DNA of 46,843 nucleotides from Psammoneis japonica (Eukaryota). The notes beneath the pieces were generated by a model. The model saw only the letters and a program-made list of their open reading frames with translations. It searched no databases and was not told where the DNA came from. The stretch covers positions 186,001-232,843 of the forward strand of contig QPGO01000131.1 in assembly GCA_008632985.1 (NCBI GenBank). The letters are read 5' to 3'. How positions within the stretch are numbered: the first letter of the stretch is position 1; each line of letters begins with the position of its first letter. Shown piece after piece: positions 1 through 46,843 of this stretch. The position numbers were made by a program, and so were the translations under genes.

Positions 1-253
1 ACGTCATTTCTTTGATTTTCCTTAATTGGTAAAGTTCGGGAGTCCAGAGAGTGTTGTCAAGGTCAAACACCACCAGGGCAGGTAAGGCTTCCAACCTTGG
101 AGAATCGTGGCGCAGCTGACAGCAGCGCGGCGAAAAACCACTGCCAAGTTTCAACACGAAAACAAGTAGCCCGGAAACAATGTATGTCGTCGCCCGGATG
201 GCTGATGCCATTGCCGTTTGCCTGCTAGTTCCGGGTATTGTCGATTTCAGCAT
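1..253 (-). CDS. Magnesium-dependent phosphatase 1 (MDP-1)-like HAD phosphatase, 5' part only (runs off the window edge); probable bipartite targeting presequence
   Basis: Own translation from ATG at 253: MLKSTIPGTSRQTAMASAIRATTYIVSGLLVFVLKLGSGFSPRCCQLRHDSPRLEALPALVVFDLDNTLWTPELYQLRKIKEMT. VVFDLDNTLW is the HAD motif I of the MDP-1 type. A hydrophobic stretch followed by G-F-S-P resembles a diatom signal peptide plus ASAFAP-like cleavage site. Absent from the ORF track because there is no stop in the window. Confidence 0.8.
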   Translation of the reverse strand, partial: MLKSTIPGTSRQTAMASAIRATTYIVSGLLVFVLKLGSGFSPRCCQLRHDSPRLEALPALVVFDLDNTLWTPELYQLRKIKEMT

Positions 254-299
254 CCGTTGACAAACAAGTAACTACTCATCAGTAAGGTACAAAGGCATC

Positions 300-2200
300 T
301 CAAGTTGGGAGCGTGATGCGAGTTGGGAGTGCGTCCGTCCGTCTGAACCGCGCAAACTGCCATCATGCCATCATTGCCGCAATCTCCACCTTCTCTTTTT
401 TTGTGGCTGATCTTTGACTGAAACCCAGCCCAGCCCAGCCAAGGAAAGATCAGGGACTTTGCTTGCGGGGGGATGGCTGGGCCTTGTCAGTGTGAAAAGC
501 TGTTGTGTGGTGTGTTTTCACAATGCGATCATCTGCTCTTTGCACCCGCTCAAAGTCTTCGCACTCTCTGGCTGACTGGCTCTCCAGTGATGCCTTCGCA
601 CCAGCGCCAGCCAGTTGGCAGAGGAGGTCCACAAAATGGTTTGAGAGCCACTCTTTGGCTGCCACCATCAGAAGCAAGCACTTCCAAGGGAGGCGACAAC
701 ACAACATGGCACTGCACTGCTCTGAAATCTGTGCCAACTTTCCAGAGCTTCATTGTTGTCACCCGCAACACTGTTGTTCCTTGAGGATTGAGGACAACCA
801 CTGCTTTTCTACCACAGTCTCTTGGCTGGCAGCTGCTGGCATGTGTGGGCTGCTGTTGTTTTTTTTTTTGCTGGCCTCCTCCTCTGTCACTGAGCTCTCT
901 CAATCTTTCTGGCTTGTCTTCACCCTGACGGTGAGCCCACCCATGCCATCCTCTGTCCTTGTCAAAGGATGTGTTGCATCACATCATTCTCACTTCCTCT
1001 TTGCTGTCTCTTTTCTCTCTTTTGAAGCCATGAAAGAAACAGCCAAAGCAGCTCAAGTCACACGAGCCACGTGCCTCATCTTCAAGAGACATCTCTTCCC
1101 TTTTGTCTTGCTCTCATCAAGACTTGTCAAGGAGGTCTGCATCAATGCAGCATGCACAGACTCCACTGACAAAGCAACAGCTGTCATTGTGGAAATGTTG
1201 CTCCATGTGACTGGGCAAATGTGCTGGTGCATGAAGGCACTGACATTTTGGGGTGCGATGAGAGCTCCTCATTTGTGGTGGGTGCTGCAAGCAGCAACTC
1301 CGGTCAGATGGTTGGCCATCCCTGTGGTGCTGGTGTGGCTGTGCTCAGGCACCAATCCCATGGTCAACAAAGCCTTGCACTTGCTCCCATGGTGTGACAA
1401 GAGTCACAAAGAACCAACTTGCCAAGGTGCTTTGCCAGCTGCCAGTGCCCAATGCTGTGGCAGATGCTGGGCAAAGCTCCAAAGCACACATGCAATGTCA
1501 GGGTGTTCCTGCCAATTGGAAGCTGTTGCACCACTCACTGGCAAGGGCACCCTGGCTGAAACTCCAGACTCCCCCAGTTGGGCAGTGTGGTCACTCAAAC
1601 AGCAAACAGGCAAACTCTGTGTGTTTCCACATTTCCAACCACAGCTGGAGCTGTTCTTAATTTGGGTGATGGCATTGCCCCCCCCTGTGTGCAGACCAAG
1701 ACTGCTGCTGGACATTGCAACAACAGTGCTCCACAGGCATCAAAGCACTGTCAGGCACAGGCAAAGTCAGTGATGGCATGTGCAAGAGGGGAGATTCCTT
1801 GCAGCAACGTTGCCCAGAACACCCAGCAATCACCCCTGAGGAACATGATTGAAGGGCTGCCAAAGACAAAGATGCAGCATCCTCAAATTCTTGTCAAGGG
1901 TCCAACAGCATGATGACAGTGATGATGATGATGATGCAAATGTGTTCTTGGAGTGAAAAACCAAGAGACCAGTTGTGGAGAGCACGCCCACAGAGCCACC
2001 AGCAATGATGCCACTGCTCAAGCTCTCATCTTCTTTCTTCTGAAAATGGTCTCAAGTTCATCTTCTTTGTTGGCTCATGCAGGGAGTTTCCTCATGCAGG
2101 GAGTTTCCATCTTTTTTCTTTGCACTTCTTTCATGGCTCCTGTCTTAAATCATGACAACTTGTGCACCTGGAAGTTTGGGGAAGAACATTTCTTCATCTG
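300..2200. other. TpA/CpG-depleted hypermutated domain 1
   Basis: After ggtac at ~288, TA is seen only at ~810, ~1657 and ~2146 until normal TA density returns at ~2205-2290. TG/CA are strongly enriched. No intact gene is recognisable. Confidence 0.85.
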
Positions 2201-2630
2201 GTCGTAAGTGCTTTCGATGGAGGTGCAGTGCCACATTTGACTCTCTTGTTCTGCGAAAAAGCCGCAAGGGAACAAGAGAGCTGCAAGTGTTTAGTCACGG
2301 ACTAAGCCCTAAACCATTCGTTGGAACTTCCTCAGAACCACCCTTTTTGTTTCTTCTAGCTAGAGCTGGCAGTGTAGAAAGGTACACATGCTTCAGAACT
2401 GTAGCAGCCATTGACTCTATTGAAGGAGAATTATAATCCTAGAGTGGATAAGGTGTCAATGTTGCTCCCTGCACATTCTACCTTAGGAGCAAGTGTAAAA
2501 CCTGTGCACGATTGCAATGCACTCGAGAGAAAAATCGACCTGACTTCCGGCCGGCTAATGAATCATTTGCTGAATGCGAGACAAGTGAATGGCTGTTTCT
2601 GCCCCCCTAAGTCTCAAGTTTGCGTCGTAT

Positions 2631-3512
2631 CTAATCAGTGCCATACCACGGTAAAGAATCAACCGGAAACAACAAGGGTCCATCGAACAATGATGGTGGA
2701 ATGAGTGAGTACCAAGCTTCCATGTCAGGCGCGGGGTGATAGCTGAATTCTGGGACGGAGCTTTGGTCCGGATCATCCGCTTCCAAGTCAAACTGTTCGG
2801 GAAAGAAGGGCAGAATTGACTCTGGGAAAAGCCTCATGAGGTATTGAGGAGAGGGATAGGCGATGGTACTATCAGGCCAACTGGAAATCCGTTGGATGCA
2901 AGCATAAACGATCCGCAAAAGACCCCGAAGTTTCTCCTTGTGCTCTTCTGTGCCATTTTCTTGGAATCGTTCAAAACTCCATCCGTACTCCCTTAAGTTA
3001 TCGATACCCGAGGCCGAAAAGTCAGAACTCCCGAACATAAGGTTCAGGGACAACATAATATCGTCGCTTTCGACATCGTCAACAAACAATAACATTTTGG
3101 AGGGGGGCGGTGCTTCCAGATCTTGAGTCTTTTGATTGTCTATTTCTTCCCATAAATCTTTCTGGAGATAGAACCGTGCAACGAGTCTGGAAGGATGGGA
3201 GTTCTGTGAAATGAAGAACGTAAATGGTTGCACCTGCGAAACCGTCACATCATCCAATTCAAAGTCCGGCCCCAATTCCGGGTGGGTCTTTCGTTTTTCA
3301 AAAGAAATCCTAGTGGGCAGTCGCTCTTCTTTGACAAGGAAAAAATGCCCATGGCGAAGGTCATTTACCGTTTGGCCTAGATCCTTGCACACCATGCCCA
3401 AGTTGGTAATGTCGTTGACACTCAGAAACTCGGCAAATAGCGGAAACACCGTTCCCAAAATGTGCAGATGCTCCTGTGCAATCTTCTGCTTCTTTTTGGC
3501 ACGGGTCAACAT
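2631..3512 (-). CDS. Hypothetical protein (~293 aa) with F-box-like N-terminal segment
   Basis: Long single ORF of normal composition (Tyr present). Likely start MLTRAKKKQK at 3512. ILGTVFPLFAEFLSVNDITNLGMVCKDL resembles an F-box motif (inference). Confidence 0.7.
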   Translation of the reverse strand: MLTRAKKKQKIAQEHLHILGTVFPLFAEFLSVNDITNLGMVCKDLGQTVNDLRHGHFFLVKEERLPTRISFEKRKTHPELGPDFELDDVTVSQVQPFTFFISQNSHPSRLVARFYLQKDLWEEIDNQKTQDLEAPPPSKMLLFVDDVESDDIMLSLNLMFGSSDFSASGIDNLREYGWSFERFQENGTEEHKEKLRGLLRIVYACIQRISSWPDSTIAYPSPQYLMRLFPESILPFFPEQFDLEADDPDQSSVPEFSYHPAPDMEAWYSLIPPSLFDGPLLFPVDSLPWYGTD

Positions 3513-4023
3513 CTTGGTCTTGTTGTTGTTGCTGTAGTATGAGCTGTAAGCTGTAACAGGCAAATAACGACGGCTGGTGGGAGTTAGAACCAACACTGCA
3601 GACAAAATATATTTGGCGGTGACGCTCCGAACGGCATGTACAAGTCTTTTCAACACCCGCCTTGTCAATCGAAATCGATCACAAGAGTCGTCAACAAGAG
3701 GGAGTCTAGACTATCTGTCAGAAATGAAACGCGACACGCGACGCAAAGCGCAGACGAGGTTGTGCATTTTGGCGCGCCCTTCACAAAGCTGCAAAAACAC
3801 ATCATTTTTTGACGATTTGCTCAAAAACACTACAAATCCCTCCGAATCATGATCCACTCAACAGCGCGCCAACCACCAACTCGTTTGTACTGATGAATGC
3901 TATTCCGTCTGAGTCAACCTCACACTTCACCACGTCGCTGTTAGTGAGGTTTAAAAATACTGTAAACGCCGACATTGCTACAACTGCTGATGATACAAGA
4001 ACGCTTGCAAGGAGAACGTCGAA

Positions 4024-4767
4024 ATGAATCTTACTGATGTGTTCCGCTTCGCTTTGATGAGCACTTTTGGCCTCGTTTTTTCGGAAGGCTTTTCGCTCCG
4101 CATGACAGCAGCTTCTACTTCTTCTACTCTTCCTCCCATCACAGTCTCGAAAGGGGATCATCCTCTGATCCGACGAGCTAATGAGTTTATTCACCGCGAG
4201 AGTGGCTTCTATTCTGACTACGATGCTGACTGCTTTGCCGAAGATTTTGTTTTTCGCGGTCCGTTCATCGGTCCTCTCAACAAACGAGATTATCTACAAA
4301 CGATGGATGCATTTGGCATCTACAAGGCCATTCCTGACATCAGTCCCAATGCATGGGGGTTTTCCATTGATCCCCGCGATCCAAACCGAGTATGGTTCAT
4401 GGTACGAAACACAGGCACGTTTAATGGCCAACCTTTGGCTCCCGATTCTCTGAATTTCAAACCCAATGGTGCAGTCCTTGACGGCTGTCCAGAAACCTTC
4501 AGTATTACCTTTGACGAAAATCAAAAGGTCAAGTATCTAACGGTAGGGTATGTGGCGGATCGTTTTGAAGGTAACACTGATGGTCAGGGGGCTGCCGTGG
4601 GTATCTTTAACGTCGTCGGGTTGCCGTTTCCTAAACCAGGACCACTGCTTCGATTTGCACAGTGGTTTGGAACTGAAGTTGTCAATTTGGGCCCCATGTC
4701 TTATTCACCTACGGATGTTCCAGCGTGGTGGAAAGATGAACGTAAAGCATCAGAAGGATACAGCTAG
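4024..4767 (+). CDS. NTF2/SnoaL-like fold protein, probably plastid-targeted
   Basis: 247-aa ORF. Signal-like N-terminus ending SEG|FS, then a Ser/Thr-rich transit-like peptide. The FAEDFVFRGPFIGPLNKRDYL...RVWFMVRNTGT...PETFSITFD pattern is typical of algal SnoaL-like proteins. Confidence 0.8.
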   Translation: MNLTDVFRFALMSTFGLVFSEGFSLRMTAASTSSTLPPITVSKGDHPLIRRANEFIHRESGFYSDYDADCFAEDFVFRGPFIGPLNKRDYLQTMDAFGIYKAIPDISPNAWGFSIDPRDPNRVWFMVRNTGTFNGQPLAPDSLNFKPNGAVLDGCPETFSITFDENQKVKYLTVGYVADRFEGNTDGQGAAVGIFNVVGLPFPKPGPLLRFAQWFGTEVVNLGPMSYSPTDVPAWWKDERKASEGYS

Positions 4768-5223
4768 TTTTTGTTTACGGTACACTACTATAGCATACCG
4801 GTAGCAAAACAGACAGAGACTTCTATCTTGCGCACTGCTTTTAACAACAAGAGAGTCCGTGCACTGTCCAAATGGTAGAATTTTTACAACATGACTTTAC
4901 ACACGAATCTCAATAACTTGCTAAGATGATTCTCTTCGTTTTCCTTAGCAGACAGAGACTGCATCGAAGCTCCTTCATAATCGTAGCGCATCACATAGTA
5001 GATAAGATGACGTCGACCTCATAGACCTGCACTTTGGGTGTGCTAGACGAGACTATGGAGAGCCCAGCATTTCTCGAAAATCGAGGTCCGAGTAGGCGTC
5101 ACTCTCCAACCACCGTAACAGGCAACTAGTGCATGTGGGATGCCAATGGATCACGTTTGGGTTGATGATGATAAGGAACCTGATGTAGAGAGAGGATGTG
5201 GACGTGAAGTACGATCGTACTTC

Positions 5224-5505
5224 CTACGTAATTTCAGTGCCGGCCCACACTCTTGGACATCCCCCCCAAATGTAGATGCGGATACGTGCGCTGTAGCCTA
5301 ATCGTGTCATGCTTTGTGCACGAAGTTGCGTGTTGATCGCATAGTAGTAGTCATGAGATGTAAGCATTCTGATGGCCCGTGATGACGTGCAACGAAGAGC
5401 TCCGACATTTGAGTGGTCTCCCGCCTCATCTTCCTCGCAGTAGGAAAGGATTAGAGCCCAAATGTCTAAGTCAAGAACTTCTAATGCGAAAGCGCCGGTA
5501 TTCAT
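5224..5505 (-). CDS. Short hypothetical ORF with F-box-like start (possible first exon or gene fragment)
   Basis: LEVLDLDIWALILSYC...LRCTS resembles an F-box. Composition is normal. The downstream exon structure could not be resolved. Confidence 0.35.
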   Translation of the reverse strand: MNTGAFALEVLDLDIWALILSYCEEDEAGDHSNVGALRCTSSRAIRMLTSHDYYYAINTQLRAQSMTRLGYSARIRIYIWGGCPRVWAGTEIT

Positions 5506-6099
5506 AGTTCTTCGTTATTAGTTTGTGAGAATTTGAACGCTGATGTAAAAGACAGGACTCGATGGAGTTTATGAAGCATTTCCTTCGTTATGTTGTGCAT
5601 CCTTCGGTCCGCGACGACTCGAGTGGAACAAGTTGGAACCCACGACTGAACGACTGAGTTGCGCGCTCTGGGACTGGGTTTCCGGCCGTGTGGGGCTGGG
5701 ATGACAGAGACCCAGTCGCGGGTCAGCTGTCGCACCCCACGGCTGCCACCGCTTCGAACAGATTGCAACTAACTAACTCCAGTGCCAAATGGTTGGCAAC
5801 AGACCACAGAAGGGTCCTTATTTGGCCGCAGGTTGCGTGCATTGAGTGGTCTCTGGTGCAGGTGGGCTTGAGACATCAGTCTGCAGTGTGGGTGGGCTCA
5901 AGCTGCTGATCAACAGCTCTTGTGTCATCTTCCCTGCTTTGCAGTGGCTGCTGCCACTTTGAACAGTGCAGCTGACTCCAGTGCCAAACAGCTGGTGGCA
6001 GAGGTCCACCTCTGCAGAGCTCAAGCTCTGGACCACTCACCAGAAGCCAGCCAGTTGTTGCCAGCTCCTGGGCCACTTTTTGGGTGGGAGACAGAAGGT

Positions 6100-6990
6100 G
6101 GGCCAATGAGATGTGGGCGGGAGTGCTGGCACACAACAAGGTGAACAATGTCAGTGTTGACCTGAGTGCATGGAAGGCCATGGCACTGCTTGCTGGAAGA
6201 AGGGAGTGAGTGGGAACATTTTTTGGGAGAAATCCAGCTGAGGATGGTTGTGGCCAGGTGGAGCGCACACGTGATGTCAGATGGTTTGACAGGCTTGAAG
6301 GCATTGCCTTGTTCATGGGAGGCAAGAGGCATGGTCAGGTGAGCACCATGCTGGTGCAGGATGAGCATGACATGAACTTTTGCAAGGGCCAAGTGGGGTT
6401 GTGGGTCACCACCACTCCAAGACAAGCCAGCGACTTTGCCTTGCAAGCTGTTTTCTGTGTGGCAAACTCCAGTGTGGCAAAGGTGGTGGCTGCAATTCTG
6501 CATTGGCTGTCATTTGCAAGTTTGGATGGACAGGGCAGATCAAAAGCTGCAGAGAGGGTGGTCTTGGATGGTGCAGCCACATGTTTGCTGGGCTGCAGCA
6601 AGTCGGAGAATGCCAACATGATCACATCAGTGATGATGCATGCATGGTGGCAACAGCACTGGCCAGCACAGCAGCAGCCATGGTGTGTCAGAGGAGCATG
6701 GGGAGCAGGTGTGAGTTTGACCTGGTTTGACAGAAGATCTTGTCAGGAGTGGAGTGGCATGCTGGCTGGCAGCAGAGGCAAAAGTTTGTGTTGTCCTGGA
6801 TGGCTTTGCGGGGGTCTGGGGACCCTGCTGCTGTGAATGCCTGGTCAATGCTGTGCAAGGCATCCTCCAGAGTGAAAGATCTGACTTGGTGACCATTGGG
6901 GGCAAGTGCTCCCTGTTGGCAGTGCTGGGCAAAGACTTGGAGGATGGGAGCAGGTTTGGCAAACTCTTGCATGGTGGGATCCAAGGAGGA
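6100..6990 (-). mobile_element. Decayed tyrosine-recombinase ORF of a DIRS/Ngaro-type retroelement
   Basis: Frameshifted pieces: PILQVFAQHCQQGALAPNGHQVRSFTLEDALHSIDQAF...SPDPR; IMLAFSDLLQPSKH (LLRPxEY box); ATTFATLEFATQK; MPLASH...PVKPSDIT...GFLPKNVPTHSL...AMA...QVNTDIVHLV. These follow the order of the YR domain of stramenopile DIRS-like elements as I recall it. Confidence 0.65.
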
Positions 6991-9900
6991 GGCCTTTCAG
7001 AGCTGGATCATGGTGCTGGCTCTTGAAGGCACAGTGCCAGCCTCTTGGTCTCTTGCTGAGCAGTGAAGCGATCATGGCAAAATTTGTTGAGGTGACATTC
7101 AACACAAAAAGATTCATTTTAATGTGCTGGAAATGCATCACAACATCAAGGACACAATTGATGAAGGACCAACTGTTGGAACATCCAGGACATGAGAAAC
7201 ACAAAGAACTCAGATGTGTTGATGAAAAGATGATGTGGCTCCTGACATGGCTGGATCATTCAGTTGCTCTTCATGAGCAAGGCTTTGCTGTCATCAATCT
7301 CTCACTTTTCAGTTTCATCTTGCTTTTCAGAGCAAATCATTTGGTTTGCATGATTTGTCCATCAGTGTCACTGGGCACCTGTCACATCACAAGTTTGAAG
7401 TTGTGTTGACAACTTGTTGGCAACCCACAGCCACAGCAAGCAACCAAGGCAAGTGTGCCAAGTGGCAAAGGAAGCCCAGCAGGACTCCCTTTTGGTGACA
7501 TTGATGGGCCAGTTCAACATCATTCATTCCACAGAGTTGCTGGCACTGTGTTCAGTGCTTGCAGACACTGACCTTCGTGCAGCTTGCCAGTGCTGGAACA
7601 CTGTGCCAGTTTCTGTGGGCCTGGGTTTCCACAGGACTGGGATCACAGAAACATGGTGCTGACAAACAGGCCTCTGGTTGTGGGCCAGCTGTCATGTCAC
7701 AAAAACATCCACCCACCGTTTGGCTCATGTTTTGCCCAACAAACAGCTTGCAATTTCAGATCTGCACATCACAGGCATCATCATGGATGCCACAACAAAA
7801 ACACAAGACATTGGTGCATGTGGTCTGTTTCTGATCTGTCCCAGATCTTTGTTTCTCCACGCTGTGCAGCCTCTGTTCCTTGGCATTCTGAGCTGGCTTT
7901 CACACTGACGGACAATGGCATGGGGTGTGTTCCACAACCCCCTCCTGCTCATCATCAGATCTTGTCCAAAATTTTTTGTGCTCAACAGTCAAAACACTTC
8001 CAAGCCCATGCAAGCACAAGTTCTGGACAAAGCTTGTGTGAGCAGCAACAGCCCCAAGTGACCCTGGTGCTTGCTCATGAACAAACAGCATCAGAGATGA
8101 GCACAAGCTCCATGCTGGCAACAGTGGTTGACTCACTCAAGAAACTGTTGTGCAGCAGCACTCCTGAAAAAAGGGCACAGAGGGCAAGGGAGGTCAGGAG
8201 CTTGCATCAAAAGGTGGCACATGCTGAGCTTGTTCTTGCAGATGTGGGTCACATTTCACAACCACAGAAATGATCAGTTGATGGCTTGTTTTAGAGATGG
8301 AGCCAGGGGTGGGCTCTTTTGTGCAGCTCACACAACATGACAAAGCAGCTTCTAGCTGGAGAGTTGACAATCCTTTGTTGTTCTGACTGGCCAGCTCTCC
8401 AAGGCAAGGATGCACCACAGGTGCCCATTGCTCAAGCTGTCTGTCATGGGGCTGGAGGGCATCATGTCATGATGCTTGGGTTGGGTGCTTGTGATGTCCA
8501 AATGCAGAGCCATGCTTGAGCTGCTTGCCAGAGCTTTTCTTCTGGCAGTGCACAGCCTGACATGCACGCTTTTGCCAACTGTGGGTGCAAAAGACAGAGT
8601 GATGTGAAGCAAAGCAGTGCCATCTCACAAGAGCACACATTGCAACAGTTCAGCATGCACTGTTCATCACAAAATGCAGCACGCTGCTGCCCAAAAACTT
8701 TTCACTTGTGTCTCTGATCTCTGGCATGTGAGGAACACAAAACAAACAAGAGTTGGTGGGAGCAAGCACCCTCCACTGCACTCACCTGGATCATCCAAAG
8801 CTTTGCCATGGTTGCCATGTTGCAAGTGAAGCAAAAAAACTTTTGGCAGAAAATCACGAGCTGTTTGGCCAAACTCAAGCTGAGTGAGAGTGGCAACTGA
8901 CTTCCCTCAAACCACAGAGCAAGACTGACCCAGCCTTTTGTCAGATGTTTTTGGATGGATTGGAGATGCACTCCAGCTCCAGGTGGGACCTCATGCCACT
9001 GGACTGTGCAACGTTCTTTTTGTCATCATGCACCACATGTCACACACGTGCATTTTTGCATGACTTTGGTGGCATTTTGTGCCACTCTGCAGCACAGTTG
9101 TTGGGCTGTCCATTCATCAACTTTCAGTGCATTTTGTGCACAAAGCCATTTTTAAATGTCTTCTGAATGGTGCAGTGCTGGCAGATTTTCAAAAATTGTG
9201 AGTGAAGCAGCCACTCCAGCCCCGGGCAGGACTCTGTGTGACACTGGGCCTGCAGAATTCTGCACATGGTGAGCTCTGCAACAAGAGCATTGGATGATTG
9301 ACAACTGACACAGTGGTTGTTGCAAACACAAAAAGAGGCAATTTTGCAAACATGTGAACTTCTTTGTGCTTGCAGTGCATCTTCTTTCTTGTTTTTGCCC
9401 AGATGTTTTCTCCAGACATTGAAGAACATGCCCAGGCAGTTTTTGTTTCTTTTTTGCTCTGTGATGGATGGCATGGTTGCCGCAACAAGAAGCCTTTGGC
9501 TTTGCAAAGTGGAAAGATGCACACAGAAATGTGTGTGTAAGAGCACATGGTGCATGACTGAAAACTCTCATGTTGCAATTCAGCAGTGCAAGGAACGGCC
9601 CACAGGGCTGGGCTGGCAGAACATGTCAAGTGTGAAGAGGCTTGCAACTGCACCACAAACTTGGCCATTCACTTGGATGTTGAAGACAAATGTTTTAATT
9701 GCCCAGCACAGGGACTGCAGAGTGCAGAGCTTGAGTGCAGAATTTCAAATTCTGCAAGCCCGTGTTGCACAGCCAGAGTCCCGCCTGGGGCTTGAGCATG
9801 TCTGGAGCCACTCTGGCTGGCCTCCTGATTAATTCATCTGGAAAACATTGTGGCTCTAGAATTCATCTGTGCTGAACAAGAACCCTGGGTTCTCAACAAG

Positions 9901-10467
9901 TGCTTGTCAATTGTGAACAAAGCAAATTTGATAATTGCTTTTACACTCCAAGTGGGAAAACATGCTCAATCTTCAGGTCTCATTGTTCATTCAATCTTGA
10001 CAAGATTGCAACCACAATGATTTTGACAGGATTTGGTTTGTGTCCAAACATGCCCAAGTGGGAAATGACAATCAATGAAACTTGTGACTTGCAGTTGTTT
10101 GTTCTTGACAAGGGTGCAATTGCAGCTGCTTTTTGACATTGCTCATTTCTGACAATGACAACATTCATTCTTCTCATTGGGATGCTCATGCGCGCTGGCT
10201 GTGTGCTGCTTGTGATGTGATTTGTGATGGCTGTGTTTTGTGTTTTGTCATTTCTGCTGTGAGTGGGCTTTTGCTTCCTGTTTCCTGCTCTTCCCTCTTT
10301 GGTTTTGTCCTGTCTGCTGCTGGTGCTCCTGTGCTGCAGTCATTCTCTGTCTTCACATGATGGCGTCATGTTTGCTGATTGTGTGATCCCTTGCAACTGC
10401 TCTCACTCACTGCAACCATGTCATTTGTTCTGTGTTGGATTGCAACCTTGTCTCTTTTGCTGATCAT

Positions 10468-10740
10468 GCCAGTTTGCCAAAGTGTTGCCTGCAAAGAAGA
10501 AAAAAGGGCTTGCAACAGATCAGAGCACTGAGTGTGTCTTGTTTCAAATGGGCTTGGCTTGGTGCAAACAGCATTTCTGCTCACTTTTGTGTGCGACCTT
10601 GTCTCTTTTGTTTTTTTTGCCAGCTTGCCAATGTGTCACCTGCAAAGAAGAGAAAAGAGTGTGCAACAGATGAGAGCATTGCTTGTGTTTTGTTTTGAAT
10701 GTGCTTGGTGCAAACACTTTTTCTGCTCACATTTGTGTGG
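10468..10740 (+). repeat. Two-copy direct repeat, period ~150 bp
   Basis: gccagtttgccaaagtgttgcctgcaaagaaga...gcaacagatcagagcactg...ttggtgcaaacagcatttctgctcac recurs as gccagcttgccaatgtgtcacctgcaaagaaga...gcaacagatgagagcattg...ttggtgcaaacactttttctgctcac. Confidence 0.75.
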
Positions 10741-11589
10741 CCCCTGCAGGGCCGTCTTCCCTTCTGGCTCCCCTCGCATGTCAACATGCCCTCCCCCCCT
10801 CCCCTCTGCTCTTCTGTTGCCTTCTCTTGCTGTTGTCATTGTTGTGACATTGCATGAGCCCTGTGTTTTGTGTTTTGTGTCTTGTGAGGCAATGATGATT
10901 TGTGTTTTTGTGGCAATGTCAAGCCTGTCTGCCTGATGATTCCTGTTGGCATCGCTTTTTAAGTGACATTTTTTAAAATTCCACACTCACACCCAGTTTT
11001 GAAGGTTTGAATGATTTGAAATGAATTGAATGAATCATCCAGTTGTTGAGGTTTTGCATGTGTGTCTTCAGCCAGTCAATTTCTCATGTTAACGTGTTCT
11101 TGTTAAGATGGAAATTTTCACAGTCTTGCTGCCACACACCATCTTTTTTCAATGCTCTGGGACTTCGATCTCCACTGATGCCCTCACAACCACATTTTCT
11201 TTTTGGTGTGTTGCAACAATGCTGCCAAAAACATGTGAACTGCTCCCATGGAGGTGGTGGTGGCCAGCCTTGTGCTGTCAACCATTCCAATGCCGGTGGT
11301 GCTCTTGGCCATGGTGAGATGCAGGTGGGGCTGGCAGATCTCAAGCTGAGCCTGAGCCTCAAGACTGAAGCTGGAGGAGCCCTCAGAGAAACCACCAAGG
11401 CTCTGCTGCCAGAGCTGCTGCAGCACCGGATGACAACCCAGCAACTGCTGCCACTGCTGCTGCCTCCATCAACAATGAAGCCACTGTCCACCATGCCAAT
11501 GCAGCCAACACCCCCCCCCCCCCCCCCCGCCAGTGCCACTCCACCCAAAGATCTTCAATTTCTCATGTGTTGGCACAAAATTCGTCCTG

Positions 11590-12570
11590 TGATTGTGGTT
11601 GTGTCCCCTGGCACCCAATGGAGTCTCCCGTGACCATCCCAAGACAACTGAGCACTTGCGCTGTCACACAGGTGGCTCCCTGGTCTCTGCAGGGGTGTGG
11701 TGGCTGGGCCAAAGCCAGTCATGTGAGAAAGAAAAGGGGCTGCATTGACACAAGACAAGGCCTTTGCTCCCCAAAACCAAGATTGTTGTTGGCTCCCCAG
11801 GGGCACAATGGAGTTGCCCAAGGCCATCCAAAGACAACTGGGCACTTGCATTGTCACACAGAAAGCTCCCTTGTCTCTGCAGCTGGGGTGGCTGTGCCAA
11901 AGCCTGTCACATGTCAGAAAGAAAAGGGGCTGCATTCTTGACACAAAACAAGGCTTTTGATTCCCAACCATGGTTGTTGCCAGCTCCCCTTGGACACAGT
12001 GGAGTCACCCAAGGCTGTCTAAAAACAACTGGGCACTTGCGCTGGTGTCACACAGAAAGCTCCCTTGTCTCTGCAGGTGGGGTGGCTGGACCAAAGCAAG
12101 CCAGTCACATCAGAAAGAAAAGGGGTTGCATTGGCTCAAAACAAGGCTTTTCCTTCCCAACCATTGTTGTTGTTGTTGTTGCCTCCTCTGGGACCCAAAA
12201 TGGAGTTTCTTGTGCCCATCCCAAGACATGTGAGTGCTTGCACTGTCACACAGCCAGATGGCTCCCTTGTCTTTGCAGGTTGGTTGGCTGGGCTAAACCC
12301 AGCCATGTCACAGAGAGACAAGGTGCTGCTGCATTGACACAAGACAAGGCCTTTGCTTCCCAACCATTGTTGTTGTTGTGTCCTCTGGGACCCAATGCTG
12401 GAGTCATCCAAGGCCATCTCAAGGCAATGGAGCACTTGCACTGTCACACAGATGGCTCCCTTGTCTCTGCAGGTTGGCTGGCTGGGCCAAAGCAAGTCAT
12501 GTCAGGAGGCAGAAAGAAAAGGGGCTGCATTGACACAAGATAATGCTTTTGCTTCCCAACCATGTGGTTG
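11590..12570 (+). repeat. Tandem repeat, ~5 diverged copies of a ~195-bp unit
   Basis: The anchor agaaagaaaagggg(c/t)tgcatt occurs at ~11726, ~11916, ~12112 and ~12511, with a variant at ~12312. Each unit also shares gcacttgc..tgtcacacag...gctccc(t/g)tgtctctgcag. Confidence 0.85.
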
Positions 12571-12629
12571 TTGGCATGTCCTTGGCAAATGCCACTGGAG
12601 TCCTCCAACACCATCCAAAGAAAGCTGCA

Positions 12630-12940
12630 CACCTCCTTTGCCACATCTGTGGGCCTGATGCTTCCACACCTTGTGCAGATGGGCTCTTCCTTTTTGTGGA
12701 ACCATGCAAGGGACTGCTGCTGCCCAAGACAAGGCTTGCAGTGACCAATTTTTGCAGGTTGCATGTCTCCAAGGCTCTGCCAGAGTCTGCCAATGCTGTC
12801 CCAAGATGACTGCTGCATGCCTCCTTTGCAACATCTGCGGGCCTCATGCTTCCACACCTTGTGCAGCCAGTGGGGGTCTTCTTGTTTGTGGAGGAATCGT
12901 GCAAAAGGGGCTGGTGCTGCCCAAGACAAGGCTTGCAGCT
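12630..12940 (+). repeat. Two-copy direct repeat (~190-bp period) adjoining the 195-bp array
   Basis: ctcctttgc(c/a)acatctg(t/c)gggcct(g/c)atgcttccacaccttgtgcag...gctgcccaagacaaggcttgcag at ~12633 and ~12822. Confidence 0.8.
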
Positions 12941-14503
12941 TCCCAACTCAAGAGTGCAAAGATGCCACAATTGGACCAACCCACTCAACAACTGCAGACT
13001 GAGTGCATTTGGGGTGCATGTCATGCAGGCAGCAACTCAAACCAATGTGTGTTGATGGTGATGATGATCATCTGGCTTGGCATTTGGCAAACATTTGCTG
13101 GGACATGGGGACACCACCACATGCTCCATTTTAGTTTCTCAAGTTGTCGCCAATGTTGCTCATTGCAGGCAGGGCTGGTCAGCTGCAGTGTGTCATCTCC
13201 TGCTTCACACATGATGCAAGGGCAGGAGAAACATGATCTGCTGTGGACATGGCAACAATTCAATGCATCATCTCTGCCACTGGCTTGTGCTTGGTTCTCA
13301 CTTGTGCACTCAGCAGAGCCTCAAGAAATCAAGCGTGCTGCTGTCATTTGGCATCCTTGGCATCTGCGTCATCCACTTTCCCCACCCATCTGAACAATTT
13401 CAGCCTTGACCTGAAGATCAAAACATGAAAGACAAGTTCCAAGCCCTCACACTGGATTTGATTTGCAAACAAACAGAACATTCTTGGGAGCCTTGGCATC
13501 TGTGCAGCGAAGTGAAGCCAAGTGCAGCTGAGAGAACGAGAAGCAAAAACACACAAGCCAAGCATGTGCAAAAGTGCAAACTCACTGGCAGATGACAAGT
13601 CCCCCAGCATTTCCAAAACAATGGCGCGCAATTTGTTTTCTTGTTTGCAAATCTCTTCTCCTTGTTGTCTGGCCTTTTCATGAATTTTGTCTTCACCCAC
13701 TTGATTTGCTTGAGTGGCTGCAGTGCTTTGCAGGAGATGCCATCCTGCACCATCTTCCATGACATTCAAGCAAGTCTTCCATTCCAAGAGGATCATCAAA
13801 TGCATCATGAATCACCAAGGCATGAACAATGCGCACATCCACAAATGGCCGTCCATCGGCATTGCAGCACACTGCCACACAGACGTTGCTTGGCTGGACC
13901 CCGCCAAACATTCTGGAAATCCTGCCAAAACTGCAGGCCTCCTGGCTTGCTTTCCCAGTCCCACCATGAGTGACCTTCTGATCTGCCAATTGCTGGCTGT
14001 GATTCACTCGACGATTCTTTTGCCTCGTTTTGCACACTGTGTTTGATGTCTCTTTTCTTCACGCTGTCTCCCTCTTTTTGACAGTCGTGGCTCTCACCAC
14101 TGGTCAGCCTTTTGCACTAGAAGATCTTCAACCCTCTTTTACCAGGCTTTTAATGTTCCCACTGTGTGGGGGTGTTAGTCGAGAGAGATCACTCCCGCGA
14201 TGCACTGGAGTTTCCATCAGACCGTGCAGAAAGACAGATTTACCTGAAAGATCGTGACTCACGACACCCCCGTGACTGAACCATCTTCCCGCTTTTTGGC
14301 CGGAAGTTTGGCGGCAAAAACTGTTCGCCATCTCTCTGCAGGGGTGCACAACTTCCCGAAATCCCGAGACGAAAATTCACTTTTCTCACTTCGTCGATTC
14401 ATTCGTCGCCAACGAGAACCATCAACTAGCTAGAGCACGGACAGGAGGTCGCTGAATCTTTTCAACTGCGGGAATCATTGATTTGTTAGACCAAGAGAAA
14501 AGA

Positions 14504-16502
14504 ATGCCAAACATGCAGATTGGCGTAGAAAGCTCGAATTACTATGATGTCGGATCAGCGGAACTTGTGAAGGAGACTCCCTTGACAATTCAGAAGCTCG
14601 AAAAGGTACGGAAGTCGTGTTAATAACGGGCAAGTTCTAACATTTGTTCAAGCATGGCTCAGATGAAGCTTGCATGTGCAGTGTCGTCACTTTTTCTCAG
14701 TTACCCTCGCACCAGAAATCACTTTCGTCTCACTCGTCATGTTCTTTCTCGTTTCAGAGACGGAATTTAACCCCCGATTCCAAGCGCTTGGTGATTGTTC
14801 TGGTTGGCTTGCCGGGCAGAGGCAAGTCTTTTGTGGCACGCAAGTTGTCCTCGTTCTTCACCTGGCGTGGTACAGAAGCGAAAATATTCAATGTTGGTCG
14901 CTATCGCCGCCAGGCGGTTTCCGAATTGGCTTCTGGAGATGCTGGAGAGGGAGAAAGGACTAAGAGAGGATCGTGTGATGCCTCATTCTTTGACTCCAAC
15001 AACAAGGAAGCGGCGGCAATAAGGCAGGCATCTGCAGAGCTAGCCATGAAGGACATGCTCGAGTGGTTGGATCGGGATCTCGAAGGAGAGAGCGGTTCAT
15101 CATGGTCTTCGTCGACTTCTAGTACCATTCTACCTACAAAGGACCGAATTGCAATCTTCGATGCTACCAACTCAACCAACGAAAGGCGTAACTGGGTGCT
15201 CGAGCAGTGCACTTGTCCCATAAGACGCAAGGATAAGCCTACTGGTGTTGTTTTTGTGGAATCGATTTGCGACGACCAGGACCTCTTGGAAGAGAACTTT
15301 AGATTCAAGGTCCTTAACTCTCCCGATTTCCAAGGTTTGAGTACAGAAGAAGCCATTGCGGACCTCAGGATGCGTGTGGAAAAATACGAAGAAGCGTACG
15401 AGACAATCACAGATGATAATCTTTCATACGTCAAAATCTTCAACCTTTCCAGCAAGCTCCTCGTGAATCAAATGTACGGCCGAATGGCAAAAACCATGGT
15501 GCCTGCGTTGATCGCCTGGAACATTGGAACAAGACCCGTCTTCCTTTGTAGAGCAGGAAGTTGTCCGGATGGCATGGATGACGAGGATTATCACACCTCA
15601 ATGAAAGAAATTGGTATGGAGTCACCTCGCGCGAAACGAAAGCTTGTTGCCGGAAAAAGGCTGGGCCCCAAAGGGATCCAGTTCAGAGACAATCTCTCCG
15701 ATTTTATCCTTTCTGAGGGTTTGAGTTTTGTGAAAGAAAGGAACAAGGTCTCGTCACTCTCATCACCCAAGACTTCGGGAACATCAATCTCCGGAATTGC
15801 CGGCAAGATTGCAGGAGACACTGGTACTGACGGTGAAGAATTGCCCTTTCCCCTGGTTGTCATGTCTAGTACCATGCCGCGTGCAGTGCAAACGGTGAAT
15901 TGGGACGGTCTTCCATTTCCCGTGGAACAACTGTCGGCACTCAACCCTCTGGATAAAGGTGACTTCGCTGGAATGGAGCTCGAAGAAATTCGAAAGGAGA
16001 ACCCGGCATGGTACGCGCAGCTTGAGCAGGATCCATTTCACACAAGGTGAGTGTGATGTCGTTCAGATCACAATCCTTAGTAAGCGGCCTCTTGCATATC
16101 TCACAGTTTTCACACTGCTGGTAATCGCGCAGATTCTCGGGTGGTGAAAGCTATAATGACTTGATCAGGCGTTTAGAACCGGTCATCATTGACATTGAGC
16201 AACAGGTTGCACCTGTGGTAGTTGTAAGCCATGTGAGCATCATCCAGGTGCTAATTGCATACTTTCGGCATACCCCAGTTGAGAAGTGTACGTCTATCGA
16301 AGTTCCCATGCACACGGTGATGAAGTTCACGCCTGCCCGCGGAGGAGGCTGGAGTGAGCAGTCGTTTCCTCTTGAAGAGAGAAACGACGCTGGAGCTTTC
16401 TCTCCTTTGTCACCCAGCAATGATTCTTGTGTGAGCGTTCTTAGCGAACTATCCGAATGTCGGAATCCCCCAATTTGGGGCGACCCAGTTCCATTAGAGT
16501 AG
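14504..16502 (+). CDS. PFKFB: 6-phosphofructo-2-kinase/fructose-2,6-bisphosphatase family protein (3 exons)
   Basis: Exons 14504-14605, 14758-16046 and 16133-16502 with GT-AG introns in compatible phase. Kinase motifs: P-loop VLVGLPGRGKS, IFNVGRYRR, FDATNST, FVESICDD. Phosphoglycerate-mutase-like C-terminal domain: RFSGGESYNDLIRRLEPVI, VVSH. Confidence 0.92.
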
Positions 16503-16846
16503 CTGCGTTGAATGTCAGGCATCCACTCTGATCCCTTTGTAGGGCCTACTGCAGTTTTGTTTACGCCAATTAATGATATTTTCATATTATCGTGTTGTGC
16601 CGCTCTTGGTGACACATCGTAGTAGACTAATACTTTCTCACATCAACGACTAGGAGAGTAGCACTACCGTTGCTGGCTCCAGCTAGTAGTAGTTCTGTCC
16701 ATTGACGGGGCCACAAACATTACGTGATGGCGCTAGGTCCCATTTATTGCTTTCATCCCTACGATACAGTATTAGCTCACAAATCACGTCGTCCCACTGC
16801 CCAAGGGACCTGTTCCATCCGAAAACAAGAATCATCTCTCGTTCGA

Positions 16847-19583
16847 TCATGACAAGGAAGGGACGATGTTCCTAGTAGAATAGCGAAGGTCTTGCAGTTT
16901 GCGAACTGATGTCTGGAGTATACCCGACGCCTCTACTCCGTCGTCAAAAAGAATATCGTACTGTATGCCTTCAGTAGTATTTATGATCTCGCCAACGAAC
17001 CAGTTGCCACGCTCTTTGAAATTTCCATACACTTTGTCGCCGACCTTCAGCTGTTCGCCATTCCCTCGTTTTTCCTTGTCATAGTGATCGACGGAAGGCA
17101 CTACTACCCCTTTCTCAACCTGACTATCATCAACATACCGTATATCGTATGACACACCTACGGCGACGCCCTTGACAGCGCCCCTGTACCAATGTTCATG
17201 ATGGTATACCTCTACTCGATCTCCCGGTTGATGCATTGCGCCTCGCACTGTAGGTGGTTTAATCATGCTGTCCTTCCACTGTTCTGGAAAAATGTCATCG
17301 CTAATCTCAATGTAGTGACGGAAAGCATCAGGTAAATGCAGATCGCTACGATAAGGCTTTGTCACGTACTTGATTGAATTTCTCGGCAGGTTAGTCACAA
17401 AACGAGGAACTCCGGCTTCTTCCCAAGCGGTTGTATCGTGAGAAGACGACTGAAAGATTCTAACGGTGTAGGTATCGTCATCACTGGAATGTTTTGAGAC
17501 AACAGAGCATGGCCAAAAATGTCCATGCGCCCCCGGATCCTTCACAGAGTCGCTCCCATCAACGCTGTATCGAGCTAAAATCTCTTCGTCTGACAAAGCT
17601 TTCCATTCTGTGTCGGCGACAACCTCATCACTACTTTCCCCGTACCAGCACACTGTCGTAACGTCGTTTCCATAATAAGGTCGATCGTCACGAAGATCAT
17701 GAGTAAGGTTGGGTGGAACTCGGTTGGCATTCAATTCGGTTACCGAAACATGATGTTCTAGGCTACCGGTAGGCGACTTCCAGTTCCTCACATGACTCTC
17801 CCAAGCTTCTTCCCAACCGGCTCCGTAATCCATGAAAATCTTGCTCGAGCATTGGAAAGAATGGACAAGAGCAGTGTGAGTGCTGCGTCTTACTGATTCG
17901 AAAGCCTGAAATTGCTTGTGCACGCACCTCTTCTCCAGCTTTGATGTCACGTGTCGCCACAATCTCTAAAGTTAGCAGACGCTCTTGCTTTGTCTGTGTC
18001 GCCGGTATCCAGTGCACACATTAGCAAGAAAGAGCAAGAGACAACGATACAGAAGCATCTGAAATAAAATGAGCGAAAGATCAATGCTGGCACACACCTC
18101 TTTGATTTCTTGTAAGGAACGGTTCAACCAGAGTGTAGTAGCCTTGTCCCATTCCGTAGCCCAGCGAACCATAGCGTTTGGTCCATCCTTACCGCACTGT
18201 TGCTTTCGTACGCTGCAGTGGTTTATCAGCACCGCATTTGTTACAGGGCATAGTAACAGACTGCTCTCAGCATGAGAAAAACAGTAATTCAACAAGAGCT
18301 GTTTCCCACGTGCCTCTAAATGATCCGTAACAACTTCATATTCCTTTGTCTCTTGATTCTGCGAGGCGTAGGTGGGGAAAGTGGAGAACCTGTCAATATT
18401 TGTAATGTGCAACAACGGAGTCGGCACAATGATTTGTCCTTCCTTTAAATCTCGCTGTGCCATGGCGCCCCGACCAGCTTGAGGAATCGTACTGCGCATT
18501 GGTACAATATTGTCCAGACACACTCCGTTCTCCTTGATCCATTCGACGCCTCTGTTCTTTACCGAAAGCTCTTTTGCCAAGCGGAAGGCGAGTTCGCGGG
18601 GCTCCATTGAATAATTGGCGGCCTTGAGCACGTGTTGCAGATCGTCCATACTTTTAGGCAAAACGGATGATGCCCTCGAACCGCCATACACAGACGCAGC
18701 TTCATGCATTGTGGAAAGGACTGCAATAGCGAAAAGGCTAACGTGAGCGACTACCACAGCTCAAATTGAGAAAAAATCATGCATTACTCCTCCCGATTAA
18801 AGACAAACACGGACACGTCTTACCCAATTTTCCCGTCAGAGTATCATTGAGGAATCTATCCCACCCATTGTCGTCGCCGAGCTCTTGCTTCATTTTCTGA
18901 ACAAAGTTTGATAAGAACTGGCCTCCCAATTCAAAATCCTTAGAGCGCGGAACATGTCCATACTCTTTGCGATGATCAAGCCACGATTCCGAGTAGTCTA
19001 GAAAGATTTCATCGCCAGCTTCGATGTTTTCCATTGCAAAAAAGTCCTTTCCCAGATAGTATGAAAAGGCCCCTGCACCCGGATCTACATACCTATCCAC
19101 CATTGAATCATCCAAAATGGGGTTGGGCTGACGGAAGCTTAAATTCTTCAAGTAAGTGTGATAGTTTGGCAAGGCTCCAAACATGATTTGGAAATCAACC
19201 GGCTCGAGAGATTCAAAACGCATATCATCGCTCATGCCGCCGTTTCTTCCCCACCACACGTTATTCAATATCCTCAGGTGGTCACCTTGTAGATGGTCGG
19301 GATCTACAACTGGTATGTTTGGCCCGTCGTTTCTTAAAATAAATTCGTCCTGTTTGAATGCCTTGACAGTGAATATGCCGTAGCCCGCAAATGGGATGGA
19401 CGACGGTGCCATGTAAAGGGTGCAAGTGTTTTCATTTTCATCATTCTCTTGTTCCAATCCGATCGCACCACAAGTTTCTGTGCCCGAGCTGTCGCAGTTT
19501 TCACCGTCTGCTTGTTGTGCTGCAGCAATCGAGTTAGTAGCCACAACACCGGCCCATGCAAGAAGAAGTAGCCAGATGTTCAT
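16847..19583 (-). CDS. Signal-peptide-bearing protein with two SET domains and C-terminal tandem Tudor/SH3-like repeats (4 exons)
   Basis: Exons 19583-18824, 18720-18098, 17993-17928 and 17839-16847 (GT-AG, phases consistent). Signal MNIWLLLLAWAGVVATNSIAAA. SET1: LYMAPSSIPFAGYGIF...ALPNYH...IEAGDEIFLDY. SET2: STIPQAGRGAMA...LINHCS...RDIKAGEEIFMDYG. Tudor-like: PGDRVEVYHHEHWYRG...YDIRY and VGDKVYGNFKERGNWFVGEI...YDILFDDG. Confidence 0.85.
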
Positions 19584-20002
19584 TGCGCAGTCTCTTCTTT
19601 CTCCTCTACTCTCTTCTCTCTTCGTCTTCGTGCAACGGGCAATGGGCAACGCTAACGGGTAACGTGTAACGTGCAAGGTGCGGTTGTCAGTGCGTCTATC
19701 AGGCGGAGGGTCAAATCATTATATCATTCCTAAAAAATGAATATTTTGAATACTCCATTTGATATTCCAAAATGAAATTTCAAATTTAGGCCGATCTTTT
19801 GGCCAAATTGGAAATACAGCAAATTTTGAAGCCTGTACGTTATCCGTTTTTACAATAAATCGTCAAAAACGGTGATAAAGGAGAAAGGGGAAGCGAGAAA
19901 CGAAACGAGCGACGCGAAAAAAAAGTACACTCCGCTCGCTCCAGACTCCTGTAGAGTGACAGCTGCAACAACAAAACGGATCCTATACTAAGACTTGCGA
20001 CA

Positions 20003-21340
20003 ATGGCAAAAGAAGAAGCGAAAAAGAAAGACAATAAAAAGAAGGAAGAGAAGGAGTATAACCCACGATGGAAAGGATATCTTCTCCTGAGTCTCACGTC
20101 GATTGTTCAGTTTGCGTCTGCTGCAAACGTTTCAAAGGATCTCGCGGGCACAAGAGAATGGCGTACTTCTGTCTCTTTTGGCGCCGTCCCCTTTACTGTT
20201 TGTGTGCTTTTGAATATTGTGGATCGGGCTAGCTGCACGAGATCTATCAATTTTCATAAGCTCTATGACGGCAAAGCCGAGGGTGGGCTGCTGATCTTTT
20301 TCGTCCTCTGGTGGGTTATTGGGTGAGTCGCGTGATTTTGTACTTACAAAGTGCTGGTTCTACTGGTTAGATTGAATCAGCGCCGAATGTACGTGTCTTC
20401 ATCACACAACTTTTTCTTTTCTCACATTTTAGACTGGGGTACATGACACGTGTTGGCGGCATCGCCTATCTTGCGCTCAACATTTACTTTTCTTCTTGGC
20501 TGAGTTTGGGCGCCACCGTTTATACGCTTAACAAATGGTCGAGTGCGAAGGATATATTGACGATACATGAATTGACTCGTCTATCTGCAACCCTGAAGAG
20601 CTGGTGGATCTTGTTATTCTCATCTGTTGTTACGTTTGCAGCTTCAGCCGACGCTTTCTCCAATACCGAGGGATCCAAAAAGGATGATACCGCCCTAGGA
20701 ATTAGTTTCGGCGTCTTTTCTTCCGTCGTATCCACCATTTTCATTCTCGAGCACTACAATATGTGCTGCGTCTCTTTTGTCAAGCATGGCGGCATGTTGG
20801 AGCTATCGTTTGCCATTGTTTTGATTCTGATATGGGCAGTTGGGTACGTATGCTGTGTCATGTTATACCGTTTCCGACAAGTTTCGTGGTTGAAACTCAC
20901 GGTACGATTTCCATCAATGATTACTGTGCGTTTATAGTGTGTCACTGTTGACCAAGCAAGAAGGGATTGCGGCTACAATTTCAGGCAGCAATTCGAACTC
21001 CATCACCTTTGACACGTTTCCGAGAGGCAGAAATTGCTCCATTGTGGTAGTTTTCAGGGAAGACGATGGTGACTTTGAAAAGGCTCAAACCTTTGACAGT
21101 TGTGAGTTTGTTCCCGGCTCCAACTTGTACTTGTCGTCTTGGACGTGCTTGATTGCATCAATTGCCATTGCCGCTCGTTGGAAAGCAGCTCAAGCCATAC
21201 AGTTCGCGCATGCTCAGAACTCGAATATATTGGGTGATGGAGTTGCTGAAATAGAAGATAACGAAGAAGATGGTGATGATGACATTGGAGATATAGACGC
21301 ATTCATGGATGCAGCGGAAGATTCAGTCGAATCGATCTGA
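20003..21340 (+). CDS. Multipass membrane protein of unknown function (3 exons)
   Basis: Exons 20003-20322, 20433-20843 and 20938-21340 with GT-AG introns and consistent phase. About eight hydrophobic segments in two similar halves (NIYFSSW / NLYLSSW), and an acidic C-terminal tail. Confidence 0.82.
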
Positions 21341-21873
21341 TGAATCCGTCGTGCAACACTTGTGCAGTATCGTAAACCTTTCACTTTTGGTAATCCTACA
21401 ATCCTCTATTTTAAAATTACATTTTCTTTGCATGACATAAGACAGAATCAGCCAGTGGAGTAACCAATAGGCGTGCTTACTTTGAGCCCTAATGCTAAGA
21501 ATGCGTCGCTCTTTGCGCGGGAATTGGAAATTGTGAGTCGTCATGAACAGTCGGTCACACCTCAACGCCTAAGACTGAAATTCTTTTTTATGTTCATGAA
21601 TACATTGAAACCAAATAATAACCTTAATCCATTAAGACATATTAATGTGCAGTCATCTATAATAGAGTCATTGATCGTATGTATTGCAAAATTAGTTCAT
21701 ACAAAAGCACCGTAAAAAGCTGTACGAACGACAAATCATCATCAACCAACAATTGGGCCCTTCCGAAGTCCCTCCCGTTTTGTTTCACTGCGGGAAACAA
21801 CATGAAACATGAGCCTCACTGCTGTTCCCGCCCGTATCGCACCTCTCCCAGAAGAAGATCGAAACCATTGACA

Positions 21874-22838
21874 ATGAGACAGCAGCAGCGACGGCATCTG
21901 GTAGACCTGTTATTGCTTGTGGTGTTCATAATGAGCAGCGTCGGAGCGGCAACAAACGATGAAGAATGTACGAGGGAATGCAAAAACGGGGGGCAGTGTC
22001 GATTGGGTGAAAACGAGTTTGGTCTCTCAACAGAGCTGTCGGATCAAGAAATGATACACGGTGACCCCGTCTTGACTGGAGAGAATGAAGTAAGCAAGAG
22101 TGTATCTCAAAAGCAAGTGAACATCATGCACTGTGCTTGTCCTACGGGATACACCGGTGCTTTCTGTGAAATCAAATTCGCCCCCTGCGGTGAGGACGGC
22201 AAGTGCTTCAACGGGCTTGACTGCGAAGTGGACGAGGACGATTTCGGTAATGATTTCGCTCATTGTGAGTGCGATGCAATGGCTTCAAACTTTTCTAGCC
22301 CTTATTCAATGCACCTGTGTCACAACATTGCAACCATACACTGTACACCGAGTGAGCAAGATCTGAAGGAAGGCGCTGAATACAAGCATTCATTCTGCAA
22401 CAACGGAGGACAGTGTCGTCATATTCTTGGGCATCCGCAAGAAACGTGAGTTTTTCCTTTGCTTATTTTCGTTCTTTCGGTCGCTATGCCCAGTTCTTAC
22501 CTTCTAACCTCGTTTTCACTACATTACATTCCAGGCATAACACTTGTGCATGCACCAGTGGTTGGGAAGGGCCACATTGCGAATACGTCCATGGTACAGC
22601 GCCCAAGGCCTTATCCATGGATGACTCACCAGGAAGCGTGCCTCCCGCTGTTGTTGCCATGGCTGTCCTGATTGGTTTCTTGGCATTCTCAGTCTTCTTC
22701 TTGGTAACGCGAAGAGTATACCTCAGAAGACGTGCACGGACAGAATCAACAAGAGCAACAGATCAAATGAGGAGCAGCGACGGCTCGACAAAACCGCTAG
22801 AGGTCGGGAGCTCTGTTCCAGGACTCGAGTTTACGTGA
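21874..22838 (+). CDS. EGF-like-repeat type I membrane protein (2 exons)
   Basis: Exons 21874-22445 and 22535-22838; an upstream in-frame ATG at 21802 is also possible. Signal LLLLVVFIMSSVGA. EGF motifs CKNGGQC, CACPTGYTGAFCE, CFNGLDC, FCNNGGQC, CACTSGWEGPHCE. TM segment VVAMAVLIGFLAFSVFFLV followed by a basic stop-transfer. Confidence 0.85.
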
Positions 22839-23487
22839 ATGATACAAGGCAGCTCGGAGCTGGCATTGCTACCGCAACAAGATGGTAGAAGTATGTAACC
22901 GGGGTTTGGGTCGGGTGGATTGCGCGTTGCTGGCAATTCATCACAGCATGTCTAAATCCTTATCGACGTAAGGAGTCACTAGTATAATATCAGTAGAATG
23001 AATATGATTACGCTTTTGAAACATAGGACACTTTTGAAGTATGTAGGAGAAGTTGCCTGCTCTGCATATGAATCGGGAATGACTCCTCAGTCCTTTACAG
23101 CAACAAGTTGAGCTTCTTGCGCTAGAGCTTCGTCTCTACGGTAGAGTGCCGGGGATGCATTATTATTTGTTGACGCTCGGAAAGAGATTCTTTTGGCAAT
23201 TGGCGAATGGTTTATTGTACCATTGACACTACGCAAAGAGAGTCATGCTGTGCATAATACCGTAAGTATGTCCGAAACGAATCAGTCAAAAAGAGGCAGG
23301 ATACAAAGGCAAGGCTCCGTGTGATCCAATACGTGACAATGGCTGATTAGAACAAACAAGAAAACTATTTCATTTTAACACAGTGTGGGTGTGCCAGGGA
23401 TCTGACTATGGTGGCCACGATGCTGTTACACACTTGCACACTCAAAATCTCGTCCACACATTTCTCCTTCACTTCCACTCTCTTTCT

Positions 23488-25137
23488 CTAGACAGCACCA
23501 TGGGTAAGCATGACATTGGCGACACGCAAGAATCCCGCAATGTTGGCACCGCAATAGAGGTTTCCTCTCGCATTGAATTCTTGAGCCGTGTTCTTCACAT
23601 CCGTGTAGATACGACTGACTTCATTTGCCAGCATTTCATCGGTAGCCTTTGGACCGAGCGCATGAACAATGGTGGATCCGGTCAACGTCAAGGTGTGCGG
23701 TCCATAGAGGAGTCCACGTTTCTTTAGAGCTCGACGAGCATCCATCGTGACGGCACTGTGTCCACCTTCAATGACACCAATGCATCCATTGTCCGCAAGA
23801 CAATTGACGGCGTTCTCATCAATGTTATTCATGGCTCCGCAGGGAAAGCACAAGTCGCATTCAATATCGAGAATGTTCTCGGGATCATTGAATTGCGCCG
23901 ACGTGGAGGCAATAATGTACCTTCCCAATAGCGCGCCTCGTTCGTTCTTGATGGAGTCAATGGTTTTGAGCTTTCCAACATCAATGCCATCGGGTTCGTA
24001 GACGTGTCCGCTGAGATCGGAAAAGGTGAGGGGAATGGCACCGAAATCCAACAATTTCTTCGCAAGACTCCTTGCCACCTTTCCGGCGCCGATAATGAGA
24101 CAGCGCTTTCCTTCGAGCGAGTCGTTTCTGTCTTGAAGCATCTCGTTGGCATAATGGACCACGCCATAGCCAGGAGCCTGTGGTTGTCAAGAGGGGAGGG
24201 GGGTGGGTTGAGAAAGTGAGGAACTGCATAGATATGAACAAGCAAACCAAAATCACATTCAAAAACATACCTCTGGAAAGGACGGATTGCCACCCGACAA
24301 GAAGGATTGTCCTCCAGAGCTCGTGTGGTTGTTGATACGCTTGTACTGTCCAAAGAGATATCCGATTTCTTTTGCTCCGACACCCATGCCGAGTCCGGGC
24401 GTATCCATATCGGGTCCAACATACTTGGATAGCTCCGTCATGTATGACTGACAAAAGCGCTGAATTTCCGATTCCGACTTGTCAAAGGGATAAAAGTCCG
24501 ATCCTCCAACAGCAGCTCCGAAATCGAATCCGGTAAGAGCATTGGAAAAGACCGCATCAAAGCCCAAGGCCTTGATGACTCCCGAATTAACGTGACTTCC
24601 AAAGTGCAACGGTCCCATATAAGGTCCAATAGCACTGTTGTACTGAATCCGGTATCCACGGTTCATCCTCACGACACCTGTATCATCAATCCACGCCACA
24701 CGGAATTGAATGAAACGCTCCGGTTCCATGAGTTGCTTGGCCACAAAGGCATAACGGGGGTTTCGATCAAAAATGGGCGACAGACAGTGCAGATTGCTCG
24801 ACACGGAATTGATAAAGTCGGTGTAGTGCGCATCACGACGTTTCGCTTCACCCACCAGCAAGTTGGCGGCCTCGAGACCCGTCTTGAAACGCACATCTCC
24901 CTGTCGACGAAAGAGAGGTTTGTTACGCCACGACTTGTCAATCTTCATGGTTTGATGGACGCCGGCTTCATCCGTCACGAGCGTTTTGGGCGGACGACCG
25001 TCCGATGCAAACGAACGAGTACTTGATACCGACAGAACTGCTGATGATGATGACGATGCGAGCGGTACTACTGCTGCTGCCCATTGACGACCACATGCTG
25101 CCGCACGAGAGGTCTGGGTGGCGGTCAACATCCTCAT
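23488..25137 (-). CDS. NADP-glutamate dehydrogenase-like protein (2 exons), catalytic residues substituted; mitochondrial-type presequence
   Basis: Exons 25137-24271 and 24177-23488. GDH-collinear motifs: EPERFIQFRVAWIDD, NRGYRIQYNSAIGPY, EIQRFCQSYMTEL, EIGYLFGQYKR, PEAPGYG, IIGAGKVA, GANIAGFLRVANVM. The Ser/Ala/Arg-rich N-terminus ends TRSFAS. Confidence 0.88.
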
Positions 25138-25459
25138 GTTGCTTCTTTGTTTTGGGCAGAAGCGTCGGCTGCAAAAAGTTCTCATCGATCGATGAAAGAT
25201 CGGTGTCACGTACAAAATGTACTGAATTCTACACAGAAGATCTTTCCAAAGAATCTTCAACAGTGAAGTTCCGAATTCCTTATCTAATCTTTTCGTCTGT
25301 CAGTCGACGCAAAAATAAGGGCAAACAAAAATCTCGTGTTGAACTTTCAAAGACATCCAACAAAGACGATCTTGCATCTTGCCGTTGCTGTCCACCTTAC
25401 AAGCTCTCTCGCTGCACGCTAATAGCCATCCTTTGTGTGTCGTGGACTAGGACGTTGTA

Positions 25460-26805
25460 ATGGTTCGAACGAGAGCTCCCTTTGTTTTTGCCTTATGGCT
25501 GCTGGTGGTGGTATTGTCAATCAGCACTAGTACAGTCGAGAGCAAGACATTTGCAGGCATGGCGGCGACATCAACGCCATCACCGTCAAACCGAAACAAC
25601 CAACAGCTCCATCAGAGGCCGGGTCACCATGTATCCGAGTTGGAAGAGAGTCCTAGTAGTGCGGTATTACCTCATTCTGTGGGATCCACGTTACCTCGTG
25701 GTGGAGCAAGTGAATTCACATCGGCATTGATTGCGAGACTCAAAATCGGATTCTACTTTGCTCTGTGGTATGCTCTCAACATTATTTACAACAGTAAGTT
25801 CAGTACAAGTGTGATCTTTATCTTATAACACCTCACTAACTAAGCTTGTATTTTAACCAAACTCTACCGCTCGCAGTTGTGAATAAAAAAGTGTTGAACG
25901 ACGTACCTGCGCCCTTGACTGTGGGAACGCTCCAATTTGGTGTTGGCGCATTGTACGCAGCCACACTATGGGGACTAAGGCTCCGCCCCACTCCTAAACT
26001 TACACAAGACGGCAAAAAGGCGGTGTTCAACATTGGTATTCACCACTCTCTAGGACAGCTGCTCAGTATGGTTAGTTTGGGTGCAGGTCCTGTATCCTTT
26101 ACGCACATTGTCAAGGCATTGGAACCATTCTTTAGTGCCATGGTATCCGGAATTATGTTTGGAAAATGGATGAAACCACAAGTCTACGCCACACTGATAC
26201 CGGTTGTTGGTGGCGTCGGTTATGCCTGCCTCAAGGAACGTTCCTTTTCATGGCTGGCCTTTTGGTGTGCCATGGGAAGTAACTTGGCCTTTGCACTTCG
26301 AGCCGTTGTGTCCAAGTTTGCAATGTCGACGCATGTCGGTGAAAACATCACGTCGGCAAACTTGTTTGGACTCGTCACGTGGGTTGCATTCATCTTGTCC
26401 ATTCCGATAGCTCTCATCATGGAAGGAACGTCCTTCTTGTCGCTCTGGTCCAAGGCGTTGGACGCGGAAAACGGAAAAACCGCCGTGGAATTGGCGAGAC
26501 GTGTAGTCGTGTCGGGACTCTTTCATTACCTCAACAATGAAGTCATGTACCTGGCGCTATCCAATGTCCATCCCGTCACCTTGGCGGTGGGAAACACCAT
26601 GAAGCGGGTATTCATCATGGTGGCGTCGGTGTTGGTTTTTAGGAATCCGGTTTCGCTTCAAGCCGGAATCGGATCGGCGATTGGAATTTCGGGGGTTCTG
26701 TTTTACAGTCTAACCAAGCAATATTATGAAAAGCTAGAAGCAACTGCAGTCGCTACACCACAAACAAAAAGGCGCAAACTGTCCGCAAAGTCATCCAATG
26801 TCTAA
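25460..26805 (+). CDS. TPT: Triose-phosphate/phosphate translocator family (plastid envelope/cER), 2 exons
   Basis: Exons 25460-25793 and 25877-26805. Signal peptide and presequence ending LPRGG. Family motifs YFALWYALNIIYNIVNKKVLN, GAGPVSFTHIVKALEPFFSA, LFHYLNNEVMY, HPVTLAVGNTMKRV. Confidence 0.93.
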
Positions 26806-27140
26806 TTACTTCTTCTCGAACCATGGGATTGGGATTAACTAATGGGCAGGCGTTAAAGATTACAGCTGCTCAAATCAATGCTTATCCATACCGATAATAG
26901 CTAGAACTGGTGGTAGGTTAAATAAACTAAAATCAACAGGGCCTTTCAAAGTGTGCGGGCGCTGATGATTTTTTGCGAGAATTCTGGAGCTCGGACCTCG
27001 ACAGCGAAGACGTCCAATAGGAATCATTCGAAAATGTCGCGTTGGTCATAATTTTAATATTTTAGGGCCCTACATAAGGAAAAACACAAAATCGTGTGGA
27101 AATGTACACAATGTCATACGAGAGAGTGATTAGAGCTAAT

Positions 27141-27251
27141 AACTTTTCGGGAACTGAATTGAAATGCTATCTGATTGACGGTATTGGCCTTCACCATGTA
27201 AATCAAAATACCGTCAATGAGATAGCATTTCAATTGATTTCCCGAGAAGTT
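27141..27251. repeat. Long inverted repeat / hairpin
   Basis: Core arms 27157-27185 (aattgaaatgctatctgattgacggtatt) and 27207-27235 (aataccgtcaatgagatagcatttcaatt): 29 bp with one mismatch and a 21-nt loop. The stem extends imperfectly to aacttttcgggaa / ttcccgagaagtt. Confidence 0.9.
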
Positions 27252-28399
27252 GGCATTCGTATACGGACGGATGGACAGACTGATAATAATTATTTTTAGT
27301 GCTCTCCTACACAATTTCTACGTGATGACTCTCAGGACCCGAATGATTCCCATTGACCGTCGGCAGTTCTTTTCACCGTACGTACGCGGTTCTTGCATCG
27401 TAACGTGTACGTAGGAATTAGCAACAATTTTGAAAGCACCGAGTTTCAACGATTCTTCTGCGTACGAAATCATGGCAGCAATCCTGCAAAGGTGCACAAA
27501 ACTGACAGTGATTGAGAAATTTAGCAACGGTCATGACACAAACAAAATCTCTCGGAAATTCTTTCGCGCTCGGTTTTCGCTCACAACTCGTCGTCTCGCA
27601 CGATGATGTGCTTGTTGTTTGCCAAGCCTGAGTGCCGCAATCACCAAGGGTGGCTCACCCTTCCCCTGGATTGAGCACCCGCTCTCGTTTGGCATTCCAC
27701 AAATCATTTGGCTTGATGGCGTGTTGTCTCTGGGTGGCGCAGGTGTTGCCAGTTAAGTCCAGAGGTCGGGGCAAATCGAGTGCGTGTCTCCGGCCTGGAG
27801 TCCATGTTGCTCCTGTGTCTTTGACCACAGGAAGTTGCCTGCTCACTTGACCCGTCAGGTCACGGCTGTTGAAACAGACAGCAGCACTCATCTGTGAAGC
27901 AGCAAAAGCTCGCCAAGCAGATCACACCATTGACGGAACGCAGGGTTTGGGGTTCCGTCGCATCAGTGACGTGGTGCGGCAAGTCTTCACTCGTAGAGAG
28001 TGTTGATTTGGTGCGCGGTTGACTCGCAAGTTTTCTTGTTGTCTCCACAGTGCGTCCCCCCTTTTACATTTTTTTGAGTGATGTTTCACTCTGAAGATGC
28101 GCAAAAGCTTGAGCTCCATCTTTTGATGGTGCTCTTGAGGCAATGTCACCCTGCGCGACCAATTTCTGTGTCAACTTTTGACATTGGCATGTTTCAAACA
28201 TTTGTGATGCGCTTTGAAACTCACCCAACAGATGCAGAAAGACTGAAAGCACAAGATGGCAACACATGACTGCATGCAATTTGTTCCGCACACACATCAA
28301 TGGACTGCGATGACGGTCGCATCATCAACTCTCTCCTTGGCATTTGCTGGCAAAGTGCACAGAAACAGGTGATGCGAATGAGACTCACTGCCAATTTTG

Positions 28400-29000
28400 C
28401 ACCAATGACAGTCGGAAAGGAAAACCCGAGCGGGTCACAACCATGGAGACCCCATGGCTCACCACACTGACACTGCACTCGCAGTCCATCCCACAACCTG
28501 TGAGGACAGTGGAGTTTGGAACACTGGTCAAGGTGTTCCCTTCTTGTGCCTGAAAACACTCAAGCATTTCGCTCTTTCAGTGGACGAGACTGCCTTTCTT
28601 GGTGCTGTCCTTGAATTTGAAGATCCCCGCAAGGCAGAAGGAAGACCTCTCGTGTGACTCAGCCAGTTGACCCTTGAAATGAAGTGTCAATGTGTGCAAC
28701 GCCAAAATCGAATGACCACGACAGAAGCAGAACATGCAAAGGAAGCATTTGCCTGCAATCCAGGATCAATCTTCAATGCTCCAAACTTGTTTTCCAACTC
28801 TTGGAGATCTTCCATGAAGGAGCAATTCGGTTGGGTGCAACTCTGGCCTTTCTTGGCTGGCATCGGCGCATCATTGCAGCTCAGTGTGAACTTTTGCATC
28901 AAGTGCGCAACAACAATGGCCCCAGATCGCGAAACGCCCATGCTGCAGTGCACCAACACATGTTTGCCACTGCGGATGTTCCTCGCATTTTTTTCATCCG
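28400..29000 (-). pseudogene. Decayed dual-specificity protein phosphatase (possibly DUSP12/YVH1-like with Zn-binding tail)
   Basis: The catalytic loop HCx5R is present in GKHVLVHCSMGVSRSGAIVVAHLMQK...QPNCSFMEDL, with AYLM read as AHLM. The frameshifted downstream KLHCP...WDG...QCQCGE resembles the YVH1 zinc-binding region. Confidence 0.7.
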
Positions 29001-29099
29001 AGCGCGAAAGACTCTGTTTGTTTCAAAAAGGTTGGGTTGCCGAGAAGACATGTCCCCACCCAGAAACGAGCCACATCATTGGAAAGAGTTGACATCTTG

Positions 29100-30800
29100 A
29101 CGGTGCTGTCAAACACATTTTCTTCTTCTTGAAGAATTTTGGGTTCCTCATCCAACGAAGCTGCAAGCTGCCAAGCATCATTTCCCAACATCAAATTTCT
29201 GTCAAATGTCATTGTTGAAAGCCGTTCTTGAGTCATCAGTTTGTCCCAGACGACACCAGCTTGCCTCGGCGGCACTGCCTCAAAATGTCCCTGCCACACC
29301 TCGCCTCACATGCCGCCAGCAACTCCTCCTAGAAAAGAGCAGCAACTTCAAATGAGATGCGGCAGCTTGGTCGAAAGGAGAAATGTGTGCATCGCAGAGA
29401 ATGCTTGCCTTCGGCTTTTGGAAAAATTGAGAATCCATTCAGCCACAAAGTCTGCATCTTTTGCAACACTGCTGAGAACAGCTTTTGCTGCATTTTCTGG
29501 GAGGCATTTGAATGTTCCGTCATCTTCTCCCGCTGGTGAGCCGATCTTGGCGTCGTGCAGCTTTTTGCTGTCATGCAACCATGCAATGGTTTGAGTCGAA
29601 GGATGGTTCAGCAGCACACCAACAGATGTGGCTTCGTCGTCTTGCATGAGAAGTGCAACTGACTTGTGAAACTCTTGGTTGTCCAATGAGAAGGGTGACT
29701 GCGCCAATGAAGAACCTCGCAGCAGCGTTCCTGCGCACATCTCGCTTGTCCCATTCATTGACTCTGTGGCACGTTTGATCAACAAATCAACAGAGTCAAG
29801 CTGTGTGTCACTGCCATCGCCACCAATTTTTTCAAGTTCGTCTTCTGTTGTCTCTGAGTTTTCATCGTTGTCAAAGACAAGCATTTCTCTGCAGCAGTCC
29901 ATTCCCGCAGCATGAGATCTTCAAAGTCATTCTCAGACATGGCCGCCTTTGTCTCCTCCTTACAATCAATCATCATCATGAGTGTGTTCCAAGTTTCGAT
30001 CCCCGCTTCACGTGGATCTTGGTTGTCTGACCTTGCTTGGCAAGCTGTTGCAACAGAGTTTTAGAGTCTGCTGCCACCACACACCAGGACTTTCGTTCCA
30101 ACTCATCTAAAAGTTGCCCAGCATTCCAACCACTGCATCCGCAGAACACCCAAAAGTCGGTTGAAACTGAGCCAACATCATCAACTGGCTTTTGAGCTCC
30201 TTCAAAAGATGTCCACTGCCGGTCAGTCAAAAAGAAAAATTGGACACAGCCATCTCAGAAGTGCCGCAGAGATGAAAAAGAGCAAAGAATGTAGGAAAAC
30301 AATCTTGGGATTTTCTGATGACAAACCTTTTGCATCCCCACCAAACCAAACATGCCATTTGTTTTTCTCGTCGGCATTGTCCAATGGAAATCCATCCTGG
30401 CAAATAAAATCATCGTCAGACAGCACCAGATTTGTGGGGCATTTCAGCATCACGCCCCTTGCAAACATGTTTTCCTTGTGTTCCAACACCAAAATTGCAC
30501 ATTTGCGAAAGCACTGTTGCTGCAGTCCATTGCAGAAGTCTTGCTGTGGCTGACTCAACATAATTGAGCCTTCTTCAATGGCATTGCCACTCTCATGAGC
30601 CCACGACGCACCAAGCTTGCTCAAAGACAGAGTGTCGCTAGAGTCTGTCCGAGGCATTTTTGCCGAGATTGCTGTTTCCAGTCACCAACTGTGCACGAAA
30701 TTGCCGCCAATCCTTGTCTTCAATGTCGATCAAGTCATCTTCATCATCTTCGTCTGGATCTTCAGAACTCATTTTGAGGATCCAGCCACATTTCATTGGG
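29100..30800 (-). pseudogene. Decayed DUF179 (YqgE/AlgH-like) double-domain algal protein
   Basis: Fragments DWRQFRAQLV, SWAHESG...IEEGSIML, GLQQQCFRKCAILVLEH...GVMLKCP, WHVWFGGD, FWVFCGCSGWNAGQLLDELERKSWCVV, EDLMLREW and QEFHKSVALLMQDD...GVLLNHP, separated by stops and frameshifts. Confidence 0.8.
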
Positions 30801-31489
30801 TTCTGCACATTTCGTAAGTTCTGCTCTAGAGAGCAATGCTTTGGCTGCAGAAAGGGTTGAACTTTGGCCAGCGACAACATGACAAAAAAGAGATCTGGAT
30901 GAGCATGGAGTGTCTTCGACATGATGACTTTGTCGTTGGAGATCTCTTGTCTCTGCAGTCTCCATTTGCTTTGCTGTTCATGACGGTTTGTCCTGTCATC
31001 TTGATCTGCCATCGTTGATGGGCAGGGCGGGTGCATCGTCCGCTCCCGCTGAGTTCTGAGCCAGTCCACCGCGCAGCTCGCATGCTGTGAGCAAGGACCG
31101 AGTGAGAGACCATGAGTGCACACATCCAACACGCGCCTCCACGCACATCTTGGAGAAAAGCCGTGTCTGCATTCTCCAATTCGCTCACTTTTTCAACTTG
31201 AAGAACGCCATTTGAGAAAATGTGGGTGCTTCCAAACATGGTGAGGATTTTGCAAAAGAACAGGGCCGTCGATCACCACAGAGGGAAGAGAGAAACAGCT
31301 GAGGAGGATGGAGGCCATTGGAAACCCGCTGATGAGCATGTGCTCAACACAGCCTTCGTCTCGTTCCTCGGTTTCACAGTCATTCAAACAATCTTTGTGC
31401 TGCAAGCAAAGAGCAAGGTGAGTGAGCCATTTCATCTGCATTTTGTTCCCTTTTACTTGTGTGCATTGTTCTCCAAGTGTCTTGATCCT

Positions 31490-31872
31490 CTCCTTCTTGA
31501 ATGATGCCACATTGCAACAGCCCATCATCCACAGGTTCCTCAAAATCATCAGACAGTTCTTCCACATCATGTGGTGGTTCATTCAAGGAATTGTCAGGCT
31601 CCTCATCTGCCACTGGAATGACTTCCTCCTCAGTGACAGAATTGTCATCAACAGCAACAGCAGCATCAGCCAAGGGTTCCTCTTCACACCCTCTCCTTCT
31701 GGGGTGATGTCGTGTTGCAACAACCCATCATCCACAGGATCCTCCAAATCATCCATCAGCACTTCCACATCTGGTGGATCATTCAAGGCATTGTCAGGTT
31801 CATCATGAACTTCAACGACTTCATCCACTGGAGCAACTTCCTCCTCAGTGACAGGATTGTCGTCAGCAGCAG
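31490..31872 (-). repeat. Two-copy ~200-bp tandem duplication within a decayed acidic coding region
   Basis: DDNPVTEEEV...EPDNALNDPPDVEVLMDDLEDPVDDGLLQHDI vs DDNSVTEEEV...EPDNSLNEPPHDVEELSDDFEEPVDDGLLQCGI. Confidence 0.8.
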
Positions 31873-34699
31873 CAATGGGGGGATTGGTGCAGTTGGTTCT
31901 GCAACTGCTGCATCCAGTGGTCTGCTCAATGGCCGATGGAACAACAACAGCCTTGGTTTCATCATCTGGGTGCAACGTGGGTGTTGAATGCATTTGGCAG
32001 CCCTGCCAGTGTGGATTGGAGGAAGGTCACCGACAAAGATGTTCTTGATCAGCTCTTCATCTGGAAGCCACTCCAAATGCTGATGATGATGCTGCCGAGC
32101 CAGCTTGTCTTGGTTCTCATCGATTTGTCTCAAAGCAAAGTCCAACTTCCAATCTAACAGCACTGGAATCTTGGTTGTGCACTTTGGATCTTGAAGAACT
32201 TTTGGAACAGTCACGCCAGTTGGGATGGCACAAAAGCAAGCACCGCATGGGTTCTTCAGCCCGGCGGGTCTCCATCTGACACTCCTGCAGCAAAAGCATT
32301 TGTGCTTCAACAACAGCAGCCAAGTGACCACAAACCACAAGGAAATGTGGATGGCACAATGCATGGTCCATGCAACCAATGCAAAACAAGAGTGGCCGAA
32401 ACAGCGTTGCACACTCTGTCCCAAAGAAGTGTGGCAAGGTCATCAATTTCCATCATTCAGCAGTGCAAGAAATGGACAGTGGTGCCAATCAACTTCAGCA
32501 AACAGCATGCGAACACCACAGCAAATGCAAAAAGGAGAGCTGTGCAGACTGCAAGGACAAAAGACGCCAGTTCTTCAATCATGCAGTGGATCTTGTCCAC
32601 GGCAACACACGAAAAATCCATGCTTCTCAAAGGAAACCACCAACAATTCGGCCATGGTTCTGCTTGCTGTGAAACATGCGCAGCAGGAGATTGACAAAAA
32701 GAATGAGCAGTGCAATGCATGCCATCACAATGGGGTGATGGCATCAACAAAGACAGCTGGCAAGAGTGTGCGCCAATTCAACAAGGTTGGATTGTTGTGT
32801 GGTGAGTGGTGAGTGAGACAGTCGCCTGTTGTTGCGGCTGGCATCATTCATGAACATGCAGAAACTGCACTGGAAGAGCCCATAGAAAAGCCAACAGTCA
32901 GCCATGCTTTTCAAGTTTTGATGGGATGTTGCGGCACGTTTGCATTTGGTTGCTTGTGAGCTCTTAAGGGGGGTCATTTGCCACTTTTTTTAGCTTGAAT
33001 TCAACTGAACAGCCAGTGCATGTGCACGATTTTTCCTGATTTTCACCGTGCTTCACCATGGTGAAAAAATCAAGCCACAAGTCTGTGATGGAGGTGGTCT
33101 GTCTGTCAACTCTCATTTGTTTGATGTTCACTGTGTGTCAAAGGAAGGTCATGTGTGCATCAAATGTTTGAGGATGGGCCACTGCATTTTTGAGCTGTGT
33201 TGACATTGCCATCATTGTCATGCTTCAATCATGGTGATTGATGTTCTTGTTTTCATGCACAAATGGGGGCAAATGCAAGCAATTTTTGCATTCAAAAATG
33301 AACACTGCAAATGTCTTTGTTCAAATGCCACGGCAATTCCAGGACAAAGCAGGGATTGCCCCCCACAAGGTGGAAACAATCAGAGGCCAGGATTGATGTT
33401 GGATGCATCCACAATGAATGTCATCCATTTTAGAGCTGTGCTCTGCTGCACAATTAAATTCAGTGTTGCTTCAACAGAGCCCATTCTTCTTGGGCCTGCT
33501 GCAAGTGCGCTTCAGACCCAAAAACAGCACACAGATTCTGGCACTTGCTCCCATGACACATTGGATGCAAAGGTGCAAACAATGAGGATGCACAGCTTTG
33601 AGCTCCTCCATGCACTTGTGCTGCAGCAAAAGAAGCTTCAATGAGGCGGACAGCTTTGTGTGCCTGGGGCAAGGAGTCGGGGAAGAGTTTCTTCAAGACA
33701 CACTGCAATGACTGAAATGCAGCAGCAGATGATTGTCATCACCGCCTCCAACTTCCCACGATTGTCTCCAAAAAACACTGAATGGATTTGTCCATTGACG
33801 TGCAAGGTCGATTTTGCAGCTTGAGTGCATGACTGCAGAAAGTGTCTGCTTGAACGTTGTCACAGAATCCCAGAGAGGAGCCAGTCCATTGATTTCCTGT
33901 GTGGCAAGAAATGAGCTGCTTGCTGTGGAGTGGTTGCTGTCAGCAAGAAAGCAACAACCAGGCTTTGTGCCATGTGTGCATTGATGTTCAGCGGAGGCTC
34001 CTGCTCTTTTGCATTTGAACTGCAAGAGTCAGGCAAGCATGGAGCCAATCATCAAGCCATGCAACGTCTTGAAGCAGCGCCAACTCCAAAATCCCATTCA
34101 CAACAGAACAACAGACCACAGCTCTTGGTCCATGAACAATGGTGTCCTTGGTGGGCCGCTGCTGCACGCATCTGCAGGACAGAAGCTTGCAAGAGAATTG
34201 TCAGAATGCGCACAGCATGGAACAGTTCTTCTTGACACAGGATGCTGCTGTTGTCAAGAGCAAGGAGAGTCAATGAAAGCAAGCAAGCAATTGACAACTC
34301 TGCCAATTGGAACATTGCCATTTGGCATTGCACGTTCAACACAGGTGACAAATGATTGTCAGTCTCCAGCTCCAATGAGCCACTCATGCCCCATCTCCTT
34401 TTTTAACTGAGGCTTTGCCATGCCATGCAACACAGTGTCATTGTTCCCAACTGCTGGTTGTGCGCCATTCTTGTGTTGTCCTGCTCTGCCATTTGTGCAC
34501 CCCACATGTTGAAATGTCAAAACTTCACTTGAGAAAAGCATTCCAGACTCAGCCACAACCCAATTGCATGTCATTCATGAGCTGCTGGTTCAATCTCAGC
34601 AAACAACTTGTCAAGAATTGCTTTTGGTTTCTTGGGTTCACAGGAGCTTTCTCTCAAAAAAGATTGTTGTTTGCTCTTGTCAAAGCATCGCACGGTGTT

Positions 34700-35680
34700 T
34701 TCACAATGTCATGCAAAAGTTGTGGCAAATCTTGCTCTGTGCCACAGCATTGCAAATGACCACCATGCTGGTGGGTTCCAGTCCATGTGTTTGATGCCGC
34801 CAATGTGCAGGGATCACAAGCAAATCTCCCATTTGTTGTGCAACTGTCCAGAGCTCTCTCAAATCAGGAGCATTGGCTTTCAACTTTGATGTGTTGCCAG
34901 CAACGGATTTCCAAAGCCTTCTGCTTTACTGACAGATCCATTTCATCCAAGGATTGAGCATTTGGAGTGCTTTTCTCTAGTTTGGTGCATGAGACAAAGT
35001 CACTTTGCCAGCCAGTGCTCAATGGCACATCAAATTCATCCCAGGCAACAGAGGTGAGGCAAAATGAGTTGAGCATTTCATCCACTGCAGCAAGATGCAT
35101 TGCCAAACTTTGCCACCCTCCAAACAAATGCTTTGTCCCAGTCCATTCAAGAGGATCACAATGCAAGGTCAAAGCAGAACCCTCTCCTGCAGCGATGACA
35201 CATGATGACAGTTTCGCCTGCGGTGGAAAATGATCAAGACAATCCTTGTCTGTGAACAATGCTTCCTGCACCTCAGCCAATTGTTTTGGCATGGAACCAA
35301 GTGATTTGTCCTTGTTTGGCAAACCTTCTTCAAATGTCAAACAAGAGTCCTCATGATTGGAGTCCACAACAGCAGTGATCCCTTGAATCAAATTGAAGCA
35401 CTGCCAACAGACCAAGGCATTGCACATTTCCTTGCATTTGGATGAACTGACTGCAGCTTTCATGAGCACTGGAGTTTCAAGAAATTTGTCTTTTGGAGAG
35501 AATGGTGACAATGGCCAGTTGCATCAAAGTTCTCTGCATCAATTTGCTCCCCTTTTCTTGTTGTTGATTGTCTGTGGACAAGAGGCAGAGCAACTGTGTT
35601 GCTCCGAAGACAGAAGATGCTGCAACAACAAGCACGGCAACAGCAACTAGCGTCTCCAACAAAACCATTCTTTTCTTCAC
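34700..35680 (-). pseudogene. Decayed JmjC-domain protein with signal-like N-terminus
   Basis: AGEGSALTLHCDPLEWTGT (HxD box) and QQMGDLLVIPAHWRHQTHGLEP (GDxLxIPxxWWHQ box) lie in different frames with stops. Upstream hydrophobic leader LVAVAVLVVAASSVFG. Confidence 0.72.
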
Positions 35681-36329
35681 ATTTTAAAGCACAGAAACTG
35701 GGAAAACAGAGAACAAGAGGCAGGATTGCATCAATGTGGATCAGACTTTGTTTTTGTGGATTGACGGTTTTCTCACCAGAAATTGTGCACTCGCATCAAG
35801 CTCCAACAAACTGAATCTTTGTGGTTGTCCCACTGCTTTCACTCATGACCCAGTTTTTGGTTTTTGTAAAATTTCTGCAGGCTCTGGTGTGTTCCTGCAA
35901 CCTTGCCAGGTCTCAGCATGTTGCATCAAAAGCCTTGCTTGATTCATTTTTTGTGTTTTTTTATTTTGTTTGGCATTGTGATGATGGGAAAAGCAAAGAA
36001 ACAAACAGCGGCCAAGAAGGCAGCACTCCAAAGCTGGATCACCAAAAGCCAAATCAAGTGAAGTGAGGATGAGGCTAAAAAGAACACACCACTCCCAGTG
36101 ACAGGCTTGAAAGAATTCTGTGTGTGCCATTGTTTTGACAACAGTGGCAACCGTTTGGTTTGACATGAGAAGCACATGTCAAGCAAGAGAACAATTCATG
36201 GAGCAGATGGTGCAAGAACAAACACAACTCCATTCAAGGAACCCTTGGAGTCACATCTGGGACTCTCATTCAATTTGGTCATGGTCCATTCAAAAAGAAT
36301 TCTGACACCAAGAAGCTGATGAAAGACTT

Positions 36330-37050
36330 AGAAGGGAAGTTGGTTCCAGCCCAGGCAAGGGTTGTTGAGTTTGAGAAAGACCTGCCAAGGTTTTAGGATG
36401 CTTGCTTTGGGGCCAAGATCTTCAGGAACTGCAATGCTTGTGTGCAGGCATGGGCTTGCTTGTCATTGGTGTCAGGTTCATTGATGCTTGTCAGACGTCA
36501 CTTGGTTCTGTCCTCATTTTGAGAACTTGGAGCTGCCTGCAGAGTCAAGGGACCATCTCAAGGATGGGCTCCCATGGCCTGTCATTGTGGGATTCACAGA
36601 TTGGAAATCTCAACCTGAGTGGCCCAAGCTTCTGCATCCAGCGTGCAAGGTGTGACTCTGTGCCAACACCAAGGATTTGCAGTTTTGCCCCATCCATTGG
36701 TTGATGAAGCATTGGGAGCTTTGTGGCCACAAGTTGATGGGCCCAACTGCAAGCAAGGTTGGGTCTTCAACATTTGTGAGACAGTTGAAGAAGTTGTTTG
36801 AGGCTGCTGGTCTTGGTGTGTGCTCCAGTCACTCCATCAAAGATCTGCAGCACAGTGGGCTCATTGTTGCTGTGATGCCAACATTGTCATCATTTGAAAT
36901 GTTGGCAGGCAGCATGGCTTGGAAAATGCATTTCTGTGCAGGTCTGAAGGTGAGAGGATTGGGCAAGAGAAGCGACTTCCTGACAACAATTGCGACCCAA
37001 TTTGGGACACATGGGTGTTTGACACCAACACCACCGTCCACACCATGGAC
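36330..37050 (+). mobile_element. Decayed tyrosine recombinase, Crypton-like DNA transposon relic
   Basis: Own translation across frameshifts: SDVTWFCPHFENLELP...DGLP...FTDWKSQ...LQFCPIHWLMKHW...LKKLFEAAGLGVCSSHSI[K/R]RSAAQWA...II*NVGRQH...AFLC. This gives the HxxR box, a GRW-like box and the catalytic Tyr position read as Cys. No RT was recognised nearby. Confidence 0.6.
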
Positions 37051-37666
37051 AAAGGTGCCTCTAAACAATGCTCCAGTGCCAGCTGAAAATCAACAAAAAC
37101 AAAATGCTTTGTTGCCAAGCATGGCTCTGTTGCCAAGTGCAAACTGGTGTGCATGCTGCTCCATCCCCAAGCACTTGCATCAACACCACTTTCTTGCAGT
37201 TGACACAAAAAGAGCACTGTGTGCTGCAAATCTTTGAATGCATCACACCATGAAGTGCTGGGCTTGTGGGTGGTGCCAAATTTCCTCAGATCCACAAGGC
37301 TCTGTTTTGGAGTTGTCGGGCCATTGTCTTCTGGCAACTTGCAAACTGCACAGTGTGCCATGCACCACAAATCAAATTTTGAATTTTGGCTCCCTTTCTG
37401 TTCTGCTTTTTTCCTGCTTTTGTCATCCCACAGTCTGCAAGGAGAGTGTGCACAATTGTCTTCTTTGTCCACAACTTGTCCTCAAATGCAGTTTTTTTTT
37501 CAGCATGTCCAAGACAACAAAAGCACTCACATCCATTGGTTCTTGACATGCTGCTTCATTTTTGGGGCAAGGCATGTGCTGATTGGAGGTGAAGCTGTTG
37601 ACCTTGCACTCCACAAAGCTGCACATTGCAAAAGATGTCTTTTTTTACACACAGAAAGGATTTCTT

Positions 37667-38333
37667 GCACTTGCAGGAAAACAACTCTCGGACCACAAGT
37701 GGAAGTCAGAAAAGTGTTCCATGAGAATCCATTGATCTTTTTGTGCACACTTGTGTTTGGATGTTGCCTTTTCTGCCACAAAAGCACACGACAGCAAAGA
37801 ATTAAATTTTGTTTGGGGCCATGTGCAAAAGGAACATTGAGCTGCATTTGGGCTGTGCACAATCAAATCTTCCTCCTTTCATGCATGTGTCCATGTCATG
37901 TGCAATGATGAGCTTTTTTGGCAACACGTAAATTTCCACACAAATTGTGAATGAGATGGCAAGACCTCCCACATGAAAACACTTTTTTTCAAACTTTTTG
38001 GTTTTTGGTGATTCTCGCAAGTGCAAGAAATCCATGAAAAAGTGCAAAAAAGTGATTTCACAAGGGAGGCATTGCTGCCTCATTCCTCATTTGTTGAGAC
38101 ATTTTTGTGTGTTGCCAAAAAAGCTCTTTGTTGCATGTGATGTGAGCACATGTGCAGGAAGATTTGACTGCACATGACCCCAAATGCAGCTCAATGTTTT
38201 GCATGTGACCCCAAGTGCAATTTGATGTTTTGCCACCATGTGCTTTTTGGCGGGAAAAGTCACACACAAAATCAAAAGATGAGTGACAGCATCAGCGGAT
38301 TCTTGTGAAAACACCTTTCTGTTTTCTGACTTC
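37667..38333. repeat. Fold-back pair of a ~300-bp dispersed repeat (copy A +, 37667-38045; copy B -, 38056-38333)
   Basis: ggaagtcagaaaagtgt...gaatcc...aacattgagctgcatttggg...tcaaatcttcct...gagcttttttggcaacac in copy A appears as its reverse complement in copy B. Confidence 0.8.
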
Positions 38334-38379
38334 TTCTGCTGCTTGTGGTTTAAGAGTGATCATCGCAAGTGCAAGAATG

Positions 38380-40830
38380 CCAAGTTTGGGGAGTTTGCTG
38401 AGTTTGGTGGGTTTTGGGAGTCAGCCAAGTTTGCAAAATTTGGCAAGTTTAACAAGCTTTCCAAGTTTGGCAAGTTTGGCATGTTTCCCAAGTTTGGCAA
38501 CTTTGGCAAGTTTGCCAAGATTGGTGAGTTTGGCGAGTTTGCCAAGTTTGGTGATTTTGCCAAGTTTGGCAAGATCAGTGAGTTTTGCAAGTTTGCCAAG
38601 TTTGGAAAATTTGGCAAGTTTTGCTGGTTTGGCGGGTTTGGCAAGTTTTTGGCAAGTTTGCCGAGTTTGGCAAGTTTGGCAAGTTTGGCAAGTTTGGTGG
38701 GTTTGGCAAGTTTGGCCAGCTTGGCAAGTTTGGCAGGTTTGGCAGGTTTGGTGGGCTTGCCAAGTTTGGCAAATTTGGCAAGTTTGCTGAGTTTGGCAAG
38801 TTTGACAAGTTTGGTGGGTTTGGCAAGTTTAACAAGTTTGGCATGTTTGGCAAGTTTGGCGGGTTTGGCAAGTTTGGCGAGCTTGGCAAGTTTTGCAAGT
38901 TTGGCAGGTTTGGTGAGTTTGATGAGTTTTTTCAAGTTTGGCGGGTTTGGCAAGTTTAGCAAGTTTGGCAAGTTTGGCATGTTTGGCAAGCTTGGCAAGT
39001 TTGGTGGCTTTGGCAAGTTTGGCAAGTTTGGCGAGCTTGGCAAGTTTGGCAAGTTTAGCAGGTTTGGCAAATTTGGCAAGTTTGGCAAGTTTGGCAGGTT
39101 TGGTGAGTTTGATGAGTTTTTTCAAGTTTGGCAGGTTTGGCAAGTTTAACGAGTTTGGCAAGTTTGGCAAGTTTGGTGGGTTTGGCGAGTTTGGCAAGTT
39201 TGGCATGCATGGCAAGTTTGGCAAGTTTGGCAAGTTTGGTGGGTTTGACGAGTTTGGCAAGTTTGGCAAGTTTGGCAAGTTTGGCAAGTTTGGTGAGTTT
39301 GGCAAGTTTGGCAGGTTTGTCAAGTTTGGCAGGTTTGGAAAGTTTGGTGGGTTTGGCAAGTTTGGCGAGCTTGGCAAGTTTGGCAAGTTTTGCAAGTTTG
39401 GCAGGTTTGGTGAGTTTGATGAGTTTTTTCAAGTTTGGCGGGTTTGGCAAGTTTAGCAAGTTTGGCAAGTTTGGCAAGTTTGGTGGGTTTGGCATGTTTG
39501 GCATGTTTGGCAAGTTTGGTGGCTTTGGCAAGTTTGGCAAGTTTGGCAGGTTTGGCGAGTTTTTCAAGTTTGGCGGGTTTGGCAAGTTTGGCAAGTTTGG
39601 CAAGTTTGGTGGGTTTGGCGAGTTTGGCAAGTTTGGCATGCATGGCAAGTTTGCCAAGTTTGGCAAGTTTGGCGAGTTTGGCAAGTTTGGCAAGTTTGGC
39701 GAGTTTGGCAAGTTTGGCAGGTTTGGCAAGTTTGGCGGGTTTGGAAAGTTTGGCAAGTTTGGCGAGTTTGGCAAGTTTGGCAAGTTTGGTGGGTTTGGCA
39801 AGTTTGGCAAGTTTGGCCAGCTTGGCAAGTTTGGCAAGTTTGGCAGGTTTGGTGAGTTTGATGAGTTTTTTCAAGTTTGGTGAGTTTAGCAAGTTTGGCA
39901 AGTTTTGGTGGGTTTGGCGAGTTTGGCAAGTTTGGCACATTTGGCAAATTTGGCAAGTTTGATGGGTTTGGCAAGTTTGGCAAGTTTGGCGAGCTTGGCA
40001 AGTTTGGCAGGTTTGGCAAGTTTGGCAGGTTTGATGAGTTTGATGAGTTTTTTCAAGTTTGGCGGGTTTGGCAAGTTTGGCAAGTTTGTTTGGTGGGTTT
40101 GGTGAGTTTGGCATGTTTGGCAAGTTTGGGGAGCTTGGCAAGTTTGACAAGTTTGGCAGGTTTGACAGGTTTGGCAGGTTTGGCAAGTTTGGTGGGTTTG
40201 GCAAGTTTGGCAAGTTTGGCGAGTTTGGTGAGTTTGGTGGGTTTGGTGAGTTTGGCAAGTTTGGCAAGTTTGGCAGGTTTGGCGGGTTTGGTGGGTTTGG
40301 CAAGTTTGGCAAGTTTGTCGGGTTTAGAAAGCTTGGCAAGTTTGGCGAGTTTGGTGAGTTTTGAAAGTTTGGTGAGTTTGGTGGGTTTGGTGAGTTTGGC
40401 AAGTTTGGCAAGTTTGGTGGGTTTGGTGGGTTTGGCGAGTTTGGCAAGTCTGGCAAGTTTGGTGAGTTTGGCAAGTTTGGCAGGTTTGGCAAGTTTGGCA
40501 AGTTTGGATGGTTTTGTGAGTTTGGTGAGTTTGGCAATTTTGGTGAGTTTGGCAAGCTTGGTGGGTTTGGTGGATTTGGTGAGTTTGGCAAGTTTGGTGA
40601 GTTTGGCAAGTTTGGTGAGTTTGGCAAGTTTGGGGGTTTTGCTGGAAAGTTTGGTGAGTTTGGCAAGTTTGGCAAGTTTGGCAGGTTTGACAAGTTTGGC
40701 GGGTTTGGCAAGTTTGATGAGTTTTCAAGTTTGATGGGTTTGGTGAGTTTTGTGAGTTTGGCAAGCTTGGCAAGTTTGACAAGCTCAGCAAGTTTGGCAA
40801 GTTTGCTGAGTTTGGCAAGCTTGGCTTGCT
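38380..40830 (+). repeat. 9-bp minisatellite (GGCAAGTTT)n, ~2.4 kb, with higher-order blocks
   Basis: Continuous array with variants GGTGAG/GGCGAG/GGTGGG/GGCAGG. The landmark gagtttgatgagttttttcaagttt recurs at ~38915, ~39105, ~39412, ~39854 and ~40035. Confidence 0.97.
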
Positions 40831-41749
40831 TGCAAAAAGGCTGGGTGTCAGACATGGAGCAGGTGTCATGGGAGGCTTTGGGGCATGCTTGCATCGAAGG
40901 CTTCAAGCCAAGTGCAAAGTCATGTGGATGTGGTGCAGCCATTGCCACAAAAGAGAAGTCAAGGGAGCAGCAAGAATTTCATGGCATGCTTGAGAGCTGC
41001 TGCAGCAAATGTTGCTTGTTGACAAAGAGCATGGCAAGCTTCTTGGAAAAACCAAGAGCAGACATTGTGAGGAAGAAGCAGTGCTCCACTGCAAAGCAGT
41101 GTTTGTGGCAAGCAGGAAAGCGGTCAAGGCAACAATGAGTTGATGTGTGGTTTGTTGTCACTTTGCATGCCAGCTGATTGTCGAGTCTTGGGGGCAAATG
41201 TGTGCTTGCCTCAACACAAACAACAGCAAGCTGGCTGTTTTCAACATGCCTCCAGAGGCTCTGACTCAACAAGACAGTGGTGCTGACCTGCAACTGCATG
41301 AAACAATGCTCTTTTGTGCCAAGTTTGCAGAGAAATTCGACAAGCCATTTCAGCTCAAACAAGCACAGCACATGCTGGTGCAGAGTCAGAGCAAGAACAC
41401 AGTTGTTGTCAAGAAGGGAGGCATCTTTGAAGTGGCGTTGTTGCCAGCAGGAAGCAAGAACCACAGCACAAATTGCAACAAAGCCAGCAGAAGATCTCTG
41501 GAAATTTGGTCTGCACAGGGTGGGCTCTGTGACAAGCAAGTTGTTGCAAGAGAGGCACTTGGCACATTTTGCAGTCACGCAGATTGGCACTTGGGCAAAA
41601 CAAAAGACAGCGCTGCAGCATGCACAGAAGAAACCCAGGGTTTGTCATTGGGTGAAATTGATGGTGGCAACAGCACAGATGCGGGTTGGCTGTTGGAGCA
41701 AGGCAAAGAAAACAATGCCCAAGCCAACATGGTGGGGTGTCACGCATCG

Positions 41750-42160
41750 CGTTCCAGGTCCACCGTAGGTGGGACCTCGTGCTGCTGAACTGTGACATCG
41801 ACAGTTTTTTGAATCGCGTCGCATGTCGCGCACGTACATTTCTACGTGATTTTGGCGAAATTTTGCATCATTTTACAGTGCAATTGTCAGGCGATCCATT
41901 GAACAACTTTTAATATTTTTTTCTTCTACGCCATTCTCGAGTGTCTTAAGAATGGCGTAGGGCAGGCGTGTTGTCCAAAACTTCGAGTACGAACAGAGAT
42001 GCTTGCACTACAAACTTGACCGTCTATTTCATGTCGAAGATAAATGCCGGTACATCCATTAACCACAGTACGAACTACAGAGCTCGCACGTAGAATTCTA
42101 CGGGGCAAATGTCACAAAATAATCCCACCTCTAGGACTGGAACCCGTCTTGCCCCCAACG
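41750..42160. promoter_or_regulatory. Unmutated ~400-bp island (normal TA and CG) with hairpins; putative promoter or regulatory element
   Basis: TA/CG-rich words (cgtac, ctacg, gagtacg, ggtac) reappear abruptly. Perfect 12-bp stem 41926-41937/41949-41960 and a 14-bp palindrome cgtagaattctacg at 42089-42102. The function is inferred. Confidence 0.45.
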
Positions 42161-42542
42161 CGTTTGTTGTCAAAGAGGAAACACATGAGGGAGTTTTGTG
42201 GGGCACTGACTTGTGCACAGAGAAAGTGCGACAATGCAGGAACAAAACAGAGCCAATGGAGCAATGGGATGTTGTCAAGAAAGTGTGCAGAAACAGCACA
42301 CAGCACAGATTTGGCGGGCTGTCAGATGCCAAGTTGGCTTGCTTTGGTTTTGCAGGTGGCAGAGAACTTCCACAGAGTGCTTGGAGACAGAGCAAGAAAG
42401 GGTGCAAGGGCCAAGCCATTGAGTTGGAAACCATCAATCAACTTGACTTGGCGAGGCAACAAGAGCAGCAACAGGCAACCAACAAGTCTCCATCTGAGTC
42501 AGCAGGGGAACAACAAGTGACTGCCAAATGCAAAACAAAAGC

Positions 42543-43155
42543 TGGAAGTCAGAAAAGTGTTTTGCAAGAATCCATTGATCTTTTTGTCCATGTCTGCATT
42601 TGCATGTTGCCTTTTCTGTTGAAAAAGCACATGACAGCAAAGAACTGAATTTTGTTTGGGTTTGTGCAACAAACATTCAATTGCATTGAGGGTTGCTCAC
42701 AATCAAATCTCCCCACCACATGTGTTCATGCGACACATGACAATGAGCTTTTTTGGCATTGCACAAATTTTTGCACAAATTGTGAATGAGACAGCAGTGT
42801 GTCCTGGATTCCTTGCACTTGCGGCAACCACTCTCAGGCCACAAGTGGAAGTCAGCAAAGTGTTTCATGAGAATCCACCAATCTTTTTGTGCATGTTTGC
42901 ACTTGTGTGTTGCATGACAGCAAAGTGTTGAATTTTGTTTGGGGCCACATGCAAAACATTGAGCTGCATTTGGGGCCATGCACAATCAAATCTTCCTGTT
43001 GCACATGTGTTCATGTCATGTGCAACAATGAGCTTTTTCAGGGATGTGCAAATTTTGGCATGAATTGCAAATGAGACAGCAATGCCTCTCATGTGAAAAC
43101 ACTTCTTTGGGCCATTTTTGGTTCTTGGTGATTCCTGCAAGTGTAAGAAATCCAC
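42543..43155 (+). repeat. Two further tandem copies (42543-42797, 42815-43155) of the ~300-bp repeat at 37667-38333
   Basis: Shared ggaagtcag(a/c)aaagtgttt...gaatcca...gacagcaaag...aattttgtttggg...caatcaaatct...aatgagcttttt...aattg..aatgaga. Confidence 0.85.
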
Positions 43156-45602
43156 ACAGAAAACATTGGTGTGGCAGGATCAGTCAGATCTTCAAAAAAA
43201 GAGTGGTCGCCCACTCCAAAAAGAGGTGCTGTCTTGTGTGTTGCACTTTTTTCCTTGGGCTGTGCTGGCATTGCTCCAGTGCATGTCATGCCAACTGGCT
43301 TGACAGCAGCAAAATTGCAGGCAGCCTGGTGTTCCTCAGCACGTTGTGCAAAAGTGTTGGGGTTGAATTTTTTGCCACCAACAATGTGCCATGATTGGCT
43401 CTGGTCAAACTGCTCCATCATGTTGTGCGCAGATGCAAGAGGGGTGCAGCATTGCTTTGGAGAATGGACAAGCCGCCCTTCAACATCACCCACAATGTCC
43501 ACACCATGCTTCTCCATGTTGTGGTTTGTTGTTGTTGTTTTGTCCTCCCAAAATCTTTTTTCTTTTGCAACTCCTCACTGTGTGATGGGCTCCCATGAGA
43601 GTGGGGTTTGCCACCTTCCTCTTGCTGACATCTGGGGTCCGGCATGTTGAGAAATTCCTCGCCATTGCACTCTGAGCAGCTCGTGGCTTTGACCTTGTGT
43701 TTTGCCATTGGATGGTGTGTCACATGCAGTTGATTGCACAGACAGCCACGCAGAGCTCCAGTGCTTGCAAGCTGTTGGTTGAGCCTCCCGATCAATTGAT
43801 TGAGGCCCAAACCTGCACTTTTCCCATGACAGGGCCCCCTCCTGTGTGCTCTGCTGTGCGGTTGTCAGCAGTCAACAGTTGACAGTCTCTGATGAGTGGT
43901 GCAATGACAGGCAAGTTGCAATGGTTGTTGGTGCCCCACACATGCCTTGCTGATGGCAAGACTGGTTGGATGGACAGATGGATGGATGGCATGATGCTGT
44001 GTGGAGTGGCATTGCGTTTCATGTCAGCTCACAAAATTTTGAATTTGTGGCTGTTGCAAATGTGGCAAAGGCACACAAAAACACACTCAATCATTGTGCC
44101 AATGTGATGCCACAGCATTTCCCCATCTGCAGGCCACAGACTGGAGATGAACATTGTCAGTTGTCAGGTGTGCCATCGTTCCTCAATTGGCACAACCTTC
44201 TTGTGAGCACATTGGCTGCCATCATTTTTCTGCTCATGTGTTGATGCTCATTTGCATTTTTGATCCATTTGCTCAGCAGGCATCAACTGCTGCAATGGTG
44301 CAGGCCACACCAAGGCATGTTGCAGCAAACACACTGCGTGTCATTCAGCATGGGTGTGCTTGCTCTTGTTGTTGCTGCTGGCTCCCTTGGCAGTCTCAGG
44401 CACTCCTCATGGACTGCAGCACAGTGCTTCTTGAGCCACTGAAGACAGCTTTCTGTCTTTGGCTCCAGGTTTGAATGGAGAGCAACACCAGACGACCAAC
44501 CCAGAACAGCAAAATCTCATGTTGTGGATGATGTTGTCACCTGTGTCAGAGCAAGATTTCTTGAACAAAGCAAGTTCCATGCAAATTGTTTTTGTGTTGC
44601 CAGCAAAGTGGCAACTCGCACAAAAATCTGCCAAGCACTTTGAAGCAAGGCCACCACCCCAGACAAAAAGCACAAGGTTGTGTCCCACCACTGGCACAAG
44701 AAGGATGTCAACCTCATCAACTGCTGCTTTGTTGACAAACAATGAAGGAACTGTGGCAAATGATGATGGTTTTGGGAGGACTTTTGAGGTGGGCACAATG
44801 AGATGACTTCTTCCAAGCAAAGCCCCCCTCTCAACAGAAAATGCAAGGTCTCATCCTGCCAGCACAAGGACATCAACAAGGGCGCTGTTCTTTTTTCTGG
44901 GGTTGTTGACAAAGATTGTCTCAGCATTTTGGGTGAAGGTGAGACTGAGGAGGACACTGTTGAGGATGCCAAAAGCATTGTTGTGGTGCAAAAACTGGGA
45001 AAGCATGCAAGAATTCAATGTCACACACACAAACACATGCTCCATTGGTGCAGACAACTTGGGATGTAATTTGTGCTTTAGATTGCATGCAGTCTCCAAT
45101 GTGACAGCCTGACAGTGCTCCCTGGTGATGAGAACAACTTCATGCAAACCACAGAAAGCAATTGACACACAGCTTCCATGTTGGTTGCATCTGTTGGCTC
45201 ATTCCAGCAACAAGAGTTCCAGCTTCTGATCTGTGATGCAGGTTGGTGATGCGCGCAGTTTTGCTGTTGGCGTTTGTGAGAGTTTTGGTCCTCTGTCTTT
45301 GCTTGTGGACCATTGGATTTTATGATGTGCTGACATCTTTTGGTCCATTGTTTTGGTCTGCTTTTTTTTGGTCATTGTCCAATCTGTGGTCTTCTTGTGG
45401 GGTTGGCACTGAAATAGTGTCTTTTCTCTTTTTGACTTTTTTGGTTGCTTTTGGGGCTCCCTTCTCCTTTTCTCTCTTCTTGCGGATTTCCACATTCATG
45501 AGGACCAGGATCACTTTGACAGCTCATGCACTGTTGAGGCTTGCATGCTGTTTGCATGATCGCTGTCACCCCAGCTCATGCTGTCATCTGGCTCATTTCT
45601 GT

Positions 45603-46843
45603 GGTTATGAGCTCAAGTGTTGAGCGATTGTTCAGCAGGATCAGGCAACATCCTGATCAGGGATGACAGTGCCAATCTGTTTGGGGATGATGCGCAGGAT
45701 GATTTGAGCATTGAGTCCAAGCAACAATCTCAAGGACGTTTCTCTGCATCTTGAGGAGGATCAAGCCACACGCCACACTGCTGTGGCAGTTGTTCCTCAA
45801 GTTGGTGGCATCATCAACAACATTGCCTGGACCAGTGGTCCACAAGTTGTTGATCCACATGCCATGGCATGCAGCCTGCATTGCCAATGTCCGACATCAT
45901 TCTGTCATTCAACAACAATTGCACCCCATTGTCAGAAAGGTTTGGAGTCAAAGAAGATTGACACCAACAAGGATTGCAAGGTGACTCTCATCAGTTGGAC
46001 CAACTCTGTTGGCAAACATCTTCTCATGAGCAGCATGGATTTGGCACTCTGTGTCCAGAGGAGAGATCCAAGGATGGGGGCACCTCAAGAGTTGAATCTT
46101 ACATTGGATTGCAGTTTGTTGAACCTGCAAGAGGTTGAGGATCATGTCAAAGACTTGCTTGCTGTGGGTGACCAATGTGATCATCAGAACTCATGGTGGT
46201 CTGCAGAGTTCTTTCTCAACTCGATTGGTGTTGCTCCATGTGGTGATGTCCAAAAGTGTGCCAATGGACCTGCACATGATGGCATGGGCCCATTGTTTAC
46301 AAGCTTGTTGCTGCTGAGTTGCATTCATCCACTGTGTTGGCTCTCTGTGTGGTGGTCGACAAACTCAAGGCTGTGAAACTCAGGGAAGAACTGGGTGAGA
46401 ATGTCAAAAACTGCACTGCAAAGTTGGTTGAATTGTGCAGTCATCTGGAAGGTCATCATAAACTTCCTGAAGATGCTGCTTCAATCCTTTGCAGTGGTCT
46501 TGCAACATTGACTGTCAAGTCATTGTGGACTCAATTCATGACTCTCTTCAATGAAGTCAACATGGATCCAATGAAGCACACATGTGGTGATCTTGTTGTT
46601 CGTGCCAACAAGTCATGTGCCAGTTTGGTGGATTGCAAAGAATGGATGCCTTTTGATGCAGACAAGTCCAGCTCTGCTGCATTTCCAAACTGTGCGGATG
46701 ACTGTGTTTGCCACAAATGTGGTCAGCAAGGCCACATCCATCCACACTTCCCTCAAAACAGCAATGACAAGTCAAGGAGGTGGTGGTGGATGTGGAGATC
46801 AAGGTTGTGGTGACGTGTTGTGGAGATCAACAGACAAGGATGT
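45603..46843 (+). mobile_element. Decayed Ty1/Copia (CoDi-type) retrotransposon: putative PBS and gag, continuing past the window end
   Basis: GGTTATGAGC at 45603-45612 is complementary to the initiator tRNA-Met anticodon arm (copia-type half-tRNA PBS). Downstream gag-like GDQCDHQNSWWSAEFFLNSI...GP...DKLKAVKLREELGENV and zinc knuckle CHKCGQQGHIHPHFP. Confidence 0.72.

Follow-up and report, generated by a model that had tools for sequence, protein, structure and literature searches.

About 29 kb of a 46,843-nucleotide stretch of the diatom Psammoneis japonica (contig QPGO01000131.1, positions 186,001 to 232,843 of the forward strand; this whole stretch is called the window below) is nearly devoid of TpA, and very likely became so through hypermutation of A:T to G:C pairs that occurred in place and specifically at TpA. 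As a complete explanation, we consider it probable that an enzyme-driven process brought about these TpA-specific changes in silent, repeat-rich chromosomal domains of the diatom. The assignment to an adenine deaminase is tentative; among the agents considered, the one most consistent with the data is a DNA adenine deaminase resembling TadA/ADAT. The same kind of process was just described in Bigelowiella natans (Mettrop et al. 2026, bioRxiv 10.64898/2026.01.13.699255), and the diatom window adds a member. A preliminary description of this DNA had known of no such system in diatoms; going by the available text of the preprint one is now described in B. natans, and the near-saturated TpA to TpG/CpA hypermutation reported here is the first case that we could find in diatoms.

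TpA-free blocks alternate with ordinary gene islands

The depleted sequence lies in four repeat-rich, gene-poor blocks (about 289-2146, 5819-14118, 27560-41740, and 42136 to the end of the window). These and the other features are listed below, with the strand where a feature has one.

289..2146: block 1, CG-poor and TA-free, with 2 TA inside (810 and 1658) and flanking TA at 288 and 2146
2147..5818: gene island 1 (control), ordinary dinucleotides (TA observed/expected 0.44-0.85, CG 0.56-1.07)
5819..14118: block 2, TA-free and CG-poor, containing tandem arrays
8981..9203, + strand: mutated ('old') element copy, aligned to the unmutated copy at 41767-41988
10441-10739: tandem array in block 2, 151 b x2
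11593-12938: tandem array in block 2, units of about 190 b
14119..27560: gene island 2 (control), with Pfam matches
27561..31400: block 3a, TA erased, 60% of CpG kept, with broken host-type genes
28690..29022, - strand: fragment (C-terminal half) of a dual-specificity phosphatase domain (Pfam DSPc)
29015..31192, - strand: relic of a DUF179/AlgH-like two-domain gene (Pfam DUF179, tblastn alignments)
31401..38425: block 3b, CG-poor and TA-free, with dispersed repeats in common with 42543-43154
38426..40825, + strand: 9-bp satellite of about 266 units (Tandem Repeats Finder), TA-free
41740..42135: unmutated 400-base pocket within the TA-free domain, with 21 TA, about 28 CG, and homology to the mutated copy at 8981-9203
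42136..46843: block 4, TA-free and CG-poor up to the window end

In sliding 1-kb windows, the blocks had TA observed/expected (o/e) values of 0.00-0.10 with TG and CA at about 1.5-2.2 (for block 1, TA was 0.02 and CG 0.09-0.18), and the gene islands had TA values of 0.42-0.89 and CG values of 0.8-1.17. Together with the full list of TA positions, this agrees with the preliminary description, which had reported about 29 kb in four blocks nearly without TpA and with excess TG/CA, interleaved with gene islands of ordinary TA and CG. TA o/e was 0.03-0.05 in the blocks versus 0.59 in the islands, and 63 TA remained in 26,369 block bases versus 700 in 16,952 island bases, a loss of about 94%. The longest TA-free run, 1,923 bases in block 4 (43144-45067), would have a chance of about e^-79 at the island density of 0.041 TA per base.

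The domain borders were sharp to about 100-200 bases. When every TA and CG was listed, TA ended at 288 and was back at 2146/2205 for block 1, and ended at 5819 and was back at 14118 for block 2. At the third block TA ended at 27522 and came back only in the pocket (41740-42135); beyond the last TA of the pocket (42132), the rest of the window had none of the ordinary TA of the islands.

Strand-symmetrised frequencies were TA 0.0413, CG 0.0537, and TG = CA 0.0729 in the islands (16,950 b), TA 0.0022, CG 0.0087, and TG = CA 0.1164 in the CG-poor blocks (22,559 b, satellite excluded), and TA 0.0034, CG 0.0361, and TG = CA 0.0987 in block 27600-31400 (o/e 0.05, 0.60, and 1.58, respectively). Per 1000, TA+CG was thus down 84.2 and TG+CA up 86.9 in the CG-poor blocks, whereas in block 3a the loss was 55.6 and the gain 51.5. 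The sum of all four Y-R dinucleotides was constant across the partitions (0.241, 0.237, 0.244), which is what transitions alone would leave. A context-by-context mass balance against the islands gave no correlation (r 0.06 and -0.41).

By Pfam, the genes of island 2 encode a 6-phosphofructo-2-kinase, a SET/Agenet-Tudor protein, a glutamate dehydrogenase, and a triose-phosphate translocator (TPT), the last with diatom proteins as best matches. For the 425-aa open reading frame (ORF) of block 1 (496-1770, + strand) we found no homolog, and the 9-bp satellite has a strong GC skew of 0.56-0.59. A Pfam search of 315 ORFs found no transposon or viral domain. It covered 92 ORFs of at least 130 aa anywhere in the window and, in the blocks without the satellite, another 223 of 60-129 aa. 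The blocks do coincide with a satellite and broken genes, as had been described, and with tandem arrays as well, but this search did not confirm the transposon relics.

TpA was lost from decayed genes and repeats

Three polarised tests, in which the polarised sites are few (4 conserved-Tyr sites, and the 9 TA of a single repeat pair), indicate that TA was lost through mutation and was not ancestrally absent. The AlgH-like relic, with 233 homologs at E<=0.001, kept 157 of 183 conserved non-Tyr residues and none of 4 conserved Tyr, the codons of which now read TGC, TGC, CAT, and TTT; the island TPT, used as a control, kept 218 of 234 and 10 of 13, respectively. Among 549 aligned residues of the relic there was no Tyr, versus 8-18 Tyr in 10 homologs. 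It has no Tyr codon, and it carries two in-frame TGA (29306-29308 and 29348-29350), the second of which may lie in an intron. The phosphatase fragment (E 4e-16 to Pfam DSPc, covering positions 70-132 of a profile of 133) has His in place of Tyr after the P-loop, and reads AHLM where solved phosphatases read AYLM or AYIM in the three alignments that we compared. Decay of the block genes was also evident from in-frame stops, one missing segment, and one truncated domain.

When the unmutated element copy at 41767-41988 was compared with the mutated copy at 8981-9203, 7 of its 9 TA had changed to TG (4) or CA (3), 2 had changed otherwise, and none was kept, while 11 of 17 CG had become CA (7) or TG (4). 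Polarised alignment thus gave the direction from TA to TG/CA that had been postulated, in the relic as well as in the repeat pair. Between repeat copies, TG and CA were swapped in about 12-fold excess. There were 56 CA/TG double differences in dispersed pairs (mean 4.6 and maximum 12 in 300 column shuffles), 15 in the 190-b array (1.3 expected), and 32 in the 9-bp satellite (2.3 expected). We infer that these are independent hits after duplication, with ancestral TA and ancestral CG being indistinguishable from the swaps by themselves. Since the pocket at 41740-42135 was left untouched inside the domain, the process would be episodic or not purely position-driven.

TpA loss is separate from CpG decay

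CG o/e was 0.15 in most blocks, and this loss would reflect slower, ordinary 5-methylcytosine deamination. The earlier statement that the blocks are poor in CpG was correct for most of them, but not for 27.6-31.4 kb. Because this block is without TA and yet kept 60% of its CpG, and because TA loss extended 100-200 bases farther than CpG loss at the borders, our data support TpA loss and CpG loss as separate processes. As just 40% of the CpG has gone from a block in which TA is erased, and as TA loss reaches farther at the borders, the TpA process may have been faster than CpG decay, or may have started earlier. The second, strand-symmetric A:T to G:C process at TpA that the preliminary description had proposed is thus supported by the three polarised tests, the balance of TG and CA products (see below), and the CpG-retaining block.

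Strand symmetry, sequence context, and the candidate enzyme

The TpA process was strand-symmetric. The TG:CA product ratio was near 1:1, and we found no strand-coordinated runs of TG or CA in the blocks, where the products were interleaved at random (z -1.9 to +0.2). TA retention depended on the flanking bases, with values of 0.36 for TTAA, 0.14 for CTAG, 0.115 for CTAA, 0.10 for GTAA, 0.05 for ATAA, 0.02 for ATAG and CTAC, and 0 for GTAC, ATAC, and ATAT. RTAY sites were wiped out, accounting for 0 of the 63 residual TA versus 203 of 700 in the islands (chi-square p 1.4e-12), and YTAR, above all TTAA, partly survived. On the strand that is hit, the preference was 5'-TAY > TAG > TAA.

In the mechanism that we propose, an enzyme would convert A:T to G:C at TpA directly in the resident chromosomal DNA, with both strands open to attack, until nearly no TA is left, a hit on the top-strand A giving TG and a hit on the bottom-strand A giving CA. 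The candidate agent is a TadA/ADAT2-type DNA adenine deaminase, which would presumably be brought to silent chromatin or to repeats; its product inosine would then count as G in the following round of replication. The content of a domain would be irreversibly inactivated in this way, with every Tyr codon turned into Cys or His. TadA-derived DNA editors prefer YAC or YAY over YAR (available text of PMC12528748), and the deaminase idea of the preliminary description gains support from the TAY > TAR hierarchy.

An alternative with the same footprint, which we regard as possible but unlikely, is that the thymine of TpA was attacked. A TET/JBP-type enzyme would modify T in silent chromatin, by hydroxylation or in another way, and the modified T would mispair with G or be mis-repaired, so that T becomes C and TA becomes CA, or TG from the other strand. 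Since TpA reads the same on both strands, the sequence cannot tell whether A or T was attacked; all results fit T to C changes at TpA equally well, and the context rule would then read that T after a purine is hit best. In dinoflagellates, 5-hydroxymethyluracil takes the place of much T, with TpA and TpC as the favoured sites, but our analysis found no evidence of modified thymine in diatoms. A modified T with normal pairing to A would, moreover, have to be strongly mutagenic for about 94% conversion, and the TAY > TAR order matches what is reported of TadA-type adenine deaminases (available text of PMC12528748).

It is very unlikely that the blocks arose by ADAR-like A-to-I hyper-editing of RNA with reverse transcription and reinsertion, or by Pol-eta patch repair (WA to WG). 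Both ADAR and Pol eta change A to G with a preference for 5' T or A, and repeats are typical sources of dsRNA. However, both would also hit AA, and AA/TT was not depleted (o/e 1.25 and 1.20 in the blocks versus 1.17 and 1.11 in the islands), which disfavours the Pol-eta-type mechanism that had been put forward earlier. ADARs also favour a 3' G, whereas TAG and TAA were the least affected contexts, and products were not coordinated by strand. Finally, host gene fragments, satellite, and unique DNA were converted as one contiguous, sharp-bordered domain, which points to an event on chromosomal DNA.

Assembly check and occurrence elsewhere

We consider it highly improbable that a modified base at TA and CG of heterochromatin was misread in sequencing, base calling, or polishing and that the true DNA retains TA. 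Some long-read base callers do miscall methylated bases. Still, k-mer contigs assembled from sequencing run X1 gave the TA-free sequence nearly letter for letter at 3229-7562 (9 other letters), 7545-9264 (1), and 9239-9924 (0), a match that checks the assembly and not the chemistry, as X1, whose platform is unrecorded, may be the sample behind the window assembly. The first of these contigs bridges the island-block border at 5819, and many similar X1 contigs fall on 8672-13340 in block 2. In addition, the block genes are truly decayed, and a strand-specific misread would leave TA, CG, TG, and CA side by side in a consensus of both strands instead of a clean loss of TA and CG. The same kind of signature also occurs at about 237-1089 of an unrelated contig (L079), which comes from a different sample and a different organism and is named in the style of a short-read assembler; a scan of 80 loci in 1,132 windows of 500 b gave no second patch of this kind. 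In B. natans, it was Illumina sequencing of mutation-accumulation lines that revealed the signature (Mettrop et al. 2026).

Just as improbable is that the blocks descend from foreign or ancient sequence, such as a virus or a second genome, whose composition was low in TA from the outset, and that the host itself has no mutational process of this kind. The CG-poor blocks are without recognisable genes, but we know of no natural genome with a TA o/e of about 0.03. The hypermutable regions of B. natans are viral insertions (Mettrop et al. 2026), but here a host-type gene has no Tyr where its homologs have 8-18, with conserved Tyr codons now TGC or CAT, mutated and unmutated copies of one element are both in the window, and TG/CA swaps between copies are far over chance.

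Comparison with known systems

Two silent viral insertions in mutation-accumulation lines of B. natans acquired 231 mutations, of which 230 were A to G or T to C, all at TpA, and an ADAT2/TadA-like deaminase was proposed (bioRxiv 10.64898/2026.01.13.699255). As in the diatom window, TpA hypermutation of this integrated viral DNA consists of transitions only at TpA in discrete silent nuclear regions, with long-term TpA depletion and CpA+TpG enrichment in window clusters. Both hosts belong to the SAR supergroup, one being a rhizarian and the other a diatom (stramenopile). According to the available text of the preprint, the B. natans mutations are live, whereas the diatom process is known from its sequence footprint; the giant-virus region of B. 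natans has a Rho of 0.45, compared with near saturation here (TA o/e 0.03-0.05); and the targets there are viral insertions, in contrast to the repeats, satellite, and broken host-type genes targeted here, among which we found no viral or transposon domain. Unlike in B. natans, TpA loss here coincides with CpG decay, and the flanking rule TAY > TAR has no counterpart in the Results and Discussion of the preprint.

Ascomycete RIP likewise ruins repeated or silent DNA domain-wide by dinucleotide-specific, strand-symmetric transitions, destroying reading frames and leaking slightly into the flanks. Its chemistry is the opposite, since CpA is changed to TpA (C:G to T:A) and GC falls, whereas here TpA is destroyed (A:T to G:C) and GC barely changed because CpG loss offsets the gain; RIP also requires duplicated DNA and a premeiotic stage. 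Decay of 5-methylcytosine at CpG in methylated repeats, which is present in most blocks, gives TG and CA too, but cannot remove TA. TadA-derived base editors resemble the diatom process in changing A to G in DNA, with a 5' pyrimidine (T) required and a 3' pyrimidine preferred (available text of PMC12528748). They are engineered enzymes that Cas9 directs to single sites, whereas the process here is natural and domain-wide and, unlike these editors, acts strictly with T at -1; CA accumulates rather than being lost.

Dinucleotide composition of blocks and islands

We computed observed/expected (o/e) ratios for TA, CG, TG and CA in sliding 1-kb windows, and these confirmed the TA-poor, TG/CA-rich blocks amid ordinary gene islands that the preliminary description had reported. 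In the blocks, which amount to ~29 kb in all, TA o/e was 0.00-0.10 while TG and CA rose up to 1.5-2.2; in the islands (2147-5818 and 14119-27560, used as control) TA o/e was 0.42-0.89 and CG ~1. By region, TA o/e was 0.59 in the islands versus 0.03-0.05 in the blocks, and the borders in this window were sharp to ~100-200 bases. The depletion exceeds chance by a wide margin. We number the blocks 1 (289-2146), 2 (5819-14118), 3a (27561-31400), 3b (31401-38425) and 4 (42136 to the end). Listing every TA gave the following borders, and the longest TA-free run was 1,923 bases.

Borders of TA depletion, from a listing of every TA
First block: depletion from 288, ending at 2146/2205
Second block: depletion from 5819, ending at 14118
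Third block: depletion from 27522, interrupted only by a 400-base pocket, 41740-42135
Fourth block: depletion from 42132, lasting up to the window end

Dinucleotide frequencies per region, both strands counted
Islands, 16,950 bases: TA 0.0413; CG 0.0537; TG = CA 0.0729
CG-poor blocks, 22,559 bases: TA 0.0022; CG 0.0087; TG = CA 0.1164
Block 27.6-31.4 kb (3a), 3,800 bases: TA 0.0034; CG 0.0361; TG = CA 0.0987

The four pyrimidine-purine dinucleotides summed to a constant value (0.241 in the islands, 0.244 in the CG-poor blocks and 0.237 in block 3a). Per 1000, the loss of TA plus CG was 84.2 versus a gain of TG plus CA of 86.9 in the CG-poor blocks, and 55.6 versus 51.5 in block 3a, which is the pattern expected from transitions alone. 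This balance holds for the totals alone: with the islands as ancestor proxy, gain and loss compared context by context were not correlated (r 0.06 and -0.41), and the islands represent the ancestral flanks of the blocks poorly.

Contents of the islands and blocks

The island genes recognized with Pfam encode a 6-phosphofructo-2-kinase, a SET plus Agenet/Tudor protein, a glutamate dehydrogenase and a triose-phosphate translocator. Where named, the closest relatives of the translocator were diatom proteins (Attheya, Eucampia, Chaetoceros, Thalassiosira), with an identity of at most 83%, so the proteins of this diatom itself are missing from the collection searched. The island protein at 16850-19715 (minus strand), with SET (weak, E 8e-4), Agenet and Tudor-like matches, adjoins the silent domain and is, from these domains, a possible candidate for a chromatin reader or writer. 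Besides a few dispersed repeats and tandem arrays of 151 bases (x2) and ~190 bases (x5-7) in the CG-poor blocks, we found the following features.

38426-40825: 9-bp satellite, consensus CAAGTTTGG, ~266 units, 77% matches (Tandem Repeats Finder)
31192 to 29015, minus strand: two-domain DUF179/AlgH-like gene, broken, with in-frame TGA codons and one segment missing
Directly behind the AlgH-like gene: dual-specificity phosphatase (DSPc) domain, C-terminal half only (Pfam)

Satellite and broken genes were thus present as initially described, whereas the proposed TE relics were left unconfirmed because none of the 315 ORFs scanned with Pfam contained a transposon or viral protein domain. Weak Pfam matches in block ORFs were to zf-primase, Vts1 and DUF6824, with collagen-like matches in the satellite; heavy decay could mask an older (viral or foreign) origin of the blocks. 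The satellite also had a very strong GC skew (+0.56 to +0.59) and a CA o/e of up to 4.6. Among longer proteins the phosphatase fragment had no homologs, tRNA and Rfam scans of the whole window returned nothing, and Pfam identified no deaminase gene within the window.

TA was lost by mutation

To polarise the changes we used three independent tests: conserved tyrosine codons, a pair consisting of the pocket and a mutated repeat, and double differences between repeat copies. Since tyrosine is encoded by TAY only, a conserved tyrosine is a built-in probe for TA loss. The best 150 of 233 homologs of the AlgH-like relic were aligned to the window by tblastn, with a conserved site defined as at least 60% agreement among at least 10 homologs. 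The relic had kept 157 of 183 conserved residues other than tyrosine and none of the four conserved tyrosines, the codons of which now read TGC, TGC, CAT and TTT. The island translocator, treated in the same way, had kept 218/234 and 10/13, respectively. Not a single tyrosine was left among the relic's 549 aligned residues, versus 8-18 in each of ten homologs. Similarly, the phosphatase fragment reads AHLM where three solved phosphatases with printed alignments have AYLM or AYIM.

The second test was provided by the TA-free segment 8981-9203, which is homologous to the first 225 bases of the pocket at 41740-42135. None of the pocket's 9 TA was kept in the mutated copy: four had become TG, three CA, and two had changed otherwise. 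Of its 17 CG, 7 had turned into CA and 4 into TG.

Thirdly, where mutation followed the separation of two copies, an ancestral TA or CG should frequently have become TG in the first copy but CA in the second, a double difference that arises seldom in other ways. Such TG/CA double differences, counted between copies and compared with 300 column shuffles, were ~12 times too frequent.

TG/CA double differences between repeat copies
Dispersed pairs: seen 56; shuffle mean 4.6, maximum 12
190-base array: seen 15; shuffle mean 1.3, maximum 6
Satellite: seen 32; shuffle mean 2.3, maximum 8

Judged from the sequences, double differences by themselves can stem from TA and CG ancestors alike, which the tyrosine and repeat-pair tests separate. 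The preliminary description had turned to polarised alignments for the choice between TA lost and TA ancestrally absent, and tyrosine codons, repeat pair and swap excess all point to loss by mutation. Its core interpretation, A:T->G:C change at TpA, is supported by the tyrosine codons turned into TGC and CAT, by 7 of 9 sites in the repeat pair, by the swap excess and by the mass balance. We therefore consider it very probable that TpA-specific A:T->G:C hypermutation occurred in place.

Strand symmetry and sequence context

In the five blocks the TG:CA counts were 206:203, 1025:913, 357:393, 756:820 and 595:531. Strand-coordinated patches of TG or CA were absent, the order along the DNA being random (runs test z -1.9 to +0.2). 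The process is strand-symmetric: it strikes individual sites on either strand rather than tracts of a single strand.

Retention of TA in the blocks relative to the islands, by context
TTAA: 0.36
CTAG: 0.14
CTAA: 0.115
GTAA: 0.10
ATAA: 0.05
ATAG, CTAC: 0.02
GTAC, ATAC, ATAT: 0

RTAY contexts, in which a pyrimidine follows the A whichever strand is read, accounted for 0 of the 63 surviving TA in the blocks versus 203 of 700 TA in the islands, and those with a purine after the A on both strands for 36/63 versus 138/700 (context skew p 1.4e-12). If adenine is the base attacked, the rule is 5'-TAY > TAG > TAA. The products agree with this motif from surviving TA, because RTAA had mostly given RCAA (an event on the TTAY-reading strand) and little RTGA. 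AA and TT showed no depletion, with o/e of 1.25 and 1.20 in the blocks versus 1.17 and 1.11 in the islands.

Loss of TA and loss of CpG did not fully coincide. Block 3a had lost 95% of its TA and only 40% of its CpG, and TA loss extended 100-200 bases past CpG loss at 289-378, 5600-5770 and 14009-14118; the footprint of the TpA process is therefore wider, or earlier, than that of CpG decay. For the block at 27561-31400, TA loss outreached CpG loss by 3.8 kb. CpG retention in the CG-poor blocks varied rather little with context (0.08-0.35), as methyl-cytosine deamination would be expected to leave it.

The pocket at 41740-42135, 400 bases inside a TA-free domain, contains 21 TA and ~28 CG, both normal. 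Position inside the domain is therefore insufficient for mutation, and the process is either episodic, with the pocket a later insertion, or spares some DNA. Possibly the element found at 8981-9203 inserted here at a later time, or the pocket may be a protected piece. Two plus-strand ORFs, 42044-42517 and 42094-42645, begin inside it.

Read support and a second patch in another organism

Two sequencing runs of one sample contained the stretch, and no RNA run was listed among those containing it. Runs X1 and X2 yielded matching contigs, X3 none. Within the part compared, 1-20000, X1 contigs reproduced the TA-free sequence with 9, 1 and 0 differing letters over 3229-7562, 7545-9264 and 9239-9924, respectively, and one X1 contig bridged the island-block border at 5819. 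Since the TA-free sequence is present in X1 reads, neither assembly nor polishing created it. The platform of X1 is not on record and its sample is possibly the source sample, so that X1 is no independent platform test. The genes in block 3a are, moreover, truly decayed, which misread bases would not cause.

Several further features of the runs may be mentioned. At 1290-1617 the sole X1 contig differed from the window at 12 letters, 8 of which made up four TG<->CA swaps (1328/9, 1350/1, 1361/2 and 1529/30); from its sequence, this contig may be an allele or an independently mutated paralog. At 8672-13340, in block 2, hundreds of X1 contigs of 90-99% likeness, with many joints between 190-base units, suggest a repeat family with many genomic copies. 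Over 1-20000 there were 103 places with another letter in X1, 81 of them transitions; as a record of new mutations, the differences between X1 and the window are too few and their origin is uncertain. X2, which is labelled 'DNA?', behaves like spliced RNA, because its contigs on 14756-19624 skip intron-like gaps of 86, 258 and 103 bases inside genes. It covers the islands and leaves most TA-free parts of 1-20000 bare, a bareness that is not evidence of silence. At 2489-2549, X1 had two alleles at half depth, and X2 only one of them.

A survey of metagenomes covered 80 loci encoding relatives of the translocator (312,696 bases, 1,132 windows of 500 bases). TA o/e fell below 0.15 in one patch only, at ~237-1089 of contig L079, with a 684-base TA-free run, 1-4 CG per 200 bases, and 20-25 TG or CA per 200 bases versus ~11-15 elsewhere on the contig. 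This contig comes from another sample and another organism (its translocator is 63% identical), and its name is in the style of a short-read assembler. The patch is independent support against an artefact. It lies beside normal DNA and carries a DUF7869 frame at 738-1142 (minus strand; E 6.8e-9).

Comparison with known mutational processes

Fungal RIP is a C:G->T:A process, mainly CpA->TpA, by which TpA rises and CpA/TpG falls; to our knowledge, it was until now the only well-known eukaryote case of deliberate mutation of a genome's own repeated DNA. With TA o/e at 0.03 and TG and CA at 1.86, the opposite of its defining substitution, RIP was rejected as the process seen here. It is a functional analogue of opposite polarity, and its leakage into flanks resembles the TA loss past CpG loss at our borders. 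Arrays and dispersed repeats are present here, and hundreds of similar X1 contigs match part of block 2. CpG decay by 5mC deamination converts CG to TG/CA only, and was rejected as a full account: it explains the CG loss, but TA was also lost, in block 3a without most of the CG loss.

The preliminary description knew of no system of this kind, but a precedent exists in a preprint on Bigelowiella natans (bioRxiv 10.64898/2026.01.13.699255). In the sections of it used here, two silent viral insertions took 231 of the 302 mutations that arose in mutation-accumulation lines, 230 of these 231 were A->G or T->C, all 230 at TpA, and hypermutation occurred in some lines only. The same sections describe 124 clusters of TpA-poor, CpA+TpG-rich windows in the genome and propose an ADAT2-like protein as the agent. 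As far as these sections go, the signature is the same as in our blocks (A:T->G:C at TpA, giving TpG or CpA), whereas the present case differs in its diatom host, in TA loss at saturation, in its coincidence with CpG decay and in the flanking rule TAY > TAR. The targets also differ from viral insertions, being repeats, a satellite and host gene fragments (DUF179, DSPc), with no viral domain in the 315 ORFs.

Full-text literature searches turned up no account of hypermutation directed at TpA in a diatom. The window is thus the first diatom instance found, and it shows the long-term end state, namely TA-free DNA, together with the TAY > TAR sequence rule and a footprint that differs from the one left by decay of methylated CpG. 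Among diatom DNA methyltransferases, DNMT4 is a relative of RID, the enzyme of fungal RIP, and its function is not known (Hoguin et al. 2023, PMC9998398); the sections of that article used here report no RIP-like mutation. DNMT4 bears on cytosine rather than adenine.

Candidate agent and alternatives

High efficiency, dinucleotide specificity and bounded domains of chromosomal DNA call for an enzyme-like agent. Its domains may be selected through repeats, silent chromatin or small RNAs. A TadA/ADAT2-type deaminase would be the best fit: it would deaminate the adenine of TpA to inosine, which would be read as G at replication. That the agent is an adenine deaminase we put forward tentatively, at not quite an even chance. 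According to the sections used of PMC12528748, DNA editors derived from TadA inherently prefer YAC, and one recent variant favors YAY over YAR; the preference for a pyrimidine at both -1 and +1 is shared with the block pattern, a resemblance of pattern only.

The main rival, just as compatible with the sequence since TpA is self-complementary, is attack on the thymine of TpA, the modified T ending as C. Two other explanations are disfavored. In ADAR-like hyper-editing of RNA, fixed by retro-copying, A or U is accepted at -1, G is favored at +1 and edits cluster on one strand; in our blocks AA/TT is intact, the contexts hit least are TAG and TAA, and strand tracts are absent. The same three observations stand against Pol-eta WA->WG patch repair, the signature of which is A->G at TA and AA alike. 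Among the three mechanisms first suggested for this DNA, the TadA/ADAT-like deaminase is thus favored by the TAY > TAR hierarchy, and the Pol-eta type is disfavored by intact AA/TT. Finally, foreign DNA that was always TA-poor is excluded for the polarised parts, which show TA loss by mutation.

The B. natans preprint (2026), in the sections used, added to RIP a process that runs the opposite way, known from a single rhizarian; a saturated diatom case and a patch in a second organism suggest that the process is widespread in SAR algae, in which case the silent part of these genomes would be shaped by it. A more far-reaching reading, which we regard as possible but rather doubtful, is that one ancient DNA adenine deaminase system, guided by chromatin or repeats, is common to diatoms and chlorarachniophytes; it would edit 5'-TAY on both strands to saturation and permanently disable whole silent domains, including host genes caught in the spread. 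If true, there would be a natural enzyme deaminating adenine in chromosomal DNA, an adenine-specific counterpart of RIP, of interest for the biology of genome defence, for theories of mutation rate and for base-editing technology. Experiments could identify the enzyme, since transformation and gene knock-out work in some diatoms.

In assembled diatom genomes, tracts without TA readily mark silent chromatin. Such tracts also call for caution in gene calling, since TA-free DNA rules out two of the three stop codons and so gives long false ORFs such as that at 496-1770 (plus strand, 425 aa), which had neither a Pfam match nor a homolog. TGA is the only stop left, at ~0.021 per codon, and a length of 425 aa is borderline by chance. 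The ORF has no tyrosine and contains 26 Cys, 22 His and 17 Trp.

Follow-up and report, generated by a model that had tools for sequence, protein, structure and literature searches.

The closest precedent for the locus described here is the TpA-only hypermutation of integrated viruses in the chlorarachniophyte Bigelowiella natans. In the literature searched, the only earlier report of TpA-specific hypermutation of unwanted DNA is the 2026 preprint on that organism (Mettrop et al., bioRxiv 10.64898/2026.01.13.699255). According to this preprint, two viral inserts in mutation-accumulation lines carried 231 mutations, of which 230 were A>G or T>C changes, each at a TpA; the process was active in some lines only, with a de novo rate ~1000x background. 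The preprint proposes an ADAT2-like deaminase, as a candidate only, and its main text gives no flank context: the words ‘trinucleotide’, ‘flanking’, ‘context’, ‘CpG’ and ‘diatom’ do not occur there. Fungal RIP is described as C>T conversion, mostly CpA>TpA, that makes TpA and lowers GC. Among TadA-derived editors, ABE3.1 is reported to prefer YAC and ABE8e-YA to favour YAY over YAR (PMC12528748). Amphioxus BjADAT2 is reported to deaminate A as well as C in DNA, with a preference for TCG in the case of C and for GAA, not TAY, in the case of adenine in E. coli (PMC10354150). Trypanosoma ADAT2 is another ADAT2 acting on DNA, as cited in bioRxiv 10.64898/2026.01.13.699255.

We analysed a stretch of 46,843 nucleotides from Psammoneis japonica (contig QPGO01000131.1, positions 186,001 to 232,843 of the forward strand), hereafter the window, which is diatom nuclear DNA. 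Domain B (5830-14110), the region of the original prediction, belongs to a set of four or more sharp-edged, repeat-rich domains and holds 18 TpA, 57 CpG and 1,938 TpG+CpA in 8,281 bp. The other mutated domains are A (300-2140; TpA ends at 288, and CpG is dense to ~378 and tapers to 605), C1 (27530-31370), C2 (31371-41740), in which TpA and CpG are both depleted, and D (42165-46843), which continues past the end of the window; all mutated domains together comprise 29,012 bp. Domain C1, which contains recognisable gene relics, has 13 TpA left and has kept ~70% of its CpG (145); we interpret it as a mutated domain that is either young or was treated differently.

TpA density changes sharply, over no more than tens of bases, at 288/810, 2146, 5819, 14118, 27522, 41766 and 42132, with 0-6 TpA per 500 bp (mostly 0-4) in the mutated domains and 8-36 in the intervening islands, and drops overall from ~41 per kb to ~2.5 per kb (72 in 29,012 bp). 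TG+CA reaches 91-131 per 500 bp in the mutated domains compared with 62-83 in the islands. Because GC is hardly changed (0.481 in mutated DNA vs 0.471 in islands) and the loss of TA+CG (~84 per kb) equals the gain of TG+CA (~84 per kb) in the dinucleotide counts, a composition-based estimate that takes the mutated DNA as once island-like, general GC-biased conversion does not account for the domains, as had been argued from domain B alone. CpG changes in graded fashion at the domain edges. Because C1 and the edges at 289-605 and 13832-14110 are TpA-depleted while still CpG-rich, TpA loss appears to be the faster process and separable from CpG loss. The autocorrelation of the TG/CA state was 0.01-0.03 in the mutated domains and 0.016-0.022 in the islands, and this test detected no strand-coordinated TG or CA patches above island level.

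A full listing of TpA in domain B returned 14 YTAR sites, four half-sites (RTAR or YTAY) and no RTAY, in agreement with the by-eye tally of the original prediction. The YTAR sites are TTAA at 7120, 9153, 9696, 9830, 10960, 10974, 11090 and 11104, TTAG at 8292 and 13132, CTAG at 8353 and 9857, and CTAA at 12020 and 12294; the sole slip in the tally was the TTAA at 10974, which had been placed at 10975. The half-sites are GTAA at 9538, ATAA at 9932 and 12541, and TTAC at 9942. The YTAR-rich, RTAY-free pattern of domain B is thus real. In the islands, YTAR, half-sites and RTAY number 145, 373 and 208 (n = 726; a second count with different handling of region edges gave 733), and this distribution predicts 3.6, 9.2 and 5.2 for the 18 sites of domain B (chi-square p = 4.9 × 10−9). 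Measured against the flank classes of its own TG/CA sites, the sources of new TpA, domain B deviates with p = 7.9 × 10−8. A first-order Markov expectation inside mutated DNA gives fractions of 0.34, 0.49 and 0.18.

The same ranking was obtained elsewhere in the window. All mutated domains together have 45 YTAR, 27 half-sites and no RTAY (n = 72), which becomes 31/23/0 (n = 54) when domain B is removed and 22/23/0 (n = 45) when a 9-bp satellite is removed as well. In this last subset, the probability of finding no RTAY is 2.5 × 10−7 relative to islands and 5.1 × 10−6 relative to source contexts. The 13 TpA of C1 are distributed 6/7/0, where scaling island densities to its length predicts ~31/81/45. 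NTAN tetramers in the mutated domains of the window therefore are not distributed like those of the islands. Because the purine or pyrimidine class of a flank is immune to transitions, the heavy transition load leaves this classification unblurred.

Ancestral states were read from an unmutated repeat-element copy nested in mutated DNA (41743-42161, forward strand; 21 TpA and ~33 CpG in 419 bp). Domain B contains three mutated copies of this element, at 8967-9210 (forward; alignment score 217 vs a shuffled-query maximum of 43), 9195-9625 (reverse, inverted) and 9591-9803 (forward, 3′ part). A 65-nt unmutated piece just outside domain B (5739-5803, forward) is homologous to mutated 5944-6002. 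When each 300-nt island chunk was compared with all mutated DNA using a transition-tolerant score, only the 415-bp dispersed element, this one 65-nt piece and one borderline match (score 53) were found. A BLAST search with purine/pyrimidine-recoded sequence recovered the same families, its short matches being uncalibrated noise. The direct ancestral-to-mutated evidence therefore comprises one element family and the 65-nt piece, ~600 aligned nt.

None of the 34 ancestral TA sites, and thus none of the eight YTAR sites among them, was kept in the old mutated copies; 16 became TG and 12 became CA, so that 28 of 34 changed by a TpA>TpG/CpA transition. Among 48 ancestral CG sites one was kept, 20 became CA and 18 TG. 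Ancestral CA became TG at 11 of 59 sites and ancestral TG became CA at 8 of 48, and 600 aligned positions outside TA and CG carried 125 transitions and 50 transversions.

The original prediction proposed a strand-symmetric preference for TAY/RTA and left it to copy alignments to determine whether TAY becomes TGY or CAY. Ancestral RTAR changed to RCAR six times and to RTGR once, and YTAY to YTGY seven times and to YCAY three times; the TAY-reading strand was hence converted A>G in 13 of 17 scorable half-sites and the other strand in 4, a count that is not one of 17 independent events because the three mutated copies may share history. Per strand, A>G occurred at 19 of 34 TAY and 11 of 36 TAR. 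Adenines outside TpA followed the same rule, with A>G at 48 of 149 before a pyrimidine and 18 of 152 before a purine (~3x, p = 2.3 × 10−5); for single non-T 5′ bases, the counts were 9-22 of 40-59 at NAY and 5-7 of 44-55 at NAR. The control, non-CpG G>A, showed no 3′-pyrimidine effect (20/130 vs 21/112, p = 0.5). Seen from the opposite strand, A>G at TAY is formally T>C at RTA.

The standing TG/CA products also support this preference. RCAR and YTGY make up 0.607 of the half-site-class TG/CA sites in old mutated domains, 0.572 in C1 and 0.515 in islands (old mutated DNA vs islands, Fisher p = 1.9 × 10−8). A singleton test in mutated paralogs gave no more than a weak 3′-pyrimidine effect (19/251 vs 20/455, summed context rows). 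Both CA and TG occurred among copies at 14 of 30 R_YR_Y sites vs 3 of 14 Y_YR_R sites, which is the expected direction in numbers that are too small. The 3′-pyrimidine preference is a matter of degree, amounting to about 2-4 fold per strand, and the absence of RTAY reflects saturation, not an absolute rule.

The conversion of CpG showed no flank bias in the direct pairs: half-sites split 7 to 10, against the direction of a YCG preference, and per-strand G>A was 26/54 at CGY vs 17/39 at CGR. A composition-based estimate for CpG conversion (a = 0.78) disagrees with this absence. Standing CpG was distributed as 58 YCGR, 217 half-sites and 93 RCGY vs 91, 195.5 and 81.5 expected (p = 3 × 10−4), the direction that the rule of A>G before a pyrimidine predicts for CA>CG.

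The TpA ranking of the original prediction stood, whereas its description of these sites as survivors held only in part, given the complete loss of ancestral TpA in the aligned copies and the secondary origin of at least four of the 18. At 12020, 12294 and 12541, which lie in a tandem repeat with a ~190-197 bp unit (11587-12563, forward; five good copies), sister copies carry CpA, and the TTAA at 9153 aligns with an unmutated TCGA. In the 9-bp satellite CAAGTTTGG (38426-40825, forward; ~266 units), YTAR TpAs arise by TTTGG>TTTAG/TTTAA, and from unit to unit the CA step appears as CA, TG or CG, never as TA. We dropped the satellite as a mutation clock, since the polarity of its CA/CG/TG variants cannot be fixed. 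The present TpA stock is set by regeneration on the one hand and flank-dependent removal on the other.

Contigs from run X1 were compared with the window. A 4,344-nt contig covering 3229-7562 crosses the edge between island and domain and shows nine differences, and those at 7545-9264 and 9239-9924 have one and none; in the unique part of domain B there were three differences in ~4.1 kb, as expected with the TpA substrate exhausted. Word depth in the same run was ~59-68 in this unique part and up to 2,298 at 8.7-13.3 kb, which indicates a high-copy repeat there; the repeats in mutated DNA thus comprise tandem arrays, the dispersed element and this high-copy sequence. Run X2 yielded cDNA-like contigs that jump over intron-like segments; they matched only island parts within 1-20000, and the parts they leave uncovered are not evidence of silence.

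We also scanned 149 stop-to-stop ORFs of at least 90 aa from mutated DNA against Pfam. Real matches occurred only in C1 (DSPc, 4.2 × 10−16; DUF179, 3.2 × 10−10), and no viral or transposon match was found among these ORFs, the only recognised sequences being host-like relics. ‘Collagen’ matches came from in-frame translation of the 9-bp satellite, and the remaining matches were at noise level. The dual-specificity phosphatase relic (28690-29022, reverse) keeps the HCxxGxxRS motif and reads AHLM where its homologue has AYLM, a Tyr codon TAY changed to CAY. A phage collection gave no match to 14000-27500. Among 80 metagenome loci of other diatoms near triose-phosphate transporter relatives (340,988 bp, 1,245 windows), one window had at most four TpA and was merely GC-rich; these contigs are short and gene-proximal and hence say nothing against such domains in other diatoms. 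In the literature searched, TpA-depleted domains were not described for any diatom.

We propose that two near-complete, context-specific transition processes have acted in the domains and that the A>G process is ranked by flanks and caused by an adenine deaminase, a reading to which we assign a probability of roughly 0.55. One process would convert TpA to TpG or CpA by A>G on either strand, and the other would be the classical decay of methylated CpG to TpG or CpA. The data show directly that TpA and CpG are depleted, that losses and gains match, which way the changes ran, and that the flank rule holds and is particular to A>G. The A>G signature favours a 5′ T strongly and a 3′ pyrimidine ~2-4 fold over a 3′ purine. 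With TpA open to attack on both strands, RTAY (TAY on both) would be lost first, half-sites next, resolving chiefly into YTGY and RCAR, and YTAR (TAR on both) last. If the process was long-lasting, CA and TG would interconvert via short-lived TA or CG, and the present TpAs would mostly be regenerated sites caught before removal, with slower removal producing the YTAR bias. The agent may be a TadA/ADAT-type adenine deaminase that acts on DNA and is aimed at silent repeat-bearing chromatin as genome defence. Such an enzyme is the best but unproven candidate mechanism; both features of its signature, the 5′ T and the 3′ pyrimidine, are present in the A>G data. TadA/ADAT enzymes read U33-A34 in tRNA. 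The gene for such a deaminase would be expected to encode an HxE-PCxxC motif; a scan of 14 island ORFs revealed no deaminase family.

Several other explanations were weighed. If TpA removal were blind to flanks and most new TpAs came from C>T at YCA (G>A at TGR), the bias would lie in regeneration, and the new TpAs of the tandem repeat, the satellite and position 9153 demonstrate that regeneration occurs. However, C>T at the C of CpA had no pyrimidine bias (YCA 6/104 vs RCA 15/216, p = 0.81), and even zero gain at RCA still predicts YTAR and half-sites at ~32:27, where the old domains show 39:20. The half-site split and the per-strand TAY and TAR rates concern loss, not gain, and the ranking recurs in the young domain C1; we therefore consider biased regeneration improbable. 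Error-prone repair of the Pol-eta type with its WA hotspot could also fix A:T>G:C at TpA, as could faulty mismatch or glycosylase repair recruited to methylated chromatin. Pol eta, which the original prediction had named for comparison, makes A>G errors at WA with TA as the hottest site, and the CpG depletion would fit methylated chromatin with busy T:G mismatch repair. The errors of Pol eta further include many A>T and A>C transversions, and it strikes AA about equally, yet the great majority of ancestral TpAs here changed by a single transition, and TpA was lost where CpG was kept, in C1 and at the domain edges. A 3′-pyrimidine effect is, to our knowledge, not a described Pol-eta feature, and we regard repair of this kind as unlikely. 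The adenine could instead be a bystander to a modified or oxidised thymine in 5′-RTA-3′ (e.g. a 5-hydroxymethyluracil-type base) that pairs with G and gives T>C, a chemistry that sequence alone equates with A>G at TAY and that agrees with both strands being hit equally, without strand-coordinated patches. No result here points to thymine modification in this diatom, adenine deaminases are the documented precedents for the motif, and thymine-modifying enzymes are not known to produce a TpA-specific T>C spectrum, which makes this explanation improbable too.

ADAR-type hyperediting of retroelement dsRNA that is reverse-transcribed back into DNA would explain why repeats are affected and, with the 5′ U favoured by ADAR (discussion in bioRxiv 10.64898/2026.01.13.699255), part of the motif. 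The domains are contiguous and sharp-edged, and were converted whole, including satellites, tandem repeats, gene relics and single-copy DNA; hits fall site by site on both strands, and mutated and unmutated copies of one element occur in the same region. ADAR prefers a 3′ G, the opposite of TAY, and leaves one-strand A>G clusters in retroelement copies only, so that this route is very unlikely. Chance, a side-effect of composition or a sequencing or assembly artefact could be suspected where a sample consists of 18 sites tallied by eye, eight of them TTAA and some within repeats. The significance of those 18 sites under both comparisons and the replication in 45 independent sites argue against chance. 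Against an artefact stand the coexistence of mutated and unmutated copies and the run X1 contigs, which have the same TA/CG-free sequence at the depth of the adjoining island, although X1 may be the assembly's own sample. This reading is largely refuted and has hardly any probability left.

Adenine deamination at T-A-pyrimidine, if it is the cause, would represent the same kind of process as in B. natans, here at saturation in a diatom, a member of an ecologically dominant and genetically tractable group; the process can engulf ordinary genes beside repeats. The signature is specific to A>G and matches TadA-type deaminase substrate logic, and a trinucleotide signature makes the identity of the enzyme a testable question. 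TpA-free, TG/CA-rich DNA with no RTAY may also serve as an annotation marker for silenced, decayed DNA, which is invisible to homology searches and contains long spurious ORFs because TAA and TAG stops are missing. More tentatively, it is possible that diatoms possess a defence by a DNA adenine deaminase targeted to chromatin domains, a ‘reverse RIP’ in which TpA is erased, akin or convergent to the B. natans system; that TpA editing is an ancient SAR-wide immunity; that the TAY fingerprint is TadA/ADAT anticodon-loop specificity carried to DNA; and that the same or a partner enzyme drives CpG loss.

Both this locus and B. natans, as described in the preprint, show both-strand TpA>TpG/CpA transitions in discrete regions amid a normally evolving background, with long-term TpA depletion and a gain of CpA+TpG; the clusters in B. 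natans are rich in unannotated, transposon- or virus-like genes. The host here belongs to a different supergroup, TpA loss is near saturation, CpG is co-depleted, and the affected DNA consists of repeats, satellites and relics of host-like genes, with no viral genes recognised. The 3′-pyrimidine preference is resolved here, while the main text of the preprint is silent on flanks. Mutations reported for B. natans are confined to TpA, whereas here other types occur in the same regions (47 of 48 CpGs changed, in addition to the transitions and transversions elsewhere); the copies are old, which gave other processes time. Changes at non-TpA adenines accumulated over a far longer time and are of uncertain polarity.

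Like fungal RIP, the process degrades repeats by dinucleotide-specific transitions, spills into adjoining genes and leaves distinct domains beside gene islands, but TpA is destroyed with GC unchanged, without the TpA excess and GC drop of RIP. The coexistence of mutated and unmutated copies speaks against pure homology triggering, although the unmutated copy may be young. Methylated-CpG decay agrees with the conversion of 38 of 48 ancestral CpGs to TpG/CpA and with the graded CpG edges; it accounts for the CpG half only, as TpA loss reaches CpG-keeping DNA. Since amphioxus ADAT2 deaminates A and C, and its preferred TCG contains a CpG, the loss of TpA and that of CpG might in principle be the work of a single enzyme, whereas CpG conversion here had no flank bias in direct pairs and CpG loss is separable from TpA loss. 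The TadA-derived editors are engineered bacterial enzymes tethered to Cas9 that reportedly accept a 5′ C as well as T; like the process seen here, they convert A to G in DNA and favour 5′ and 3′ pyrimidines, and their reported ranking is the same as that of TAY over TAR in the diatom domains.

The window is divided into two compositional states whose edges are sharp in counts per 500 bp and per 100 bp, with edges placed by eye from the 100-bp counts and the edge listing. The islands of normal composition (1-290, 2146-5820, 14118-27522 and 41743-42161) contain 8-36 TpA, 6-40 CpG (mostly 17-40) and 62-83 TpG+CpA per 500 bp, and the mutated domains (300-2140, 5830-14110, 27530-41740 and 42165-46843) contain 0-6 TpA (mostly 0-4) and 91-131 TpG+CpA. 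If island composition is taken to represent the DNA before mutation, dinucleotide counts show that TpA falls from ~41 to ~2.5 per kb and CpG from ~54 to ~13 per kb. Because the TG+CA gain in mutated DNA (~84 per kb) equals the TA+CG loss and GC content is the same (0.481 versus 0.471 in islands), TpA and CpG have both been converted to TG/CA by transitions. TG/CA states have an autocorrelation of 0.01-0.03 across mutated domains, against ~0.02 in islands, showing that conversions strike the two strands independently. All results refer to this one window of 46.8 kb.

A local assembly artefact is excluded by contigs of the public sequencing run X1; this support is not fully independent, as X1 may be the assembly's own sample. 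An X1 contig of 4,344 nt crosses from an island into the 5830-14110 domain and shows 9 differences from the window over 3229-7562, against 1 for the contig at 7545-9264 and 0 for that at 9239-9924. Depth is ~59-68 in the island and mutated state alike. Because summed word depth climbs to 2,298 within 8672-13340 (~60 elsewhere), that part of the domain is a high-copy repeat. By the same measure, the family of the ~190-197-bp tandem repeat at 11587-12940 is very abundant in the genome.

Because transitions leave the purine or pyrimidine class of a flank unaltered, the classification of TpA sites as YTAR (TAR on both strands), half-sites (RTAR, YTAY) or RTAY (TAY on both strands) is robust to mutational load. 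The original prediction held that TpA in 5830-14110 is mostly YTAR, and its list is correct (18 TpA: 14 YTAR, 4 half-sites, 0 RTAY) except that 10975 should read 10974. Island TpA comprise 145 YTAR, 373 half-sites and 208 RTAY (n = 726), so that within the window the 18 sites are not distributed as in islands (p = 4.9 × 10−9); nor do they follow the flank-class distribution of TG/CA sites in the same domain (p = 7.9 × 10−8). The result was replicated in all mutated DNA (45, 27 and 0 of 72 for YTAR, half-sites and RTAY, respectively) and after removal of this domain and the 9-bp satellite (22, 23 and 0 of 45); for the latter subset, the probability of finding no RTAY is 2.5 × 10−7 under the island null and 5.1 × 10−6 under the TG/CA source null. 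The absence of RTAY is the outcome of saturation.

Ancestral states were obtained from one element family (~600 aligned nt). An unmutated 419-bp copy at 41743-42161, enclosed by mutated DNA and carrying 21 TpA and ~33 CpG, was aligned to mutated copies at 8967-9210 (+), 9195-9625 (−) and 9591-9803 (+), and an unmutated 65-nt piece (5739-5803) to its mutated partner (5944-6002). The edges of the 41743-42161 block coincide with the ends of homology to the copies at 8967-9803; the block resembles either a short non-coding element that was inserted recently or a copy that was protected. At 34 ungapped ancestral TpA sites, the mutated copies have 0 TpA, 16 TG and 12 CA, and TpA is retained at 0/8 ancestral YTAR; at 48 ancestral CpG sites they have 1 CpG, 20 CA, 18 TG and 2 TA. 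Swaps from CA to TG (11/59) and from TG to CA (8/48) between unmutated and mutated alignments, and the co-occurrence of CA and TG across 4-5 copies at 34/93 pyrimidine-purine sites in two paralog families, are far commoner than independent single transitions would give, which argues that TA and CG are short-lived intermediates. Moreover, sister copies of the ~195-bp tandem repeat have CpA in place of the TpA at 12020, 12294 and 12541, and TTAA at 9153 is aligned with unmutated TCGA. The description of these TpA as surviving is thus partly wrong, since in the old domains (all mutated domains except 27530-31370) most are not survivors. Today's old-domain TpA are largely regenerated sites due for removal, left by a long-acting process. 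At 1290-1617, the sole X1 contig listed has 12 differences, four being adjacent TG<>CA doublets (1328/9, 1350/1, 1361/2 and 1529/30); it may derive from another allele or a closely related paralog in which the same ancestral TA/CG sites were resolved oppositely, which would suggest recent activity.

TpA loss and CpG loss are separable. The segment at 27530-31370 contains 13 TpA and 145 CpG, the latter at ~70% of island density, and at the edges 289-605 and 13832-14110 no TpA is left while CpG is still dense; at both edges, the TpA-erasing zone extends a few hundred bases nearer to genes than the CpG-poor zone. The segment at 27530-31370 is read as a younger domain, with gene relics that can still be recognised, and its 13 TpA (6 YTAR, 7 half-sites and 0 RTAY, with ~31, ~81 and ~45 expected by scaling island densities) show the same flank ranking among sites that are probably true survivors. 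Ordinary genes were swept in beside repeats, because this segment contains a dual-specificity phosphatase relic (Pfam, 4.2 × 10−16), with an intact catalytic HCxxGxxRS motif and AHLM where a homologue has AYLM (TAY>CAY), and relics of two DUF179/AlgH-like genes split across several frames in the Pfam scan. An inverted repeat (27141-27251; 45-nt arms, 91% complementary, 21-nt spacing) lies in normal DNA ~280 bp ahead of the segment's edge.

Three lines independent of standing-TpA counts support a preference for TAY over TAR. Paralog alignment, by which the original prediction proposed to read the direction of change, gave RTAR to RCAR 6 times and to RTGR once, and YTAY to YTGY 7 times and to YCAY 3 times, so that 13/17 scorable ancestral half-sites (21 listed) were resolved on the TAY-reading strand; as some of these sites occur in two copies, the 17 are not independent events. 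Where both flanks are purines or both are pyrimidines (R_R, Y_Y), the predicted products RCAR/YTGY make up 60.7% of TG/CA in old domains, 57.2% in 27530-31370 and 51.5% in islands (p = 1.9 × 10−8 and 0.054 for the excess in the first two, respectively), and the 27530-31370 data imply that 0.74-0.84 of TpA half-sites resolve in the favoured direction. Per strand, A>G occurred at 19/34 TAY versus 11/36 TAR and, where the 5′ base is not T, at 48/149 before pyrimidine versus 18/152 before purine (p = 2.3 × 10−5). Because G>A outside CpG (20/130 versus 21/112 by 3′ flank, p = 0.5) and per-strand G>A at CpG (26/54 versus 17/39) showed nothing comparable, the flank effect belongs to A>G alone and an alignment artefact is ruled out. 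Under this rule, RCGY should be the CpG most often regenerated from CpA, and standing CpG agree (RCGY 93 versus 81.5 expected, YCGR 58 versus 91 expected, p = 3 × 10−4). Purine-pyrimidine steps also shift from island to mutated DNA (per kb, AT 65 to 52, AC 59 to 48, GC 55 to 75, GT 62 to 65), as A>G before pyrimidine predicts, and ancestral composition differences may contribute. The preference is modest, ~2-4 fold per strand.

A 9-bp satellite, CAAGTTTGG (38426-40825, ~266 units), accounts for the pronounced G+T skew between 38.4 and 40.8 kb, where GC and AT skew are both extreme, and for false 'collagen' Pfam matches. Its CA step reads CA in ~174 units, TG in ~57, CG in ~30 and TA in 0, and TTTGG>TTTAG/TTTAA, which creates a YTAR site, occurred 10 times. 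Four copies of a ~285-300-bp repeat, one inverted, flank the satellite on both sides (37680-38340 and 42523-43110) and differ mainly by CA/TG swaps. The mutated domains lack TAA/TAG and have long ORFs in all six frames, up to 542 aa without family match (e.g. 505-1773 and 39320-40948), and gene callers would over-predict there.

Together, the data show that a context-specific A>G process (T-A-Y > T-A-R >> N-A-Y > N-A-R) has operated alongside CpG decay, within domains only and on both strands. TadA and ADAT enzymes recognize U33-A34 in tRNA. We infer that the agent would be a DNA adenine deaminase of this kind directed to silent chromatin, with the TpA requirement coming from that tRNA specificity and the CpG loss following from methylation. 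Thymine-directed chemistry at RTA would look identical, since T>C at RTA is the same event as A>G at TAY viewed on the other strand, and we regard it as improbable, with an error-prone repair route only marginally less so. A preferential regeneration of TpA in YTAR flanks, which could mimic the ranking of standing sites, is as doubtful as thymine chemistry and finds no support in how often the C of CpA became T (6/104 after pyrimidine, 15/216 after purine). ADAR-type RNA editing and fungal-type RIP are unlikely sources of a domain-confined A>G process on both strands of DNA, and chance and artefact are likewise unlikely in view of the flank-class probabilities and the X1 contigs.

The island genes are eukaryotic with long exons and encode a 6-phosphofructo-2-kinase, a Tudor/Agenet protein, a SET-domain protein, a glutamate dehydrogenase and a triose-phosphate transporter. 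The best relatives of the transporter are diatom sequences (66-83% identical), namely MMETSP transcripts of Attheya, Eucampia, Chaetoceros and Thalassiosira, and also Bacillariaceae MAGs. The Tudor/Agenet and SET domains, which are chromatin readers/writers, lie in adjacent minus-strand ORFs (16847-19676) on an island flanked by mutated domains, a placement that is probably coincidence.

Our literature search found no report of TpA-depleted domains in diatoms. Bigelowiella natans mutation-accumulation lines show a process of the same kind: mutation is ~1000x faster in two integrated viral regions, where A>G or T>C accounts for 230/231 changes, all on TpA. The authors count 124 clusters in the genome that are depleted in TpA and enriched in CpA+TpG, and they propose an ADAT2-like deaminase as the agent (bioRxiv 10.64898/2026.01.13.699255). 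The words 'trinucleotide', 'flanking', 'context', 'CpG' and 'diatom' are absent from the main text of that preprint, whose mutated-site table may hold flank information. The TadA-derived DNA editor ABE3.1 prefers YAC and ABE8e-YA prefers YAY over YAR (PMC12528748), and amphioxus ADAT2 acts as a deaminase on DNA at A (GAA) as well as at C (TCG) (PMC10354150).
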